From the sequence record SRR31156797_636: a stretch of DNA of 64,000 bases, one strand, 5' to 3'. The number at the start of each line of letters is the position of its first letter. The first letter of the stretch is position 1. The translations under genes and the position numbers were made by a program. The notes below the pieces were generated by a model. The model did no database searches and had not been told where the DNA came from. It saw nothing but the letters and a program-made list of their open reading frames with translations. Of this stretch, positions 1 to 64,000 are shown one piece after another.

Positions 1-360
1 ATGGACGAAGCAGAAAAAGCCTTTGAAATCGAAATCCGCATCGAAGATTTCATTGGCGTCGAGACCATCCAGGATCTTGCCGGCCGCATAGCGGAAATCA
101 AGGGTGTCGACATAAACGCTGAAATCGCGCCAGCGCCAACGAACGCGAACTACAACACTGTTCTTGAGCAGATGATTCAAATCATCATGGATTCCACAGG
201 CTATGAACGAGATGAAATCGAACCGGAGATGGACATTCGCCAGGATCTCAACATCCGGTCCAGTCGCTTGCCCATCATTATGGACGAAGCGGAAAAAATT
301 TTTAAAACCGAAATTCGCATCGAAGACTTCATCGGCGTCGAGACCATTCAGGATCTTGCC
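1..360 (+). repeat. Direct repeat encoding tandem ACP domains (copies at 1-81 and 280-360, offset 279 nt)
   Basis: atggacgaagcagaaaaagcc...gagaccatccaggatcttgcc recurs nearly identically from 280; the peptide MDEAEKxFxxEIRIEDFIGVETIQDLA occurs twice. Confidence 0.9.
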
Positions 361-2748
361 AACAAAATTGCAGAGCTTCAGGGGCGCTCCCCTGTCGCCG
401 CACGGTCAGTAGAAGACAGCAAGACCAAAACTCCTGTTGCTTCCACAGAAATACTAGATACCGTTCAGAACGAGTTACCCGTCTTGCGGTATGAATTCGC
501 CGAAACCGATGCCAACGCTCCTACAGGCACCCCGGCCTATGAGGTAGGCGGAGCCCCTGTCGTCATTGCAACCCTCGGTGGCTCCTACCGAATCGACGCA
601 GTTAAAAGTTGGGTCACAAAAACGGTTCAGGCTGATGTAGTCACCCTTGACCTGACCCGGAACACTAAGCTCGATGCTTTATCACAGTGCCAGGGGCTCA
701 TTCTACTCGTTGACGAAATAGAAGGCAGTGACAGCACACGCACCATACCAGCCCTGTTGCAGGTATTCCCCGCCATGAAAGACTTTGCCGGCAACAAAAC
801 GAAGAAATTTTGCATCACTATGGGCGAAGCCCTCAACGGAGCAACCCTGAGTGAAGTCGGCGAAGGCGTACTCGGCATCCTCATTGCCGCAGCCATGGAA
901 TACACCTCAACGGTCTTCCGCTATGCCGCTGTTTCGCAAGGGGTTGATATAAAGGATGTCCTTGATCGTTGCGTTTCCAGCGAAGAACGGACGGTCGAAC
1001 TCATTTTCAAGAATCGGGATATCATGACCCGAACGCCGCGCCCCGTTGCCTTCCGGACCGGCGAGTTGAAAACACAGCTCAAATCTGGCGATGTGATCGT
1101 CGTCACCGGCGGCGGCAAAGGCGTTACGGCAGCCGTGGCTGGAACTATGGCTGCCCTGGACGTGAAATTGGCATTGCTGGGTCGAAGCCCGGAAACTGCG
1201 CCAGACACAAAATCAACCCTCAACAGCATCAAGGGAATGGGATGTTCGGTGATGTACTGCTCCTGCGACGTCACAGACGCCCAAGCCGTTGGCAAGGCGA
1301 TCAAATCCGTCGCCAAGACATACGGTCGCGTGGACGCAGTCATACACGGAGCTGGACTCCTCAAAGACGGTTTCCTGCAACTCATGTCCATTGAAAACTT
1401 CGAACTTGTTCTCAAAGTCAAATTGCAGGGTCTCATGAATGTGGTCGAGGCCGCTTCCGGACATGGCCTTCGACTGGTATCCGCTTTTTCTTCCGTGGCG
1501 GCATGGCATGGCAATATCGGGCAATCGAACTATTGCGCAGGAAACAGGGCCATGGCGGCCTACCTGGAATCTCTTACAGATCGGGGCATTGCCGGAAAGA
1601 CCATCTGGCTGCCGCCTGTGGATGGTGTAGGTATGGCCAATGATCCAGAGGTGAAAAAACTTTTGGCCATGAAGAACATGGGGCAGGCGTATGTTCCCAT
1701 CGCCTCCCTGGCCAGACTCATCCGGCTTGAAATTGCTGACGGCCAGCCGGGATGGACCTTGCTTTCCCGCCCGGTCACCGCCCCCATTGGCGACAGATTC
1801 TTCCCCACCGGGCCCGAAAATGAACTTCTAGGCCGGGCCGTACACGGCCTGCCCATGATCGACGAAATCACGGAACTCAAGCTTGAGACACCCGAAATCA
1901 GCATAAAACGGTCTGTTTCCCACACCACAGACCCATGGCTACCTAACCACAAACCTTATCCAATACTGAAGTATCCGCTCTTCTCGGCAGTCATGGCCGT
2001 GGAAAGCTTGCTGGAAACAGCCAAGGCGCTCTACCCCGATTTCACACCGACCGGAGTAAAAGACGTCCATTTCCTGGACATGATCCCCTGTTCCGAAGAA
2101 GCAACCCGCGAACTGCGCGTAACTGCCAATGGGCGAGACACTTCAATTGGTGCCACACGTGTTGCCGCATCACTTTCCTGCCGTGACATGTCTCCCAAGG
2201 GACGCCAACTTGACCGGTGGAGCGACTGTTATACCGCTGAAATCATTATGGCAACCACCGCCGAACAAATGCTGACACCCCCGGTTTGGGACGGCGTTGA
2301 CTCCCTACCCCCCGTCACGCTTTCATCGTCCAAGATAGCTGACATCTATGCAAAGTACACGGCCCAGCTCGACCGGTATCAAGTGATCCAAAAAATCACC
2401 GGAGCGAATGAACGCGGTGCCACTGGCATTACCGTCTATGGCGATGAAAAAGATTTCACTTCCAAACGCGCTCCGTATCAATACTCGCCCTACCTGTTAG
2501 AGGCATTGATGCAACTGGCTCTATTCCAGCCTCTCGCGGCGGGCAGCGAGATAGCTCCGTTCCTGCCCGTAGGAATCGGTGAACTGCGCTTTGCCAGACG
2601 CTGCAATCCCGACGAGGCTGTAGCGCTCAAGGTCCGGTTGCGCGAAAACATCAAAGACGGCTCGGTTTGGGACGGCATGGCTTTGGACGAAAAAGGCAAT
2701 GTGCTCATGATAGTTGAAGGCTTGTCCATGAAGCGTATAACTAGCTAG
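1..2748 (+). CDS. Iterative type I PKS/FAS, PfaA/HglE-like, 5'-truncated (tandem ACP, KR, DH domains)
   Basis: Two ACP-like repeats (IIMDSTGYERDEIEPEMDIRQDLNIRSSR...VETIQDLA); KR motifs VTGGGKGVT, HGAGLLKDG, FSSVAAWHGNIGQSNYCAGN; DH-like DPWLPNH and LLEALMQ. The ORF begins mid-ACP at the window edge. Confidence 0.9.
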   Translation: MDEAEKAFEIEIRIEDFIGVETIQDLAGRIAEIKGVDINAEIAPAPTNANYNTVLEQMIQIIMDSTGYERDEIEPEMDIRQDLNIRSSRLPIIMDEAEKIFKTEIRIEDFIGVETIQDLANKIAELQGRSPVAARSVEDSKTKTPVASTEILDTVQNELPVLRYEFAETDANAPTGTPAYEVGGAPVVIATLGGSYRIDAVKSWVTKTVQADVVTLDLTRNTKLDALSQCQGLILLVDEIEGSDSTRTIPALLQVFPAMKDFAGNKTKKFCITMGEALNGATLSEVGEGVLGILIAAAMEYTSTVFRYAAVSQGVDIKDVLDRCVSSEERTVELIFKNRDIMTRTPRPVAFRTGELKTQLKSGDVIVVTGGGKGVTAAVAGTMAALDVKLALLGRSPETAPDTKSTLNSIKGMGCSVMYCSCDVTDAQAVGKAIKSVAKTYGRVDAVIHGAGLLKDGFLQLMSIENFELVLKVKLQGLMNVVEAASGHGLRLVSAFSSVAAWHGNIGQSNYCAGNRAMAAYLESLTDRGIAGKTIWLPPVDGVGMANDPEVKKLLAMKNMGQAYVPIASLARLIRLEIADGQPGWTLLSRPVTAPIGDRFFPTGPENELLGRAVHGLPMIDEITELKLETPEISIKRSVSHTTDPWLPNHKPYPILKYPLFSAVMAVESLLETAKALYPDFTPTGVKDVHFLDMIPCSEEATRELRVTANGRDTSIGATRVAASLSCRDMSPKGRQLDRWSDCYTAEIIMATTAEQMLTPPVWDGVDSLPPVTLSSSKIADIYAKYTAQLDRYQVIQKITGANERGATGITVYGDEKDFTSKRAPYQYSPYLLEALMQLALFQPLAAGSEIAPFLPVGIGELRFARRCNPDEAVALKVRLRENIKDGSVWDGMALDEKGNVLMIVEGLSMKRITS

Positions 2749-2759
2749 GCGTCATTTGC

Positions 2760-3350
2760 ATGATTCTCTTCTGCGATGGCATAGAAATCGCCGTTCGTCG
2801 AGCGCCTGTAGGAGATAACCGACGCACACTTGCTGAGATTACATGCACAGATCTGTCGTTTGACATGCATGAATTCTCTCTGGAAAAAGTGGGGTTGGGA
2901 GTTCCGAAACTCGTTGGGGAAAATCAGGCACCAGCCATATCGTTCACATCCTCCCGAGAAATCCGGTGGTGTGCCGTGGCGTGGTGCAAAGGGCTTGGTA
3001 TTGATGTCGCATGCCCGGAGGAATTCGAGCCACCATACCCTGTGTCACGTGTTTTCGATGCTGCTGAGATAAAACTCACTGAAGCCCATATTGATGATCA
3101 GTTGTCGCAACTGGCCCTACTGTGGAGTTTCAAGGAAGCGGCTGCCAAGGCCATGGGGACGGGTTTCAACGCTGTCGAACCCGGAGAGTTGACGGCAGCA
3201 GCTCTGCATGAGAAAGACGACAAGCTCAACGGAATCGTCACGACGCCCGGAGGAAAGCTCCCGGTTGTTGCGATCCGGGTGAGCGACTGCTGGCTAGCCA
3301 TTGCACGAAGACAAGTGAGTCGAGGATATACATGTCGAAATTTGAAATAA
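2760..3350 (+). CDS. 4'-phosphopantetheinyl transferase (ACPS/Sfp superfamily)
   Basis: Motifs LGIDVA and LWSFKEAAAKAMGTG; starts 11 nt after the PKS stop. Confidence 0.85.
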   Translation: MILFCDGIEIAVRRAPVGDNRRTLAEITCTDLSFDMHEFSLEKVGLGVPKLVGENQAPAISFTSSREIRWCAVAWCKGLGIDVACPEEFEPPYPVSRVFDAAEIKLTEAHIDDQLSQLALLWSFKEAAAKAMGTGFNAVEPGELTAAALHEKDDKLNGIVTTPGGKLPVVAIRVSDCWLAIARRQVSRGYTCRNLK

Positions 3351-4453
3351 TTCCCGTTCGTTCTTCCGGGGAGATGAAGCAATTCGTCGAACTGCCCTGG
3401 ACTATATACAAAGACTCGCCCAACTGGGTACCGCCGCTCAAGAAGAGCATGACGCACCTTTTGACGCCGGGCAAACACCCTTTCTGGGAATTTGCCAATC
3501 GTGAACTCTTTCTGCTCAAGCAAGGACGACAGGTTGTTGGCCGCATCGCAGCCATAGTCGATGGCAACTACAACAAGTATCACCATGAGAAGGCCGGTGT
3601 CTGGGGCTTCTTCGAATGCATCGACGATCAGGAAGCAGCCGACATGCTGTTCGACGCCGCCGAGTCATGGCTTCGCGAAGCGAGCATGGAGTACATGCAC
3701 GGACCTTTCAACCCCTCCACCAACTACGAGGTCGCCATGCTCATCGAAGGCGGCGAAGTGCCGCCGGTGCTCATGATGACCTACAATCACGACTACTACC
3801 CTTCTTTGGTGGAAGCCTCAGGCCAGACCAAGGAAAAGGACCTTTTCGCCTTCAAGTTCAAGCGGGGCCATCAGTTGCCCGAATGGGTAACCAAGATCTC
3901 CAACCGATTGGTAGACAAGGGCGAGGTCACCATCCGTCATCTGGACATGAAGAAACTGGATGAGGAAGTGATCCTCATGAACAAGCTATACCGGGCAGCC
4001 TGGGCCGACAACTGGGCCTTTGTCCCGGCAACGGATGCCGAAATCGCCATCCAGGCCAAGGAACTCAAGAACATCATCGAGCCACGTCTGGCCTTTTTTC
4101 TCTATTATGACGACGAACCCGTGGGCGTGGGCGTTATCCTGCCGGACGCCAACCCGCTCCTCAAGGAATTCAACGGCAAGCTCGGCGTCACCGCCCTGTA
4201 CAAGCTGCTCCGTCACAAATCCAAGATCGTCGGCACACGCTGCATCCTCTTCGGCGTCAAGCCCAAGTACCACCAAATAGGCGTGCCGCTCGTCGCGCTG
4301 GATTACATCCTGAAGATGAGTGAAGAATTCCCCCAATACAAGCATATTGAGATGAGCTGGACCCTGGAGGACAACGCAGGGATCAACGACCTGCTGGAAG
4401 ACTTCGGGGGCGACCTCTACAAAAAATACCGAATCTATCGAAAAGATTTTTAG
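3332..4453 (+). CDS. GNAT-fold N-acyltransferase, bacterial ceramide synthase (bCerS)-like
   Basis: 373 aa with family-typical segments FVELPWTIY..PNWVPPL, VVGRIAAI, WGFFECIDD, GPFNPSTN, WADNWAFVP, EMSWTLEDN, KKYRIY; overlaps the PPTase stop. Confidence 0.8.
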   Translation: MSKFEIIPVRSSGEMKQFVELPWTIYKDSPNWVPPLKKSMTHLLTPGKHPFWEFANRELFLLKQGRQVVGRIAAIVDGNYNKYHHEKAGVWGFFECIDDQEAADMLFDAAESWLREASMEYMHGPFNPSTNYEVAMLIEGGEVPPVLMMTYNHDYYPSLVEASGQTKEKDLFAFKFKRGHQLPEWVTKISNRLVDKGEVTIRHLDMKKLDEEVILMNKLYRAAWADNWAFVPATDAEIAIQAKELKNIIEPRLAFFLYYDDEPVGVGVILPDANPLLKEFNGKLGVTALYKLLRHKSKIVGTRCILFGVKPKYHQIGVPLVALDYILKMSEEFPQYKHIEMSWTLEDNAGINDLLEDFGGDLYKKYRIYRKDF

Positions 4454-4462
4454 GACGTCATC

Positions 4463-5452
4463 ATGCGCGCATTGGTCACGGGAGCAGCAGGCTTTGTAGG
4501 CAGCCATTTGGCAGAGGCTCTCGCCGCTGACGGCCATGACGTGACATGCCTCCTTCGTCCGGGCAGCAAGCCACGCTGGTTGTCCGGCACCTCCCTCCCC
4601 ATTGTCGATTGCGGCATGAATTCACCGGAAGCCATGGTCGAAGCGGTCGGCAGCAGCGATGTGATATTTCATGTGGCCGGTGTGACCAAGGCGAATACTC
4701 CGCAAGGCTATTTCGACGGCAACGTCGACATCACCCGCAATCTCGTGGACGCCGTCAAGACGCACAGTCAGCAGGTCAAGGCGATCATTGGGATATCCAG
4801 TCAGGCGGCAGCGGGTCCGCATCCCGGCCCCGACGGTCTGGACGAGTCGGCAACGCCCGCCCCTGTCTCCTATTACGGAAAGGCGAAGTTGCAATCGGAG
4901 AACGTGCTCATGGAGCTTGCCGACTCCGTTGCAGTGGGCATCGTCAGGCCACCCATGGTCTACGGACCGAGAGACTACGCGTTTCTCCCACTCTATTCCG
5001 GCGCCAAGCTCGGCCTCTTCCCTGTTCCCGGCAGCCGCAAGACACTCATGAGCATCATCCATGTCCACGATCTGGTCCGGGGCATCGTTTCTCTCGGCAA
5101 CGGTTTGCTGGACAAGAACGTCCCTTCGGGCAACGCCTATTTCCTTTCCGGCCAGACCGCGTCGTGGGCCGAGATCGGCACAGCCATAGGCGACGCTGTG
5201 GGGCGCAGGCAGCTCCTGTTCCCCATTCCCCTGTTCGCCATCGGAGCCGTGGCCATGGTCAACGGCGTGCTGGCCCGACTGGGCCTCCCCACCAACCACT
5301 TGTTGCCGGACAAATGGCGCGAAGCCAAACAGCCGGGATGGGTGTGCACTCACGCCAACGCCAGCGCGGATTTCGGATACTCGCCCCGGATCGGGCTTGA
5401 AGAGGGAATGCGCACCACTATCGAATGGTGCCGGGAAAACGGCCTGTTATAG
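4463..5452 (+). CDS. NAD(P)-dependent extended SDR (epimerase/dehydratase family), candidate ceramide reductase CerR
   Basis: VTGAAGFVGS Rossmann motif, HVAG, YGKAK (YxxxK), RPPMVYGPRD. The CerR role is inferred from position after the bCerS-like gene. Confidence 0.8.
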   Translation: MRALVTGAAGFVGSHLAEALAADGHDVTCLLRPGSKPRWLSGTSLPIVDCGMNSPEAMVEAVGSSDVIFHVAGVTKANTPQGYFDGNVDITRNLVDAVKTHSQQVKAIIGISSQAAAGPHPGPDGLDESATPAPVSYYGKAKLQSENVLMELADSVAVGIVRPPMVYGPRDYAFLPLYSGAKLGLFPVPGSRKTLMSIIHVHDLVRGIVSLGNGLLDKNVPSGNAYFLSGQTASWAEIGTAIGDAVGRRQLLFPIPLFAIGAVAMVNGVLARLGLPTNHLLPDKWREAKQPGWVCTHANASADFGYSPRIGLEEGMRTTIEWCRENGLL

Positions 5453-5466
5453 GGCGTCCGCCCCTG

Positions 5467-7347
5467 TTACGCAACGTGCCCGTGCGCTTCCAGCCAGAGT
5501 TGCAGGACAAGGAAGGTCCACAATTCCTCGCGCCTGTCCACGACATTGTTCTTGTGCTCACCTATCAATGAAGCAATCGCCTCAGGACGGAACAGCCCCT
5601 GCCGTTTCAGGAAACCGGCATCCGCGAATCGCGCCAGTTGCGGTTTCAAACTACTGCCGAGCCAGCCGGCTACCGGCATGAGAAAGCCTCGCTTGTTCCG
5701 CTTTCGGATACTCGGAGGCATGAATCCGGCGAGAGCCTGTTTCATGAGGTGCTTCCGCTTCCCGCCGGGGATCTTGAAACGACCCGGCAGACTGAACACA
5801 TACTCCACCAGAGCCGTATCCAGAAACGGAGACCGGACCTCAAGCCCGTGCATCATAGAACAACGATCGACTTTCGTCAGAATGTAATCCAGCAGATATG
5901 TCTTGGCGTACTGGTTGAACACCGCGTCCAAAGGCGCACCGTCCTCGAATTCCTGCCAACTCTCGATCGGATGACCGAAAAGCAGTTCGGGCGAATCGCT
6001 CGGAGGTGAAGACCATAGCGTCTCCTGAGCTTCGGGGGAAAAGGCCATAAGCATGCGGGGAACCCTGTACGGCGCGGGAGCCTTGACCGCCTCGGCAAAC
6101 CGGCCCACGGCGTGGCCCGGACTGATGTAGTGGGAGGACACGGGCAGCATGCGGCGAAGCCCTTCAAGAACCATGCGCATGGGCATGCCGAGGGCGGCGC
6201 ATCGTTGCGCCCATATAAAGGCCGAAAAATGTTCGTACCCGCCGAACAGCTCGTCGGCCCCGTCGCCGGACAAGGCCACGGTGACATGCTGCTTGACGAA
6301 TCGGGAAAGGAAATAGGTCGGGATGATCGACGGATCGGCCAACGGTTCGTCAAACCTGCCGACAACTTCGCCCACCAGTTCCGCGCACATGGTGCCGGTG
6401 AGATTTTCATTGTAATGATCCGTCCCGGCGAATCGGGCGGCTTGAACCGCGTATTCCGACTCGTCGTACGCCTTTTCCTCGAATCCGATGGAAAAGGTTT
6501 TGACCTGAGAACTGCTGAGTCGGGACATGAGGCTGACGACGACCGTTGAGTCAAGACCGCCGCTGAGAAAGGCCCCAAGGGAAACATCGCTTATCAGGCG
6601 ACGCCCGACAGCGTCTTCGAGCAGACTCCTGATGTGCCCAGCCGCCTCGTCGCCCCCGACCGTACGGGTCGGATGCGGCAGCGACCAGTAACGGGAAACC
6701 GAGACTTCCCCATCCTTGAAGCGCAAACAATGCCCCGGCTGAAGTTTCCGCGCTTCCGTATAGATGGAACTCGGCGTCGGGACGTATTTGCAGGTCAGGA
6801 ACTGGGCCATGGCCTGCATGTCCAGATTGAACGATGTGTCAGGCACCGCAGTAAGGGATGAAAGTTCCGAAGCGAACGCGAACACCGAGTTCTGACAAGT
6901 GTAATAGAACGGCTTTTTGCCCATCCTGTCCCGCGCCGCAAACAGGGACTGCTCTTTGGTGTCCCATATGGCAAAGGCGAACATGCCCTCGAAATGCGAC
7001 AGGCACGCCTCGCCATACTCCATATAGGCCTGCAACAGAACTTCTGTATCAGACGTGGTACTGAAACTGTGGCCCTTGGCTTCCAAGGCGACTCGGACTT
7101 CCCGGAAATTGTATATTTCGCCGTTGAAAACGATGACGAACCGTCCGCAAGCACTCTTCATGGGCTGTCCGCCCGTACTGAGGTCTATGACTTCCAGGCG
7201 ACGGTGGGACAATGCGGCGGGTTGGCCGACCCAGACGCCGTCAGAATCCGGCCCGCGGTGCCGTACGCCATCGGCCATGCGTATGGCGCACTGCCGGAGA
7301 ACGTCCGACGTCAGCCGAGGGTGGACAACTCCGGCGATGCCGCACAT
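5467..7347 (-). CDS. asnB: AsnB-like glutamine-hydrolysing amidotransferase (probably glycan/glycolipid amidation)
   Basis: MCGIAG start, HRGPD, HRRLEVIDL, FNGEIYN, LSGGLDS, LSGDGADELFGGY, EVRSPFLD. Confidence 0.92.
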   Translation of the reverse strand: MCGIAGVVHPRLTSDVLRQCAIRMADGVRHRGPDSDGVWVGQPAALSHRRLEVIDLSTGGQPMKSACGRFVIVFNGEIYNFREVRVALEAKGHSFSTTSDTEVLLQAYMEYGEACLSHFEGMFAFAIWDTKEQSLFAARDRMGKKPFYYTCQNSVFAFASELSSLTAVPDTSFNLDMQAMAQFLTCKYVPTPSSIYTEARKLQPGHCLRFKDGEVSVSRYWSLPHPTRTVGGDEAAGHIRSLLEDAVGRRLISDVSLGAFLSGGLDSTVVVSLMSRLSSSQVKTFSIGFEEKAYDESEYAVQAARFAGTDHYNENLTGTMCAELVGEVVGRFDEPLADPSIIPTYFLSRFVKQHVTVALSGDGADELFGGYEHFSAFIWAQRCAALGMPMRMVLEGLRRMLPVSSHYISPGHAVGRFAEAVKAPAPYRVPRMLMAFSPEAQETLWSSPPSDSPELLFGHPIESWQEFEDGAPLDAVFNQYAKTYLLDYILTKVDRCSMMHGLEVRSPFLDTALVEYVFSLPGRFKIPGGKRKHLMKQALAGFMPPSIRKRNKRGFLMPVAGWLGSSLKPQLARFADAGFLKRQGLFRPEAIASLIGEHKNNVVDRREELWTFLVLQLWLEAHGHVA

Positions 7348-8573
7348 CAGCCAATCCCCCGCGCATGTGCTGAGAACAGTTCGATCAGGGTGGTACAGTT
7401 CTTCTCCTGATCAAACAGGTTCAAAACGTGATCCCTGCCATTGCTCGCAAATGCTTGAGCCTCTTCAGGGTTCCGGACCAGCCGGACAATGGCATCGGCC
7501 AGGACTTCGGGACGCCTTTGCGGAACAAGATACCCTGTCCTGTCGTTGATCACGACTTCGCTGATCCCGGCCACGTCCGTGGCAATGACAGGAAGACCGT
7601 GGGCATAGGCTTCCATGATGACATTGGGGATGCCGTCCCTGTCTCCATTGGTGTCCACCACGCTGGGCATAACCAACGCGTCACTGGCCAGCATGAGACA
7701 AGACAATGCATCGTGACTGAGGAATCCTTTGAAATCCACGGAGTTCGTCAGTTCGAGATTGGCGGCTTGCCGCATCAGCTTACCGCGCAACATGCCGTCA
7801 CCGGCAAATGTTAGAGAAAAATCGACACCCTGTTTTTTAAGCAGAGAACAGGCATCCAGCAGATTATCGAAACCCTTTGTCCTGACAAAACGTCCAGCGG
7901 CCAGAAGTTTGAGTTTTCCTCCATCCGACCAGTGCCGTTCCCCTTCAGGCCCCAATGAAAGCGCGTTATAGACCAGTATAATTTTGTCTTCATGGCCCTT
8001 GGCGAATGATTGCAGATACGGGACATTGGCTCCATGATTGACCCGAACGAAGGAGGCGTCCCCGATCTTGTCACTCAATGAGCCTTCAGGCGGGTAGATG
8101 TCTCCAGCCCGTCCGGCAAAGGAAAAAGGGATACCTGAAAGCTTCGAAGCGACCCATGCGGCCGTGGCCGGTCCTCCGGCCCAGGGGGCATGGATATGCT
8201 GAATCCCCTCTTCCTGAAAACGCCTAGCCAGATGCAGGCCGCAACAAAAAGCCCAGAGGTTCTCGCCCAGTCCCTCCAAGGAACGCCATTTGTTAAATGG
8301 CCCTGCCTTGAGCATTGAAAACGTCTGAGTAAAATCAAACGCAAGGCGCTTAAACAATGCGCCAAGCAGCATCAGCGTCTTGATGGAACCCAGATGCTCG
8401 GATGGAGTAAACTCCTGCATTTCAGCTGAAAAATTCTTGGTCAGACCAGCATACAGGGTGAACACTTTGATAGGCAATCCCATATCACGCATCTTTTTGA
8501 CTTCGCGAAAAATGAAGGTTTCAGACGGCTTTGGAAACCATAGCGAAATATATGCGGTACGAGGGAAATTCAT
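7347..8573 (-). CDS. Glycosyltransferase family 4 (WcaL-like)
   Basis: SETFIFRE, HIHAPW, GRFVRTKG, DRDGIPNVIMEAYAHGLPVIATDVAGISE. Confidence 0.9.
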   Translation of the reverse strand: MNFPRTAYISLWFPKPSETFIFREVKKMRDMGLPIKVFTLYAGLTKNFSAEMQEFTPSEHLGSIKTLMLLGALFKRLAFDFTQTFSMLKAGPFNKWRSLEGLGENLWAFCCGLHLARRFQEEGIQHIHAPWAGGPATAAWVASKLSGIPFSFAGRAGDIYPPEGSLSDKIGDASFVRVNHGANVPYLQSFAKGHEDKIILVYNALSLGPEGERHWSDGGKLKLLAAGRFVRTKGFDNLLDACSLLKKQGVDFSLTFAGDGMLRGKLMRQAANLELTNSVDFKGFLSHDALSCLMLASDALVMPSVVDTNGDRDGIPNVIMEAYAHGLPVIATDVAGISEVVINDRTGYLVPQRRPEVLADAIVRLVRNPEEAQAFASNGRDHVLNLFDQEKNCTTLIELFSAHARGIG

Positions 8574-9787
8574 CGGTCAGAAGTCTCTGTGGGGCGGATA
8601 ATCTCTAAGACATCTCCGCCAAGTTTAGTACGGTAACCGATATTGTGCCAAAATATGACATTGGTCGTCCAAGTACGTATATACCCGACAGCAGCATTTA
8701 GGTGAAGGATTGCATAGGCTGCCAATCGTTTAGGCAGCGAAACGTTATTCGGAATGACTCTGGTGTAGAGGCATCCAACACCGACGAGTCCGGCAAGATA
8801 AACCATCGACACCAGCCCGGAAGCTTGCGTGTCGACTCCGGGGATTAAGCCGGCAAGCCCGACAACGACGTATGCGAGCATCAGAAAAAAAATCAGAGGA
8901 ACGACAGTGGCGGCGATCCATGTGAGAGGCATTCCGAATTTAAGGTACTGTAACTGGCGGAAGAACCATTGGTCCCACCCTTTGAGGCTCTGGCCGGAAA
9001 GAGGGGTAACGAGACAGGCCTCGGCCACCGGAAACGACCGGACGCCTTCGCCCTGAAGGTACGGTCCCATGGTGAAATCATCGACCACGGTCCGCTCCCA
9101 CAACTGGGGGATATTGTACCCGAAAAAAGTGTCACGGCTAATGGCGGTCGCCCCACCCCACGGCTGGGTGATGGGCCGGATAGCTTGAAGCATGTGTATG
9201 GATTGCACGGACAACATTTGGCAGATGGTGCCGAGATTCTCGTCTCCAGGCTGAACAAAACGATAGCCAGACGTCATCAGGGCCTCGCCCAGCGCAATCG
9301 GGGCCGTCAGACGAGCCAAGAAATCCGATTTTGCCACATGGGTGCTGTCGCAAAAGACGAGGATAGACTCGTCTACAGCGGCGGAAGCAACTCCAGCCAA
9401 AAGGTTGTGATTTTTTTGACAGCACCGCGTTGCCAATCTTGCCACTACATGCTGTGCATGGTCGTATTCCCTGCACAGGGATTGAATCAATCGGGCGGCC
9501 GGCTCGTCCGGCAGTGCAGTCACCAAAATAACGCGGTAGTTATCGTAATCCTGCTCAAGCAAAGACCGAAGGCCCGACTCGACTCCGGGAGAAACATTGC
9601 CCACCGGCACAATCATGGCGATACTGGCTGCGTTGACAGGACGCTCGAACGGCGTGTTACGCCAAACGGCCCTGCGCATAAACGGCATGGTAATGAACAG
9701 GAGAAACAATGCTCCCAATACATGTAATGCCATAGCCATTTTCATAAAAATGCCCCAAAAGGCGAAGCCCTGTGTCAGTTCAACCAT
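8570..9787 (-). CDS. GT2/GT21-like membrane glycosyltransferase, ceramide glucosyltransferase/HpnI-like (alternative start 9745)
   Basis: N-terminal TM, IVPV, SLLEQDY, QKNHNL, VFCDST, WGGATAI, VVDDF, WFFRQ, C-terminal TMs and IFWHNIGY (W-x-G/N-x-x-Y-like tail). Confidence 0.75.
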   Translation of the reverse strand: MVELTQGFAFWGIFMKMAMALHVLGALFLLFITMPFMRRAVWRNTPFERPVNAASIAMIVPVGNVSPGVESGLRSLLEQDYDNYRVILVTALPDEPAARLIQSLCREYDHAQHVVARLATRCCQKNHNLLAGVASAAVDESILVFCDSTHVAKSDFLARLTAPIALGEALMTSGYRFVQPGDENLGTICQMLSVQSIHMLQAIRPITQPWGGATAISRDTFFGYNIPQLWERTVVDDFTMGPYLQGEGVRSFPVAEACLVTPLSGQSLKGWDQWFFRQLQYLKFGMPLTWIAATVVPLIFFLMLAYVVVGLAGLIPGVDTQASGLVSMVYLAGLVGVGCLYTRVIPNNVSLPKRLAAYAILHLNAAVGYIRTWTTNVIFWHNIGYRTKLGGDVLEIIRPTETSDR

Positions 9788-9862
9788 TGGATTCCATCAA
9801 TACGAGGGATACGGCTTCTCCGAGTTTGTCTAAAAAACCGAATATTCCCATTAAATTATTCA

Positions 9863-11281
9863 TCAGGTAGCCTCTTCCTTCATTGTTCGCTGCTGACGAA
9901 GATACAGCCTGTATGCATAGTAAAGCAATGGGCAAAGGGTCAATATTTCCACGGCTTCCCTAAAAAGATACTGAGCCGCAACAAAATGAACTACACAGGC
10001 TGCGGCAACGGTCAGCAACAGGCTGAGGATATCCCTGCCCACAAAGAGTCCTATGGCGAACTGGCAGAAAGAAACGGTCATGAGAGCCATGACGCCCTTG
10101 GTCAGCAGGATGGCATAGGCGGTTCCCGACATGGGGTTCTCTGGAATAAGCAGCGCACACAGGGCGAAATTGACGGCCAGCCCGACAATGTACATGCCAA
10201 GCAGGATACGCTGCCGGTTCATGCTGACCATGAGGTAGCTCGCCAGATTGTGGATGAAAGCGAAAAGGATGCAGCCGACAAGTTCCTTCTGCATCTGGAT
10301 GGCAGGACTGTAATTCTGTCCGTAGACCAGCGTGATGATACGGTCGCTTTCCACGAAAAGCACATAGGAAATTGGAAGAGCCGCCGCCACCAGCCAAACC
10401 GAAGATCTTTGCGCCAAGGCCTTGAACTGCGCCTTGTCCTTGACCCAGAGCTTGGTGAACAACGGAAACATAACTTTTCCAAGCAGAAGGCTTGAGACAA
10501 GGACCGACACGAAGTCGACGATCTGCCATGTAGCACTGTACTGGGCAACACCATCAGACCCCGCATAGTTTTGTAGAAAAAAAATGTTGATTTTATTATA
10601 AAAAATTGCGCACACAGCCATGGCCGTATAGACCAATCCTTCTCTCCATGCCCCCCAAACATCCTTGAAGCTTTCCAGTCGAAAATATTTCCAAAATCGT
10701 TTGAAGAACAGACGGGTGACCACAACAAGATTGGTAAGGGTTTCCACCCCCTTGAACAAGGCGATCATGATCGTCGGGAAGCCAGAAAATAAGGCAATCA
10801 AACCGTAGCCGTAGCCGATCAGAGAAGCAACGCCACGGCTTTTTCCCTCCACGTCCTGCCGTCCAAGGACCTGACAGGCCACAAAAAAAGAGTTGCCAAT
10901 GCCCTCAAGACCGATGGCGGTGGCGACGACGATAATAATGGCCCTCAGTTGCGGCGAATAATCCTGCCAGAAAATGAAACCGATCATGGCTAGCCAGCCG
11001 ATGATTAAAAAGGCAACCTTGATAAACGTCACCTGCCGGAGAATACGAGAAGGATAGTTTTCCCTCCGTGCCAGCATGGTTGAAAGGTGCTGGTTGAGTC
11101 CGAATTCCGTGGCGAACAGCAGAAGTTGGCCGATGCTGATGGCAAGCATGAACTGACCGTAGGTCTCAGTGCCCTGCCGCGCCAAGGCAATGATGAAAAC
11201 CGTCTGCAAAACCTCCCGCATCCAATGAGCGGAAAGAAGGTAGCCGAAGCTCTTGAGGACGGACTTACGAGATTTTGTCAT
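9863..11281 (-). CDS. Wzx-like oligosaccharide flippase (MOP superfamily)
   Basis: About 12-14 TM; LARQGTETYGQF, EFGLN, NKINIFFL, VAQYSA. Start placed at MTKSRK. Confidence 0.85.
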   Translation of the reverse strand: MTKSRKSVLKSFGYLLSAHWMREVLQTVFIIALARQGTETYGQFMLAISIGQLLLFATEFGLNQHLSTMLARRENYPSRILRQVTFIKVAFLIIGWLAMIGFIFWQDYSPQLRAIIIVVATAIGLEGIGNSFFVACQVLGRQDVEGKSRGVASLIGYGYGLIALFSGFPTIMIALFKGVETLTNLVVVTRLFFKRFWKYFRLESFKDVWGAWREGLVYTAMAVCAIFYNKINIFFLQNYAGSDGVAQYSATWQIVDFVSVLVSSLLLGKVMFPLFTKLWVKDKAQFKALAQRSSVWLVAAALPISYVLFVESDRIITLVYGQNYSPAIQMQKELVGCILFAFIHNLASYLMVSMNRQRILLGMYIVGLAVNFALCALLIPENPMSGTAYAILLTKGVMALMTVSFCQFAIGLFVGRDILSLLLTVAAACVVHFVAAQYLFREAVEILTLCPLLYYAYRLYLRQQRTMKEEAT

Positions 11282-11310
11282 GGCTTCAAGACATGTCACC
11301 CGAATACGGG

Positions 11311-11338
11311 ATTATGGCAACTTTTTTTTGTAAAGCAG
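11311..11338 (-). promoter_or_regulatory. Putative extended -10 sigma70 promoter (TGCCATAAT) upstream of the flippase-GT21-GT4-asnB block
   Basis: Minus strand reads CTGCTTTACAAAAAAAAGTTGCCATAAT, about 30 nt upstream of the flippase ATG. Confidence 0.4.
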
Positions 11339-11380
11339 GTTCACCTCGTGAGGCGACACAGCCTGTGGCAGATGAAGGGA

Positions 11381-11908
11381 TTATGCGTCTTCTCCACGCA
11401 TGCGCAGCTTTTTCGCCGGAGTACCAACATTAATGCTGAGCGGCTCCAGATGCCTGGTAACCACGGCGCGAGCACCGACAACGGCTCCGTCACCGACACT
11501 CGTCCCCGGCAATACGACCACGCCATAGGCGAGCCAGCACTCTTTCCCGATAATAATATCGGCAGCTTCGCTGCCCTGCATTCGAATGGGAACATCCGGG
11601 TTGTCAAAGACGTGATTTATAGTTTCCAAAAAACACTCTGGAGCGATATGGGTACCGTCACCAATGGTAATGGTCGCGGTACTGCCGATCAGATAGGTAC
11701 CGGAATTGATCGTGACATCGTCGCCAATCTCAATGCGTTGCGGCTTATAGATTCTGACTGCCTGTCCAAGGACGAGCCGCTTGCCGCACACGCCCAAAAA
11801 GGGAGCGACAAGCTTGCCGCGCAACCTGTTGATCGGTCCGTGCGCAGGCCACCAACTGATGAGTGGATATAGCAGGTAAAAAAGAAGTGTCCTCAATCGT
11901 TTCGACAT
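11381..11908 (-). CDS. Hexapeptide-repeat (LbH) O-acyltransferase, WcaF/maltose acetyltransferase-like
   Basis: IEIGDDVTI, ITIGDGTHI, NHVF, IIIGKECWL, VGDGAVVGARAVVT, GTPAK; GGGAG RBS before MSKRL. Confidence 0.88.
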   Translation of the reverse strand: MSKRLRTLLFYLLYPLISWWPAHGPINRLRGKLVAPFLGVCGKRLVLGQAVRIYKPQRIEIGDDVTINSGTYLIGSTATITIGDGTHIAPECFLETINHVFDNPDVPIRMQGSEAADIIIGKECWLAYGVVVLPGTSVGDGAVVGARAVVTRHLEPLSINVGTPAKKLRMRGEDA

Positions 11909-11938
11909 GTCTGCTCCCACTGTCTCTGTTTCGTTGTG

Positions 11939-13180
11939 CTATTGAAGCACGTTCACGAAATCCATCACCGTAATTGCCTCAAGGCGATCCGAAGACACCT
12001 GTTTAAACTGGTCATGACCGACGAGAACTGCAACAATATCAGCCTTTTCAAGAGACTTCTCAAGCGACAACAAATCAATTCCTTCCATTCTAAAATCAGA
12101 TTTAACATTGGGGTCAACGGCTAATACCCGGATATTTCCATGCGCCACCAGACGACGGGCAATGGACAAAGCCGGGCTCTCACGCAAATCATCAATATTC
12201 GGTTTGTAAGTCAACCCCCACACGGCGATGGTACAGTTGCCCCTGCCGTCCAACGCTGCCGTAATCTGATCAAAAACGAAATTTTCCTTTTCAAGATTCA
12301 CATTTCTGGCCGTCTTGATCAGAGACGACTTGTCGGGAGCCAAATCCACGATAAACCAGGGATCAAGGGCAATGCAATGCCCGCCGACACCCGGTCCAGG
12401 TTGCAAGATATTGACCCGAGGATGACGGTTGGCCAACGAGACAAGTTCCCAAGGGTCAATGCCGGAGTCGTTGCAAATCATCGAAAGTTCGTTGGCAAAC
12501 GCAATGTTAACGTCCCTGTAGGCATTTTCGGTCAACTTGGACATCTCAGCGGTCTTGGTATTGGTGACAATGCACTTGCCGTCCACAAAAATTCCGTACA
12601 GTGACTTTGCCCTTTCTGCGCAAGCCCGGCTAGCACCGCCAACAATCCTGTCATTGTTCACCAACTCGTACAAGGAACTTCCGGGGATCACTCGCTCCGG
12701 GCAATACGCCACACATACGTCATGTGTCGAATCTTCCCAATCACCGGCAAAGGTCAATTCAGGACGCAATTCCTGCAACAACTCAATCATTTTGGTTGTC
12801 GTATGAACCGGGGACGTGGATTCCAGTATGACTAGATCGCCTTTTTTTAACACAGTGGCGATGGACCGCGCAGCAGCCCAGACGTAATCCATGCACGGCG
12901 TCTTGTCTTCGTTGATCGGCGTAGGGACGGTTATAATAAAAGCATCGGACTCCACAGGAGTCGTGCCCGCCTTCAACTTGCCCTGTTTCACGACGGTCTT
13001 CACGAGTTCATCAAGCCCCTCTTCCACAATGTGGACATCGCCAGCATTAATCCGATTAACGATGTCTTCTTTGATATCCACACCATGTACATCCACCCCC
13101 TGCCCGGCCAGACAGGCACTGGTTGGCAGGCCAATATACCCAAGACCAATGACGCAAATCTTCCTAAAAGGACTCTTCAT
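11939..13180 (-). CDS. wecC: UDP-N-acetyl-D-mannosamine dehydrogenase
   Basis: ICVIGLGYIGLP, ITVPTP, ESTSPV, YCPERVIPG, AEMSKLTENAYRDVNIAFANEL, PGPGVGGHCI, GLTYKPNIDDLRESP. Confidence 0.93.
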   Translation of the reverse strand: MKSPFRKICVIGLGYIGLPTSACLAGQGVDVHGVDIKEDIVNRINAGDVHIVEEGLDELVKTVVKQGKLKAGTTPVESDAFIITVPTPINEDKTPCMDYVWAAARSIATVLKKGDLVILESTSPVHTTTKMIELLQELRPELTFAGDWEDSTHDVCVAYCPERVIPGSSLYELVNNDRIVGGASRACAERAKSLYGIFVDGKCIVTNTKTAEMSKLTENAYRDVNIAFANELSMICNDSGIDPWELVSLANRHPRVNILQPGPGVGGHCIALDPWFIVDLAPDKSSLIKTARNVNLEKENFVFDQITAALDGRGNCTIAVWGLTYKPNIDDLRESPALSIARRLVAHGNIRVLAVDPNVKSDFRMEGIDLLSLEKSLEKADIVAVLVGHDQFKQVSSDRLEAITVMDFVNVLQ

Positions 13181-14294
13181 TTCGTAACCTATCAATTATT
13201 CTGTGGGCAGCCCGTCCATCACCAAAGGGATTGTGCACTTTGGTCATGGCGGCATAGGCGTCCGGGTCATCAAGCAGCCTGTTGGCCGCTTTCAGGATTG
13301 AATCGGGCTCGACACCGACCAGCAGGGCGGTGCCTCTTTCAATGGCTTCCGGGCGTTCAGTCTTGTCACGCATGACCAGGACAGGCTTTCCAAGACTCGG
13401 AGCTTCTTCCTGCACACCGCCGGAGTCAGTCAAGATAAGCGTGGCCTTCATCATAAGGAACGTGAACGTCAAATAGTCGACAGGGTCGCAGAGATGAACT
13501 CCGGGAACATTTTCCAAACACTTGAAAATTGGAATTCTGACGTTGGGATTCAGATGAACAGGATAGACGACTTCCACATCGGAACGCCCCGCAAGCTCTT
13601 CTAGAGCATCGCAAACGCCCTCGAATTTGCCAAAATTTTCACGCCGGTGTCCGGTAACAAGTACTATCCGCTTACTCCAGTCGACGGACGGAAATCCCGC
13701 CTCAAGCTCTCGGGTCAAGTTCGCATCGCTTTCAATCTTCCGCGCAGTATGAAGCAGGGCGTCGACAATCGTATTTCCTGTCACTTCAATACGGTCTTCC
13801 GAAATATTTTCCTTGATAAGATTCAACCGCGCCTGCTCGGTCGGGGCAAAGTGCAGGGAGGAAAGAACGCTGGTCAGACACCTGTTTATTTCCTCGGGCC
13901 ACGGGGACAGCTTATTCCCCGTCCTGAGCCCAGCTTCGATATGCCCAACGGGAATCCTGTTATAGAACGCGGCCAGTGATGCCGCGAAAGTCGTCGTCGT
14001 ATCGCCATGCACGAGAATGACATCCGGCTTGTATTCAGCGCACACCCGCCCAATATCTTCGATCACCGAACTGGTGATCTGTTCCAAGGACTGATTCGCC
14101 CGCATAAGATCCAAATCAAAATCCGGTGTCACCCCAAACAACTCAAGAACCTGATCAAGCATCTCCCTGTGCTGCGCCGTGACGCACGTGGCAAACTCGA
14201 AGACATCGGAAGCCTCTTCCAAAGCATGAACGACCGGCACCATCTTGATGGCTTCCGGCCTGGTCCCAAAAACGACGAGAACCTTTCGTTTCAT
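13164..14294 (-). CDS. wecB: UDP-N-acetylglucosamine 2-epimerase (non-hydrolysing)
   Basis: VFGTRPEAIKM, QHREMLDQ, VHGDTTT, HIEAGLRT, PWPEEINR, HRRENFG, TDSGGVQEEAP, NPFGDG. Start placed at MKRKV. Confidence 0.96.
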   Translation of the reverse strand: MKRKVLVVFGTRPEAIKMVPVVHALEEASDVFEFATCVTAQHREMLDQVLELFGVTPDFDLDLMRANQSLEQITSSVIEDIGRVCAEYKPDVILVHGDTTTTFAASLAAFYNRIPVGHIEAGLRTGNKLSPWPEEINRCLTSVLSSLHFAPTEQARLNLIKENISEDRIEVTGNTIVDALLHTARKIESDANLTRELEAGFPSVDWSKRIVLVTGHRRENFGKFEGVCDALEELAGRSDVEVVYPVHLNPNVRIPIFKCLENVPGVHLCDPVDYLTFTFLMMKATLILTDSGGVQEEAPSLGKPVLVMRDKTERPEAIERGTALLVGVEPDSILKAANRLLDDPDAYAAMTKVHNPFGDGRAAHRIIDRLRNEESF

Positions 14295-14296
14295 CG

Positions 14297-15526
14297 CTAC
14301 CAGCCCCTCTTGTATTGAGAAACGGCATCGGCAAGGCACCGCTCGAAATCGACAACAAGTTTCTCTCGAGAATAGTCCTTGCTCAACGCCCGTCCGTTGG
14401 CACCGCACTGCTTACAGAATTCCTGATCTTCCGCGAGGCGAGAAATGGCATCGGCAAGTGCCTTGGGAGAGCTGGTGCCGGTAAATATACCGACCTGCTT
14501 TTCATCAACGATATCAGCCACTCCACCGGAGAAATTAACAATGACGGGAAGGCCTGAAGCGAGATAGTCAAAGAACTTGTTCGGCAAAACCGTTGCAAAC
14601 ACTTCCAGCGGCTGTAGGATCATGAGCCCGCAATCAACCTCGGCCAGCACTTCGGCCAACTCGTCCTTGGGGATGGGGTCCAGAAACAAGATATTCTCAA
14701 GCCCCATACTATGGGCCTTCTCTTTAAGTTCCGCCTTCTTGGCACCTTCTCCAATCAAAATGATCTTCACTCCGGGAGGAAGTTCTGCCGTTGCGTCTAC
14801 AACAAGATCTAAACCATTGGCCAGACCGTGCGCCCCGGTAAAAATGGCGACAAAATCATCTTCTAGCCCGTGCCGTTTCCTGAAATCCACAAGACTTCCC
14901 TGACCGAACAAATCAGGATCGGCCCCAAGCGGGACCACCGTTATCTTGTCGGGAGAAACTCCGGCGCATTCCACCATCCGTCCTTTCATCCGCTCGCTGA
15001 CCGTGACAATTCGCGTCGCCCTGCGGTACACGAACCGCTCGAACCATGTCATCGCCTTGATCATCAGGGGATTCTTCAACACGCCGGTGGCCACAGCCGA
15101 CTCCGGCCAGATATCCCTGACCTCAAAGACCAACGGGATACGCCTCAGCCACGAGATCAGCAATCCGGGCACCGCAACTGTGATCGGCGTAGACGTAGCA
15201 AAGACAAGGTCTGCGTCCTTAAGCTTGATTCCTTCGCGGGCCGACTGAAGGGCAAATGCAAGAAAGGCTTTGACGCGTCCGTAAAACCCCGCCTGCTGGG
15301 CATATGAGACATTACATACATGCACGTCTATACCGTCGACATCGAGTCTATCGACAGCTTTCTCGGAAGATTGTGCAAAATTGGATTTCCTATTCCGGCC
15401 GCATAGCATGTCTACCCGATGACCAAACATTTCGACAAGGAGTCGCCCGAACTCGTAAGATCGAGTACCAGCACATCCGCCGCGCGTGCTGAAGTGCTGA
15501 TGTATATATATAATATTCAAAGACAT
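14297..15526 (-). CDS. Glycosyltransferase family 4 (WbuB-like)
   Basis: YIHQHF, GTRSYE, FATSTP, FEVRDIWPE, TGAHGLANGL, PNKFFDYLASGLP. Start placed at MSLNII. Confidence 0.9.
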   Translation of the reverse strand: MSLNIIYIHQHFSTRGGCAGTRSYEFGRLLVEMFGHRVDMLCGRNRKSNFAQSSEKAVDRLDVDGIDVHVCNVSYAQQAGFYGRVKAFLAFALQSAREGIKLKDADLVFATSTPITVAVPGLLISWLRRIPLVFEVRDIWPESAVATGVLKNPLMIKAMTWFERFVYRRATRIVTVSERMKGRMVECAGVSPDKITVVPLGADPDLFGQGSLVDFRKRHGLEDDFVAIFTGAHGLANGLDLVVDATAELPPGVKIILIGEGAKKAELKEKAHSMGLENILFLDPIPKDELAEVLAEVDCGLMILQPLEVFATVLPNKFFDYLASGLPVIVNFSGGVADIVDEKQVGIFTGTSSPKALADAISRLAEDQEFCKQCGANGRALSKDYSREKLVVDFERCLADAVSQYKRGW

Positions 15527-15962
15527 ATTTTCCCTAAAAGCGGATTGCCGAAACAGCTCATGTTGCCTACCATATAATAAGTACAGAAGCAACAAACCCC
15601 AATGCCTGCATCTATTCAATAATTCAACCAAAAACGCGAAAGTCAATGAACTTTTCAACCTGTCAGCCAATCATTTTTGGCCCACAAAAGCATCTTCAAA
15701 GCCATCTTCACTCCCGCGCTTACACCCCCTATCATAAGGAGATTATTTCCGTCTACGCGTTTTGGATTTGCACCACTCCCCCCACTCTGATAGGAATCCT
15801 TGTGAGGCTTAAAAGCATTCGGATAATCGATATGCCAAACGTATCGACTCAATGGGCGTATCGTTTTTTTTACAGCCCGATGCCACGGAGATCCTCCTCT
15901 AGGACACAATAACGGCAATCGATATTTTTAAAAGTTAACCTAACAAATTAGAGGCTTACAAT

Positions 15963-16832
15963 ATGAACTTCACTTCCGACGCGCCACCTGAGTACCTTGA
16001 TTTACAAAAGCTCACATTGCGCTTCGTTAGACGTTGGAAAACCATAATCATGTTCGTAGCGTTCACGGTTGCCTTGGTCATGCTATCGTCACGCCCGGCA
16101 AGCATCATTTCAAACCAAAGCCTCTCGATTTCGCCTCCGGGCTCCCCGGAGACTGAAGGACTTGATCCGTCTGAAGAGCTGTTCATCTTTACACGGGAAT
16201 TCATCAAGTCCGACGGCCTGCAAAACGCTCTTGCTGCCAAGCTCGGCATCCCGGTCAATTCATTCAGGATACAAGCAACTTTTCAGGACATCTCCAGCAC
16301 CATGGTCATCAACTGTATCGCTCAAGATCGATCCATTGCTATATCTGCCGGAAACAACGTTCTGCCCGTGCTAGCCGAGGCCATTGCCCCGGTTATCGCC
16401 CCGTATAAAAACCGATATACTGACGCGGCACAGTTCTTCCCTAAGTCCAAAAAGCAGCTGGCGCACATCGAGCAGACCCTCGCTGCGTCCAAAACTGCGC
16501 TCATGGATCTGGCCAAAAAAAACGATAAGAAAATTCCAACAGAACTGTGGCTTGACATCCTCGATCAAGTCCAGACTGCCAATCTGCAAATCAAAGCCAT
16601 GGAAGGTACTTTCAACGCCAGTTACAAGGAAAGCTTAAACAACGTCATGACGCCTGAGCTTCGCCGTGTCGCAAAACCGCACACCCTTCAACCTAAAACA
16701 AAACTCAAGCAGGCGATCATCCTCTTCGCCTCGTTCTTAGGCGGCCTGATGATAGCCATACTTTGGATCGTTCTGTCGGATTGGGTCAGCGACATCATCC
16801 GGCTTCATCACGAGGAAAAGAACTCCAATTAG
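15963..16832 (+). CDS. Wzz-like polysaccharide co-polymerase (chain-length regulator)
   Basis: N-terminal LDL..L...RRWK plus TM, central coiled coil, C-terminal P-K plus Gly-rich TM (QPKTK..IILFASFLGGLMI). Confidence 0.65.
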   Translation: MNFTSDAPPEYLDLQKLTLRFVRRWKTIIMFVAFTVALVMLSSRPASIISNQSLSISPPGSPETEGLDPSEELFIFTREFIKSDGLQNALAAKLGIPVNSFRIQATFQDISSTMVINCIAQDRSIAISAGNNVLPVLAEAIAPVIAPYKNRYTDAAQFFPKSKKQLAHIEQTLAASKTALMDLAKKNDKKIPTELWLDILDQVQTANLQIKAMEGTFNASYKESLNNVMTPELRRVAKPHTLQPKTKLKQAIILFASFLGGLMIAILWIVLSDWVSDIIRLHHEEKNSN

Positions 16833-16945
16833 CAAAAAAACGATATAATTGCCAAAAAAAATCTTTAAAATTTGGCATCAATACAATATCTCAATAGCCG
16901 CAACTACCTCAACTGCTTCCAAGAAAAACATAAGGATAATTAGTC

Positions 16946-18094
16946 ATGAAAGTACTCATACTCGGTGGTGACGGATACCTCGGTTGGCCCACAGCGATGA
17001 ACTGCAATGCCAAAGGGCATGAAGTCGTAGTCGTGGACAACTATCTACGCCGCAACATCTGTAATGAACTTGATGTAGCCGAACTGTTTGGCGTTCCCAA
17101 TCTGTCGGAACGTGCCAGAAAATGGAAAGACCTTTCCGGCTCGGACATCCCCGTCTACATCGGCGACCTTTCCGACTGGAGTTTCATCTCCGAAGTGTTC
17201 AAAGAATTCACCCCGGATGCCATCATCCACTATGCCGAGCAGCCGTCCGCTCCGTACTCCATGCTCAACCGCCGGGCCGCTTCCAAGACCTTGATCAACA
17301 ACCTCGAAGTCACGGCCAACGTCATCTACGCGGTCCGCGAATTCAACAAGGACGCCCACATCATCAAGCTCGGCACCATGGGCGAATACGGCACTCCGAA
17401 TATCGACATCGAAGAAGGCTGGCTGGATATCGAACACAAGGGACGCAGCGACCGTTTCCTCTTCCCCCGCCAAGCAAGCAGCCTCTACCACACCACCAAA
17501 ATCATGGATACTGACCTCCTCTGGTTCTATGTTCGCATGTGGGGACTCCGCGTCACCGACCTGATGCAAGGGCCGGTTTACGGCTTTGCTACCGAAGAAA
17601 ACGAAGGGCACCCCGATCTCTACCCCTTCTTCAACTACGACGAACTGTTCGGCACGGTCATCAACCGCTTCATAACCCAGGCTGTGGCAGGATATCCGCT
17701 GACCATCTATGGAAAAGGCGGACAGACCCGCGGCTATCTCGATATTAAAGACACCCTCAATTGCGTCCGCCTGTCCCTCGAGAACCCAGCCGACAAGGGC
17801 GAACTGCGCATCTTCAATCAGTACACGGAGACCTTCTCCGTCAACGATCTTGCCCAGCGCATCGAATCCGTCGGTAACGGGCTCGGCCTGAACGTGCAAC
17901 TCAACCACCTTGAAAACCCACGCAAGGAACTGGAAGAACATTATTACAATCCGACTGCCACAGGCCTTCTTGACCTAGGTCTTGAGCCCAACTTCCTGAC
18001 GGATGATTCTCTCGCTGCCATGATGGAAGAAGTGATGCGCTACAAGGACTCCATCGACGAACACAAGATCTTCAGAAAAATCGCCTGGTCATAA
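16946..18094 (+). CDS. sqdB: UDP-sulfoquinovose synthase (SqdB/SQD1/Agl3 family)
   Basis: ILGGDGYLGWPTAM, AEQPSAPYSM, IKLGTMGEYGTPNIDIEEG, SLYHTTK, TDLMQGPVYG, GTVINRF, YGKGGQTRG, NPRKELEEHYYN. Confidence 0.93.
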   Translation: MKVLILGGDGYLGWPTAMNCNAKGHEVVVVDNYLRRNICNELDVAELFGVPNLSERARKWKDLSGSDIPVYIGDLSDWSFISEVFKEFTPDAIIHYAEQPSAPYSMLNRRAASKTLINNLEVTANVIYAVREFNKDAHIIKLGTMGEYGTPNIDIEEGWLDIEHKGRSDRFLFPRQASSLYHTTKIMDTDLLWFYVRMWGLRVTDLMQGPVYGFATEENEGHPDLYPFFNYDELFGTVINRFITQAVAGYPLTIYGKGGQTRGYLDIKDTLNCVRLSLENPADKGELRIFNQYTETFSVNDLAQRIESVGNGLGLNVQLNHLENPRKELEEHYYNPTATGLLDLGLEPNFLTDDSLAAMMEEVMRYKDSIDEHKIFRKIAWS

Positions 18095-18111
18095 AGTCCA
18101 GCAAAACCCGC

Positions 18112-19404
18112 ATGACCAGCAAGCTGACAAAGAATTATGCCCACATAGCCGTCTCCCAAGGCACGATAGTCCTGGCAAAGAGCCTGCTGCTTCTCATTTT
18201 GGGAAGAGAACTCGGAGCCTCGGGATTTGGCGTATACACGCTCTTGTTTGCAACACCTGTCCTGATATCGACTATCGCAACACTAGGCATCAGCCGGGCC
18301 ATCACATTCAACCTAAGCGGCGGTGATCACGGGCGGGAAACAGTACTTGGTAATCATGCGTACCTGGTATGTGGCATCATTCTCATGGTTACCGCATGCC
18401 AGGCCGTATTATTCCCTCTGTTCCATAAAACGTTTTTCAGCATACTAGGACGCTCAGAAATGAACGCGAGCCTGCTGATCGGCGCAGCCTTCACCCTACA
18501 AATCGCCAACAATGGAGTTCTGCACGGTGTAGGCGGATTCCATCGACTCCCTCTGGCAACGATCCTCCAGTGGAGTGTTAATCTGGGGGGCATCGGTTTT
18601 TTCTGGATCCAGGGGGCGCTGACTCCGGCCAATGCCGGATTCGCCTATGCACTCGGTCTGGCCGTTTTTGGATGCTTCACTTTACTCTGCCCGGAAATGC
18701 GCGGCGTCTTCCGGCTCCAAAGACCTGACTCAACGTATTTCAAATCATGCTTTGCCTATGGCTCCAAAGCAAGTGCGCTCACTCTGACCAACACCATCAA
18801 TCTCCGCCTGGACTATTACATCGTCGCGTATTTTCTACCCGCAACTGATCTAGGATTCTATTCTCTGGCGACCTCTGCTTGCGAAGTCTTCCTCAATGTG
18901 TTCAGCAGAGGTCTCGACTTTGTTCTCCTGCCTTGGGCGGCAAAACAGTCCCACGGCAATCGCATAGAGCAAACCGCACGGCTCACTAGGATAACATTCA
19001 CCCTGACCCTGATTCTGGCGATAGGCATATTGATGCTGGCCGCACCCACTGTCACCTTTTTCTTCGGGCAGGAATACGCTCCCACCGTCGCGGCACTAAA
19101 GTTGTTGCTTCCCGGACTGATCGCCCTGAGTCTATCCTATACTTTGACCGGCATCCTCATGGGCGTAAACCGGCTCACACCTCTGTTGTGGGCAGGAATC
19201 ATTTCGTTCATGGCTACGTTAATACTCGACATAGAGCTCATCCCACGCATCGGAATCAATGGCGCGGCCATGGCATCGAGCGTTGCCTACTGGATACAGA
19301 CAGGCATCATACTTGTCGCAGTCAGACGTGAAAGCGGGTACTCATACTCACGTTACTTCTTTCCCGGAAAAAACGACTTTTCCATGAAAGACAGACGGAG
19401 ATAG
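18112..19404 (+). CDS. Wzx-like flippase
   Basis: Polytopic; RELGASGFGVY, NLRLDYYIV, LGFYSLA, LIPRIGINGAAMAS. Confidence 0.85.
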   Translation: MTSKLTKNYAHIAVSQGTIVLAKSLLLLILGRELGASGFGVYTLLFATPVLISTIATLGISRAITFNLSGGDHGRETVLGNHAYLVCGIILMVTACQAVLFPLFHKTFFSILGRSEMNASLLIGAAFTLQIANNGVLHGVGGFHRLPLATILQWSVNLGGIGFFWIQGALTPANAGFAYALGLAVFGCFTLLCPEMRGVFRLQRPDSTYFKSCFAYGSKASALTLTNTINLRLDYYIVAYFLPATDLGFYSLATSACEVFLNVFSRGLDFVLLPWAAKQSHGNRIEQTARLTRITFTLTLILAIGILMLAAPTVTFFFGQEYAPTVAALKLLLPGLIALSLSYTLTGILMGVNRLTPLLWAGIISFMATLILDIELIPRIGINGAAMASSVAYWIQTGIILVAVRRESGYSYSRYFFPGKNDFSMKDRRR

Positions 19405-19414
19405 AGATTAGTCC

Positions 19415-20824
19415 ATGACCAGAACAGAATCATCTCAGCAGATCAAACACCTGTGCGTCCTCGCGGCTGTGATTCTCATGGCGCACATCACGGACATCGG
19501 CGGCCTCGGCATTGTGGCTGTACTAATGTACATTCCCTACGCTCTTTCCCGTCCGGCCTTTGCCATAGCCATGACGCTGCTGGCCCTATCCGTCATGCCT
19601 CCAGTTCCACGATCCATCGGATGGAAAGAAATTATCTTCTGCCTGACGTTTGCCACGGCCATGGGGCGTTGGCTCGTCCTGTTCTGCAAAGATTCACGTA
19701 TTCCGGCCACTCCGGTAACGGTCCCTGCCCTTGCTTTTCTAGGGCTCGCCATTGCCTCAATCCTGCCCGCAGCCTTGGCCGGGACGCCCATACTCCTCTG
19801 GGTCCGCGGCATCGCGCCCTTCCTGGCCTTCACCATATTCCTTCCGGCCCTAAGCGATCTCAAAACACAAGAAGCTCGGCGAGTTATTGTGACCGCCCTG
19901 TTCCTGTCGGGCGGAATGTTCGCCATACAAATCCTGATGGTCATACCTCAGGCATGGATGTCGGCAGCCACGACTCACCACTGGATCGCCCTGAGGGCCA
20001 AACTTCCAGCCAACGCCTTCCAACCCGCAATTCTCGCCGCCTGCTCCTTTTGCGTGGGCCAACTTGCACTGCCGCCATCGCAAATCAACCAGCGATACAT
20101 ATTGTGGTTCATTTTCCTGACCACCGCCATCTCGTTGACATTTCTGCGCAGCATGATCCTCATCCTGGCGATTCTGGGTTTCATGGCCGTCATGGTCAAT
20201 TTTTACATGAATCCCAAACTCCTCCAGCGAGTTCTCGGTAAATGGATCAAACTCGCGATCGTACTCGCTGTCTGTTTCGTGGCTTCCCTCTTCATACCGG
20301 CAGTGCTCAACTTCTATCTTCTCATTTTCAAAACATTTGTCATGCGCTTTGGCTCCGGAGAATACAGTTTCTTCGAGTCCGGGAGATATCTCGAATGGGT
20401 CGCCATTCTGAACCTTGCCGACGCCACGGATCTGTGGAGATTGGGGACAGGCTGGGGATTGGGAAAAAAGATAACCTTCCTCCATATCTATCTCGGAAAA
20501 GAACTGACCTACGGTTACACCCACTGCATCCTGTCGTACATCCTGCTGACAACGGGCATCATCGGCTATGCCTTCTTCGGCACTCTGGTCATTTCGACGA
20601 CAGCCCTCATGAAACGAGCAGCATTTGCGATTCCCAAAGATGAGCTCCCGAGATTCTACGGTTTCTCGGCAGCGTTAATTTCCATAATGATGTACGCCAT
20701 GCTGCAATCCGTCTTTCGACATTTCGGTTTCAATGTACTCGCCGCCGTCCTGCTCGCCTCAATAGCGCAAATGTACACTACGACTTTCCACAGCCTCACA
20801 AAGGATTCATCATGTGCGGAATAG
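19415..20824 (+). CDS. Wzy polymerase / O-antigen ligase family membrane protein
   Basis: About 11-12 TM; LTFLRS, periplasmic loop with R..EW..GTGWG and THC motif; lies between flippase and amidotransferase. Confidence 0.7.
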   Translation: MTRTESSQQIKHLCVLAAVILMAHITDIGGLGIVAVLMYIPYALSRPAFAIAMTLLALSVMPPVPRSIGWKEIIFCLTFATAMGRWLVLFCKDSRIPATPVTVPALAFLGLAIASILPAALAGTPILLWVRGIAPFLAFTIFLPALSDLKTQEARRVIVTALFLSGGMFAIQILMVIPQAWMSAATTHHWIALRAKLPANAFQPAILAACSFCVGQLALPPSQINQRYILWFIFLTTAISLTFLRSMILILAILGFMAVMVNFYMNPKLLQRVLGKWIKLAIVLAVCFVASLFIPAVLNFYLLIFKTFVMRFGSGEYSFFESGRYLEWVAILNLADATDLWRLGTGWGLGKKITFLHIYLGKELTYGYTHCILSYILLTTGIIGYAFFGTLVISTTALMKRAAFAIPKDELPRFYGFSAALISIMMYAMLQSVFRHFGFNVLAAVLLASIAQMYTTTFHSLTKDSSCAE

Positions 20825-22728
20825 CCGGTATTCTCCGCTTTGCCGGAAACAATGACGACATGCAACTGATACGGGCGATGACTAATGTCATCAGCCATCG
20901 CGGTCCCGATGATCACGGCTTCCTGACCGCGACGCCGAAAGAAACAGCAATACCCGATGGCAAATGGGCTCAAGCCAAATCTCCGCTTCCCGTCCACTTC
21001 GGCCACCGCAGACTGTCCATTCTCGATCTCTCCGCTGCCGGACGTCAGCCAATGGCATCTGCCGACGGCACTGTCTGGATCACCTATAACGGCGAAGCCT
21101 ACAATTATCTCGAACTCAGGCAGGAACTGAAGGAACTGGGACACGCCTTCCGCACAGGGACCGACACCGAAGTGCTGCTTGCGGCCTATCAGGAGTGGGG
21201 AACCGAGTTCATAAGCCGCGTCAACGGAATGTTCGCGTTCGCCCTTCTGGATCTCCGAAAAAAACGCTTTTTCATGTTCAGAGACCGCTTCGGCATCAAG
21301 CCACTGTTCTACCACCAGAACGGTTCACGACTTCTGTTCGGTTCGGAAATCAAGTGCCTCCTTGAAAGTCCGGACGTGACGCGAACCGTGAATCGGCAGG
21401 CAGTTCGGTCATACCTGTGCAGCCAGATACTGGACCACGGTCCAGAAACCTTTTTTGAAGGCATCAGAAGCCTGTCTCCCGGTCACTACATTTCCTGCGA
21501 CCTGTCCGGCGGGCAGCCCAAGGTCCATCGCTATTATAACGTACTCGAACGGGCTGCGGCACTGCCACCCATAAGCTCCCCCATCGAAACGTTCCGCGAA
21601 ACATTCGAACGTTCCGTTAGTTACCGACTGCGTAGCGACGTCAGGGTCGGGGCATGCCTGTCGGGCGGCTTGGATTCATCATCCATCGTCTGCACCATGG
21701 ACAAACTCCTCAAGGAGGGCGTGTCCGAAAGCGCATCTATCGGAAAATCCCTTGTGACCTTCACTTCCTGCCATGATGACCCAAAATTCGATGAAAGAGA
21801 ATTCGTCAAAGCCGTCACAGATGAAACCGGTGCTAACGCAATTCACGTCTTTTCGGCTCCGGATGAACTTGTAGAACACCTTGCAGCCCTAGTTTGGCAT
21901 CAAGACGAGCCGTTCAGCTCCCCGGCCATTTACGCGCAATACTGCCTCATGGAAGCGGCACAGCGAGAAAACGTCGTGGTCCTGCTCGATGGACAAGGGG
22001 GCGACGAACTTCTGTGCGGCTATCGCAAATTCTTCTTTTTCTATTTGAAACAGTTGTTACGACAGAAAAAGCCTCTAGTGTGCGCCAAGGAGCTGCTTGG
22101 TGCCCTATTGCACGGAGACGAGGATCTGTTCGACATGCGAGCGGCCAAAAGGTATATGCCGGGCAAGCTGGCCAACTACAATCCCATGAATTCCATACTA
22201 ACAAACCGCTTCCTTTCGGAAAGCAGTACCCCTCCAATAGGAAGGGGATCCGGTTTGGTGGAGCGGCAGGTCGCCGACATAGAACATTTCAGCATCCCGC
22301 CCCTGCTTCGCTACGAAGACAGAAATTCCATGGCGTTTGGCATCGAAACACGACTTCCCTTCCTCGATTACAACGTTACGGAACTGTCCCTCGCCCTACC
22401 CGTGGAAACAAAAATAAAAAAAGGAATCGCAAAACACATTCTACGAGACGCCATGCGAGGCACGGTTCCCGATACTGTTCTGGACAGAAGAAGCAAAATG
22501 GGTTTCGAGATGCCCGAAGATGCCTGGCTCCGCGGACCTCTCGCACCTCTGGTGGAACATTCACTCACTAAACGGCACTCCATACTCGACGGGATAGTGG
22601 ACACAGCTCAGGCTTTGAACATGTTCAGGGCCTTCAGGCAGGGACAACCCACCCCAATTCGATCCCGTGACTTCTTCCGACTTCTTTGCCTCGACATGTG
22701 GGCACAAATCCACAACCTGGAGATCTAA
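20812..22728 (+). CDS. asnB: AsnB-like amidotransferase (WbpS/WbqG-type glycan amidation)
   Basis: MCGIAG, HRGPDD, GHRRLSILDLS, YNGEAYN, LSGGLDSS, LDGQGGDELLCGY, LLRYEDRNSMAFGIETRLPFLD. Confidence 0.92.
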   Translation: MCGIAGILRFAGNNDDMQLIRAMTNVISHRGPDDHGFLTATPKETAIPDGKWAQAKSPLPVHFGHRRLSILDLSAAGRQPMASADGTVWITYNGEAYNYLELRQELKELGHAFRTGTDTEVLLAAYQEWGTEFISRVNGMFAFALLDLRKKRFFMFRDRFGIKPLFYHQNGSRLLFGSEIKCLLESPDVTRTVNRQAVRSYLCSQILDHGPETFFEGIRSLSPGHYISCDLSGGQPKVHRYYNVLERAAALPPISSPIETFRETFERSVSYRLRSDVRVGACLSGGLDSSSIVCTMDKLLKEGVSESASIGKSLVTFTSCHDDPKFDEREFVKAVTDETGANAIHVFSAPDELVEHLAALVWHQDEPFSSPAIYAQYCLMEAAQRENVVVLLDGQGGDELLCGYRKFFFFYLKQLLRQKKPLVCAKELLGALLHGDEDLFDMRAAKRYMPGKLANYNPMNSILTNRFLSESSTPPIGRGSGLVERQVADIEHFSIPPLLRYEDRNSMAFGIETRLPFLDYNVTELSLALPVETKIKKGIAKHILRDAMRGTVPDTVLDRRSKMGFEMPEDAWLRGPLAPLVEHSLTKRHSILDGIVDTAQALNMFRAFRQGQPTPIRSRDFFRLLCLDMWAQIHNLEI

Positions 22729-22730
22729 TC

Positions 22731-23372
22731 ATGACCAACTCTCCCATCTGCATCGTCGGCGCAGGCGCACAGGCGAAATACAGCCTCGACACCATCTCAC
22801 TGCTCGGCCTTAAGGCCGCATGCGTCATCCGCTTCGGGACCGAAGACACAAGATTCGTTCCCGACAACGTTCCCGTCTACGATGGCGGCAGGGACGCCCT
22901 TGACGGGGAAAACCTCGAAAATTGTGCGTTCATCATGGCTCGCCCCAACAATAAAGAAAAGCAGGAATTGATAGTTTGGGCGAGGGAACAAAACCGCAAA
23001 CTGGTGACTCTCGTTCACCCCAAGGCCATTATCTCCCATAGTGCCAAGATCGGACAGGGGTGCCTGATCAATGCGGGCGCGATTATCCAGCCACATGCGA
23101 CCATAGGTGACGGTGTCATGATCCATGCCAACGTCGTTGTCGAACACGATGCTGTTGTTGAAGAATGCGCCAACCTGGCACCCTCCGCGACACTGGCCGG
23201 GTGGGTCAAAATCGGCACACGCGCAACGGTGTATACCGGCGCACGCTGCATCCCCGGTGTGCAAGTGGGAGCGGACGTCATTGTCGCGGCCGGAGCCACG
23301 GTCATCAACGATATACCGGATAAAAGCCTCGCCGCAGGAACCCCCGCGGTCGTCAAAAAAAGTCTGAATTAA
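22731..23372 (+). CDS. PglD/NeuD-like sugar acetyltransferase (hexapeptide repeats)
   Basis: IVGAGAQA, TLVHPKA, IGQGCLI, VVEHD, VAAGATV, GTPA. Start placed at MTNSP. Confidence 0.88.
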   Translation: MTNSPICIVGAGAQAKYSLDTISLLGLKAACVIRFGTEDTRFVPDNVPVYDGGRDALDGENLENCAFIMARPNNKEKQELIVWAREQNRKLVTLVHPKAIISHSAKIGQGCLINAGAIIQPHATIGDGVMIHANVVVEHDAVVEECANLAPSATLAGWVKIGTRATVYTGARCIPGVQVGADVIVAAGATVINDIPDKSLAAGTPAVVKKSLN

Positions 23373-23410
23373 TCAGAATCCGACAGGATCGGCGGCACGC
23401 GGAGCGGATA

Positions 23411-25060
23411 TCAGTCCCAAGAAAACGACGTGAAATACTCTTCCACCTGATATTTTTCTTTCAGGGAGGCATATCCGTGGTCAAGGATGTAATTCCCGAC
23501 ACCAAGAATCGCCACCAAAAGACAGGCTATGCCGCATATTCTTGCGACCTTCCACAGTCGAGCTCCCACGGCCTCCCGATCAAAGGTCATGGCATATCCG
23601 ACGGCCAGCATGGCCAGCAACAACACTATGGCGATATACTGCATGCTCTGGAACAGCCCGTAGATGTGAAAAGTGACGATTGAGAGAGCTGCGCTCAAGC
23701 TCAGGATTTCACCGTTGTTCAAAGCATCCCGCACCAACACTGCCACAGTCAGGGCCATAACTATCAACCAAATGCTCAATCCGGCCACTCCCTGTCCCAC
23801 AAAGAATTGGACATAAATATTATGTGCCGTATCCCGTAAGACAAACGGTTTAAACGACTTGGACAAATCCGACTGCTGAAGCTCGAACATCTTCTTCGTA
23901 TGCTCACGGAACGTTTCGTAGCCAAGTCCGAATACCGGCGCTTCGGCCCCCATGGTCATACCGGCCTTCCAGACGGTCGGTCGCTCGGTCTTACCGAACC
24001 CTTCAATCCGTTTTTCAATATAATTCACGCTGTTCTCGACACGCTTCGACGGCACTACGCTCTTCATACCATACACAAGGCAAACGCTCAGGGCGATGGT
24101 CAGAGGGAATGAAATGCAGACAAGCAACAACTTCCTTTTGGAAAAATGGAATTGTCGTTCAGTAGAATTATAGGAATAGAAGATAAGCCAGCAGCAAAAG
24201 AGAATGATCGGATACGCTACCCATGAGGCCCTTGAGAGCGTGAAGATAAGAGCAAACTCTGCTCCGACAAGAATCCCGAAAATCAGCCACTTCTTCCATC
24301 GAACAGGCGTTTGCATCCGTTCAATGAGATACGGCAGGGCAACGATGACGAACTGTGCAAACCATCCCGGATTCAGGAAGATGGAAGAAAAACGACCAGC
24401 AGCTTGCTTGCTTTCATTGAAGAAAAGACTCTGAACGATCTCGCCAATGGAAAAAAGCACACAGAGGATAAGCCCCATGACCACACCCCTGAACAAGGCC
24501 TTATAGCAATCTCTCGGCGATTCGGTGCGGGCTATTAACCAAATAAATACAAAAAATAGAACTAGCCGGTTGCACGCGGCCATAGAATATTGGATCGCAA
24601 AATCGATGGAGTTTCGATATATCGTCTGAAAAAAACGAAAATCACCGCTAATATGCCATTGGTCGGCTATACTCTCGAAGGGAAAAAGCAAAAGAGACGA
24701 GCACGCCAGCAAAATGTAGGCGACCAACGAATACTTGATGGGATTGAGCACCTGCGTCTTGTTGTCTTTCAACTGATGAGCCAACAACAGGAACAGGCAA
24801 AACCCATTGAGCCCCCACTCGAAAACTTGATTCCTGACACTCCAGCTGTGCTCCCCGGCCACGATCATCGACAATCCCAAAAGTGTGAAAAGAATTTTCA
24901 GGGGCAATTGCTTTCTCGCCCAAAAACAGGCTGCGCCGGCAATTAACACCAAACCGGCCAAAGCGGGCAGCACTGGAGCACTCATCAACGCGTATGCCCG
25001 GGTGACATGGGAAAAAACAAAATACGTCAGAGGAATTACGAAAGTAATGATGGTCTTCAT
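23411..25060 (-). CDS. O-antigen ligase (WaaL/Wzy_C) family membrane protein
   Basis: RFSSIFLNPGWFA, FTLSRASW, R..VW....M....PVFGLG, AHNIYVQFFVGQG. Confidence 0.85.
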   Translation of the reverse strand: MKTIITFVIPLTYFVFSHVTRAYALMSAPVLPALAGLVLIAGAACFWARKQLPLKILFTLLGLSMIVAGEHSWSVRNQVFEWGLNGFCLFLLLAHQLKDNKTQVLNPIKYSLVAYILLACSSLLLFPFESIADQWHISGDFRFFQTIYRNSIDFAIQYSMAACNRLVLFFVFIWLIARTESPRDCYKALFRGVVMGLILCVLFSIGEIVQSLFFNESKQAAGRFSSIFLNPGWFAQFVIVALPYLIERMQTPVRWKKWLIFGILVGAEFALIFTLSRASWVAYPIILFCCWLIFYSYNSTERQFHFSKRKLLLVCISFPLTIALSVCLVYGMKSVVPSKRVENSVNYIEKRIEGFGKTERPTVWKAGMTMGAEAPVFGLGYETFREHTKKMFELQQSDLSKSFKPFVLRDTAHNIYVQFFVGQGVAGLSIWLIVMALTVAVLVRDALNNGEILSLSAALSIVTFHIYGLFQSMQYIAIVLLLAMLAVGYAMTFDREAVGARLWKVARICGIACLLVAILGVGNYILDHGYASLKEKYQVEEYFTSFSWD

Positions 25061-25095
25061 TCATACTCCCCTAATTCTCAACATGGTTACTGGAC

Positions 25096-25129
25096 AAAAA
25101 AGAAAACGGCCCCCGACACAATGGGAACG
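25096..25129 (-). terminator. Weak possible intrinsic terminator/attenuator between priming transferase and ligase
   Basis: Minus strand GTTCCC-attgtgtc-GGGGGC (two G-U pairs) followed by CGTTTTCTTTTTT. Confidence 0.3.
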
Positions 25130-25191
25130 ACACACCTTCAGGTTCAATTTCGAAAATGGGCAATCAGTCATGACGTCGGCAGGGACGGAGA

Positions 25192-26616
25192 TCAGTTTTC
25201 CCGGCCCTTGCGCACCACACACGTCAATTCAGGCTCCAGCTTATTCAGGGTCAACAGCATTTTTGCAGTGGTCAAAACAATTTTCATATCCAAAAAGATG
25301 CTGAAATGTTTTGCGTAATACAAAGTGTACATTACCTTTTCAAAAACAGTGTTCACGCCAGTGTCTCTTCCGAGATGCAACTGCGCCCAGCCGGAGATTC
25401 CCGGCAGCAAGGGGTAACAGAGAGCGTAGTGCGGAATGTTGGTCGCATGGCGTTGCGAAACGATGGGCCGCGCCGGACGCGGACCAATAAAACTCATCTG
25501 CCCCATGAGGATGTTGAAAAGCTGCGGTAATTCGTCAAGACCGGTCTTTCGCAAGACTTTGCCAAGCGGCGTGATGAGGTCTTCGGCTACATTGGGCCAC
25601 TGCAGGGAATCATCGTCGTGCAGACGCATTGTCCGAAGCTTGATCATCTTGAAAGGCTTTCGGTCCTTGCCGACCCGCTCTTGCACAAAAAACGCCGGTC
25701 CTTTTGACTCCTTACGAACAGCAATGGCCAACAGGGCTAACACGGGCAGGGTCGGAACAAGCAGAAGAAGAGCGAAAAACGTGTCAAAAAGCCGTTTACA
25801 GATGAACCGCCACTTGGCGGGCGGAACAAAAGCACTCTGAGTTACCCAATGCCCATCCTGCCTAAAGAGCGGTATTTTTTCGAGAACGCCCTCATAAAAG
25901 GAACCGATATCCGTCGTGGACAGTCCGTTCGAGTAACACTCCTGAATGAAGCGATTAAACTTCTCCTCGTCAGGAAGCACCTGCCCCATGATCAGGACGG
26001 GAACAAAGGAATTGTCTTCACAAAAAGTGATGAAATTTGCCAGTTCATCATTGGTCAGTTTCATGATCCCCTGTGTCATCGGGGATTCTGTCTCCATGAA
26101 GGCCGAGGCCATGGACCAATAACTCGGCAACTTTTCACAGAACTCAGCTAAGCCTGACTCCCAGTATGGTTCAAGAGCGACAAATACCGCCAGCATCTGT
26201 TTCTTCTGGCGAAAAAACCGCCATTCGACAATCCTGACAGTGGCCAGAAAGACAAAGAGCACACCGCCGATAATAAACGGCAAGGTGTAACCGGGACGCC
26301 ATGTCTTAAAAAGAAAATAGACAGCACTCATAGCCAGGCTGGAAACCAAAATACTGTTGAACAAAGCAAAGATGTCTCTGGTCAGAGATGACTGAGGGCG
26401 GTTGAGCCTCAGATAAAAGGCTGAGAAAAACCATAGAAAAAACAGAAGAATCGTAACAAATATTGAAACTTGTTTCCAGTACAAGGTGTTGTGCAGGACG
26501 AATCGACCGACCAGCCCCAACTGCATCGTGACAAGACACACCACTGCCACAAGAATGACGACATCCAAAAAACACCAGTGGGTTCTCCGGAAAAAACCTA
26601 TACTGCTACGTTCCAT
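25192..26616 (-). CDS. Polyprenyl-phosphate sugar-1-phosphate transferase (priming GT, WcaJ/WbaP family)
   Basis: N-terminal TMs; C-terminal [48 protein letters not shown]. Confidence 0.9.
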   Translation of the reverse strand: MERSSIGFFRRTHWCFLDVVILVAVVCLVTMQLGLVGRFVLHNTLYWKQVSIFVTILLFFLWFFSAFYLRLNRPQSSLTRDIFALFNSILVSSLAMSAVYFLFKTWRPGYTLPFIIGGVLFVFLATVRIVEWRFFRQKKQMLAVFVALEPYWESGLAEFCEKLPSYWSMASAFMETESPMTQGIMKLTNDELANFITFCEDNSFVPVLIMGQVLPDEEKFNRFIQECYSNGLSTTDIGSFYEGVLEKIPLFRQDGHWVTQSAFVPPAKWRFICKRLFDTFFALLLLVPTLPVLALLAIAVRKESKGPAFFVQERVGKDRKPFKMIKLRTMRLHDDDSLQWPNVAEDLITPLGKVLRKTGLDELPQLFNILMGQMSFIGPRPARPIVSQRHATNIPHYALCYPLLPGISGWAQLHLGRDTGVNTVFEKVMYTLYYAKHFSIFLDMKIVLTTAKMLLTLNKLEPELTCVVRKGREN

Positions 26617-26702
26617 CCCGTATCCACGCTCTGTTCAAACAATCCTGTTCCAAGACTAGTCACGAACAAAGGGAGGAAACCCAATGCCCATTCAATCGAT
26701 TG

Positions 26703-26735
26703 AAACCGTCCACAGTATCAGACTATGGACGGTTT
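26703..26735 (-). terminator. Stem-loop, probable intrinsic terminator after the DegT-family gene
   Basis: Minus strand AAACCGTCCATAGT-ctgat-ACTGTGGACGGTTT: 14-bp stem with one G-U pair, 33 nt after the stop codon. Confidence 0.7.
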
Positions 26736-26768
26736 TCTTCCTCATTTCAATCCCCGAATACCTCAGAA

Positions 26769-27878
26769 TTAAAACGCTTTCAGAACATCCACGACCCGCT
26801 CCCTGTCTTCCTCGGGAAGTGCAGGGTGGTTTGGCAGGCCGATGACCTGACCAACAATCTTTTCAGCGTTGGGCAGGCAGACATCGGAGTAGTCAAGGCC
26901 AAGCGTTTTCAATACAGGCTGCTTGTACAGCGGTTTGACGTAACGATGCCTGTAACCGATTTCGTTGGCATCCAGATGAGCCTTGAGCTCTTCAATGGTA
27001 CGACCAGACTCCGGCTTGACCATGAGCGGACACCAAAAATAGGTGTGAACCACGTCACCCTCGGCAACGGGGACATTGGCCCAAGGGAGCTTCCTAGCTT
27101 CATCCAGAATGTATTCGGAGTTGGCAATACGTCGTGCGTTGAGGTCGTCCAGCTTAGTCAGCTGAACCAACCCCATGGCAGCGCCGATCTCGTTGAGACG
27201 GTTGTTGTAAGCCAGTCGAACATGTGTGTCGCGATCGGTCATACCGTGGCTTCTCAACATCTTGCAAACCTTGGCGATCTCTTCATCATTGGTAGTGATG
27301 ATACCGCCTTCGCCAGTCGTCATATGCTTGGTGGCAAAGAAAGAGAACGCACCAGCGTGACCGATGGATCCGACGACCTTACCTTTGTACATGGTTCCGT
27401 GGGCCTGAGCGCAGTCTTCGATGACTATCAGGCCCTTCTCCTTGGCCAACGCCATGATGGGATCCATCTTAGTGGCAGCCCCGGCAAAATGCACGGGGAT
27501 AATGGCCTTGGTCTTGTCCGTGACAACCTTGCGGCAACTCTCTGCGGAAAGGCACAAATTGTCTTCGTCGATATCGGCAAAAACGGGCACGGCACCAAGA
27601 TAAAGCACGGCGGAAACAGTTGCGAAGAAGGTCAGAGGGGGAACGATGACCTCATCGCCCTTGCCGACCCCAAAAGCTTCAAGTGCGATATGAATGGCTG
27701 AGGTTCCCGTAGATACACCGACCCCATAGGAAGTGCCGACATATTTGGAGAATGCCTCTTCAAATGCTTCGACCCGAGGACCAGACGCATACCGACCGGA
27801 TCTAAGAGCTTCCACAACAGCCTGAATTTCTTCCTCGCCGACTTGCGGCGTGGCGACTTTAATGAATTTATCAGACAT
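26769..27878 (-). CDS. DegT/DnrJ/EryC1/StrS family NDP-sugar aminotransferase
   Basis: GPRVEAFE, STGTSAIH, GDEVIVPPLTF, IPVHFAG, IEDCAQAHG, FSFFATKHMTTGEGG. Confidence 0.93.
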   Translation of the reverse strand: MSDKFIKVATPQVGEEEIQAVVEALRSGRYASGPRVEAFEEAFSKYVGTSYGVGVSTGTSAIHIALEAFGVGKGDEVIVPPLTFFATVSAVLYLGAVPVFADIDEDNLCLSAESCRKVVTDKTKAIIPVHFAGAATKMDPIMALAKEKGLIVIEDCAQAHGTMYKGKVVGSIGHAGAFSFFATKHMTTGEGGIITTNDEEIAKVCKMLRSHGMTDRDTHVRLAYNNRLNEIGAAMGLVQLTKLDDLNARRIANSEYILDEARKLPWANVPVAEGDVVHTYFWCPLMVKPESGRTIEELKAHLDANEIGYRHRYVKPLYKQPVLKTLGLDYSDVCLPNAEKIVGQVIGLPNHPALPEEDRERVVDVLKAF

Positions 27879-27904
27879 GATTATTTTCGTTCCGTCCTTA
27901 ATGG

Positions 27905-28900
27905 CTATACGTAGTCGAACTTGTTATTGCGATACTTGAAGGATTCCCAATCCCAATCATTTTCTTCTAGTTTTTCGAGCATCTGCTTGATGCCGTCCTC
28001 AACGGTGTATTGAGCCTTCCAGCCGAGGATATTCTTGATACGCTGACAGTTAATCTTGTAGTCGCGCTTGTCGGTGGGTTCGCCTTCAAGGAACTCGACT
28101 TCAGTTTCGGGCATGTATCCCTTCACGATCATAGCGATATCGCGGACGGTGCGGTTATTCGCTTCTTCGCCCAAGTGATAAATCTTACGGTCACGAAGGA
28201 AGCGAGGGGTGTCCAGGGTGTGGACGACGGCCTTAGCGACGTCGTGAACGTGGATCAAGGAACGATACTGCATACCATCGCCAAAAATTGTAATCTTGCC
28301 TTCCTTCCAGGCGCGATAGGCAAACAGGTTGGTCACAAGATCAAGACGTGGGCGCGGAGACCAACCAAAAACGGTGGTCAGGCGCAGAATGGTCGGATGA
28401 AAATGAGGGAACCGTGCAGCATAATCGTTGATGATATTTTCGGCCTGCAGCTTAGCATCGGCATACAGAGACAGGGGACTGGTCGGAGTCATCTCGGTGA
28501 CTTCGTCGTACAGACCCTTGACATTACCGTAGACGGAGCAAGAAGACAGGAAAATAAAATCCTTGACCATGCCGATGTTGGGATCGGTCATGCAGTCAAG
28601 CAGCGTCTTGGTGGACTCGATATTGATAGTGAAATGAGCCTTGTAATTATTCTTACAGGCAGGCTCCCCAACAATACCTGCAAGATGAACAACGGCGTCC
28701 ACCCCTTCCAGTGCGTAAACCAGATCTTTGGAGCTACGCACATCGCCTTCGATCATTTCGATCTTGTCCTTGTTCTCATCAAGTCCTTCTCCGCCCCAGT
28801 TCAGGGTGTCGAAAACGACAGGCTCATGACCAGCTTTGAGCAACTCTTCCACAGCGAGACAACCGATATAACCAGCCCCACCTGTAACTAAAACTCGCAA
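27905..28900 (-). CDS. NAD-dependent NDP-sugar epimerase/dehydratase (extended SDR), TTG start
   Basis: VTGGAGYIG, HLAGIVG, SSCSVYG, YADAK; AAGGAGG RBS upstream of the TTG. Confidence 0.9.
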   Translation of the reverse strand: MRVLVTGGAGYIGCLAVEELLKAGHEPVVFDTLNWGGEGLDENKDKIEMIEGDVRSSKDLVYALEGVDAVVHLAGIVGEPACKNNYKAHFTINIESTKTLLDCMTDPNIGMVKDFIFLSSCSVYGNVKGLYDEVTEMTPTSPLSLYADAKLQAENIINDYAARFPHFHPTILRLTTVFGWSPRPRLDLVTNLFAYRAWKEGKITIFGDGMQYRSLIHVHDVAKAVVHTLDTPRFLRDRKIYHLGEEANNRTVRDIAMIVKGYMPETEVEFLEGEPTDKRDYKINCQRIKNILGWKAQYTVEDGIKQMLEKLEENDWDWESFKYRNNKFDYV

Positions 28901-29265
28901 AATATTTGCCTCCTTCTATCGAACGTTCTTGAATCGCAAGAGCAATTATGTAAAAAATAAGGTTCAATGAAACCGAACGGAATCTATCTAGCTCACGCGG
29001 CCCTTGTTCATACGCCAAATCAACAAGAATGGAAAGCACGTTAAAAAACAAATAATACTGCCTTCCAACACCTGTTTTCACGCATAGAACATCGCCATAT
29101 CGCACTTATAACTTTAAGAATTGCACCTCAACAGGACCATGCTACTTCTTCCTTTCACACTCTTTGAAATGCCGAAAAATCCCATCACTTATTGGCAGTA
29201 ATGAAACACGACAATCGCTTAATCGATTAAAAGCACTCCACACAACCATTAAGCACACAACCACA

Positions 29266-30228
29266 ATGAGAAAACTCAAACACCTCTGGCAGATAGCTCT
29301 TCGATATTTCCGTCCGGGCTCCAGCCTGAGTTTCTGGTACCTGTCCGTGACCCTCGACCCACAATTCAACGCGAAAGGTCCGGGGCTTTACCCTGTCGAT
29401 TTTCGACACAAAACAGAATATCAGGGGCTCGACGACAACGGCATACCGGTCATGGATTACGGAGCGGATATCGGTCGTCAATATAATGCCTGTGCCATAT
29501 CCCAGTATGCTCTAGGCCTACACGCACGCTATCTCGACAACCCGAACTCCGAGGCAAAAGCCCTGTTCCTCAAACAGGCGGACTGGCTCAAAGAGAACCA
29601 AACGGAATCTCCTGCGGGAATACAGGGAACGTGGCCACTCCCATTTGACATGGTCGGATACAGGGTGAAGGGGCCATGGATCAGTTCACTCATTCAGGCC
29701 CAGGCAATATCCACTCTGCTCAGAGCACAGGCGATCACTGGCGACCCAAGCTACCGGGATGCTGCGACCCTCGCCTTTGAATCAATCAGAACACCCATGG
29801 AGCAAGGCGGCGTCACCCGCTTCATCCATAACCATGTCGTATTTGAGGAAGCTCCATCCTCTCCGCCCTCCACGGTGTTCGACGGTTTTCTGTACAGCTT
29901 CTGGGGGGTGTACGAATACGCCCTTGCGACAGGATCCCCCGAGGCCGAATCGATGATCGACAGGGCACTGGCATGGCTGAAAGATCATATCGACGAATAC
30001 GACATCGGCTTCTGGTCCAGGGCCGATGTCTACAGAAAATCCCCCCCATGTCCTGCCAGCAGGCACTATCACCAGGTACACAGCTTCTTGCTCACGGCAA
30101 TCGGTTCGACCTTTGATGACAACCAACTCCTGAGTTATGCAGAAAAATGGGCGAAGCAGGACGCCAACCCCATCTACAGGAAATCCGCAATGGCGTATAA
30201 AATCGTCTACAAGCTTGTATTTTATTAG
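29266..30228 (+). CDS. D-glucuronyl C5-epimerase family protein (GLCE C-terminal-like)
   Basis: ISQYALG, FLKQADWL, WISSLIQAQAISTLLRA, GGV, FEEAPSSP.STVFDGFLYSFWGVYEY, YHQVH. Start placed at MRKLK. Confidence 0.8.
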   Translation: MRKLKHLWQIALRYFRPGSSLSFWYLSVTLDPQFNAKGPGLYPVDFRHKTEYQGLDDNGIPVMDYGADIGRQYNACAISQYALGLHARYLDNPNSEAKALFLKQADWLKENQTESPAGIQGTWPLPFDMVGYRVKGPWISSLIQAQAISTLLRAQAITGDPSYRDAATLAFESIRTPMEQGGVTRFIHNHVVFEEAPSSPPSTVFDGFLYSFWGVYEYALATGSPEAESMIDRALAWLKDHIDEYDIGFWSRADVYRKSPPCPASRHYHQVHSFLLTAIGSTFDDNQLLSYAEKWAKQDANPIYRKSAMAYKIVYKLVFY

Positions 30229-30303
30229 CTCCCTTGGTAAGTAAAGCCGCGCCGGTCAACACTAATCAGGCATGCTGCAAAAATCCGTGCCGACCACACA
30301 AGT

Positions 30304-31038
30304 ATGAAAAGAATTTTTATTGCCCTACAGGCCTATAATGAGGGGAGAAACATCTCCACAGTGCTCTCACAAATTGAGAGTTGCAACATCCCTGGATACT
30401 CAATCCATGCGATCGTCGTCGATGACGGCTCCTCGGATAACACTTCTGCTGTGGCCAACACCCATGACTGCACGGTGGTCAGGCACCCCATCAACCTCGG
30501 CCAGGGCTACGCCCTTCTGACCGGCTTTCTTATCGCCCTCATGTATGGGGAAGACGACGACCTCATCATTGAGATGGATGCCGACGGACAGCATGACCCC
30601 AAATCCATGGACAGGTTCATCAAGCGACTCGACGAAACCGGCGCCGACATCATTGTCGGTTCAAGGATTCTCGGCAGCAACTACGACAACGCCCCGTTTT
30701 TCCGCAAGACCATGCTGCCGTTTTATACGGACCTCATCAACGGCCTGACAGGCTACACCATGACCGATTCGATGTGCGGATACCGGGCTTTCAGGGCTGG
30801 TTCGCTCAGAAAAATCGCGCCGGTCCTGTCGGAAATGCTGGAACCGCAGTATATTGCTGCCGAAATGTTCATCCGTTTTTCAAAAGCCGGGTTAACAGTT
30901 GAGGAAGTTCCTATCGACATGGCGGACAGGATTCACGGCAAGTCGAGGAAAGGTTTTATCCGTTATGGCCTCGGAGTGCTCAAAGCCATCATGAAAACCC
31001 TGCTGGACAAAAACTACAGAATGTTGGGGGCGAAATGA
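30304..31038 (+). CDS. GT2 polyprenyl-phosphate glycosyltransferase (DPM1/GacI-like)
   Basis: AYNE, VVDDGSSDNT, HPINLGQG, MDADGQHDP, VGSR, TDSMCGYRAF, R.HGKS. Confidence 0.9.
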   Translation: MKRIFIALQAYNEGRNISTVLSQIESCNIPGYSIHAIVVDDGSSDNTSAVANTHDCTVVRHPINLGQGYALLTGFLIALMYGEDDDLIIEMDADGQHDPKSMDRFIKRLDETGADIIVGSRILGSNYDNAPFFRKTMLPFYTDLINGLTGYTMTDSMCGYRAFRAGSLRKIAPVLSEMLEPQYIAAEMFIRFSKAGLTVEEVPIDMADRIHGKSRKGFIRYGLGVLKAIMKTLLDKNYRMLGAK

Positions 31039-31433
31039 AATTAACACCACTGACCATCACGCTCTGCGTCATCGCCTGCTTCATTGTCTGGAGCACTGTC
31101 AACAAAATCATAAAGGACCGCATCAGCTTCGGCTTCGGTTCCATGTGGGCCATCTCCTGGCTGGCTATCGGCACCTTCACCATTTATCCGTCACTGCTCG
31201 ACAGTCTGGCCCAACTCGCGATGATGCGCCGGATATTCTTCGTAATTGTAGCCGCCCTATTTCTCGTTTTCGGCATCCTTTTTAAGATCATGAGCATACA
31301 GGACAAAAACAAAAGAATTTTGTGTCAGGCCATACAACAACAAGCCATACAAAACCACAGGATCGAACATCTGGAAAAGAGTACGGAACTATCGACAGAC
31401 ATCGCCCCCCGAAATAGCCCAGGGGCTCCATGA
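31035..31433 (+). CDS. DUF2304 family (GacJ-like) small membrane protein
   Basis: 132 aa, 3 TM, W..W, F.IYP.LLD.LA, C-terminal coiled tail; ATGA overlap with the GT2 gene. Confidence 0.7.
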   Translation: MKLTPLTITLCVIACFIVWSTVNKIIKDRISFGFGSMWAISWLAIGTFTIYPSLLDSLAQLAMMRRIFFVIVAALFLVFGILFKIMSIQDKNKRILCQAIQQQAIQNHRIEHLEKSTELSTDIAPRNSPGAP

Positions 31434-33433
31434 TTCAAAAGCACCGGCTGCTCTCCATTGCAGGAACACTACTTTTTGGCGCTTTTTTCGGGTATATCCT
31501 ATTTCAGTATCTCCACTCGGACCTGTTCAGCAGACTTGGTCTATCGTCACTCAAGCCAGTCTGTAGCAATCTTGCCAAGACAGGCTTTTTTGCTGCATCC
31601 GCGACAGCGGCAGGCAGTTTCATCCTTGCTAGCTGCCGGGTCGTCAACAGAGACGCCTTCATCCACCTAGCAATCTCGTTCATGGTTGGCCTCTGGTTTT
31701 TCGGCGTGGCGACCCTCCTCATGCTCTGCATGAACGTCCTTTCTCCGACACTGTCGCTGTCCCTTTTAGGAGGCGGACTCATCATCGGAGGCCCTAGCCT
31801 TTACCGTTCTCTGGTCGGAATATACGAAAGACTTGCAGCAACACAACTTTCATTTGAACAGGTATGCCTCCTTTTTGTTCTAGTGGTTAATGGACTGCTT
31901 AGCTTCGGCGTTTGCCTCGCGCCTTCAGTTGCGGGGGACGCGGTCAAATACCACCTCACAATTTCCAAGCACCTGGCAACCATCGGATCATTCAACATAG
32001 ATCACTTCTATTCGGATCTGGCGTATGTAAACCTGTCGGTCCTCATCCGAGCTCTCGCGGAACCGCTGGGACAGATCGGGGTACAACTGGTCAACGGACC
32101 AGCGGTTATTGTCATGGCGATTATCGGTTCATATGGATATGCAAGAACATTTGTGAACAGAAGCTGGGCACTGATCCTGGCCTGCCTCGTCTGGATCACT
32201 CCAGAGATCATTTTCGCGCTGTACAAAAGCGGCTACCATCCGACCTGGTATCTGGCCGAAGCCCTAGCCCTTGGCGCAGGAGCCACTTTTCTCCTTGGCT
32301 CCTGCGATGAAAAGGATAAAAACAAATCCCTGACGATCTGTGCCTTTGCCCTCGGTTTCGGATTCTGGTGTTACTACCCCATGGCCGTCACGGTTACCTT
32401 ACTGGGCGGCTGCATCCTGATCTCCTTACTCAAGAGTAGAACGGACAAAACCGTCAAAATAATCATACGTTTCATCGGGACAGCCTTCTTTGTGGCTCTC
32501 CCAGTATTTATCGGCAATGGCGTGACCTCTGGAAATCCGATTTTTCCGATACTCAATACATACTTCGGACTCGAAGCGCTCAACGTTCACATCGGCACAA
32601 CCCCACACACGGGCATTCTCGGAAGCATCACCGTGTTCTGGGACATGATCATGAAGACACTTCCAAACAGCGGCATCAAGCATCCGTCCATAGGCATCCT
32701 ACTGCTTCTACCCCTCACTCTCATCCCACAAGCCTGGTGCAGAAAAAGCGCAGCAGCCTTCGGATATACATGCATCGCTTACATTGTTTGGTATATACTC
32801 TTCAGCTCTTCACGGCATTTCGTCCCGGTGTCGATGAGCCTCTCTTTCACCGTCGTATTGTTGGGCAACAAGCTTAAAGATAAAGTACCTGCACGGATCA
32901 TCTACTGGCCCCTCATAGTCGCTTTTGGAATAATCCTCCTCAGCCAGGGAATGTACTATTTCTCCCGAGGAGAACGCCTTCGCTATATCGTGGGTTCCAC
33001 AAATCAAAGTGACTATTTGAAATGGGGACTAAAATCAGCAGGGGCCTTCCCCCAACAAAAAGTCACGGCCTGCGTCAACCAATTGCCTGACGATGCACGC
33101 ATTCTCGCTATCCACTTTCAGGCACCATATTATCTCAATCGCCCCATAATCACTGTCTACCAGAAGCTTGGAAGAGATATTCTTAGTGCTCAATCATCTG
33201 AAGCCTTTTTGCAACAGGCAAAAGCACACGGGATAACGCATCTGCTGATCAATCGTCCGCTTGTTGAAAGATTATTTTATGTGCCACCGAGCGGCAGTCT
33301 GGATGAAATAAAGAAAGTCGCCGCGACCTCACTTGTCGCAAGTCAGGAATTCCAAGACCGCTATCTGGAAAAGGTTTGTGGCGAACAAGGTACGGAAGGG
33401 GATCAACTATTCAAAATAGTAGGCACAAACTAA
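31430..33433 (+). CDS. Polytopic membrane protein, putative GT-C glycosyltransferase
   Basis: About 13+ TM; GDAVKYHL loop motif, GNPIFP, SRHFVP, C-terminal soluble domain (PYYL, GITHLLI). Confidence 0.65.
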   Translation: MIQKHRLLSIAGTLLFGAFFGYILFQYLHSDLFSRLGLSSLKPVCSNLAKTGFFAASATAAGSFILASCRVVNRDAFIHLAISFMVGLWFFGVATLLMLCMNVLSPTLSLSLLGGGLIIGGPSLYRSLVGIYERLAATQLSFEQVCLLFVLVVNGLLSFGVCLAPSVAGDAVKYHLTISKHLATIGSFNIDHFYSDLAYVNLSVLIRALAEPLGQIGVQLVNGPAVIVMAIIGSYGYARTFVNRSWALILACLVWITPEIIFALYKSGYHPTWYLAEALALGAGATFLLGSCDEKDKNKSLTICAFALGFGFWCYYPMAVTVTLLGGCILISLLKSRTDKTVKIIIRFIGTAFFVALPVFIGNGVTSGNPIFPILNTYFGLEALNVHIGTTPHTGILGSITVFWDMIMKTLPNSGIKHPSIGILLLLPLTLIPQAWCRKSAAAFGYTCIAYIVWYILFSSSRHFVPVSMSLSFTVVLLGNKLKDKVPARIIYWPLIVAFGIILLSQGMYYFSRGERLRYIVGSTNQSDYLKWGLKSAGAFPQQKVTACVNQLPDDARILAIHFQAPYYLNRPIITVYQKLGRDILSAQSSEAFLQQAKAHGITHLLINRPLVERLFYVPPSGSLDEIKKVAATSLVASQEFQDRYLEKVCGEQGTEGDQLFKIVGTN

Positions 33434-33451
33434 CCGACCAATGGGAAATGG

Positions 33452-34390
33452 TTACTTCAACGCTCCCCAATCGAGAATAGGGATAGCCGTTCGCACAACA
33501 TCATAACCATTTTCTTCAGCCCAACCAGCCCCGATCTTTCTTGCTTCCGGGTTCCCGGAACACAAAAGCAATCGGGCTTGATAGATGGAATCTATCTTTT
33601 CAGCCATAATGGGCAGGACTTCTTTATATCCCAGAGCCGTCAGCGCAAACCAGGCACTTTGACGAATTCGCTTTGTTTCGGAATCCATATTTCTGGTCAG
33701 CAGCTTGAATGTCTGGGGACGTAATTCACCACGCAAAATATCCCCATGGCTCCGTTCTGCTATATAAGCGTAGATCACCTCTTCTTCGGTCTCTGGCTGC
33801 CAGCCCAGGCTGTACAGCAAAATCACTGCCTGCTGTCCGGTCCACCATGAATACAGCTGGGTCTTGGCCAAAGGAATCATGGATTTGGGATCAAGCTTGG
33901 CAAGGGCTTTCAAAATAGCCACCTTGCTCGGACCAGGCAAAAAAAGATCACTCGTAAAGACCTCGACCAGGGAATCCGACTGTCCCGTTGCAATCAACGC
34001 ATCAACATCTTTCAGAGCAGCATGCATGCGGATAATATCCAACACCGATTTCGGAAGCCAGCTATTCTCCTTCAACCCCATAGCTGCAGCAACGCGCTTT
34101 TCATGCGTATCTGATTGCAGGGCGGCAACAAGAACATCCTTTCCATACGGCTCTTTGAGAAGACCAACGACACCAAGATATTCTTCCCGTCCCGTCACTT
34201 CAAACAATCCCGCGTAGTATGCAGACAATTTCCCCAAGTTCATCTTATCATGTGCAATGTGCTTGTAATAAAATTTCCGTAGCCTAGGCCGAAAACGCCA
34301 GCCGGCAGAATCCCCTCCATACTGCCAGACGGTGAGGCAAATAAACATAAACACAAGGAAACCTGTACACAGTTTTTTTCTGATATTCAT
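33452..34390 (-). CDS. Membrane-anchored hypothetical protein with HEAT/PBS-like helical repeats
   Basis: Single N-terminal TM; LVAALQSD..EKRVAAAMGL and LLTRNMDS..RIRQSAWFALTALG. Start placed at MNIRKK. Confidence 0.55.
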   Translation of the reverse strand: MNIRKKLCTGFLVFMFICLTVWQYGGDSAGWRFRPRLRKFYYKHIAHDKMNLGKLSAYYAGLFEVTGREEYLGVVGLLKEPYGKDVLVAALQSDTHEKRVAAAMGLKENSWLPKSVLDIIRMHAALKDVDALIATGQSDSLVEVFTSDLFLPGPSKVAILKALAKLDPKSMIPLAKTQLYSWWTGQQAVILLYSLGWQPETEEEVIYAYIAERSHGDILRGELRPQTFKLLTRNMDSETKRIRQSAWFALTALGYKEVLPIMAEKIDSIYQARLLLCSGNPEARKIGAGWAEENGYDVVRTAIPILDWGALK

Positions 34391-34403
34391 AAGCTGTGCC
34401 CCC

Positions 34404-36410
34404 TTACCGCTCCTCATCCCCGTACAAAAGATCTTTTCGATCTCCTCCGCTCGCTTCAAGAATTTTCTTGTAATTGTCGTATGCGGAGACATCTACGGAA
34501 TTGGTCAACTTCATTGCACCTGCTAACCCTTTTCCATGAATAGGCTTTGAAAAATCGGGCACAGAATCATAGCTGTCCACCTTATATACTATATATTTTT
34601 TATTCTGATCCGTTCTCTCTTGGAGAGTCAACACTCGGTTAAACCCCTTGTTCCTATCAAAATACGGCACCAACTCACCAAGCCATGGCGTCAACACAAC
34701 GTATCGAATATCATTTACCTTCAACAAGTCCAAAACCAAAGACTCATACATCACGAGAAGATGGAGCGGGCTAGAAGCAAATCGTCCCCTAGCTCCAAGA
34801 TATAGAGGTGATTCGTCCGGCTGGACTTGCCCCATGAAAACACTGGCTTCGCTCGTAAGTCTTGCCGACGGGAATTCAATAACGGGATTCCTTCCATTGA
34901 GCAAAAAGTACAAATTCCTCGCAGAAGCCATGAAGCCCACACATATAGCCTCCTTCGGAGCCGTGTGTTCCATGAGATAATCCCTGATAGTAGGAAGCGC
35001 CATGGGACGCGAGACAACTCCCGTGTCGCGGAGTGACTCCTCCGGTTTCCTTTTATCAACTTCGGTCTCGACGCTCTCAGCTTTTTGGGGAACAAGTTTA
35101 TAATAGCCCTTTGAAGTGCCATACCATTCGCTCCCATCATCCGGAGAATAAATGGTTATGCTCGACAACAGATTATCTGCGAGAAATAAAAGAGTCCCCT
35201 TGTCCCTCCCAAACCCACCGAAGAACTGGACCCCTATCAAAACCAAAATGAGGACCTTGAAAAAACGCTTTGAATCGCTCAACCAAACGAATCGACTCTT
35301 GATCTTCAATGCCTGGACGAGATCGTACATCATTACGCTCACCGGGATATAGCTGAGCGTGAATAGGACAATAAGCTGTGCGGCGCGCAAAGCATTGTTT
35401 CCTGTGTGCGACATATAGGGCAGCATAAGAACAAAAGCTATTGACCACCGTAAATACCCCTTACCAATGGTAAAACTACGACCCAAAAAATACAGCCAGG
35501 ACACGGCAAAAAGCGGGGCGAGCATGAAACCGTCAATAACGGAAGGCCCTGTGCCCCTACCGTAATAAAAAACGATTCCCTTCAGGAACCCACCAATTTT
35601 GGAAAAAACAATACTCAACAAAGTCTGTGAGTTTGTTTCCACGAACTGACGGGTTAGTACAGCCCCGTCACGGCTCAACAGTCCCTGCAACAAATTGCCC
35701 GACACTGACCAGGCCCAATAGCACCATGGCACCACACACACGAGTATTGCAATGGCGTAGATGACGCCGCCTACAAAAACTTCACGGTTCCTCGAATCCT
35801 TTTCAAAAAGCCACAGTAATCCCGGATACAGGAAAAAGACCAATGCAGACTGTTTAACCAAAAACGACGCCCCCATAATCAGTCCGGCGAGGGCAAAGAG
35901 TTTTTTGGACTTTTTCTCCACCGCAAAATCGATGAGCAATATGGAAAGCATCACAAAGAATGGCCAGGTCGAGTCCAGATTACGAATGGACATGACGATT
36001 ATCGAATACGACGACAGGCAAAGGAAAGCGGCTGCAGTGCCGATGGCTCGATTAAAAAACCGTCGACCGATCAAATAGACTAGGACTGGAGTCAATATGC
36101 AAAAGACGCGGATCACCCAATAGACGGCCTCATAAGAGACCTCCCCGAGCCAGAAGGCAACAGTGATCATGCCTGGGAAGAGAGGTGGACGAAGCAGTTG
36201 GGGGAGCCAGGATTTATCCACATAACCGTAGCCCAACAGCAAGTTCAGACCGGCATTGGTATACATGCTCAAATCGGTGGTTACCCTGTCAGGTGTTTCC
36301 TGAAAAACAATAAATGAAGCAATAAGTATCAAGGACCAAGTCGGAATCCGACTGAACAGGTGCCGCATCTTCCGGCCGGGAACAGTATTCATGCTATGAC
36401 TACCAACCAT
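34404..36410 (-). CDS. ArnT/PMT-like GT-C glycosyltransferase (GT39/GT83-like)
   Basis: TDLSMY, RPPLFP, VYLIGRRFF, LAGLIMGASFLVKQ, PWCYW, long C-terminal soluble domain. Confidence 0.8.
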   Translation of the reverse strand: MVGSHSMNTVPGRKMRHLFSRIPTWSLILIASFIVFQETPDRVTTDLSMYTNAGLNLLLGYGYVDKSWLPQLLRPPLFPGMITVAFWLGEVSYEAVYWVIRVFCILTPVLVYLIGRRFFNRAIGTAAAFLCLSSYSIIVMSIRNLDSTWPFFVMLSILLIDFAVEKKSKKLFALAGLIMGASFLVKQSALVFFLYPGLLWLFEKDSRNREVFVGGVIYAIAILVCVVPWCYWAWSVSGNLLQGLLSRDGAVLTRQFVETNSQTLLSIVFSKIGGFLKGIVFYYGRGTGPSVIDGFMLAPLFAVSWLYFLGRSFTIGKGYLRWSIAFVLMLPYMSHTGNNALRAAQLIVLFTLSYIPVSVMMYDLVQALKIKSRFVWLSDSKRFFKVLILVLIGVQFFGGFGRDKGTLLFLADNLLSSITIYSPDDGSEWYGTSKGYYKLVPQKAESVETEVDKRKPEESLRDTGVVSRPMALPTIRDYLMEHTAPKEAICVGFMASARNLYFLLNGRNPVIEFPSARLTSEASVFMGQVQPDESPLYLGARGRFASSPLHLLVMYESLVLDLLKVNDIRYVVLTPWLGELVPYFDRNKGFNRVLTLQERTDQNKKYIVYKVDSYDSVPDFSKPIHGKGLAGAMKLTNSVDVSAYDNYKKILEASGGDRKDLLYGDEER

Positions 36411-36418
36411 GACAGCTT

Positions 36419-37432
36419 CTATTCGGCTTCAGGCCAAAGTTTAAGGAACAGCCAACTGACGGCCAGGACAAGGCATAGACCCAGCACCCAATAAAAACTG
36501 AACGCCACGACAAAAAGAGCCGCTTCGGATGATTTCACCCCTGCAAGCAAGAGAATACCAAACCATGTCAGCTGCAAGGTTCCGGCCTCACCTGGAGTGA
36601 TGGACAACGCGAGAGGAATCTGGACCAAGGGGAACCCGATAAGAAAGACCCAATACGGAATATCGAGGTTGAGAGCAACGGCCGAAGCGTAAAAGAACAA
36701 AGGGTTGAGCAAGAAGCGACCGACAGTCAATCCCCCTAACAAAACAACCGTTCCCCGACCGGGTTCGACCGGACTTCGCTCTCCACCCTTAGCTTGATCC
36801 CGATACTTCTTGATCAGAGCACCGACCTTGGCGACCAACCACTGGTATCCCCCCCACAAGACGGCGTACAGATGCCGACCAAGAAAAGCGAAAACGACGA
36901 GCATTGTTATGCAGGCCAAACCAAAAAACAAGACGCCCTTTTCCGGCGTCAGCATACCTGCGTTGACTGCGAGAGCAGGCAGACAGAAAAACCCTATGCC
37001 CACTAGGTCCAACAATTTTTCTATAACAACCGAAGCAGCACCATCCTTGACCTCGACTCCCCGTCTACGGTTGAGAAGTATGGGCCGGAAAAGTAACAGC
37101 CCGACAGCCGGTGTCAGGGCTTGGCTCACCACCCTAGAATACGTAAAAATGTAGAACAACTCCTTGAAGGGCACTTTTTTCTTCAAGGCTGGATTCAGGA
37201 TAGCCCCCCACCGCAACGACATGTCCGCCTGAAGAGCAAAAATGACCACAAAAGCCAGCAAAAGAGGAAGAGGGCCGGGATCGAAAGCCTGCGCAAGCAT
37301 TTCAGGGTCACTTTTGTACACAACTGTCCCAAAAGACAGTATCATGAGCACCCATAGCCCTGCTTTCCCTATCCAAGAGTTCTTTTTTGATTTGAGAGGC
37401 TCGGAAGTAATGCTCTCAGGCTGGTCGGACAT
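36419..37432 (-). CDS. LPG-synthase TM / YbhN (UPF0104) flippase-like membrane protein
   Basis: SLRWGAIL, LTP..G, ASVVIEKLLDL, ITPGEAG; about 8 TM. Confidence 0.8.
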   Translation of the reverse strand: MSDQPESITSEPLKSKKNSWIGKAGLWVLMILSFGTVVYKSDPEMLAQAFDPGPLPLLLAFVVIFALQADMSLRWGAILNPALKKKVPFKELFYIFTYSRVVSQALTPAVGLLLFRPILLNRRRGVEVKDGAASVVIEKLLDLVGIGFFCLPALAVNAGMLTPEKGVLFFGLACITMLVVFAFLGRHLYAVLWGGYQWLVAKVGALIKKYRDQAKGGERSPVEPGRGTVVLLGGLTVGRFLLNPLFFYASAVALNLDIPYWVFLIGFPLVQIPLALSITPGEAGTLQLTWFGILLLAGVKSSEAALFVVAFSFYWVLGLCLVLAVSWLFLKLWPEAE

Positions 37433-37690
37433 ATGAGGGTACTCGCAGGATTAACAAGATTTAAAGGGGATTCACAGATAGTTGGATCATGCTTTTTCTA
37501 CCACAGACAGATCAAGTGGAAAAGCGACGCTAAAATACCACCAACTTCAAGGGATTGTCCACTCCGTCCTCTCACCACGGGACGTCCTCTAGCCAAGTGC
37601 TCACGCTTCTCAAAAGGACACGCACTTTTGTCAAACGTCTGCATTAAGAGGACTTCACCTAAATAACAAAAATCCGAGGCAGACATGGGA

Positions 37691-38725
37691 TTACCAACCG
37701 AGCCACGTCCTTAAAACCGTTTGCAAAAACTTAAAACCGTAAAGCAGGTCACGTCCCTTCTTGCTACTTCCATGAGTCCTGCTTTTCACAGCGATCGGGA
37801 CCTCGACAATGCGCCCTCCACTTTTGGCAACAGATATGATCATTTCAGCAGTGTGGTATTGAGGCTGCTTGAGATTAACCTGCTCCAACATTTCAAGCCG
37901 GATCGAACGAAAACCGCTCGAACAATCCGTAATACTAGTCCCTTGTAATATATTGATAATAATATTAAAAGAATAGATACCGATAGACCGCATCATAGAA
38001 ATTCGTTCATAACTACCAAGGTGCCTGGAGCCGATAACCAAATCGGCGTCACCCTCAAGTATGGGCGCAACCAACGCGGTAATATCCTGCGGATTGTGTT
38101 GATTGTCGCCATCCATGGTGACTACGAGCCTAGCGTCGTGCATAGCCGCAATCCTGAAGCCCGCCTTCAATGCAAGTCCACCTCCGTAATTGATGGGAAG
38201 TGTAGCCGTTGAGCACTGATACTCCTTGGCAACCTCGCGAGAACTATCGGTGCTACCATCATCAACGATCAAGGTATTCACGGGAATCCCATCGATATCT
38301 TTCGGTATCTGCCCAAGGAATTCGCGCAGATTATCTTCTTCGTCCAAGACCGGGATGACAACCCAGATGGCACCCGCCGGAACAGCTTCAGGGCTTTCAT
38401 AGGTCCCAACAGCTTCCTTGATGCCCATATTCAAAACGAGTTGCTCAAGAAAATTTGCCTTGTTGCGAACACCAAGGGCCAAGGGGAAGAGGATAGCCAC
38501 ACAACCGACCAGAAGCGTGATAAGACGCCCGCCTGGAAACGACTCCAACGAAAACATTTCGGCAGGCAAATTGACCAGAGTAGGAAACAGGGACAGAGCA
38601 ATCAATGCCGAGCCAACAAAAAGCAGCCAGGGATTAAAACGACGTTTGCCCGTCCGGAGCTCATTGAATTCATATAAGAAAATCAAGCCACCAATCAACA
38701 CGCCAAACAGCCGCAAAATCGTCAT
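37691..38725 (-). CDS. DUF2304-GT2 fusion, polyprenyl-phosphate glycosyltransferase
   Basis: N-terminal 3 TM DUF2304-like part (LSLFP.LVN), then VIPVLDE, VDDGSTD, MDGDNQHNP, IGSR, TDCSSGFR, HGSSKKG. Confidence 0.85.
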   Translation of the reverse strand: MTILRLFGVLIGGLIFLYEFNELRTGKRRFNPWLLFVGSALIALSLFPTLVNLPAEMFSLESFPGGRLITLLVGCVAILFPLALGVRNKANFLEQLVLNMGIKEAVGTYESPEAVPAGAIWVVIPVLDEEDNLREFLGQIPKDIDGIPVNTLIVDDGSTDSSREVAKEYQCSTATLPINYGGGLALKAGFRIAAMHDARLVVTMDGDNQHNPQDITALVAPILEGDADLVIGSRHLGSYERISMMRSIGIYSFNIIINILQGTSITDCSSGFRSIRLEMLEQVNLKQPQYHTAEMIISVAKSGGRIVEVPIAVKSRTHGSSKKGRDLLYGFKFLQTVLRTWLGW

Positions 38726-38761
38726 AGGCCCTCCATCCTTACTATCGTGCTTACCATCAAC

Positions 38762-40279
38762 CTAATTGATGCGGTACAAGGCCATCCACCCCCTCGGGCC
38801 GGAAGCGTATCCAACACGAGTGAAAGTATTACCGTTTTTATCTATGAACCCTTTCGGAAACTCTATACGTCTCACTCGCCACACAGCAAGGGCTTGATAT
38901 TCTGAAACCCGCTGACCGAACTCGTTGACCACAGTCACGGTCTCATCAAACGGAACCCTGTGTTGCTTCATCCGTCTGGCACTGGTCATCGGATGAAACT
39001 GCGCATCCGGTTTGCTCGCGGCGGTCCATGATGCCGAATATTCACTCTCTGCCAGCACCTTTGCTCCGAGCGGCAGCCAAGAGAACATCTCCCTATGATC
39101 CAAAGGAAACGCATTGACCTTCCTGTCAAACAAACCAGGGTCCTTCAGCAGGTCAAACACATGCATGCCCTTGGATTGCGCAAAGCAGCCGACCACCACA
39201 CAGATCGAGACGAAGATCGGAACCAATCGAGAACGAAAGGTGACAACCTGCTGCCACAGGGAAACGAGCAAGGCGGCCGCCAGGAATGCAAAAATCGAAT
39301 AATGGCACAGATAGACAGACTGCCTCAAGGAAAGGCTCACATCTCCGGTACTCATCACGACCGTCATCAATATCTGAAAGACAAAACTCCCGTAGGCAAA
39401 AAACCACAGGCGAATGCATCTACAGCGCACCGACGCATCAAGGATGGATAGAGCTCCCACGACAAAAACAAGTACCTGAACATACGACGCTCGAGCCAAA
39501 CGGGTTATCTGAACGGTAAAATATTTCCAGTAACTCGTCAGAGTCGCCTCTCCGCCCAAGGCATCCGGGGTAAAATCCTTGTATCCCCCCAGATCAGCTC
39601 CACCAACAAAGAACCAAAAGACGATCAGCCACGGCAACATGCCCGCCAGCATCAGGAGGCCGTTCTTAATAAACTGCTTGGGATTGATCGAAGTCTCCAG
39701 AAGCAAAGGCCAAAAAAGGCAAAATAACAACGTATGGTACCGCACCCAGAACATCATCCCCAGCATGAAGCCGATGAGTATAGGCCGTTTGGGGCACGCA
39801 TAGGTGAGCCACAGTGACGCCATGAACAGGGCCAGAAAAACAGTCTCGCTCAACGGCTGGGTGATCGAAACGCTCAAGGCGTGAGATGAAAGCAAAAAGA
39901 CGAGAGAGAAAAACGCTGCGAATTCATTCATCAGTTTGCGCTGGTAAGCAAAACCGAAACAGCATATGGCGATTAGCCCAGGAACATTGATCAAATAGAC
40001 CGGTATCTTCAACTCAGGCTGTCCCGTTATCCACGCCGAACCACCGGAAAGAAGGGCATAGCCGATATTGTAGCGCAATTCGGAAACGTCGGTCAGTCCC
40101 ATCAGGAACCGTAAACCCGGAATCATGTAATCATGCACGGAGTCCGCACGCGAGACGATGCCCCATCGCCCAATAGCCCCCAGATAGGTGAGCACGGCAT
40201 AAACGAGAACCATACTCACAAGTAGCCAACTCAACCGATCCGTATTTTTCGAAGATTCAATCAAAGGTATATCCACCAA
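38762..40279 (-). CDS. Polytopic membrane protein, putative GT-C glycosyltransferase
   Basis: ADSVHDY loop, IGYALL, PLSETVF, GFMLGMMFWVRY, LPW; C-terminal soluble region. Confidence 0.65.
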   Translation of the reverse strand: MVDIPLIESSKNTDRLSWLLVSMVLVYAVLTYLGAIGRWGIVSRADSVHDYMIPGLRFLMGLTDVSELRYNIGYALLSGGSAWITGQPELKIPVYLINVPGLIAICCFGFAYQRKLMNEFAAFFSLVFLLSSHALSVSITQPLSETVFLALFMASLWLTYACPKRPILIGFMLGMMFWVRYHTLLFCLFWPLLLETSINPKQFIKNGLLMLAGMLPWLIVFWFFVGGADLGGYKDFTPDALGGEATLTSYWKYFTVQITRLARASYVQVLVFVVGALSILDASVRCRCIRLWFFAYGSFVFQILMTVVMSTGDVSLSLRQSVYLCHYSIFAFLAAALLVSLWQQVVTFRSRLVPIFVSICVVVGCFAQSKGMHVFDLLKDPGLFDRKVNAFPLDHREMFSWLPLGAKVLAESEYSASWTAASKPDAQFHPMTSARRMKQHRVPFDETVTVVNEFGQRVSEYQALAVWRVRRIEFPKGFIDKNGNTFTRVGYASGPRGWMALYRIN

Positions 40280-40778
40280 GTTTTACGTATACCTTGTCAT
40301 CCTTGAGTTTCCTGTACGCGAACAAAAAGAGCACAAAAAACAACGTATCGGCAATCCACCCCCAAAGGTTCTGAATATCCATGGCAAGCGGCGGTTGTAT
40401 CGGGTCCACGAAAGGGAATAATGGGAACATGAACCAATTGTGATATTGGTTGGGAATGATGTCAAAGGAACTCATGACAAAACCGAGCACTAAATCTCCG
40501 GTCACATGGGAAAGAACGCAGAGCCACAGGACAAAAAACCATGTTTTCATTCGCGAGTTTTTGAAGACCGCGGTCAACAACGTCACGACCATCAAAAATA
40601 TGCCACTGTGGAACAGATTTTTCCCGGACGAAAAACAGCCAATCCAATAGAGGGGTTTATCCACCAGATCCGCAAGATTCGCCAGCAGGATGACGGCAAT
40701 AAAGCCGACTACCGACAGCTGAATCCCAAACAACCAGGTCAGGACAAGTGCGAAAGCTGCATGAGTATGAGGAAGCAT
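40257..40778 (-). CDS. YdjM-like membrane-bound metal-dependent hydrolase
   Basis: HTH, LADLVDK, FHS, SHVTGD, FPLFP. Start placed at MLPHTH. Confidence 0.7.
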   Translation of the reverse strand: MLPHTHAAFALVLTWLFGIQLSVVGFIAVILLANLADLVDKPLYWIGCFSSGKNLFHSGIFLMVVTLLTAVFKNSRMKTWFFVLWLCVLSHVTGDLVLGFVMSSFDIIPNQYHNWFMFPLFPFVDPIQPPLAMDIQNLWGWIADTLFFVLFLFAYRKLKDDKVYVKLGGYTFD

Positions 40779-41044
40779 GAAAGAACCCACCCCTTTCTTT
40801 GTGAATGGAAGCCTCCCCGAACCGACGGGAAGCCTTTCCATGATGAAAAAAGAATGTCACACAGGCCAAAAACAAGGAAATAAGGACAACTGAAAACGAC
40901 CGAAACCATCAACTCAACTGACACAAAACATTCATCAAATCAAAATTGCCAACAAGCTGCAAACATGGTAAATATTATATTCTATTATTTTTATCCAACG
41001 CGCCAACCAGTCCCTCTACACCGCGACCAGCGCGCATATAGCAC

Positions 41045-42355
41045 ATGGCCGATCATTTTTCCAAGATCTACAACAAGACGTCCCGACAACTAAAACACGA
41101 CATCGCCGCAAGTATCGTTATATGCGGTGCTGGCGTCGGCCTTGCCGGAGCAGCCTTCTTCCTCATCGGTGCCACCTTCGACAGGGCTGTGCTGGGGACC
41201 TTTAACCTGTCTTACTTCTTTTTTATTATCACTGGGCAGATAGCAGCCTTCGGTATCCAAAATGCTGCCCTATACTACGTCCCTTCGGTAACGGATAATA
41301 TAGCGGCCAAATGTCGTGTTGGCACAACGGTCATTCTACTAGTCGCACTAGTCTCTCCATGTATCTCAATCTGCTTGTACTTCTCAAGCGACTTCTTCAG
41401 CATTCTTTTTTCAATCCCCCAGTTAAACTACGCCTTGAAGGTCGTTGCCTGTGCTTGCCCGCTTTTCGCTCTAAACAAAGTCATTCTAAACTATCTCAAT
41501 GGATTACAAAAGATACTCGCCTACTCCATCTTTTCCGGCCTGCGCATTATCATTCTGTGCCTCTGTATCATTGCAGCGGTTTTAAAAGGCATAGACAGTG
41601 ATCACCTTGCCCTGGTTTTTCCGGTGACTGAGGCAATACTTGCAACGATTATGTTCATCTACTGCCTCAAGTGCCATTTGTTTGCCCTGCCACATCTCGA
41701 CCTCGGCACCATCGGAGAGACACTCAAGTTCGGCTTCAAGAGTTTACCCATCGGCATCATCCATGAGGTCAACACCAGAGTGGACGTGGTTATGCTCGGC
41801 TTCTTCCTGACCGAAAGCAGCATCGGCATCTACACGCTCCCGGCTATCACCATCGAGTCGATACTGCTCATCGGCTACACAGTCAGAAGAAGCATGGACC
41901 CCATCCTGACTCGACTTTTCTCGACCGGGAACATGAACGAAATCTCAAAAATTATCAGGTTCTGCACCACCAAAGGCGTCTTGGCATCGGCCGCGTTGAC
42001 CACATTGGCATCGGCCGCATTCTGCGTTGTCGTCACATACATCCCAAGCCTGAGCGAATACACTGAATCAATGATTTATCTGGTATATTTGGCCCCCGGA
42101 GCCATCATATGGGGCGCCCTGCTCCCGGTCAGCGGATTTTTTATACAAACCGGCTCACCGCAATTGCAAACATTTCTGATCGCGGCACAGATCACTTTAA
42201 ATGCAACCCTTAACGCCATCCTTATACCATGGTTGGGCACACCAGGGGCGGCAATGGGAACCGGATCCAGCCTCCTGTTGTTTTCCGCCCTGTTCGGTTT
42301 TTTGCTAAAACGGGCATTACATCCCTCTTCAAAAGGCCCAACACGCTCCAAGTGA
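41045..42355 (+). CDS. Wzx-like flippase
   Basis: Polytopic; LGTFN, NTRVDVVMLG, IGIYT, LNAILIPWLGTPGAAMGT. Confidence 0.85.
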   Translation: MADHFSKIYNKTSRQLKHDIAASIVICGAGVGLAGAAFFLIGATFDRAVLGTFNLSYFFFIITGQIAAFGIQNAALYYVPSVTDNIAAKCRVGTTVILLVALVSPCISICLYFSSDFFSILFSIPQLNYALKVVACACPLFALNKVILNYLNGLQKILAYSIFSGLRIIILCLCIIAAVLKGIDSDHLALVFPVTEAILATIMFIYCLKCHLFALPHLDLGTIGETLKFGFKSLPIGIIHEVNTRVDVVMLGFFLTESSIGIYTLPAITIESILLIGYTVRRSMDPILTRLFSTGNMNEISKIIRFCTTKGVLASAALTTLASAAFCVVVTYIPSLSEYTESMIYLVYLAPGAIIWGALLPVSGFFIQTGSPQLQTFLIAAQITLNATLNAILIPWLGTPGAAMGTGSSLLLFSALFGFLLKRALHPSSKGPTRSK

Positions 42356-42491
42356 ACATTGACGGAATGATACATATAACGATAGACAATTCAGTTATCG
42401 ACTATATATTACACGCGGAAAAGACGACACGAAGCAACTTGTCCCGTTCTAAACGACGCTTAATAAACAATTAAAATATTTTCAGGCAAAT

Positions 42492-43385
42492 ATGATGGAA
42501 GGTCGTGCAACATGTCCCGTTTGTTCCAGTCCGAATGTGAACCACCACTCCGACCACGGCATCCATGAACAATCCGTCTTTCAGTGCAAAGAGTGTGACT
42601 TCATTTTCGTCTACCCTCATCGTTCCGAAATCCCTTCCGTGACCTATGATCAAGAAACGCAAGACGACTTCAAGTTCTGGGGATCGAAAGAAGCCGAAAT
42701 TGCATACGCCGCATGGCGAGAGCAGGTTCACAACAGCCTGATCACGCGGATAAGCCATCATCTCAAGGGAAAGAAAATCCTGGAAATCGGATTTGGCGAG
42801 GGGCCGCTTACGGAAAAAGTGGCTCCGATCGTTTCGGAATACTGGGGCATCGAACCCGTTCCGGCGTCACACCAGAGGACGATTGACCGCTTGCACCTCG
42901 CCCCGACCCAGGCTCTCTGCCTCACAGCGGAAGAACTATCATCCGCACCAGCCTTCAAGAAAAAGGAAAACTATTTCGATGCGATCATATTGATCAGCGT
43001 ATTCGAGCACCTTTCGAGTCCCAAAGAAATACTCAGACAATGCAACAAACTCCTCACGCCCAACGGCAAACTGTTCCTCACGACTCCTAATTCTCGGTAT
43101 TTCAAACAGCTCAGACTAGTTCGCCGTCTTTTGGGGATGGAGCCGTGGAGTCATTTTCACATCAGCTTCTTCAAGGAAAAGCACTTAGCTATTCTTTTCG
43201 AAGACACGAATTTTTCCATCAAGGCACGACACTACGACCCGCTGGCAACAGAACTGTCAATCGACTACTTCAAAAAACTGAAAAATTCTAAGTTTGTCGG
43301 TTATGCGATGACCATCGCCTCCCGTTTGGGCATCGACAGACTGTTGCACATCAATTCCCTTTTCTACGAATTAAAGAAAAAATAA
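42492..43385 (+). CDS. Class I SAM-dependent methyltransferase with N-terminal Zn-ribbon
   Basis: CPVC...CKEC, ILEIGFGEG, FDAIIL.SVFEHL, LTPNGKLFLTTPN, HISFF. Confidence 0.88.
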   Translation: MMEGRATCPVCSSPNVNHHSDHGIHEQSVFQCKECDFIFVYPHRSEIPSVTYDQETQDDFKFWGSKEAEIAYAAWREQVHNSLITRISHHLKGKKILEIGFGEGPLTEKVAPIVSEYWGIEPVPASHQRTIDRLHLAPTQALCLTAEELSSAPAFKKKENYFDAIILISVFEHLSSPKEILRQCNKLLTPNGKLFLTTPNSRYFKQLRLVRRLLGMEPWSHFHISFFKEKHLAILFEDTNFSIKARHYDPLATELSIDYFKKLKNSKFVGYAMTIASRLGIDRLLHINSLFYELKKK

Positions 43386-43413
43386 AAAAGTCCTCAGTAT
43401 CAGGAGTTCACAT

Positions 43414-45363
43414 ATGTGTGGTATTTTTGCTGTCGTTGTTGACAAAACAAAGACCTCCCCTCAACTCTTCCATCAAAGCATCCGAAAACTCTTTATGGAG
43501 TCCGAATTGCGAGGTCGGGAGTCTTCGGGGCTGGGAATCCTTTTTGAAAACTCACTGTACGTCCACAAGGAATCAAACAGTGCAAGCCACATGCTTGCTA
43601 CAGACGAATACACCCAGCTTGAAGACTCCATCCAGTGGGATAATACCGATTCTGGCATTGTCGCAGCCATCGGCCACTGCCGATTGGTCACCAACGGGAG
43701 CCAGGCTCTCCACCACAACAACCAGCCCATCATAAAAGAACAGATCGTCGCCGTTCACAACGGCATCATCACTAACGAAGCATATCTTTGGGGCACACTC
43801 AAAAACGAAAAACGCCAATACGACGTCGACACAGAAGTTTTCCTGGCCCGCCTACACGAATCACTCGCCAATGGCCGCGATCTGGAAGGAGCGTGGGCAG
43901 ACTCTTATGCAAATCTTGAAGGCTCCGTCAGCATCTGTGCCCTTCACTCCGACCGCAAGACCCTGGTCTGCGCGACTGACAATGGCTCCCTCTATTTCTA
44001 CCGAGACGAAACCGCCGGGATAACTTTTTTTGCGTCCGAGGCTCCGTTCATCAAGGCTGTGCTGAAAGAATGCGGCCCTCAATTCGAGCTAAAAAGCAGT
44101 TCTATTGAGCACATTGCTCCCAAACAGGGGGTCATGATCGACCTACAGAATTTCACAGCTACGCAATTCGATGTAACTGCTCCTGACTCGCGCCACACGA
44201 CAGCCCCTGTCGCCCCCGGATCAGTCAACCTCATAGATTTTGCAAGCCTGAATTCTCCTGAAAACGTAAACCTGAAAAGATGTACCAAATGCATTCTTCC
44301 TGAAACGATGCCCTTTATCGAATTCGATGAAGACGGTGTCTGCAATTTTTGCAACTCCCACGTCCCAAGACAGGCAAAGGGGGAACAGGCCCTTCTCGAC
44401 ATCCTCGAACCCCACCGCAAGTCCAACAACGAATACGATTGTCTCGTCGGACTCAGCGGCGGAAGAGATTCGACCTACGGTCTCTACCTCCTCAAGGAAA
44501 AATTTGGAATGAACCCGGTCGCGTTCACTTATGACTGGGGGATGGTAACAGACCTTGCCAGGCGAAACATATACAGAACTTGCGGAAAGCTCGGCGTCGA
44601 GCACGTTCTCATTTCGGCAGACATAAGAAGAAAACGGGAAAACGTCAGGAAGAACGTCAAGGCATGGCTGAAAAGGCCGACCCTCGGGATGGTTCCCCTC
44701 TTCATGGCCGGTGACAAACAGTTCTACCACCACGCCAACGTCACCATGAAGAAAATGGGAATCGATCTCATGGTGTTTTGCGAGAACGGCAAATATGAGC
44801 GTGCCCATTTCAAGGGTGGCTTTTGCGGCATCAACGAAGGGGCAAGACGCTCCTTCAATATCTCCGTTCTGGAAAAGCTTAAACTCTTTTCCTACTACAT
44901 CTACCAAATTCTCATAAACCCAAGTTACATAAACACTTCACTCATCGATTCCGCATCGGCAGTCTTTTCAACATACTTCCTGAAACACGACTACCTATTC
45001 CTTTTCGAATACATAGACTGGGTGGAAGAAGAAGTGAACAACACGATCATCTCCGAGTTCAACTGGGAAACATCGCCGGACACCCCAGGTACATGGAGAA
45101 TCGGTGACGGAACTGCTCCGTTCTACAATTACATATATCACACTATAGCCGGATTCACCGAACACGACACATTCCGCAGCAACCAGATTCGCTATGGAGT
45201 CATAACTCGTGACGAAGCTCTGCGCTTGAGCGCGGAAGAAAATAAAATCAGACTCAACTCCCTTGAATGGTATGCGAACACCATCGGCTTCGACCTCAAC
45301 GAAGCACTCTGTATCATCAACTCCGCCAAAAAAATCTATAAAACCGTGAACACCAAACAATAG
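43414..45363 (+). CDS. Fusion of Ntn (class II) glutamine amidotransferase and WbpG/PseA-like N-acetyl-sugar amidotransferase
   Basis: MCGIF, RGRESSG, GHCRLVTNG, HNGII; then RCTKCILP...GVCNFC, LSGGRDS PP-loop, QIRYGVITRDEAL. Confidence 0.8.
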   Translation: MCGIFAVVVDKTKTSPQLFHQSIRKLFMESELRGRESSGLGILFENSLYVHKESNSASHMLATDEYTQLEDSIQWDNTDSGIVAAIGHCRLVTNGSQALHHNNQPIIKEQIVAVHNGIITNEAYLWGTLKNEKRQYDVDTEVFLARLHESLANGRDLEGAWADSYANLEGSVSICALHSDRKTLVCATDNGSLYFYRDETAGITFFASEAPFIKAVLKECGPQFELKSSSIEHIAPKQGVMIDLQNFTATQFDVTAPDSRHTTAPVAPGSVNLIDFASLNSPENVNLKRCTKCILPETMPFIEFDEDGVCNFCNSHVPRQAKGEQALLDILEPHRKSNNEYDCLVGLSGGRDSTYGLYLLKEKFGMNPVAFTYDWGMVTDLARRNIYRTCGKLGVEHVLISADIRRKRENVRKNVKAWLKRPTLGMVPLFMAGDKQFYHHANVTMKKMGIDLMVFCENGKYERAHFKGGFCGINEGARRSFNISVLEKLKLFSYYIYQILINPSYINTSLIDSASAVFSTYFLKHDYLFLFEYIDWVEEEVNNTIISEFNWETSPDTPGTWRIGDGTAPFYNYIYHTIAGFTEHDTFRSNQIRYGVITRDEALRLSAEENKIRLNSLEWYANTIGFDLNEALCIINSAKKIYKTVNTKQ

Positions 45364-45372
45364 AGAATACGC

Positions 45373-46005
45373 ATGAGAAACAAGGAAAAACAGCTCTACC
45401 CCAATCAATTCCTATACTGGATGAACCAGATACTCCTTCCAATTAAACTCATCATCCCTCAAACGATCATTGAAAAGATTCCTTTCCTTCTCACGAACTT
45501 CGACATCCGCGCCGGATTGGTCATTCTGGAGGCTCATGGAAAAATCCTTGATGTCGGTTGCGGAGAAAATCAGATGATCAAGAGATACAAGAATAAAGGC
45601 GGCGAGGGCATGGGCGTCGACGTCTATCCGTGGGACGGGATCGATCTTCACATAGAGGACTCAGCACAACTCCCCTTTGACGACAAATCGTTCGACACGG
45701 TTTCATTCGTGGCCTGCATAAACCATATTCCCAACAGGGCCCACGCCCTCAAGGAAGCCCGAAGGGTACTAGCAGACGATGGAACAGTGGTCATCACGAA
45801 CCTGCCACCCTTCATCTCGAAAATTTGGCACTTTTTCGCCTTTTGGGACAAGGATCTACACGAACGCGGAATGATCGAAGGAGAGGAGTGGGGATTCAGC
45901 AAGCAGGAGATGTTCGATCTGATCGAACAGGCTTCCTTGCAGGTCAACACGTTCTACAGGTTCAGTTTCCTGTTAAATGAAATCTACGTCTGCAAAAAGA
46001 AGTAG
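45373..46005 (+). CDS. Class I SAM-dependent methyltransferase
   Basis: ILDVGCG, LPFDDKSFD, INHIP, EARRVLADDG. Confidence 0.88.
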   Translation: MRNKEKQLYPNQFLYWMNQILLPIKLIIPQTIIEKIPFLLTNFDIRAGLVILEAHGKILDVGCGENQMIKRYKNKGGEGMGVDVYPWDGIDLHIEDSAQLPFDDKSFDTVSFVACINHIPNRAHALKEARRVLADDGTVVITNLPPFISKIWHFFAFWDKDLHERGMIEGEEWGFSKQEMFDLIEQASLQVNTFYRFSFLLNEIYVCKKK

Positions 46006-46079
46006 CTGACCTCTCACGGCCCCTGTTCACCATCTGAAAGAACTCTCGTTCCCTGTCAGTGGGGGGAGGGAGGGACAAC

Positions 46080-46739
46080 TTACGAAACCCATGGCGCCCG
46101 AGCACACACGCACACCTCGTCCCCGCCGCGCAGGGCTTTCGGCAGAGTGCATGAACGGACGAAGAACTTCATCCACTGCCACAATGATTTCGGACGAACC
46201 CGAGTGTCTGGGTCATCGCAGGCCTCCTCGACAACCAACCCCAGATTCGTCACGCCACTTTGCAGCATTTGCAGGGGGTAAAATCGAACATGGGTCGGAT
46301 CAAGCCAAAACGTTTCCGACAGCATCTGCACACTTCGCGGATTTGGCGCCACGAGAATCAACAATCCACCCGGAGACAACAGGCGCACGAACTGCGTCAA
46401 CATTTCGGCAGCAGCATTCGGAGGCAGATGCTCAATGACATTCGAGCAAAATATTCCGTCAAACATTTCTTCTTGCTCCGACAGCCAAAGAAGCCCGTCA
46501 CCCTCAACAACCTCAAGCCCCTTTTCGCGGGCCTTGGCAACAGCCTGACTGTCCATATCCACGCCAACGCCGTCAACCTGTGACTCACGTAACAATTCCA
46601 GAAAAAGTCCTTCACCAGAACCAAAATCCAGAACCCGTTTGCAGCCTCGAAACTTCGCTGCATACTTCCCCTGCTTCTCGCGGATATCGCTACGGCTGGA
46701 GGAAAATTCCTTCGGATTGAATATATCGGTTACTGCCAT
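46080..46739 (-). CDS. Class I SAM-dependent methyltransferase
   Basis: VLDFGSGEG, GVDMD, VIEHL, LSPGG, PNP, FWLDPTHVR. Start placed at MAVTD. Confidence 0.88.
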   Translation of the reverse strand: MAVTDIFNPKEFSSSRSDIREKQGKYAAKFRGCKRVLDFGSGEGLFLELLRESQVDGVGVDMDSQAVAKAREKGLEVVEGDGLLWLSEQEEMFDGIFCSNVIEHLPPNAAAEMLTQFVRLLSPGGLLILVAPNPRSVQMLSETFWLDPTHVRFYPLQMLQSGVTNLGLVVEEACDDPDTRVRPKSLWQWMKFFVRSCTLPKALRGGDEVCVCARAPWVS

Positions 46740-46819
46740 GGTATCCTCTTGAAATGTTGTGTGAAGACCGACACCCGACACCATCCGGCACATGACATCG
46801 GTGAAAAAACATACGTCTA

Positions 46820-48271
46820 TCAGGACGCCCTACCTCTTCTTGCCTGCTCAAATCGAATAATGGAAAAAACCACCAAAGCATAAACACACATGCCTGCGCC
46901 GACACTAAGAAACAGGTGGTCCCTGAGGACATAGACAACCACACCCATTGGAATTGATGCCATGCACGCCCGAAAAACACCTGTATACGATGGAGACAGG
47001 TTGAATTTCCGCTTGATGGCCCAAGCCATATATACGAAAGCGAATACTTCCGTAACCGTCGTTGCACAAGCTGCACCCAAATACGAAAAACTCGGGATAA
47101 ACAGCAGATTAAGAACCATATTCAACGGAACAAGCCAGAGATACACCCGCATGAGGCATTGCTGTTCGTTTCCGGCAATGATCATATTCCCGTGCAACTC
47201 GCCAATGAACATCATGGCTGAAGTGGGTAACAGTATGAGAAAAGTCAACGCAGTGGGCGACAGGCCATGCATGGCTGCCGTAGAAAAGATGCTCGCCCCG
47301 TCGCCAAAACCGGGCCCGGTTATGAGTTTCATGAGCGGATTGGCGAGAATAACGCCTCCCACCAGCATGGGAACGGCCGCCAATGAAAGTGTTTTGTATG
47401 CCCGCGCGTAATGCCTTGGCAAATCCCCCTTCGACTCGGCAAAAGCCCTAGACAAAAGCGGAAAGAGGATTCCCATAAAAACACTGGGAATCACTGACCC
47501 TACCTCTATAATGCGATAGGCCGCGCCATAAATTCCTGAGTGGCTCACCGGTTTGAGCCAGGAGAGCATCATGATGTCCAGACGGAAATAAACGATGGCC
47601 ATAAAGCCGGAGATGCCAAGTGGCACGGCAGGAACAACCATGGACCACATTGTCGGTCCGGAAATAGAAAACGAGAGCCGGGCCAGAGGACGGGAGAATA
47701 CCCAATTTAAGAGACAGATGAGCACTTTCCCGAAAACAAGAATGGCGACTATGGCCAGCAAGCCGTAGCCTGCGCCCAGAAAATACCATGACAGGACAAG
47801 AATACTCACCGAGGCTATGGACTCAGACAATGCCATGAAATGCATCTTGAGCCGTATCTGAAAAATCCCCTGAAACACTGCTGCCAACGAGATGAAGACA
47901 ACAGCACACAACCCGACATGCAATGCGTTCTTTAACGGCTGCGCATATGGCATGAAGGGGATGAAGACAAAGGCAATCGCGAGTGCCGCCAGAGAATACA
48001 GCAATTTGATTAGAAATAGATTTCCGGCCACAGCCGAAAACGACGAACCGGCGATGGACATTTCCCTGATACCGGTCTTTGATAGACCGAAGTCGGCCAG
48101 GGCTGCCGTCACCCCCAGCCAAGCCATAATAACGGAGTAGTCACCAAACCCTGTCTCTCCCAAGCCACGAGTGAGGACTCCCGCCAAAACCAATCCGCAG
48201 ACCATCACAGAAACCTTGCCAGCAAGGATGATCATTGTATTGATATTTATGTCGTCAAAAAATCTGTGCAT
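46820..48271 (-). CDS. Wzx-like flippase
   Basis: LTRGLGETGFGDY, DFGL, YFRLDIMML, GIYGAAYR, LNLLFIP...GAA. Confidence 0.9.
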   Translation of the reverse strand: MHRFFDDININTMIILAGKVSVMVCGLVLAGVLTRGLGETGFGDYSVIMAWLGVTAALADFGLSKTGIREMSIAGSSFSAVAGNLFLIKLLYSLAALAIAFVFIPFMPYAQPLKNALHVGLCAVVFISLAAVFQGIFQIRLKMHFMALSESIASVSILVLSWYFLGAGYGLLAIVAILVFGKVLICLLNWVFSRPLARLSFSISGPTMWSMVVPAVPLGISGFMAIVYFRLDIMMLSWLKPVSHSGIYGAAYRIIEVGSVIPSVFMGILFPLLSRAFAESKGDLPRHYARAYKTLSLAAVPMLVGGVILANPLMKLITGPGFGDGASIFSTAAMHGLSPTALTFLILLPTSAMMFIGELHGNMIIAGNEQQCLMRVYLWLVPLNMVLNLLFIPSFSYLGAACATTVTEVFAFVYMAWAIKRKFNLSPSYTGVFRACMASIPMGVVVYVLRDHLFLSVGAGMCVYALVVFSIIRFEQARRGRAS

Positions 48272-48278
48272 GGACAAA

Positions 48279-49397
48279 TCAGCGCTGTTGAAAAGACAGC
48301 GAGGCCGCAGATTGGATAAATTGGTCGGAGGTATCGACTATCCTGACATTGTCCCCCAGCGGCCTCCACATTTCCGGGGAGCTCTCGCCTTTCCTATAAT
48401 AGGCAATCGTCTGCGTACCGGAGGTGCCGCCCAAGTGGGCGGACAGGGATTCGAGCGCAAACACGACTGAAGCCTCTCCATACAGAGAAAGCAACTCCTC
48501 CAATTGAAAATGACCTGTGTAATCATGCAAACGACGATCAGTCATCGCCTGAATTTCCAACCCCAGTTTGCCTTCATCTGCAGTACCACATACGAGTATC
48601 GCTACTCCTTCAGGCAGGGCGTCAGCCGTTGCGGCCCATACATCCGATGGCAACATTCTTTCTGTTGCCCCGCTACCAGGCTGGAAGATGACAAAAGGGG
48701 ACAATTCCCGTTCCACGACCATATCCCGAACCCCGCTCCGCACAGATTCGGAGACTGACATTTCACACCGTAGCTCTTCGAGGCTCGCCTCTATCCCCAG
48801 CGGCGCGAGAACTTCCAAGTAATGCTCGACTTCGTGTTTCCCGGGAATCCAGGGGACTTCTTCATCAAAAAACCAACCGCCGCCGCCAGTCCCGTGACCA
48901 ACGCAATATCGGCTCCCGGACAAACCGCAGAACGTCACGAGATTACCGCCGAAGGCCCGGAGATTCAGGCACAGGTCATATTCAACTTTCCTGACCTCGC
49001 GAATCGTAAAGTAGAATGATTTCATAAAAATTATTAACTTGTGCCACAGGGAGGCTTTGGACCGATTGAGCATCCAGTGGTCAACGACGAACACATGATC
49101 GACGATGGTGCTATCGCGAATCACAGGCAAACTTCCAGAATTGACGACCATGTCGATCCGGGAATCTGGAAACCGTTTGCGAAGGAGCGGAAGAACGGAA
49201 CTCGTCAGCAGCAAGTCCCCAAGATGGTCCGGCTTAATGACAAGAATGCTGCGCACTTGCCGTGGCATCCCCCGCTTCTTGATCGCCAGCCGTCGCATCA
49301 CGCCGTCAATGCAGGAGAGCAGCAGCACGACTGCTTTGTTGTTGTATAAGTAGCCATGGCACAATTTCCGAATCATAACGTTTAGTCTGTACTTCAC
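48279..49397 (-). CDS. Glycosyltransferase family 9 (heptosyltransferase-like); start uncertain (GTG 49397 or ATG 49376)
   Basis: ILVIKPDHLGDLLL, LRKRFPDSRI, YDLCL, HEVE, QPGSG, ESLSAHL, WRPLG. Confidence 0.85.
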   Translation of the reverse strand: MKYRLNVMIRKLCHGYLYNNKAVVLLLSCIDGVMRRLAIKKRGMPRQVRSILVIKPDHLGDLLLTSSVLPLLRKRFPDSRIDMVVNSGSLPVIRDSTIVDHVFVVDHWMLNRSKASLWHKLIIFMKSFYFTIREVRKVEYDLCLNLRAFGGNLVTFCGLSGSRYCVGHGTGGGGWFFDEEVPWIPGKHEVEHYLEVLAPLGIEASLEELRCEMSVSESVRSGVRDMVVERELSPFVIFQPGSGATERMLPSDVWAATADALPEGVAILVCGTADEGKLGLEIQAMTDRRLHDYTGHFQLEELLSLYGEASVVFALESLSAHLGGTSGTQTIAYYRKGESSPEMWRPLGDNVRIVDTSDQFIQSAASLSFQQR

Positions 49398-49437
49398 GGT
49401 ACTTCTATTGTAAAGATTAACCGTTGGAGGACAGCGG

Positions 49438-50562
49438 ATGAGCATGACCATCGGAGTCGATGCGCGGCACCTTGACGGGACCATGCATGGCATAGTCAGA
49501 TACACGATAAAAACCATGGAGCACATGGTACAATCTCGCCGCTACCATTTTGTCCTCCTGTCTAACAATCCCATTGACCATCCATTCAAAAATAAAGACG
49601 CCGTCAGTGTTCATGTTGACTCAAAGTTCTCCCAGATGCCCGGTACCCTATGGCTTGCCCTCCGAGCCGGACACCTTCTCCGCAAGCTCGGCATAAACAT
49701 TTTTTGGAGCCCCCTGCACGCACTCCCTCTCTACGGAGCATCAAACATTCCACTGGTTGTCACCATCCACGATTTGGCCCACATCTATTTCCCAAAATCA
49801 ATGACATTGAAAAACCAGATCGTTCACCGGGTCTTTTTCTCCAAAGCCATCGCCAAGGCAACACAAATCATCGCCGTATCCCAAACAACTCGGAACGACC
49901 TGAAAAAAGAATTCGGCGCAGATGCCGCTGCAAAAACCTCAGTAATTTACGAAGGCAGATCTGAGCTTCCTCCGTCATCCAGCCCCCCACTGATCAAGGG
50001 AGATTACTTGTTGTGCATCGGGTCAGTAGAACCACGCAAGAATATCGCCAGCACAGTCGAAGCTCTCCGCCTCCTTATCCAGGATTACCCACAACTGCGC
50101 TTGGTCGTTGCCGGAGGACGCAGTTGGAAGCAGGCGTCCTTATTCAAGAGCATCGCGAAGCAGGGACTCTCGGGAAAAGTCATCTTTACCGGTCAGTGTA
50201 CTGACGAAGAACTTTCCAATTATATAGCGCATACCAAGGCATTCCTTTTCCCTTCACTCTATGAAGGATTCGGGCTCCCACTGCTGGAAACACTCAAACA
50301 ATGTCCGGCAGTCATCTCTGACATTCCGATTTTTCGAGAGCTTGGTCAACACCTCTCCGGCGTTCTATACGCCGACTTTCAGCAACCGTCGTCTGCTGCA
50401 GCCCAAATACGACAAATTCTTAGCACTCCCTCCTCAGAAAATTCAGATTTCGTCACCCCTGCAGCATCAAAAATTTTCTCTTGGGAAACGTGCGCATCCC
50501 AGCATGAAGAACTTTTCATGCAGTCCACCGTCTCCACTCGCTTAAGGCACGAATTGCCTTGA
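49438..50562 (+). CDS. Glycosyltransferase family 4 (MtfB/WbaZ-like)
   Basis: IGVDAR, GIVRY, VVTIHDL, IGSVEPRKN, FPSLYEGFGLPLLE; GGAGG RBS. Confidence 0.92.
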   Translation: MSMTIGVDARHLDGTMHGIVRYTIKTMEHMVQSRRYHFVLLSNNPIDHPFKNKDAVSVHVDSKFSQMPGTLWLALRAGHLLRKLGINIFWSPLHALPLYGASNIPLVVTIHDLAHIYFPKSMTLKNQIVHRVFFSKAIAKATQIIAVSQTTRNDLKKEFGADAAAKTSVIYEGRSELPPSSSPPLIKGDYLLCIGSVEPRKNIASTVEALRLLIQDYPQLRLVVAGGRSWKQASLFKSIAKQGLSGKVIFTGQCTDEELSNYIAHTKAFLFPSLYEGFGLPLLETLKQCPAVISDIPIFRELGQHLSGVLYADFQQPSSAAAQIRQILSTPSSENSDFVTPAASKIFSWETCASQHEELFMQSTVSTRLRHELP

Positions 50563-50674
50563 CGTTTTCAGCTTTTTTGAAAATATTAAAATTATACTGT
50601 TTATACAATTTTTATGTATGGTGCATATTGAATTTATACTGACAAACACTCCCCCCAAAACCAAGTAGAGAGTT

Positions 50675-51721
50675 ATGAACAAAGCTTTTTTTCAAGATAA
50701 ATGTATCCTGGTCACTGGCAGTTGCGGAACCATCGGTAGCGAGCTTATTCATCAGTTACTCAAAGAATACGGCGTCAAGAAACTCATCGGTATTGACAAT
50801 AATGAAACCGAACTTTTCTTCCTCAGCCAGCGCCACCTCGAACACAAGGAAGCCGAATTTTATCTGGCAGACATCCGTGACCACCAAAAACTTTACAATC
50901 TCATGCAAGGTGTTGACATCGTTTTCCATGCAGCGGCCTATAAGCATGTCGCCATGTGCGAGATATCTCCCTTCGAAGCAGTTCAAACCAACATTCTAGG
51001 CGTGAAAAACATTGTTTCCGCAGCTGCGGAAAACGGCGTCGAAAAAGTCATTTTCACTAGCTCGGACAAGGCCGCAAACCCCACCAACGTCATGGGTACA
51101 TCCAAACTCATGGGAGAACGTCTGATTACGGCGGCCAACCAGACAGTTAACTACAACGGAACCATTTTCGCCTCCACCCGATTCGGCAACGTGCTAGGCT
51201 CCAACGGTTCCGTCATTCCCATTTTCAGGGAACAGATTCGTGAAGGTAAACCCATCACCCTAACCGACCCTCAGATGACCCGCTTCATCATGAGCATTCC
51301 CGGAGCTGTCCAATTGGTCATCAATTCCGCCCAGATCGCATGCGGCGGCGAGGTCTTCGTCACAAAGATGCCCGTCATCAGGATTCAGGATCTTGCCGAA
51401 GTCATGATTGAAGAACTTCCATCGCAGTTCGGCAGAAAACCCGAGGACATCGACATCAAGATCATCGGCATCAAACCCGGCGAAAAGCTGTACGAAGAAC
51501 TGATGACAGACGAAGAGACCAGCAGAACCGTTGAACTTGAACAATACTTCAGCGTGCTCCCGGCCCTGAGAATGCACTACGGCAACATCGATTATAGCTA
51601 CGAAGGAGTCCTTTCCGAGACCATCGACAACGCTTATAACTCTCACAACGAGACCCCATTAAGCAAAGCAGACCTCAAAGACTTTCTGATTCGCAGCAAG
51701 CTGATTGAAGGGCTTGACTAA
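50675..51721 (+). CDS. UDP-GlcNAc 4,6-dehydratase family (Polysacc_synt_2; PseB/CapD-like)
   Basis: VTGSCGTIGSEL, FHAAAYKHV, SSDKAANPTNVMGTSK, TRFGNVLGS, MTRFIM, GIKPGEKLYEEL. Confidence 0.92.
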   Translation: MNKAFFQDKCILVTGSCGTIGSELIHQLLKEYGVKKLIGIDNNETELFFLSQRHLEHKEAEFYLADIRDHQKLYNLMQGVDIVFHAAAYKHVAMCEISPFEAVQTNILGVKNIVSAAAENGVEKVIFTSSDKAANPTNVMGTSKLMGERLITAANQTVNYNGTIFASTRFGNVLGSNGSVIPIFREQIREGKPITLTDPQMTRFIMSIPGAVQLVINSAQIACGGEVFVTKMPVIRIQDLAEVMIEELPSQFGRKPEDIDIKIIGIKPGEKLYEELMTDEETSRTVELEQYFSVLPALRMHYGNIDYSYEGVLSETIDNAYNSHNETPLSKADLKDFLIRSKLIEGLD

Positions 51722-51723
51722 GA

Positions 51724-52752
51724 ATGCGCAAACTTGGAAGAGCTATTATGAAGAAAGTAAAAGCACACCCCAGACAAAAAAAGTCCCCCTTCTCCGGTGT
51801 TGGAAAACTTTTTTTTGTTGCCTGCCTGGCTATGACTCTTCTTATACTGGATGGGGAGCGGCAGGCCGCTGCGCAGGACACTCTCAATCTGGATGGAAAA
51901 ATCTATTACAGGGCCGTCAGAAAGATCAAAAACAAGTACCCTGGCAAAATAGTTGAAATCAATGTAAAAAAGTTTCAACCAGTTTCGAAAAACGAAGTTC
52001 TCGCTGCTTACAGAATAACCCGAGCGGAACAACAGGAACTTCAGCACGAGATCGATTTCCCTTCTATAAGAAAAACAGAGATATCCATCGAAGAGGTCCA
52101 GACTGACATAAAAGGAAAAGAAAGAAAAAAAAAATCGCTCATGGTCCTCGTCAACGAGGGGCTGGCCTCGTCACAAAATATGGACACATTGGACGAGGAC
52201 ATCCGAATTCTCAACCTCAGAAAGGAATTCCTTGAGGAAGAGCTAAAACACTTCAAACGACAGCAGGCCAGGGAAAAGAGCAGGATATCAGAAGAATTGG
52301 GAGGAATCTCCCTTGCTTCCGGTGTTATTCCGCGTGATATCCCCATCACAACCAAACTCCCCGGACACGTTGTGAAGGTAGGTATCCTTGCAAGCAGTAA
52401 AATAAAGAAAAACAGGGTGTGCTTTGAAATCACTAGGTTGAACCGAATACTGGTGCGCTGCAAAGTCTACGAAGAGGATTACATCAAGCTTGCCCTCGGC
52501 CAAAAGGCATTCATAATTTCACAAGGGACACCTGGGAAAGAATATCCTGCACACTTGTCACGGCTTCCTCTTCGCCCGACAGACAAAGGCTATGCGGCAT
52601 TGTCATATTATCTGGTAGACTTCATCATGAACAACCCAAATTTAAAATTCAGAGCCGGTAACCGCGTTACGGTAAAAGTCGACCTTGCTAGCAAGCCCGA
52701 ACCTATTGCTCCGAAAAAAAACAGAACAAATAAACCGACAAGAAAACAATAA
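51724..52752 (+). CDS. Periplasmic adaptor / membrane fusion protein (HlyD family)
   Basis: N-terminal hydrophobic segment, lipoyl-like halves (YPGKIVEINV; LPGHVVKV), coiled coil, beta-barrel (VYEEDY..L.LGQ); paralogous to 58490-59437. Confidence 0.8.
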   Translation: MRKLGRAIMKKVKAHPRQKKSPFSGVGKLFFVACLAMTLLILDGERQAAAQDTLNLDGKIYYRAVRKIKNKYPGKIVEINVKKFQPVSKNEVLAAYRITRAEQQELQHEIDFPSIRKTEISIEEVQTDIKGKERKKKSLMVLVNEGLASSQNMDTLDEDIRILNLRKEFLEEELKHFKRQQAREKSRISEELGGISLASGVIPRDIPITTKLPGHVVKVGILASSKIKKNRVCFEITRLNRILVRCKVYEEDYIKLALGQKAFIISQGTPGKEYPAHLSRLPLRPTDKGYAALSYYLVDFIMNNPNLKFRAGNRVTVKVDLASKPEPIAPKKNRTNKPTRKQ

Positions 52753-53010
52753 GACTCTGAGCAAGAAGCGGAGATCTGGAATGTCACTGTCCAAACAGAA
52801 AGAGGTTCCTTTTCACACTTACCTACGAGCGAGCATCTCTCCTCTTTCAACAGGAGAAGCTTTCCGTCCGGCCCGTTGCATGCTATAAGGCCCTAAGCTA
52901 ATTTACTGAAACAATTTGAAGCGGAAACAAACGAGGCAACCTTATTGCCCTCATACGCCCCGGGCTGCCAAGTGGCATCGCCTGCGGGACATTGGAAATT
53001 GCGAAGAAGG

Positions 53011-54426
53011 ATGATTGACAACAAAACCAATCTTATCGCCTGCCGTCCATGGCTCATGCCTGTCACGCTCGCGTGTTCCGACTTTCTGGCCGTCACCATT
53101 TCCGGTGCGGCAAGCGTTCTTCTTCGATATGCCTTTGGCGGCGAATTCGAACTGATTTCTTATCTTTACCTCTGGCCAACCGCCCTCCTGTTTGTCCTAG
53201 CCTATGCTTTCATGGGGGCTTACAGGGTCTTGATGCCGCTTCCGCTGGAACTAAAACGATGTTCATTTGGAACAGTCTTCATAATCTTTGTTCTGGCAGC
53301 AATCACCTTCTGGTCAAGAAACGCCGATGACTATTCAAGACTCGTCCTTCTTTTTTCCTTTGCAACCATCCTCGTTGCCGTGCCGTATTGTCGAAAAAAA
53401 TGTAGGGAACACTTTGCCTCGCTCCCGGGCTGGGGTCTTCCTGTTATCATTTATGGAGACGGCGAAACTGCGCAAAGCGTCATACAAAACCTTCAGTTAC
53501 GCGTCAGCCTTGGCCTGACCCCAGTGGCTATCGTCAAACACAGCGAAACTTCAGACACTTCAATAAACAACATCCCGGCATGGGATCGCTCTTCGCTTCA
53601 GGAATTGGCGAAAACATACCCGTGTTCGTATTTTATTGTCGCTGAATCCGGGCTGGACAATAACGAATACCGTGAACTCCTTAACACTTCTTATAAGCAC
53701 TTCCCAAAAACTATCGTCATCCCAGACCTTTTTGGACAGGCAAGCATATGGGCCACCACTGTTGACATAAGCGGTATCCTCGGCTTGGAAACAGGGCAAA
53801 AACTTCTTTCCCCGCCATCGCAGTTCTACAAGCGAATAATGGATGTCACAAGCTCCTTTCTCGGATTGATCGTTCTGCTCCCGGTTTTCCTGATCATCGG
53901 CCTCATCATCAAGATGGATAGCCTCGGCCCCGTTCTCTACAGGCAGAAGCGTCTTGGCAAAGGGGGGGGGGAAGTGGACGTATGGAAATTCAGAACCATG
54001 GTCCAAAATGCGGACGAGGTGCTCAAGGACTACTTGCAGCAGGATCCCGTCTTGAAAACAAAATGGGAGCAGGATCACAAGCTTGACAACGATCCCCGAA
54101 TCACCCGGGTTGGCGGCTTCATGAGAAAATACAGCATAGACGAACTGCCGCAACTGTTCAATGTACTCAAAGGTGAAATGAGCCTCGTCGGCCCAAGACC
54201 CATCGTCAAAGCCGAAGTCGCAAAATACATGGACAATTACGAACTGTACTCGAAAGTACTTCCCGGAATGACGGGCTTATGGCAAGTATCAGGGCGAAGT
54301 AATCTTTCATACAGCGAAAGAATCAATCTCGATGTCTATTACATCCGCAACTGGTCTGTCTGGTTTGATCTGTACATCCTCACCAGAACTCCAGCTGCAA
54401 TTTTCAATTGTGTCGGCGCCTTCTGA
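53011..54426 (+). CDS. wbaP: Undecaprenyl-phosphate hexose-1-phosphate transferase, WbaP-like
   Basis: 4 N-terminal TMs; KRIMD, KFRTMV..AD, W....[54 protein letters not shown]. Start placed at MIDNK. Confidence 0.9.
53962..53971 (+). repeat. G10 homopolymer inside the wbaP-like CDS
   Basis: ...ggcaaa GGGGGGGGGG aagtgg..., in frame as K-G-G-G-E. Confidence 0.95.
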
Positions 54427-54464
54427 CAACCGCACTGACTAAGTACCCAGCTGCAATTTAGATA

Positions 54465-55646
54465 ATGAACCTGAAGTCCGTCCTAAACACTTTTCTCGTC
54501 AGCTTTGTCTGCTTTCAGAGCGTATTCCTGACGCCATACGTCATCATTGTCTCCACTGACAGAAGCAATCTCTTCACGCCGATTCTGGCGGGGACAGCGC
54601 TTGTCATTATCGCTTTCACTCAAGGACGACGAACCGTCTTCGCCAAATGGGACGTCCTGCTATGGTTGGCCCTCGGAGCAACCATGGCTTACGGGGTCAC
54701 CCTGACAACCGATGTGCCATCGTCAGCCTATCGCGCATTCTCCCTCTATATTCCGGCCTTAAGCGGATACTGGGTTGGACGTCTGCTGTCCTATGATCAG
54801 TATTGGAAAAAGATGGCGCCATATATAATGAGCGGTCTCTTCTTCCTCATGTCATCCATTCAAATCATAAACGGGGTTGGTGCTCCCATACTACAACTGC
54901 ATCACCATGCGCTGTCCAACCTTCTGCTTCTTTTGGCAGTCGGGCCAGCCACTTTCCTCATGCGTGGCCCCCTCTACATCAAGGCAGCGTGTGCCACGAT
55001 TTTAAGCATGGGCTATTTCGCATGTTACATCGTCGGTTCACGCTTCACGGTCGTTTTGCCGATACTGCTGCTGCCTCTCATGTCAATCCTTAAACTGCTA
55101 CGATTCAAATGGCTCCTTATTGCCGGAATCCCCTTTCTCGCAGCAGCGTGCATCTTCTTCATTCAAAAGCCTGAAAAAATACTCAAAATTCATGATTACG
55201 AATCTGTTTTCTACAGGGTCGAAGGTCTTCCAGCCGCGATCCACCTCATCAAGAAACACCCTTTTTTCGGCATTGGACTTCGCACCGAACGCGAACCGTA
55301 TCTTGAAGACTATAAAATGACTTTCGACATGACAAGCCGCGAACGATTCATGCTGGTCGTTCGAAAGAACGTGACGCAGGACAACATGCTAATGACGCTG
55401 CTTGTGGGCCTTGGGATCATACCCACACTCTTGTATCTCGGTTTGATCTGGGCCTATCTCAAACGTCTCATCAAGGCCATCAAAACACAACGCGACGGGC
55501 CGCTCAACTCCATAGCGCTTGCTTTTGCCTTATGTGCCAGCGTACTTCATTTCAGTGTTCAGGACGGACTTCTTTATCCGCAGGTCAGTTGGCTCTTCCA
55601 TCTGCTCATAGGCATGATCCCGAGCAAGGACAGCTCAGCTACATAA
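54465..55646 (+). CDS. O-antigen ligase / Wzy family membrane protein
   Basis: About 10 TM; GSR, YRVE, HPFFGIG, DNMLM..L...G. Confidence 0.75.
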   Translation: MNLKSVLNTFLVSFVCFQSVFLTPYVIIVSTDRSNLFTPILAGTALVIIAFTQGRRTVFAKWDVLLWLALGATMAYGVTLTTDVPSSAYRAFSLYIPALSGYWVGRLLSYDQYWKKMAPYIMSGLFFLMSSIQIINGVGAPILQLHHHALSNLLLLLAVGPATFLMRGPLYIKAACATILSMGYFACYIVGSRFTVVLPILLLPLMSILKLLRFKWLLIAGIPFLAAACIFFIQKPEKILKIHDYESVFYRVEGLPAAIHLIKKHPFFGIGLRTEREPYLEDYKMTFDMTSRERFMLVVRKNVTQDNMLMTLLVGLGIIPTLLYLGLIWAYLKRLIKAIKTQRDGPLNSIALAFALCASVLHFSVQDGLLYPQVSWLFHLLIGMIPSKDSSAT

Positions 55647-56709
55647 GGTCAGTGACGATATCGCACAGTTGGTCGGCTGCCTTGTTCCAATCAAATAATT
55701 CAGCCTGCTTGTACCCTTCTACCCTCATCAGCTCCTGGCCTTCCCCATCCTCGACAAAGTCCAGAATCGTTGCGGCGATATCATCGACGCTGTAAGGATC
55801 GAAGTATCGTGCAGCTCTGCCGCAAACTTCGGGCAAAGACGTGGTATTTGCCGCCAGAACAGGACAGCCGCACGCCATTGCCTCTGCAGCAGGCAGACCG
55901 AAGCCCTCATACAATGAAGGCATAATCAGTGCATTGGCCTTGGCAACGATCTTTATGAGTGACTCTTGTTCCAGTTCGCCCACCAATTCAACTTGGTCAC
56001 CCCTAGTCAGTTCATCCAAATCATGAAAACCGGAGATAAACCCGTCGTACCGCCCCACAAGCACAAGCTTGTGAGGAACCTGTCTGCTTACTAGTTGGAA
56101 TGCATCCACAAGCCTCTTCAAATTTTTATGCGGCTTAATATTTCCCACATACACGAAATACGGCTCCTGCTGCACGATTGGGGTATGCAGACGTTTCCAG
56201 ACATTGTCCACTCCATTCCAAACGACTTTCACCGCCTGAGATGCGTATCCCAACTTCGAGACCAGCTCGCTCTTGGTGAACTCCGAAACGGTAATAATCT
56301 TTTCTGATCGCAATCTCACCGCCCTGAACATCAGGGTCGCATACAGACGAACTAACGGATTCGTGTGAATATCCCTCAAGGAAAGATGGCAAATGTCATG
56401 GACGGTGGTCAGGATTTTACCCGGATACAGTGCCGGGATATTGTAATGAGGAGCCCAGAAAAGGTCTGATGTGCGAGGGATGGCAAAGGGGAGGGTCACT
56501 TGCTCACTGATGGAATAGATGGGGGCGTCAAACCGAAGGAATGTCACATTGGTCACTCCGGATTCGACCATGAGCCGACATAAAGAGTCCGGGGCTCCCA
56601 AAAGAGTTATGGGCAGCGTATGGAGACGCTTGGCCATCCTTGGGATCAGATTCCTAATGTAGACACCGATTCCGGAATGATCAGCCATACGACAATCTAT
56701 GGTCAGCAT
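55639..56709 (-). CDS. Glycosyltransferase family 4 (MtfB-like)
   Basis: IDCR, SGIGVY, PHYNIP, TVHD, VGNIKPHKN, PSLYEGFGLPAAEAMACG; AAGGAGG RBS. Confidence 0.93.
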   Translation of the reverse strand: MLTIDCRMADHSGIGVYIRNLIPRMAKRLHTLPITLLGAPDSLCRLMVESGVTNVTFLRFDAPIYSISEQVTLPFAIPRTSDLFWAPHYNIPALYPGKILTTVHDICHLSLRDIHTNPLVRLYATLMFRAVRLRSEKIITVSEFTKSELVSKLGYASQAVKVVWNGVDNVWKRLHTPIVQQEPYFVYVGNIKPHKNLKRLVDAFQLVSRQVPHKLVLVGRYDGFISGFHDLDELTRGDQVELVGELEQESLIKIVAKANALIMPSLYEGFGLPAAEAMACGCPVLAANTTSLPEVCGRAARYFDPYSVDDIAATILDFVEDGEGQELMRVEGYKQAELFDWNKAADQLCDIVTDLM

Positions 56710-56781
56710 GGATCCCTCCTTTACTGCGGTATAGGCAGGCGCAACACCTCATGCGCGCAGGTCTTGCGGCCGACTTAATTG

Positions 56782-58488
56782 TTATTCCGGACTTCCTGAA
56801 ATATTTGCGGCCATCTTTTTGACGTCAAGGACTTTGACTCCCGGACCGATAATTACTCCCGGCAAATCCGCATCCAGCACCGCGAAACCATCTCCATGAG
56901 CTGCCAGCGCCCGAATCTCATCGTCGAAAGGTGCAAAGAATGCACCTCCGGCAATAAACTCATCCTCGAAAAACTGTTCATCGACAACAAAATAATCAAC
57001 GCTGTTTCTTTGACAAAAACTCACAATTTCAAGCAAATCTGAAGAGTAATAGGCTTTAAATAGATCTTCCAGTCGGGGCTGAATGACTTTCCAGTAACCG
57101 ACGCACCAAGGATGCGCCAATTCATAAGAAACAAAAACATTCCGCTGTCCGAACATGAGCAAATTGTCCATCTGGTAGGGGTGTCCGGCAACAAGAACAT
57201 CCTTGTCAGTGGTAGAGCGAACAAACTCGCAAACCGGACGATCATGGGTATAATCATACAGTGCGACCCCTTGGAGGCGCACACATCCGATGACGAATCC
57301 CGTGACAAGAACGCAAACCATAAACGTCTCACGCTTCAGGCGGAAATATCGGCATACCCCGACGAGTGCGCACCCCAGAAGACAACAATATAAAATATTC
57401 ATCGTGTATTCCAGATAACGGGACGGGATGAACAGCTGCAACAAAATCAATCTGGCCAAGATGTAAAGAGCAAAGGAAGCACTACCGATACTCAGCCACA
57501 CCACTACGCTGGATTTGACACTCTTCCACTGAAAACCCCGAATACCAAAAAAGAGAAGACCAACGCACACCGCCACTCCAATTCCACCCACAACAGGCCC
57601 CCCGTCACGGAATGGAGCAATGTACTCAAAAGGCCGGACAAATAATTCCCAAAAGAGTGAAGGCACCGGCAAAATTCCAAAACGACCAGCTTCATAGAAT
57701 TCAGGCCTGCCAGTCATGTCAGCCATACTTGCCATAGGGCCAAAACCCGCCAGATGCATTTGAAAACGCCAAGCCAGAAGCCCGCAACAGGCAAGGGCTG
57801 AGATAACGTAATCCGACCATTTGACGAGGAATGGCGGCGGCGATGTCAACTCGAAACGCCAAGCAATCATGGCTAGACCGATGCTGCCACCACACAGAAT
57901 AAAAATATATGGGATAAAAAAGGCCTGAAGCAATAGAGCCCCGGCCATCAGCCAACGCACACGGCGGACCCAGGCCAAAATGAACAGGAGCATTAGTGGC
58001 CCCGCGAATGCCCTGGACAATCCCCCGGATATGGAATGCAAAAATATGGGCATCGCCCAGTACACGGCCACCATGGACAAGCCTAAAGCCTCATCGGCCA
58101 TGGACTTGCCGACCCAATAGGCAAACATCGCCATCAGAACGAACAGAACCCCTGTCAGCAACTTGGAGAACAACAAGGGAGACACGACCATGGCAGCTAC
58201 AAAGTACAGCGACTGCACCCCCCAGGGAACATAGCGCATGGCATATTCATTCAAAATGCTCTCTGGATACAGGGCCGGATCAAGCCACCGTTGCATCCAG
58301 TAAAGCTGCTGGCGCGTATCATCATTGATGATATATGAATTCAGGAATCCGGTATGATGTGATATGAGAAAAAGAAGAGTCGAAAAAATTAAAACAAAAA
58401 AGGGTGCATATCTGCACACTGCCCCCCAAAGGGTAGCGGTGAATTGGCCTGTCCCAGACACAACACCCGTTCCTCTATGGAGCGTCAT
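56782..58488 (-). CDS. Polytopic membrane protein, putative GT-C-like transferase
   Basis: First-loop DD motif (INDDTRQQLYWMQ), about 11 TM, PSRY, C-terminal soluble domain (VDYFVVD). Confidence 0.6.
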   Translation of the reverse strand: MTLHRGTGVVSGTGQFTATLWGAVCRYAPFFVLIFSTLLFLISHHTGFLNSYIINDDTRQQLYWMQRWLDPALYPESILNEYAMRYVPWGVQSLYFVAAMVVSPLLFSKLLTGVLFVLMAMFAYWVGKSMADEALGLSMVAVYWAMPIFLHSISGGLSRAFAGPLMLLFILAWVRRVRWLMAGALLLQAFFIPYIFILCGGSIGLAMIAWRFELTSPPPFLVKWSDYVISALACCGLLAWRFQMHLAGFGPMASMADMTGRPEFYEAGRFGILPVPSLFWELFVRPFEYIAPFRDGGPVVGGIGVAVCVGLLFFGIRGFQWKSVKSSVVVWLSIGSASFALYILARLILLQLFIPSRYLEYTMNILYCCLLGCALVGVCRYFRLKRETFMVCVLVTGFVIGCVRLQGVALYDYTHDRPVCEFVRSTTDKDVLVAGHPYQMDNLLMFGQRNVFVSYELAHPWCVGYWKVIQPRLEDLFKAYYSSDLLEIVSFCQRNSVDYFVVDEQFFEDEFIAGGAFFAPFDDEIRALAAHGDGFAVLDADLPGVIIGPGVKVLDVKKMAANISGSPE

Positions 58489-58489
58489 A

Positions 58490-59437
58490 CTATTTTACAT
58501 CAGCCTTTTCATTTTCCGTAAACATGATCCGGACCTTATAGCCTTCCTTCAGGAAATTGTCAGGATTGTCGATTTCCAATTCAGCAGCATAATATGACGG
58601 CGCATCGATATTGGTGTCAACCGGCAACCACGACATAGACACCAGCTTGGCCTTCATGACCTTGTCAGGATTGAATTCCACTATGACCTCAGCTGTATCA
58701 CCCGGCTTCAAACGATACATGTCAGCTTCATATACCTGAGTCCGAATGATCATCGGGTCCATAACACCGATAGCAAAAACGGATTCATCAACGATTGCTC
58801 CCAACTCCACATTGGTGTTTTCCCATATAATATAGCCCTCGATGGGAGAACGAACATACATCTGGGACGTATCCAACCTACGGTCACCTTTTTGCCCAAG
58901 CATTTCAGCAATCAACAACCTATCATCAGCAGCCCGTTTTTGATCTTGAGTCAACTCTTTCTTTGCCTGCTCGACCTGAAACGAGATGAGGGATATCTGA
59001 TCCCTCAAGGAAGCAACACCCTTATCCGTCGCCAGTCCCTGCTGACTCAGAGTCTTGTTTGACTCAAGCTGTTTATTGAGAGTCTTGAGTCTAGCTTTCC
59101 ACTTCTTGATCTCCAGCTCTTGGCGAGTAAATTCAAGCTTCTTGTCAACCCTGGCTTCAAGGCCGAGAGCGTCCTTGCGCTTGAGACGTACTTTCATCAG
59201 CACGTCGTCCTTTTTCACCAATTGGCCAACGCTCACCTTCTTCTCAATCACCTCGCCGGAATAGGGCAGCTTTACGGGATGTGTCATCGAGCAATAGACC
59301 TTCCCCTGAAAAATCGTCTCAACCGCATTCGCAGCAGAACTAATACCATGCTTCTGCTGACCATACGCAAACGAGCAGGCCAGCAGCAGAGTGGTCATTA
59401 AAACTATCGCAGCAAGTCTAATTTTCCAGGTCATCAT
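58490..59437 (-). CDS. Periplasmic adaptor / membrane fusion protein (HlyD/MacA/DevB-like)
   Basis: Signal peptide, PYSGEV...VSVGQLVKKDDVL, coiled coil, VRSPIEG, VYEAD..LKPG, IDNPD..LKEG. Start placed at MMTWK. Confidence 0.88.
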   Translation of the reverse strand: MMTWKIRLAAIVLMTTLLLACSFAYGQQKHGISSAANAVETIFQGKVYCSMTHPVKLPYSGEVIEKKVSVGQLVKKDDVLMKVRLKRKDALGLEARVDKKLEFTRQELEIKKWKARLKTLNKQLESNKTLSQQGLATDKGVASLRDQISLISFQVEQAKKELTQDQKRAADDRLLIAEMLGQKGDRRLDTSQMYVRSPIEGYIIWENTNVELGAIVDESVFAIGVMDPMIIRTQVYEADMYRLKPGDTAEVIVEFNPDKVMKAKLVSMSWLPVDTNIDAPSYYAAELEIDNPDNFLKEGYKVRIMFTENEKADVK

Positions 59438-60872
59438 CTTTAATCTCAATGTACTGTTCCAACAACCTACCCGTCAGGGCATAAGTCTCCAATTTACGTA
59501 CTATATAACTTTGTTGTTTGGACAACAAAGTTATTTCCTTGAGTACAACGGCAACTTTTGCCGACACGAAATCCCTGAATGTCGCTTCTCCAGCGTCAAA
59601 CAAAATCTCCTTCTTTCTCAGCATCATCTCCTGCAACTCCAGATCGACCTTAGCAAGTTCAAGCTCGCGTTGCATGCTGCGCAATTCCGTCAACCCTTTG
59701 TACCAGTTATCTTCTTTGGTCAAGTTTGAGAGCTGACGCCTAAATCCTTCATTCTTTTTGACAAGTTCGGCCCTATCGGTATTTCGGCCAAGTTCGCCCC
59801 AATGCAAAACCGGAACTGTAATGCCAAGGGTCAAATAAAAATCTTCCTTGCCGTCTGTCGATGAGCTGATCGGATCAGGAGTTCTTACGGAAACGGAAAA
59901 CTTAGGCACATAATTAGCCCAAGCTGCATAAACACCATAATTCGATAATTCTTTACGGATGACGTTCATTTTCGAAAAAAGTGCGCTGCTCTTCATCTCC
60001 TGATAAGTAATCTTGTGTGGAGCATACACCGCATCAACCACGCTGGCAAAGTCGCTTTTTTTCAGAACTATTTTTTGTTCGACCGGAATACCGATCATCC
60101 GCTTGACCCGCATCTCCATATCGGAACGCTGCTCAATGAAAGTCCGCCTGTTGCAGGCAACTTTTTGCAGTTCCTGTTCAGCCAAACGGACTTCGAGTGG
60201 CACCACTGGAGCGTTGGGGTACATTTTCTGGATATATGAGAGAGTTTCATTTCCGAATGCCTCAAGTTTCCGCTGCTCATCCATTATTTTATCAAAAAAC
60301 TCAGCATGAATATAAACCTTGATGACATTGGCAATTAGCTCGTTGGCAGCCTGAAGTTTTTGATATTTTGCAAGCTTGGTCACGAGCAAACTGGCATCAT
60401 GACTCAAATAAGACCCAATGGGGTCCCATGTGCCACTACTAAAGCTCACCGACAACTTGTTACGCGACTTGTCGTCCTTCGTTGTCAGATTCACGTTGTT
60501 GCTGACGTAAAGATTCAGCTTGGGAAACATCCTCCACCACTTATTTTCTTCATCAATCTTCTTGATGTCGATTTCGACCTCGGCCATCTTCATGTACGGA
60601 GATTTTTCCAGAGTCAGCTGGATGCATTCTTCAAGAGTCAGGGGATCTGTCACAAAAGATTCGGTCGAAGTAGGAGTAGCACCATTCCCGGTAGAAAGTG
60701 TCGCACTAGCGGTTTCCCAATCCACAGGGGACGGAGTTTCACTCGTGGCCCCACAGCCAAAAGCAACGAGCATCATAAGCAGCATGCACCCCAAAGTCAG
60801 CTTGCAGCCGACCAAGGACGCGAAACGCTTTTTTTTGATATTATATTTTTCTACCCTGCTTTTCATAAGCAT
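59418..60872 (-). CDS. TolC-family outer membrane efflux protein, probable lipoprotein
   Basis: Lipobox-like LVAFGC, LTLEECIQLTLEKSP, two helical repeats with PKL/PKF, FDAGEATFRD; between ABC ATPase and adaptor. Confidence 0.82.
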   Translation of the reverse strand: MLMKSRVEKYNIKKKRFASLVGCKLTLGCMLLMMLVAFGCGATSETPSPVDWETASATLSTGNGATPTSTESFVTDPLTLEECIQLTLEKSPYMKMAEVEIDIKKIDEENKWWRMFPKLNLYVSNNVNLTTKDDKSRNKLSVSFSSGTWDPIGSYLSHDASLLVTKLAKYQKLQAANELIANVIKVYIHAEFFDKIMDEQRKLEAFGNETLSYIQKMYPNAPVVPLEVRLAEQELQKVACNRRTFIEQRSDMEMRVKRMIGIPVEQKIVLKKSDFASVVDAVYAPHKITYQEMKSSALFSKMNVIRKELSNYGVYAAWANYVPKFSVSVRTPDPISSSTDGKEDFYLTLGITVPVLHWGELGRNTDRAELVKKNEGFRRQLSNLTKEDNWYKGLTELRSMQRELELAKVDLELQEMMLRKKEILFDAGEATFRDFVSAKVAVVLKEITLLSKQQSYIVRKLETYALTGRLLEQYIEIKDDDLEN

Positions 60873-61081
60873 TAAGAGTCCGATCAGATGAGTCCTTCAA
60901 TTTCGTTGCTGTAGTTCGACTCATGTATAACCATGTCGAGTAGCCCCCTTTGTTTAACGACAAAAATCTTTTATGTACACATATTTCACTAGGCAAAAGG
61001 AGCAACTCCCGACAAGATTGCACTTTCTATTCCATGGCAAAAGCATGTGCAGAAAAAAGCTCCGATTTTTTGGCAACGATT

Positions 61082-61765
61082 TTACTGTTCCTTCAGTATT
61101 CCATCTTCAAGGAGAAATCTTCGGGTACAACGCTTGGCAACTTCCGTATCATGAGTAACCAAAACCATGGCCTTCCCTTTGATAGAAACAATTTTCTCAA
61201 AATATTTCATTATCTTCTCACCCGTCTTCCGATCAAGCTGTCCTGTAGGCTCGTCCCCCAACAAAACTTGAGGACGATTCACTAGGGCACGGGCAATGGC
61301 GACACGCTGCTGTTCACCGCCGGACAGGCGGTTCGTAGCGTGATGAATCCTGTGAGACAGATTTACCTCCTTCAGTGATTCTTCAATGATTCCAGCACGT
61401 TTAGCTCTCGATATCTTTCCGTAAATAAGCGGATACTCGAGATTTTCATAGACCGTAGAATTTTCAAACAGGTTGCACGACTGAAGCACAAAACCAAGAT
61501 TATCCCGTCTGAATCCGGCCCTCTCCTTAACATTCAGACCGAGCACATCACGACCAAGTATCTTGTAGCTGCCAGAGGTAGCTGGCTGCAACATCCCCAT
61601 AATATACAACAAGGTGGATTTTCCACAACCTGAAGGCCCCATGATGGAAACCATCTCGCCAGGATAAATATTGACATCCACACCGGTCAACACAGGCACC
61701 TTGCCCGCCGGAGTGACGTACTCCTTCCGAAGATTCTTAACTGAAATGATAGGATCAGGTTTCAT
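61082..61765 (-). CDS. ABC transporter ATP-binding protein (MacB/LolD/DevA-like)
   Basis: GPSGCGKSTLL, LSGGEQQRVAIARAL, LLGDEPTG.LD, VTHD. Confidence 0.96.
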   Translation of the reverse strand: MKPDPIISVKNLRKEYVTPAGKVPVLTGVDVNIYPGEMVSIMGPSGCGKSTLLYIMGMLQPATSGSYKILGRDVLGLNVKERAGFRRDNLGFVLQSCNLFENSTVYENLEYPLIYGKISRAKRAGIIEESLKEVNLSHRIHHATNRLSGGEQQRVAIARALVNRPQVLLGDEPTGQLDRKTGEKIMKYFEKIVSIKGKAMVLVTHDTEVAKRCTRRFLLEDGILKEQ

Positions 61766-61769
61766 ATCG

Positions 61770-62960
61770 CTACTCGAACCGTATTGCGGTCACGGCATCC
61801 AATCTCGATGCCCTCAATGCCGGATAATATCCTGTAACAAGTCCAAGCATTCCGGAAAAGACAATACTCATACCGGCATAGGTAATGAACACATCTCGCG
61901 ACGGGCTGCTCCCGAGGAAATGACTGGCGAACTCAACAACCACATATCCCAATAGCACCCCGAATATGGCAGCACTTATACTCAGACAAAAAGCCTCACA
62001 AAGAAACTGACTCTTGATGTCCCGCCCCTCGGCTCCCATCGCTTTTTTCAGTCCGATCTCACGAGTCCTGGCAATGACGGAACTCATCATACCATTCCAG
62101 ATACCAAAACCGCCAAGCGTCAGAGTTGCGCCGATAGACAAAAAAATGAACAGCTCCACCCACCACACGATGAGCACCAACCGATGCAACTGCTCCCAAG
62201 AGACATGACTGACCAGATAATCTGCGGACTGGTGAGCCTTGACCGTGGCCACCAACGCGTCGGCCACAGGTTTAACATCGTCCCATGTCTTGCAACGCAG
62301 GTATATCCTGTCCGAACGGTATTCCTTGCCGCTCCGGTCAATGGCCGCCGTCAACGGAACAAAGGCATAGGAATTGCGCTGTCCGATCTGAAGCCCCCCG
62401 ACAACGCCAAGAACCTTATAAAGGTCCTTACCGATACGGATGTAGTTGCCCAAGGCGCTTTCTTGACCAAACAACGACTCTGCGAGCTCTTCACCAATCA
62501 CGCAAACCAGTGACCGTTCATCGACAAAGGATTTGCCAAACAGGAATCCGGCAACCGGCTCCAGGCTGTTGGCGGACCAGTAATCGGCATCAACTCCCTG
62601 GACCGGAACGATATTTTTTTCCCCGTTAACAAGCATCGGAACCCAGTTGATGGTCTCGGTTGCGGCGCTAACAACATCAACGCCCGGCAATGCCCGCAAG
62701 GCATCCTGAGTTTCGTCGGTAAAGAATTTGTCCCTGGCTCCGGGGTGCTTTTCCTCTTCAAATCCCAACTTGATAAGGGTCGCACCTCCAAGAAGATCAA
62801 GGTCATGGTTGAGCTTCTTCTTGACCTCATCACCCATGGCCATCACTGCAAGCAAACTCGCCGTCCCCAAGGCAATAGCCAACATCACGCCGAAACTGCG
62901 GCGGCGCTGTCGGAACACCTGACGAACGCTGATGTGTATTAGATCTCGTGCTGTGATCAT
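61770..62960 (-). CDS. ABC transporter permease (MacB/FtsX family)
   Basis: RRSFGVMLAIALG, large periplasmic domain, RTREIGLKKAMGA, QFLCEA, YYPALRASRLD..AIRFE. Start placed at MITARD. Confidence 0.92.
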   Translation of the reverse strand: MITARDLIHISVRQVFRQRRRSFGVMLAIALGTASLLAVMAMGDEVKKKLNHDLDLLGGATLIKLGFEEEKHPGARDKFFTDETQDALRALPGVDVVSAATETINWVPMLVNGEKNIVPVQGVDADYWSANSLEPVAGFLFGKSFVDERSLVCVIGEELAESLFGQESALGNYIRIGKDLYKVLGVVGGLQIGQRNSYAFVPLTAAIDRSGKEYRSDRIYLRCKTWDDVKPVADALVATVKAHQSADYLVSHVSWEQLHRLVLIVWWVELFIFLSIGATLTLGGFGIWNGMMSSVIARTREIGLKKAMGAEGRDIKSQFLCEAFCLSISAAIFGVLLGYVVVEFASHFLGSSPSRDVFITYAGMSIVFSGMLGLVTGYYPALRASRLDAVTAIRFE

Positions 62961-63022
62961 ATTCTGAAGACATCCCCGTTCAAGGGGATCTAAAGGCATC
63001 CTTGAGGTATGCCATCACCATT

Positions 63023-64000
63023 CTAATTGACGATGCCAACGCCAAGAGCGGAAGCAACTTTTTTAAAGCAATTCAAAACCTGTTCAATATGCTTGTCTTC
63101 GTGCGTACTCATGAACGCCACCCGAATGATGGCCTCTCCCTTCGGAACCGCAGGGTAGACCGCAGGCAGAGCAAAAACGCCTACATTCAACAATTCCAAA
63201 GAAAACTTGAAGGCTTTGACTTCGTCTCCGATCAAAACGCCGATGACAGGGCTGGCTCCTTCAACCATCTCTAGCCCAATGTCCTTGAATCCCTGACGGG
63301 CTTTTCTGGTGTTCTCCCACAACTTCTGAACCAGCTCAGGCTCTTCCCGAATGATCTTGCAGGATTCAAGCGCGGCTGCAGCGCTGGCCGCTGGCAATGC
63401 TGCGGAAAAAATCAAAGTCCGACTTTTATGCTTCACATAGTCCAGAAAATCGAGATCATCCGTCACGATGAACCCCCCGATGGAAGCAAGGGCTTTACTG
63501 AAAGTCCCCATGATGACATCGACATCCTTTGTGACACCGAAATGGTGGGCAGTTCCCCTGCCACCTCCCATCACGCCTAAGCCATGAGCGTCATCAAGGT
63601 AGACGACCAGATTCGGGTCCTCCTCCTTGAGGGAGATCAAGCCGGGCAAGTCCGCAACGGAACCGGACATGCTAAACACGCCTTCCGAAACAGCAACCCG
63701 CTGTGCTTCAGGATGTCTGTCCATGGATTTTTTCAGAATCTTGCGTGCATCATCCATGTTGTTATGGGCAAAGCTACGCATCTTGGCTCTGGAGTTAAGA
63801 CCACCCTCAAGAATACTCGCATGACTGTCGCGGTCGCACAGCAAGAGATCACCAGGGTCGACAAGGCAGGTGAATATTCCAGCATTCGCCAAAAAACCCG
63901 TAGTATGAACGACAGCCCCTTTCTTCCCAAGCAGATCGGCCACGGCCTCTTCAAGTTCGGTAATCACGGATATGTTCCCACACAGGAACCGGGAGCCGCC
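63023..64000 (-). CDS. spt: PLP-dependent alpha-oxoamine synthase, serine palmitoyltransferase-like (5'-truncated)
   Basis: Frame open to the window edge: GGSRFLCGN, TTGFLAN, DRDSHASI, FAHN, EGVFSM, DDAHGLG, GTFSKALASIGG, IFSAALP, PAVP, IRV. AOS family is clear; SPT specificity is inferred from GTFSK and the context. Confidence 0.75.
   Translation of the reverse strand, partial: GGSRFLCGNISVITELEEAVADLLGKKGAVVHTTGFLANAGIFTCLVDPGDLLLCDRDSHASILEGGLNSRAKMRSFAHNNMDDARKILKKSMDRHPEAQRVAVSEGVFSMSGSVADLPGLISLKEEDPNLVVYLDDAHGLGVMGGGRGTAHHFGVTKDVDVIMGTFSKALASIGGFIVTDDLDFLDYVKHKSRTLIFSAALPAASAAAALESCKIIREEPELVQKLWENTRKARQGFKDIGLEMVEGASPVIGVLIGDEVKAFKFSLELLNVGVFALPAVYPAVPKGEAIIRVAFMSTHEDKHIEQVLNCFKKVASALGVGIVN

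Follow-up and report, generated by a model that had tools for sequence, protein, structure and literature searches.

The two ends of the 64,000-nucleotide stretch of DNA analysed here (the window), which comes from a Pseudodesulfovibrio-like genome of a sulfate-reducing bacterium, probably encode two halves of one system that would make, glycosylate and export a ceramide-type (sphingolipid-like) lipid. The probability of this reading, which is based on sequence comparison, is put at about 0.6. The left block runs from genes upstream of the window, seen in the near-identical genome G001, to position 11299, and the right block runs from about position 56782 to an alpha-oxoamine synthase (AOS) at the window end. 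Each gene listed by an earlier, sequence-only reading was found as an open frame in its place, with the expected family signal in profile searches of the window, and the bracketing of glycan DNA by lipid genes is real. The parts of that reading that held are the link between the ends, the grouping of the AOS apart from BioF and the matches of the N-acyltransferase and reductase. The long O-antigen-like glycan, the GT21 assignment and the likeness of the pump to DevBCA were not supported. Judged by sequence, the gene set of ceramide-enzyme relatives, megasynthase, sugar-adding enzymes and envelope-spanning pump is widespread.

Gene content and conservation of the two blocks

The left end of the window (1..2748, forward strand) holds the C-terminal third of a PKS/FAS-like iterative type I megasynthase, with the third ACP (PP-binding), KR (116.7 bits) and DH (PS-DH). 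In G001 the full protein has 2616 amino acids and starts 5.1 kb upstream. Its domain order is a weak NMO-like N-terminus, ER (FabK/NMO-like), KS, AT, three ACPs, KR and DH; the domains are PfaA/HglE-like, and a domain search of the full protein found no thioesterase domain. A 4'-phosphopantetheinyl transferase (PPTase; 2760..3350, forward; ACPS, 36.5 bits), which presumably activates the PKS carrier domains, begins 11 nt past the PKS and shares 19 nt with the start of a GNAT-like N-acyltransferase of the YghO family (P0001, 373 amino acids; 3332..4453, forward). An extended SDR (P0003; 4463..5452, forward; Epimerase, 105.1 bits) follows. Comparison with G001 and a second genome, G036, indicates that the conserved system reaches about 14 kb past the left end of the window.

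The right block opens on the reverse strand with the Spt-like AOS (P0002; 63023..64000), which is cut by the window end. Its full length in G001 is 401 amino acids, and the N-terminal 76 residues fall beyond the window. The gene heads a string with a pump and ends 23 nt upstream of a MacB-type permease gene (61770..62999; MacB_PCD and FtsX; 42-55% identity to cassette homologues). Next on the same strand are an ABC ATPase of the MacB/LolD/DevA type (61082..61765; 54-60% identity), a TolC-like outer-membrane channel (59418..60872; OEP match) and a HlyD-type periplasmic adaptor (58490..59449; HlyD match), the last two also recognized by cassette synteny. The pump had been likened to the DevBCA-HgdD exporter. 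However, it is MacB-type and misses the Dev cut-offs (DevA 172.7 against 295.8, DevB 30 against 129).

The pump genes are followed by a polytopic membrane protein of an unnamed family (56782..58488, reverse), for which searches found no Pfam, NCBIfam or PDB sequence match. Its AF2 model (pLDDT 81, pTM 0.83) has a GT-C fold: each of its top 27 Foldseek matches is a GT-C enzyme (E<=0.001 for 23), and they include DPY19, STT3, PglB, AglB, ArnT, AftD, ALG12 and AftA. The motif N55-D56-D57 after the first helix is invariant. The protein presumably works on the periplasmic side, with polyprenyl-phosphate sugars.

The co-occurrence of the two ends, proposed as a synteny check, was found in one other genome and in metagenome loci. 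In G036 one compact cluster carries PKS, PPTase, GNAT, SDR, GT2, radical SAM, AOS, MacB, ABC, TolC, HlyD and the GT-C-fold protein, followed by GT(MJ1255), rSAM/SPASM (60%), unk309, two GT4 and Wzx, the whole spanning about 35 kb. Identities to the window system are 47% and 37% for the PKS, 45.5% for the GNAT, 44% for the SDR, 40% for the GT2, 59% for the AOS, 55% for MacB, 56-58% for ABC and 43% for the GT-C-fold protein. In addition, PKS and GNAT abut MacB and ABC genes in two metagenome loci (L170 and L186), the former also with an AOS. Thus, the two ends belong together. G001 and G036 each have one GNAT-family match. In the genome of the window, the PKS-GNAT module and the AOS-pump module occur together, with a common single GNAT and a variable glycan region between them.

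The two modules were also found separately. The order AOS-MacB-ABC-TolC-HlyD-GNAT-GT-C is kept in all eight pump cassettes examined, all of which have AOS and GNAT without the PKS. The GT-C-fold gene follows the pump in each, as it does in G036; HlyD directly abuts it in the window and in G036, and other genomes have a GNAT at that spot. Twenty-six family genomes have a P0002-like AOS; a GNAT of the P0001 family is present in 24 of them and lies within about 6 kb of the AOS in 17 of these 24. Among the 80 closest metagenome loci carrying the GNAT, the same PKS lies beside it in 41 and a PPTase homologue is found in 14. When the count is restricted to the 20 loci whose flanks reach 5 kb or more on both sides, PKS was found in 16, SDR in 11 and AOS in 9, and 6 loci carry all three. 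In these metagenome loci the GNAT is the gene most constantly beside the PKS. Counting against a single system, GNAT and SDR pairs also occur in genomes without a P0002-like AOS; both such genomes that were checked have a more distant AOS elsewhere, with an AT-ACP gene and accessory genes.

Affiliations of the AOS, GNAT and SDR

Against solved structures in the PDB, P0002 scored best with the Sphingobacterium SPT (316.7 bits), followed by Thermus BioF/KBL (257 bits), cysteate-C-fatty acyltransferase (205.5 bits) and E. coli BioF (163 bits). The ranking is reversed for the BioA-adjacent AOS of a congener (G121), which scores 271 bits with BioF/KBL and 215 with SPT. In the tree P0002 falls within a 27-row clade (support 100/100) that groups with the Spt proteins of E. 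coli and Roseomonas and with PKS-linked AOSs at SH-aLRT 96 (84/82 in the careful run). An AU test rejected forcing P0002 into one clade with BioA-adjacent AOSs (p-AU 3e-08). By structure scores, trees and this test, the AOS does not group with the BioA-adjacent, BioF-like AOSs. Each of the three curated NCBIfam models for Spt has a cut-off above the P0002 score (401.8 against 640, 317.5 against 500 and 246.3 against 670). P0002 and E. coli Spt share 35% identity. Pairwise scores to that enzyme do not separate pump-cassette AOSs (189-226 bits) from BioF-like AOSs (184-206 bits).

P0001 had no Pfam or NCBIfam match of its own in the profile search, and PF00583 is found in its relatives. It is 33% identical to E. 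coli YghO over 371 amino acids (E 8e-65) and 34% identical to the protein in the CerS position in Roseomonas. PKS-linked GNATs, P0001 among them, form a 60-row clade with support of 100 in one tree and 99 in a second. P0001 is therefore a candidate bCerS-type ceramide synthase of a PKS-associated clade, the bCerS link running through proteins identified by gene-cluster position. Within the window, P0003 best matches the SDRs that accompany spt in the clusters of E. coli and Roseomonas, with 27% and 26% identity over the full length, and an SDR is partnered with the GNAT in all five pair loci. It is a candidate CerR-type 3-oxo-lipid reductase. Both proteins thus match over their full length the occupants of the bCerS and CerR positions in proteobacterial spt clusters, as had been proposed.

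An alternative in which the ends are unrelated neighbours would make the AOS a BioF or a housekeeping AOS beside a general MacB efflux pump and the PKS operon the source of an unrelated lipid. The 58 kb between the AOS and the GNAT and SDR in the window would fit this, as would the 337.6 bits that P0002 reaches with the bioF model, although this is under the cut-off of 426.45. Because G001 has BioD-BioA and BioB and no AOS other than P0002, a BioF role for P0002, sole or additional, is possible. However, being the sole AOS says little for a BioF role, since 21 of 66 genomes with BioA have no AOS match at all at E<=1e-40. A second, BioF-like AOS accompanies the P0002-like one in 13 of the 26 genomes that carry the latter, and in 9 of these 13 the second AOS lies no more than 4 kb from BioA. 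Together with the contiguity in G036, the AU test, the short distance to the permease gene and the constant cassette order, these counts make unrelated ends very unlikely. A heterocyst-glycolipid-like alternative, in which the PKS makes a long-chain polyol or fatty alcohol that receives sugars and leaves through a DevBCA/TolC-like pump while AOS and GNAT stand outside the lipid core, has a slighter chance still. The PfaA/HglE-like domains, the GT2, the tripartite ABC-adaptor-TolC pump and a weak NAD_binding_4 match in the SDR (45 bits) agree with it, but DevA and DevB are under their cut-offs, the GNAT is the most constant neighbour of the PKS, and the pump travels with AOS and GNAT where the PKS is missing.

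A further alternative retains one system with a product other than a serine-derived ceramide. The AOS could use alanine or glycine (1-deoxy bases) or cysteate (a sulfonolipid-type base), or the GNAT could acylate a different amine, giving another PKS-derived aminolipid. The missed Spt cut-offs and the score with the cysteate enzyme are compatible with this. Desulfobacterota are tied to 1-deoxy- and sulfono-1-deoxyceramides in the account of Ding et al. (PMC11334938). In addition, a P0003-like SDR at E<=1e-15 is absent from four of five pump-cassette genomes, and the fifth has only 63-64-bit matches. Against it, the best solved relative of P0002 is a serine palmitoyltransferase, by 60 bits over the next and 111 over the cysteate enzyme, and AOS, GNAT and SDR all match proteins encoded in the spt clusters of E. 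coli and Roseomonas. This alternative is considered unlikely.

Proposed pathway and comparison with known systems

For the ceramide-type system, we infer each step from homology and gene order. The PPTase would prime the three PKS carrier domains. The PKS (ER, KS, AT, KR and DH, without a release domain) would build a long reduced acyl chain retained on its ACP, and because the chain stays there, the PKS could do the work for which the Caulobacter and E. coli clusters have an acyl-AMP ligase and a free ACP. The Spt-like AOS would join an acyl thioester to serine or another small amino acid, yielding a 3-oxo long-chain base, which the GNAT would N-acylate. The PKS-borne chain is most likely the acyl donor of the GNAT, since the GNAT clade is the most tightly PKS-linked. 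Either the AOS or the GNAT could serve in chain release. The SDR would then reduce the 3-oxo group. GT2 (GT21-like) and GT4 enzymes would add sugars on the cytoplasmic side, and an AsnB-type enzyme would modify the head group. A Wzx-type flippase or the pump would move the lipid outward. On the periplasmic side the GT-C-fold protein would attach a sugar, and transport to the outer membrane would fall to the MacB-HlyD-TolC pump. The choice of chain supplied by the PKS and of serine as the amino acid is tentative.

Heterocyst glycolipids are made by an HglE-type PKS and exported by DevBCA-HgdD, and the product is a fatty polyol glycoside. The window resembles that system in its PfaA-like KS-AT-ACPn-KR PKS, dedicated PPTase, glycosyltransferase and tripartite ABC-adaptor-TolC exporter. 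It differs in its pump, which misses the Dev family cut-offs, in its sulfate-reducing host and in its product, into which the AOS and GNAT would introduce an amide linkage.

The pathway roles of Spt, bCerS and CerR are as described in PMC11087976 and PMC11324152. Caulobacter crescentus has Spt, bCerS and CerR with AcpR and AasR, and the same three enzyme types are encoded in the window. Many E. coli carry a ceramide gene set of the Spt, CerR, AcpR and AasR type adjoining yghO, and on Roseomonas plasmid pRo-1 this set is accompanied by LptF/G paralogues, a flippase and glycosyltransferases. In contrast, a search of the window and its flanks turned up no homologue of the acyl-AMP ligase or of the free ACP; the PKS with its three ACPs and own PPTase is present there instead. 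In place of LptF2/G2 paralogues there is the MacB-TolC pump. The system is also divided between two blocks of genes, and its AOS is under the curated Spt cut-offs.

The statement that no characterised system has this combination needs qualification, for PKS-derived sphingolipids are already published. In Pseudomonas fluorescens MYb115, an iterative type I PKS (SgaA), an SPT (SgaB) and a KDSR-like SDR, together SgaABC, are described as producing sphinganines (PMC12134224); this was the only bacterial case found in a literature search. As in the proposed pathway, a PKS feeds an SPT-type AOS and a 3-oxo reductase follows. The description in PMC12134224 covers PKS, AOS and SDR and does not mention an N-acyltransferase, pump or glycosyltransferase, and it presents the SDR as a homologue of eukaryotic KDSR rather than CerR-like. 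Compared with SgaA and SgaB by description only, the window PKS is distinguished by PfaA/HglE-like domains, an N-terminal ER and tandem ACPs. In the fungal fumonisin cluster (Fum1 PKS, Fum8 AOS, Fum13 reductase), named in PMC12134224, an AOS likewise releases the PKS chain before 3-oxo reduction. The fungal sphinganine-analogue clusters differ in being eukaryotic, in making toxins rather than membrane lipids and in having neither GNAT N-acylation nor an envelope pump.

The central region and the accessory sugar genes

The central 44 kb (11381..55646) comprises 35 polysaccharide genes, including three Wzx-type flippases (a fourth lies in the left block), two Wzy_C, two initiating (polyprenyl-phosphate sugar) transferases and many glycosyltransferases and sugar-nucleotide enzymes. 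These genes are separate, variable cargo and are not conserved along with the lipid system. Each has 0-1 homologues among the 80 metagenome loci and 0-3 among 18 loci from Desulfovibrionaceae, and positions 30304-45373 are absent from the sister species G129. Since the central genes are almost without homologues in related loci, decoration of the lipid with a long O-antigen-like glycan is unsupported. At the inner edge of the right block, a GT4 (55639..56709, reverse), 72 nt downstream of the GT-C-fold gene, had no homologue in the same 80 and 18 loci, and its membership in the system is uncertain.

Four reverse-strand genes beside the SDR recur in related loci. The AsnB-type glutamine amidotransferase (5467..7347) scores 529.9 bits with the XrtA/PEP-CTERM amidotransferase model, under the cut-off of 816.9. 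Its homologues lie beside four of the eight pump cassettes (38-41% identity) and beside the AOS of G042 (50%). The adjoining GT4 (7347..8573) has homologues in G036 (44%), L128 (44%), G069 (49%) and G042 (37%). A membrane GT2 (HpnI-like, GT21-like; 8570..9787) just passes a GT2-type model (27.8 bits, cut-off 27). It had been called ceramide-glucosyltransferase-like but misses the Pfam GT21 threshold (17.3 against 21.7 bits). Its orthologues beside the SDR in G036 (40%) and beside the AOS in G116 (33%) both pass Pfam GT21, and others are found in L112, L113 and L128. These relationships make the GT2 a candidate for transferring the first sugar onto the lipid. Lastly, the Wzx/MOP-type flippase (9863..11299) travels with the lipid genes, with homologues of 48-52% identity in L112, L113, L128 and G036.

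The two gene blocks and their synteny

ORF listing and Pfam/NCBIfam scans showed that all the genes named in the sequence-only reading are present in the window. At the left end, a compact operon on the plus strand, with gaps of 11, -19 and 9 nt, encodes in order the last third of a polyketide synthase (PKS), a PPTase, the 373-aa GNAT-like protein P0001 (3332-4453) and the extended SDR P0003 (4463-5452). The right end is a seven-gene minus-strand string (gaps of 23, 4, 209, -32, 1 and 72 nt) consisting of the AOS P0002 (63023-64000), a MacB-type permease, an ABC ATPase, a TolC-like channel, an HlyD protein, a 568-aa membrane protein (56782-58488) and a GT4. Genome G001 (3.70 Mb, single contig) aligns collinearly with the window, with 99% identity at the two ends, and was used as the source of the genomic surroundings. 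P0002 is cut at the window end and has 401 aa in full in G001. In this genome the left block begins ~14 kb upstream of the window and ends at 11299; the right block extends from 56782 to the AOS. Also in G001, a giant protein of >3718 aa with cadherin-like, Big_9, VWA and NIDO domains is encoded downstream of the window, ~8 kb past the AOS (L006:8746-19899). Upstream of the window, a radical SAM/SPASM gene (L005:8652-9866) travels with the lipid genes, and homologues with 60-66% identity occur in genomes G036 and G116 and in the metagenome locus L128.

The proposal that the two ends belong together was checked by synteny, with 121 genomes of the same family searched for AOS and GNAT. By our own classification of the matches, an AOS 51-59% identical to P0002 is found in 26 of the 121, two of the 26 being fragments. 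A P0001-family GNAT is present in 24 of these 26 genomes, and in 17 of the 24 the AOS and GNAT lie within ~6 kb of each other. All eight loci fetched have the same order, termed here the cassette: AOS, MacB, ABC, TolC, HlyD, GNAT and a homologue (34-42%) of the 568-aa protein, followed by an AsnB homologue in four. The window string is the cassette without its GNAT, so that HlyD abuts the 568-aa gene. In G036 the two ends are contiguous. This genome has a PKS (2431 aa), PPTase, GNAT (45.5%), SDR (44%), GT2 (40%), radical SAM protein and AOS (59%), then MacB, ABC, TolC, HlyD and the 568-aa homologue, with no second GNAT, and then GT(MJ1255), rSAM/SPASM (60%), unk309, two GT4 and Wzx. These distal genes have their counterparts either upstream of the PKS (in G001) or immediately to the right of the SDR (in the window). 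The contiguous order in G036 therefore indicates that ~18 genes are one unit, which is split into two blocks in G001.

The GNAT occurs in only 2 of 42 genomes of the genus. A P0003-like SDR was absent at E<=1e-15 from four of the five cassette genomes searched, and the fifth gave only 63-64-bit matches. Both of the two genomes checked that have only the GNAT+SDR pair carry a more distant AOS elsewhere, adjoining an AT-ACP gene and homologues of unk309 and of the GT4 at 7347-8573, with AsnB as well in G042. In these two genomes (G069 and G042, loci L194 and L195), the AOS has 32-33% identity to P0002, the AT-ACP gene encodes a didomain protein and the GNAT+SDR pair is elsewhere in the genome; this arrangement looks like a third variant of the system.

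Placement of the AOS, GNAT and SDR

P0002 matches PF00155 (158.5 bits, residues 45-385), and its translation contains the strings SHAS, DDAH and TFSK, which we take to be the AOS motifs, those with the PLP-binding lysine and with His/Asp included. It scores below the curated Spt cut-offs (NF047600, 401.8 vs 640; NF047599, 317.5 vs 500; NF047603, 246.3 vs 670) and also below the bioF (337.6 vs 426.45) and Kbl (327.1 vs 460) models; among the AOS subfamily models, its best score is to an Spt model. Against the PDB, P0002 scored 316.7 with SPT (3a2b/8guh), 257 with BioF/KBL, 229 with Kbl, 185.8 with ALAS and 163 with E. coli BioF, and its best solved relative, the Sphingobacterium SPT, is 60 bits ahead of the Thermus BioF/KBL. 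Two controls were included: the cassette AOS of G116 (SPT 326 vs BioF/KBL 236 bits) and the BioA-adjacent AOS of congener G121, which gave the reverse order (BioF/KBL 271, SPT 215). The AOS classes overlap in their pairwise scores to E. coli Spt.

The alternative, that P0002 serves mainly as BioF, had early on been judged somewhat the likelier reading. P0002 is the sole AOS of G001, a genome that also encodes a BioD-BioA fusion (669 bits; L024:8798-10870) and BioB (L025:7095-8177). No AOS at E<=1e-40 was found in 21 of 66 genomes with BioA over the cut-off, and the argument that an only AOS must be BioF is therefore weak. Congeners G121 and G076 retain a BioF-like AOS beside BioA, and half (13 of 26) of the genomes with a P0002-like AOS have both AOS types, the second lying within 4 kb of BioA in nine of the 13. 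In a 48-row AOS tree, P0002 and the cassette AOS share a clade that has full support. This clade joins E. coli Spt, Roseomonas Spt, a Bacteroidota AOS and the PKS-linked metagenome AOS with an SH-aLRT of 96 under a mixture model and a support of only 84/82 in a careful LG+G4 run, with Spt references that were assigned by gene context and not by assay. A tree constrained to group P0002 with the BioA-adjacent AOS is 74 log-likelihood units worse (p-AU 3e-08). The PDB scores with their controls, the genome tallies, the cassette synteny, the tree and the AU test together make BioF improbable as the main role. The earlier assignment of P0002 to the Spt side was supported, the protein being closer to characterised SPT than to BioF, Kbl or HemA. 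Condensation of serine with a long-chain acyl thioester is, from the sequence, its candidate activity.

P0001 was likened to bCerS (CC_1154 of Caulobacter) by way of YghO and Roseomonas proxies, not the Caulobacter protein itself. It aligns over its full length with E. coli YghO (33%, E 8e-65) and with a Roseomonas protein adjoining LptF/G paralogues (34%, E 9e-63). No match was found in Pfam even at E<=1, in NCBIfam, or among PDB sequences at E<=10; in the Atlas clusters nearest to its 91% homologue, 39-84% of members carry PF00583. The nearest named homologue (91%) is from Pseudodesulfovibrio methanolicus. One search returned 2445 relatives at E<=1e-5, and an exhaustive search put the family at 1138 50%-identity clusters at E<=1e-30. 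Linkage of the GNAT with Spt-like and CerR-like genes is seen in G036 and in the metagenome order SDR-AOS-GNAT-PKS. In addition, an AOS lies directly upstream of the GNAT in a Bacteroidota MAG (L017), and an SDR adjoins it in four Pirellulaceae loci. The GNAT family includes tandem fusions, for example P0244 (784 aa, two matched stretches), and two adjacent GNAT genes occur in metagenome loci L114, L146, L147 and L162.

P0003 is an extended SDR of the NAD epimerase/dehydratase family (PF01370, 105.1 bits). It is similar to the SDR of the E. coli cluster (27% over 315 aa, E 1e-30) and to that of the Roseomonas cluster (26%, E 2e-25), and the best solved SDR reaches only 65 bits. The nucleotide-binding glycine motif stands at the very start of the protein, and inspection by eye showed no signal peptide; Caulobacter CerR is reported to be periplasmic in the available part of PMC11087976.

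The two clusters used for comparison came from a plasmid search, which gave Roseomonas gilardii pRo-1 and E. coli strain 120899, where the GNAT gene is yghO. pRo-1 carries an acyl-AMP ligase, SDR, GTs, flippase, ACP and an AOS, the last of which spans the record start, together with two LptF/G paralogues, a desaturase, the P0001 homologue, a DAG-kinase-like gene and a CDP-alcohol transferase. In strain 120899, yghO adjoins lptF/G paralogues, a PGAP-named spt, an ACP, an epimerase-family SDR and an acyl-AMP ligase. The gene set of these clusters is the one listed for Caulobacter ceramide synthesis in the available part of PMC11324152. Among the matches listed in a search of the yghO literature, no title was ceramide-related. 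P0001, P0002 and P0003 are each the best match in the window to their respective cluster counterparts, with full-length identities of 33-34% (GNAT), 35-37% (AOS) and 26-27% (SDR). By sequence comparison, the locus is a putative variant of the known bacterial ceramide pathway. The enzyme chemistry is already known in kind, and the locus would therefore be an extension and not a new principle.

The PKS, the glycosyltransferases and the pump

The full PKS has 2616 aa and consists of ER (FabK/NMO-like), KS, AT, three 94-aa ACP repeats, KR and DH, with no thioesterase or reductase release domain. The KS-AT-ACPn-KR-DH architecture is that of the PfaA/HglE type, with the N-terminal ER and three ACP repeats in addition, and the score to the PfaA model is below its cut-off (TIGR02813, 356.4 vs 1010.1). 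The three near-identical carrier repeats (PKS residues ~1565-1828; window 1-383 plus G001 upstream) read NIRSS where the usual DSL serine motif is expected, and they appear as a DNA repeat at 1-104 and 280-383.

A metagenome scan with a 31-sequence GNAT profile found 572 relatives; the best 80 loci were retained, and 41 of these 80 contain a PKS homologue. Flanks of at least 5 kb on each side are available for 20 loci; of these, 16 have the PKS, 11 the SDR, nine the PPTase and nine the AOS (all with PKS); PKS, SDR and AOS are found together in six and MacB in two. The typical order is SDR-AOS-GNAT(-GNAT)-PKS-PPTase, and L112 and L113 have PKS-PPTase-GNAT-SDR-GT4-GT4-GT2-Wzx, the same as the window. 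The GNAT tree, in which 89 rows were kept and metagenome contigs too short for context were left out, places P0001, the G036 protein and the PKS-linked GNATs in a 60-row clade (support 100 and 99). This clade also includes 11 family genomes with only the GNAT+SDR pair. The cassette GNATs form a separate 17-row clade.

The sequence-only reading, which set ceramide enzymes, a PKS, a GT and an exporter around a ~50 kb glycan cluster, held in its core and was overstated at its edges. The GT2 at 8570-9787, likened there to ceramide glucosyltransferases, stays below the GT21 threshold in the window (PF13506, 17.3 vs 21.7 bits), while the orthologues in G036 (40%) and G116 (33%) are over the threshold with 38.5 and 41.6 bits. 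The exporter, compared there with DevBCA-HgdD, scores below the cut-offs of the DevA and DevB subfamilies (TIGR02982, 172.7 vs 295.8; TIGR02971, 30 vs 129) and has the general MacB-type tripartite make-up of MacB_PCD+FtsX, ABC_tran, HlyD and OEP.

The 568-aa protein (56782-58488) has ~8 predicted helices, and an NDD at 55-57, after the first helix, is invariant in seven sequences. In a Foldseek search with its model (pLDDT 81), the best 27 matches were all GT-C enzymes (TM 0.41-0.54; 23 at E<=0.001). A GT-C membrane fold is thus predicted, in which the first outer loop carries an acidic motif. There was no sequence-family match in Pfam/NCBIfam, an hhalign comparison with the PMT_2 protein of the window gave a probability of 1.4%, and a PDB profile search gave a chance match only. 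Every homologue is named "hypothetical," and the Atlas features of a 48% homologue, which are a lead only, indicate RgtA-D-like, PMT_2 and STT3 clusters.

A possible pathway and the central glycan region

We tentatively propose, at a probability of roughly 0.3, that the release-domain-free PfaA-like megasynthase passes an unusually long ACP-bound chain directly to the Spt-like and bCerS-like enzymes, and that a new GT-C family completes the resulting (glyco)ceramide, which a dedicated MacB-HlyD-TolC pump then takes to the outer membrane. If so, this pump would be the first dedicated sphingolipid exporter, and the locus would provide a genetic origin for the ceramides of unusual structure reported from anoxic waters, of which sulfate reducers are suspected producers. 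According to the available part of PMC11087976, no flippase or lipid transporter has been identified for bacterial sphingolipids. A pump encoded between two core enzymes in eight of eight loci is a concrete candidate for sphingolipid transport to the outer membrane. The PKS link, common in environmental DNA as the count for the best 80 loci indicates, is a possible route to chains outside the usual fatty-acid pool. In our literature searches, SgaABC (PMC12134224, available in part) was the sole bacterial PKS-sphingolipid system found. Ding et al. 2024 (PMC11334938), in the part available, report Spt-like proteins together with bCerS and CerR from 38 phyla, and the word "polyketide" is absent from that paper. 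Within searches that did not extend to subscription papers and supplements, no paper was found that joins a PfaA-like PKS with bCerS-like and CerR-like genes or that describes a MacB pump within a ceramide cluster. As the 91% GNAT homologue is in Pseudodesulfovibrio methanolicus, related species in culture should be amenable to genetics and lipidomics.

For each of the 35 genes of the central region (11381-55646), searches with cut-offs of >=30% identity, >=60% coverage and E<=1e-15 gave 0-1 homologues across the 80 metagenome loci and 0-3 across 18 family loci. Searches for mobile-element borders of this region found no tRNA genes and, among direct repeats of at least 40 nt, only the ACP repeat; GC content (left block, 0.547; centre, 0.501; right block, 0.488) was not decisive on this point. 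The sister species G129 is collinear with the window but without 30304-45373. This 15-kb indel in the glycan region encodes two polyprenyl-phosphate sugar GT2, a PMT_2 GT-C, an LPG_synthase_TM flippase-like protein, Wzx, methyltransferases and a WbuX-type amidotransferase. Inside the Wzx/Wzy polysaccharide cluster of this sulfate reducer, 16946-18094 encodes a UDP-sulfoquinovose synthase-like protein (453 bits; cut-off 575) that is 95.5% identical in G129.

Follow-up and report, generated by a model that had tools for sequence, protein, structure and literature searches.

The window analysed here, a 64,000-nucleotide stretch of DNA from sequence record SRR31156797_636, opens with four closely packed genes (positions 1-5452) that may be the downstream half of an operon making a ceramide-type amino-lipid, its acyl chain coming from a private synthase. 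In our estimate, there is about an even chance that such a lipid is made and that its N-acyl chain is handed directly from the synthase ACPs to the acyltransferase, with a PKS thus standing in for the usual acyl donor. Specifically, a 2616-aa synthase (FabK-like ER, KS, malonyl-type AT, three ACPs, KR and DH) would make a probably saturated chain from malonyl units, and this chain would stay on ACPs primed by the adjoining 4'-phosphopantetheinyl transferase (PPTase), the synthase having no release domain. A tandem-GNAT acyltransferase would then lift the chain from the ACP onto the amino group of a 3-keto long-chain base, supplied by the genome's single Spt-like alpha-oxoamine synthase (AOS; window position 63023 onward), and a CerR-type SDR would reduce the 3-keto group after acylation, an order of steps proposed in the available text of PMC11087976. 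Subsequently, a nearby GT2 glycosyltransferase may glycosylate the lipid, and its export may fall to the distal arm's MacB/HlyD/OEP exporter.

The four ORFs all lie on the + strand, at 1-2748 (915 aa, 5' end open), 2760-3350 (196 aa), 3332-4453 (373 aa) and 4463-5452 (329 aa), and are spaced in order by 11 nt (2749-2759), a 19-nt overlap (3332-3350) and 9 nt (4454-4462). The window's ORF list thereby reproduces exactly the operon geometry described in the sequence-only reading, while domain matches and homology uphold the gene types it had named, namely the tail of a PKS-type synthase, a PPTase, an N-acyltransferase of the bCerS family and a reductase of the CerR family. Starts were taken as the first ATG, GTG or TTG following the previous in-frame stop; alignment of the 373-aa and 329-aa proteins to their relatives begins at residue 1-5, and GAGGA is found 7-11 nt upstream of ATG 3332 and AGGA 8-11 nt upstream of ATG 4463. 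A simple scan of positions 1-7500, itself weak evidence, gave no promoter-like or terminator-like site on the + strand and three promoter-like and six terminator-like sites on the - strand. Convergent with the operon, and with its stop 14 nt past that of the SDR gene, lies a gene for an AsnB-type glutamine amidotransferase (5467-7347, - strand; Pfam and NCBIfam matches), whose membership of the lipid system is uncertain; homologues recur beside the cassette in locus L050 (48%) and beside an AOS paralogue in genome G139. It is synteny across loci, and not this geometry, that makes the arrangement more than chance.

The first gene (1-2748) is the 3' end of an iterative type I FAS/PKS-like synthase, identified by Pfam and by its complete 2616-aa ORF, which was read from G001, a genome 99% identical to the window. 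The window part comprises the end of ACP2, a complete ACP3, KR and a PKS-type DH (Pfam on the 915-aa part: PP-binding 57-121, KR 366-540, PS-DH 771-914), and the part upstream of the window comprises 320 N-terminal aa without an assigned domain, a FabK-like ER (NMO/FabK-like, 322-648), KS (675-1082), AT (1223-1509) and ACP1-2. All three upstream domains that the sequence-only reading had proposed to look for, KS, AT and ER, are therefore present. The three tandem ACPs share an invariant I-R-S-S-R-L motif. As the synthase carries KR, DH and ER, a saturated chain is the simplest expectation, and nothing points to the hydroxylated or unsaturated chain once suggested. A domain search found no thioesterase or other release domain in either half, so the synthase would need a release partner, which argues for the proposed transfer to the acyltransferase. 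A PfaA-type PUFA synthase was rejected, with 343.4 bits for the N part and 112.4 bits for the window part against a TIGR02813 cut-off of 1010.1, no CLF or FabA-type domain match and a DH of PKS type. The second gene (2760-3350, + strand), encoding the 196-aa PPTase (Pfam ACPS, 36.5 bits, cut-off 25), presumably serves to activate the synthase ACPs, and 38 of 49 synthase-anchored loci have a PPTase homologue after the synthase.

The third gene (3332-4453, + strand) encodes a 373-aa protein (P0001) which homology, predicted fold and tree place in a synthase-linked clade of the tandem-GNAT N-acyltransferases of the YghO/bCerS family. Searches of Pfam, NCBIfam and PDB sequences gave no match; 2445 relatives were found. 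The N-acetyltransferase of a Sphingomonas parapaucimobilis cluster aligns over its full length (30% identity, 380 columns, E 7e-57), alongside genes for an NAD(P)H-binding protein, ACP, class I/II aminotransferase, LptF, LptG and desaturase, and E. coli YghO (33% identity, 97% coverage) has FAAL, epimerase/dehydratase, ACP, aminotransferase, LptG and LptF as neighbours. The protein is thus a full-length homologue of the N-acyltransferase of Spt/ACP/reductase/LptFG clusters. Its predicted structure (pLDDT 84.2, pTM 0.84) has the GNAT-type acyl-CoA N-acyltransferase fold, and the best Foldseek matches are tandem-GNAT proteins, led by 2wpw (E 5e-14) and followed by 5kf1, 7q3a, MshD and Eis. In a careful tree of 87 rows it falls inside a 73-row clade (100/99) of 47 synthase-linked and 26 unlinked rows and does not group with the canonical, Spt-adjacent members; all 11 rows with AOS as sole cassette neighbour lie outside this clade. 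The earlier bCerS label consequently holds for family homology to the Sphingomonas protein and to YghO, but not for a plain bCerS: the protein is best described as a paralogous subfamily, assigned via homologues in Sphingomonas and E. coli clusters rather than via Caulobacter bCerS itself. This separate clade, with none of the 11 AOS-only rows, was weighed against the ceramide reading. Two loci (L013 and L085) each contain one AOS-adjacent and one synthase-adjacent copy, so the synthase-adjacent copy may differ in function from the canonical ceramide synthase step. In favour of the ceramide reading, proteins that fuse AOS and acyltransferase occur in nature; one of them, P0131, matches the window AOS at 42% identity over residues 37-415 and the window acyltransferase at 37% over residues 453-820.

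The fourth gene (4463-5452, + strand; 329 aa), which starts 9 nt past the acyltransferase gene, encodes an extended SDR of the CerR type (Pfam Epimerase, 105 bits) and candidate 3-keto reductase. It aligns end to end, at 30% identity (E 2e-37), with the NAD(P)H-binding protein encoded in the Sphingomonas Spt cluster, so that an extended SDR homologous to an Spt-cluster reductase stands beside a bCerS-type gene; of 80 acyltransferase-anchored loci, 29 have an SDR homologue no more than 5 kb from the acyltransferase. The Rossmann motif begins at residue 5, as in the Sphingomonas homologue, and Caulobacter CerR is described as periplasmic in the available text of PMC11087976. Readings of the SDR as OleD (85.4 bits, cut-off 580) or HpnA (102.2 bits, cut-off 367.65) were discarded.

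The remaining candidate genes are on the - strand. The Spt-like AOS (63023-64000; Pfam Aminotran_1_2), cut by the window end and 401 aa long in G001, is 32% identical to the aminotransferase of the Sphingomonas cluster (E 3e-68). Together with the acyltransferase and the SDR, the AOS completes a set of three full-length homologues (30-32%) of Sphingomonas Spt-cluster enzymes, and this supports the ceramide reading. Among NCBIfam models, SerpalmtaseCFB scores best (401.8 bits, cut-off 640), followed by bioF (337.6, cut-off 426) and Kbl (327, cut-off 460); the AOS thus misses the curated Spt cut-off and falls below every NCBIfam cut-off. As it is also the only BioF/Kbl/Spt-type gene found in G001 (one match), a biotin role is possible. 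The gene lies 58 kb from the operon, at the other window end and in opposite orientation, and this position, together with the sub-cut-off scores, was likewise entered against the ceramide reading. Next to it are a MacB-type ABC exporter (61082-62999: ATPase 61082-61765, permease 61770-62999; Pfam), 55-56% identical to the genes that immediately follow the Spt-like gene in L091/L067, then an outer-membrane efflux protein (59418-60872) and HlyD-type adaptor (58490-59449; both Pfam), whose homologues keep their order in L067 and L092. The last gene of this arm (56782-58488) encodes a conserved 568-aa protein with no Pfam match, 43% identical to genes at the same position in L092 and L067. The GT2 glycosyltransferase (8570-9787) is 40% identical to the product of a gene flanked by SDR and AOS in L091/L067 and 33-34% identical to genes in L092 and L007; the latter two pass Pfam GT21, a ceramide glucosyltransferase-type family, whereas the window GT2 itself matches only Glyco_tranf_2_3 and HpnI, both weakly.

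The pairing of synthase and acyltransferase is conserved across phyla. An acyltransferase lies within 3.5 kb of the synthase in 41 of 49 synthase-anchored loci with enough flank, and 46 of 80 acyltransferase-anchored loci have a synthase no more than 3 kb away, a linkage that favours direct transfer between the two. Where at least 3 kb on each side and at least 45% identity are available, the two stand together in 35 of 46 loci. Linked loci span Thermodesulfobacteriota, Acidobacteriota, Planctomycetota, Verrucomicrobiota, Aminicenantes and Riflebacteria. An AOS is present in 11 of the 49 synthase-anchored loci, never without an acyltransferase, within flanks of 5-7 kb beyond which a more distant AOS escapes detection.

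That the two arms form one system is suggested by relatives in which they meet. In G036 (L091/L067), synthase, PPTase, acyltransferase (45%), SDR (44%), GT2 (40%), AOS (59%), MacB (55%), ABC (56%), OEP, HlyD and the 568-aa homologue are contiguous, with the AOS orthologue 2.7 kb after the SDR, and Geobacter-type loci (L015, L025) hold SDR, AOS, acyltransferase, synthase and PPTase in one row; the Spt-like gene is thus linked to bCerS- and CerR-type genes. A large synthase beside the acyltransferase occurs in three of 151 family genomes (G001, G036 and G137), and exactly these three of the 18 family genomes with a high-identity acyltransferase carry the AOS orthologue. The other 15 have no AOS orthologue of at least 51% identity, and in the two of them inspected, another AOS paralogue stands next to genes for an AT-KR protein and an exporter. 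The scarcity of AOS in synthase-anchored loci and in these 15 genomes was also held against the ceramide reading. Among family genomes with the low-identity acyltransferase class, 27 of 28 have AOS orthologues (at least 51% identity), typically 5-6 kb away.

An alternative, which we judge unlikely, is that the synthase feeds the Spt-like AOS, which would condense the ACP-bound chain with serine or alanine into an unusual base, with the acyltransferase using ordinary acyl-CoA or acyl-ACP. The AOS could also off-load a synthase without a release domain, G036 and the Geobacter-type loci unite AOS, synthase and acyltransferase in one cluster, and the available text of published work describes PKS-derived sphinganines from a monomodular PKS and an AOS (PMC12134224) as well as a rhodobacterial Spt working with a dedicated ACP (PMC9386255). 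However, the constant neighbour of the synthase is the acyltransferase, the AOS almost never directly adjoins the synthase in the loci examined, and in the environmental lipids without a known enzyme it is the N-acyl chain that is very long, the base being ordinary.

A further possibility, which we judge improbable, is that synthase, PPTase and acyltransferase make a non-sphingoid N-acyl lipid on an amino acid, amino sugar or other amine, the SDR acting on the product and the distal gene being unrelated, for instance a BioF. The acceptor might then be tied to the surrounding polysaccharide genes: the operon borders a polysaccharide island of about 51 kb, with glycosyltransferases and a radical SAM gene upstream in G001, and glucosamine N-acetyltransferase and mycothiol synthase, both acting on amino sugars as acylating enzymes, are among the best structural matches of the acyltransferase. 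The separate acyltransferase clade, the 38 of 49 synthase-anchored loci with no AOS within the available flanks, the 15 of 18 genomes lacking the orthologue and the low NCBIfam scores of a sole AOS point the same way. Yet synthase-less relatives (L092, L007) likewise have orthologues of the radical SAM and GT2 genes with their AOS clusters, the short flanks would not reveal an AOS as distant as the one in this window, and the fusion proteins, the contiguity in G036 and the AOS orthologue in all three family genomes with the large synthase argue for a sphingoid acceptor. That the synthase works alone, as proposed for other Pfa-like "secondary lipid" synthases, and yields a free fatty acid, a precursor of hydrocarbons or acyl chains for the bulk membrane, with GNAT and SDR as mere neighbours, is very improbable: Pfa-like synthases accompanied by a PPTase do occur widely, most with no known product and some feeding olefin synthesis (available text of PMC3098273), and the SDR weakly resembles OleD, but the acyltransferase linkage across phyla, the missing release domain, OleD and HpnA scores far below cut-off and the lack of any ole genes seen within the window speak against it.

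The ceramide reading also finds its place among known systems. As the sequence-only reading had stated, characterised ceramide loci use a stand-alone ACP or acyl-CoA, in agreement with the available text of PMC9386255 and PMC11087976. The bacterial Spt/bCerS (YghO)/CerR pathway of Caulobacter, Sphingomonas and some E. coli, with its dedicated ACP and acyl-ACP synthetase, shares with the window full-length homologues of three core enzymes (30-33% identity in the Sphingomonas and E. coli comparison), an adjacent acyltransferase and reductase, and an exporter beside the Spt-like gene. In contrast, the window has a 2616-aa synthase with three ACPs and its own PPTase instead of a stand-alone ACP and synthetase, an acyltransferase of a separate clade, an Spt-like gene 58 kb away and a MacB/HlyD/OEP exporter in place of LptF/LptG paralogues. 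SgaAB of Pseudomonas fluorescens MYb115 is likewise a sphingolipid-dedicated bacterial type I PKS with an AOS, found in many genomes, but according to the available text it is a two-gene unit of PKS (SgaA) and AOS (SgaB) that makes the long-chain base, occurs mainly in Burkholderia and Pseudomonas and has no bCerS-type partner described (PMC12134224). Here, conservation links the synthase, which includes a FabK-like ER and tandem ACPs, to an N-acyltransferase; the two systems are set apart by description.

Pfa-type "secondary lipid" synthases with PfaE-type PPTases (Shulse and Allen 2011, PMC3098273) are also large and iterative, with tandem ACPs and then a PPTase, and are described in the available text as patchy in anaerobic Deltaproteobacteria, Acidobacteria and Planctomycetes, with unknown product; that text mentions no GNAT partner, with 0 occurrences of "acetyltransferase" and "aminotransferase". 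The present synthase, in contrast, has its ER fused at the front and no detected CLF or FabA-type DH. A comparable system is Azotobacter ArsA/ArsD, which lacks a release domain and passes its ACP-bound product straight to the next enzyme. There, the receiver is a type III PKS, whereas here it would be a tandem-GNAT N-acyltransferase. According to the available text of PMC3098273, ArsA/ArsD is a type I fatty acid synthase that makes the alkyl part of phenolic lipids.

No description of the synthase-PPTase-acyltransferase-SDR cassette was found in the literature. Black Sea 1-deoxyceramide-type lipids combine ordinary C18-22 bases with C32-39 N-acyl chains "not reported in any living organism" and correlate with Desulfobacterota and/or Bacteroidota (available text of PMC11334938); as a chemistry awaiting its enzyme, they lend support to a ceramide-type lipid acylated directly from the synthase. 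As such, the operon of a sulfate-reducing bacterium could account for the unusually long-chained ceramides of oxygen-free waters, through an arrangement that is widespread yet unstudied.

The first 5452 nucleotides of the window carry four genes on the + strand, namely the tail of a large synthase (gene 1, 1..2748, open at its 5' end), a PPTase (gene 2, 2760..3350; ACPS, 36.5 bits), a 373-aa acyltransferase termed P0001 (gene 3, 3332..4453) and an extended SDR (gene 4, 4463..5452). The ORF listing bears out the spacings claimed by the sequence-only reading, with a gap of 11 nt, a 19-nt overlap and a gap of 9 nt, all on the + strand. Shine-Dalgarno-like sequences precede the starts of gene 3 (GAGGA) and gene 4 (AGGA), and the operon is followed by a convergent gene, whose stop lies 14 nt past that of gene 4. 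A simple scan, which constitutes weak evidence, found no promoter-like or terminator-like sites on the + strand of 1-7500. The four genes are presumably co-transcribed.

The part of gene 1 inside the window encodes PP-binding, KR and PKS-type DH Pfam domains, with ACP3 at 133-396. Sequence outside the window was taken from G001, a genome that is 99% identical over 1-5452 and serves as a proxy from a different record. There, the full synthase ORF starts 5.1 kb upstream and encodes 2616 aa, arranged as a 320-aa head, a FabK-like enoyl reductase (177.8 bits), KS, a FabD-like AT, three tandem ACPs, KR and DH; the KS, AT and ER domains that had been proposed as targets for an upstream search are all present in this ORF. 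The head, which lies upstream of the window (13727-14686 of the G001 locus L004), has no Pfam match and shows neither an internal repeat with the ER domain that follows it nor any detectable similarity to that domain. In the ACPs, an unusual I-R-S-S-R-L motif is invariant across 9 aligned sequences from different lineages; in this alignment (A2), D-L-x-I-R-S-S-R-L-P-x-I-M replaces the usual acidic G-x-D-S-L serine site. Domain searches of both halves of the synthase detected no thioesterase and no other domain for chain release. A PfaA-type PUFA synthase is ruled out by scores of 343 and 112 bits against a cut-off of 1010, and neither a CLF nor a FabA-type DH was seen. As judged from this domain content, the low PfaA scores and the missing domains argue that gene 1 encodes a pfa-like iterative type I synthase and not a PUFA synthase.

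The acyltransferase P0001 has no Pfam match even at E 10 and none in NCBIfam; against the PDB, its single sequence gave no match and its profile only non-significant GNAT matches (best E 0.054). Its AlphaFold model (pLDDT 84.2) matches tandem-GNAT acyltransferases in fold, and 2445 relatives were retrieved at E <= 0.001, the nearest of which (91%) comes from Pseudodesulfovibrio methanolicus. Genes 3 and 4 had been named bCerS and CerR, after the bacterial ceramide N-acyltransferase family and its matching reductase, and these names were judged by tblastn against annotated clusters in a plasmid collection. Specifically, a Sphingomonas parapaucimobilis cluster comprises an NAD(P)H-binding protein, an ACP, a class I/II aminotransferase, an ATP-binding protein, LptF, LptG, a desaturase and an N-acetyltransferase; P0001 aligns end to end with the last of these (30%, E 7e-57) and the gene 4 SDR with the first (30%, E 2e-37). 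OleD and HpnA readings of the SDR were ruled out, with scores far under the curated cut-offs. P0001 is also 33% identical to E. coli YghO. The neighbours of YghO (L098, NZ_MG591698.1, 2328-10107) are a fatty acyl-AMP ligase, an epimerase/dehydratase-family protein, an ACP, a class I/II aminotransferase and LptG/LptF paralogues, and this E. coli locus holds a complete Caulobacter-like sphingolipid gene set. A Roseomonas homologue sits amid LptF/G-family permeases, a diacylglycerol-kinase-family protein, a CDP-alcohol phosphatidyltransferase and an NTP transferase. Furthermore, an alpha-oxoamine synthase is naturally fused to the acyltransferase in P0130 (804 aa) and P0131 (832 aa), and tandem duplications of the acyltransferase occur in P0122-P0129 (768-799 aa). 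Such longer forms were sought at 654-2000 aa only, a range that a synthase-acyltransferase fusion would exceed.

The opposite end of the window is also of relevance, as its last gene, which lies on the - strand from 63023 onward and is truncated by the window boundary, encodes an alpha-oxoamine synthase of 401 aa in G001. The top NCBIfam match of this Spt-like gene is serine palmitoyltransferase at 401.8 bits, which is below the cut-off of 640 and above bioF and Kbl. It is the one Spt-like gene found in G001, where P0001 is the sole acyltransferase of its family, and after it come MacB-type ABC exporter genes, an outer-membrane efflux protein, an HlyD adaptor and a 568-aa conserved protein. 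In the related genome G036 (L091/L067), the genes run without interruption from the synthase through PPTase, acyltransferase (45%), SDR (44%), GT2 (40%, to the protein at window 8570-9787) and Spt-like gene (59%), followed by MacB (55%), ABC (56%), OEP, HlyD and a homologue of the 568-aa protein. This contiguity indicates, from gene order, that the two ends of the window are two arms of one system; in the window, polysaccharide genes spanning about 51 kb lie between them, and the distal arm is inverted. The intervening stretch (5467-56700) contains four Polysacc_synt/Wzx-type flippases, two Wzy_C proteins, two Bac_transf initiating transferases, three AsnB-like amidotransferases, many GT genes and methyltransferases; in G036, a single GT2 gene lies between the arms. 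At the loci L092 and L007, the GT2 orthologues pass Pfam's model for GT21, a family of the ceramide glucosyltransferase type. Upstream of the synthase, G001 has on the same strand a radical SAM/SPASM gene, two glycosyltransferases and a 501-aa protein without family; in other lineages, the radical SAM gene has orthologues (53-61%) close to either the acyltransferase or the Spt-like gene.

We infer every chemical step of the pathway that these genes would encode. The synthase would build a probably saturated chain on its own ACPs and, because it is without a release domain, would hand this chain to the bCerS-type acyltransferase, which would N-acylate a 3-keto long-chain base that the Spt-like enzyme supplies. 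The SDR would reduce the keto group after acylation, an order that follows the Caulobacter model as described in PMC11087976, and the lipid would then be glycosylated and exported. Overall, the four-gene observation of the sequence-only reading stands, given the ORF spacings and gene identities, and its interpretation, in which a multidomain PKS replaces the usual acyl donor, holds in part, as a predicted route.

To map how these genes associate, neighbourhoods were compared by tblastn and sampled from both the acyltransferase and the synthase side. Among 80 acyltransferase-anchored loci kept from 593 relatives, a synthase lies at most 3 kb away in 46; among the 46 loci that offer 3 kb or more on each side and 45% identity or more, this holds for 35. 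Eleven loci have an acyltransferase of more distant sequence; they contain no synthase, and nine of them contain an Spt-like gene. From the synthase side, 80 loci with the ACP motif were kept from 273 relatives, 49 of which have at least 1.5 kb before and at least 2.5 kb after the synthase. In these 49, an acyltransferase lies at most 3.5 kb from the synthase in 41, as compared with a PPTase homologue in 38, an SDR in 20 and an Spt-like gene in 11, and the acyltransferase is therefore the most constant partner of the synthase. None of the 49 carries an Spt-like gene without an acyltransferase. Alternatively, the Spt-like enzyme might receive the chain, by analogy with SgaAB of Pseudomonas, a PKS and AOS pair that makes PKS-derived sphingoid bases according to PMC12134224; in view of these counts, we consider this route unlikely.

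The loci are spread over Thermodesulfobacteriota, Acidobacteriota, Planctomycetota, Verrucomicrobiota, Aminicenantes, Nitrospirota and Riflebacteria, and the cassette of synthase and acyltransferase is common in Desulfobacterota and other anaerobes, including a sequenced Pseudodesulfovibrio-like genome. Within the genus of G001, one of four sampled genomes has the acyltransferase, and the cassette is thus an accessory trait of patchy occurrence, as would fit horizontal transfer. Some loci hold additional genes: Geobacter-type loci (L015; 9043-9936, 11119-11952) have a PAP2-family phosphatase between the Spt-like gene and the acyltransferase, and between the latter and the synthase a protein of about 280 aa without family, which recurs in several loci. 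In synthase-free Desulfomonile-type and Desulfobacteraceae loci (L057, 8409-12851; L007, 5402-7006), the genes flanking the acyltransferase encode B12-binding radical SAM proteins, of which one has DUF4070.

In a survey of 151 genomes of the bacterial family, 46 have the acyltransferase, with an identity of at least 43% in 18 and of 28-33% in the other 28, and 32 have Spt-like orthologues (at least 51% identity). Nearly all low-identity genomes (27 of 28) have the Spt-like orthologue, usually 5-6 kb from the acyltransferase, as do three of the 18 high-identity ones (G001, G036 and G137), which are the three with a large synthase adjoining the acyltransferase. Among the other 15, the inspected G069, G117 and G042 have an acyltransferase-SDR pair only, and in G139 and, by position, G048 an AT-KR protein lies next to an oxoamine synthase that is a different paralogue. 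Of these two genomes, G139 was scanned, and its paralogue locus also has efflux genes and an AsnB homologue; this locus (L099, G139:C18, 2907-13003) encodes a 1253-aa AT-KR protein without KS, an efflux protein, an HlyD adaptor, the divergent paralogue and the AsnB homologue. In small-genome Desulfovibrionaceae with such a locus, the acyltransferase-SDR pair lies elsewhere. An acceptor other than a sphingoid base is judged even less likely than transfer to the Spt-like enzyme.

N-acylation of a long-chain base remains the preferred reading. A careful tree of 87 sequences places P0001 within a 73-row clade (support 100/99), in which 47 rows are synthase-linked and 26 are unlinked. The 11 rows with an Spt-like gene as sole cassette neighbour all fall outside this clade, and L013 and L085 each carry one Spt-adjacent and one synthase-adjacent copy. 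The mean net charge of the acyltransferase is -0.2 in synthase-linked rows (n=47) versus +5.1 outside the clade (n=14), a difference that is confounded by relatedness and is not evidence. As such, the names bCerS and CerR are upheld at the family level by the Sphingomonas and E. coli cluster homology and the fusions, and need a qualifier at the clade level, given the tree.

Bacterial sphingolipid synthesis was solved recently, in aerobes with a small stand-alone ACP. The ceramide loci described in PMC9386255 combine Spt, a small ACP and a synthetase, and anaerobes carry pfa-like synthases of unknown product, as reported in PMC3098273. Our searches found no literature linking a bCerS-type enzyme to a PKS and, among the matches listed, nothing on Desulfovibrio sphingolipids. 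A Black Sea metalipidomics study (PMC11334938) describes ceramide-type lipids with C18-22 bases and C32-39 N-acyl chains, which its authors call 'not reported in any living organism' and tie, by correlation only, to Desulfobacterota and/or Bacteroidota. For these lipids, the cassette offers a concrete candidate that can be cloned. Tentatively, and with more doubt than confidence, we propose that the synthase without release domain and the synthase-linked bCerS-type clade form a dedicated machine that passes C30+ N-acyl chains from ACP directly to a long-chain base. The cassette would then be the source of the C32-C39 N-acyl (1-deoxy)ceramides of euxinic waters, and would also present a new release route for type I synthases, via a tandem-GNAT N-acyltransferase.

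Taken together, the cassette is widespread, undescribed in the searchable literature and directly testable, and it turns an environmental lipid puzzle into a knock-out or heterologous-expression experiment. If the proposal is true, it would add a new chain-release logic for type I synthases. It would also refine how 'bCerS homologues' in metagenomes are read, because the synthase-linked and the Spt-adjacent clades are distinct.
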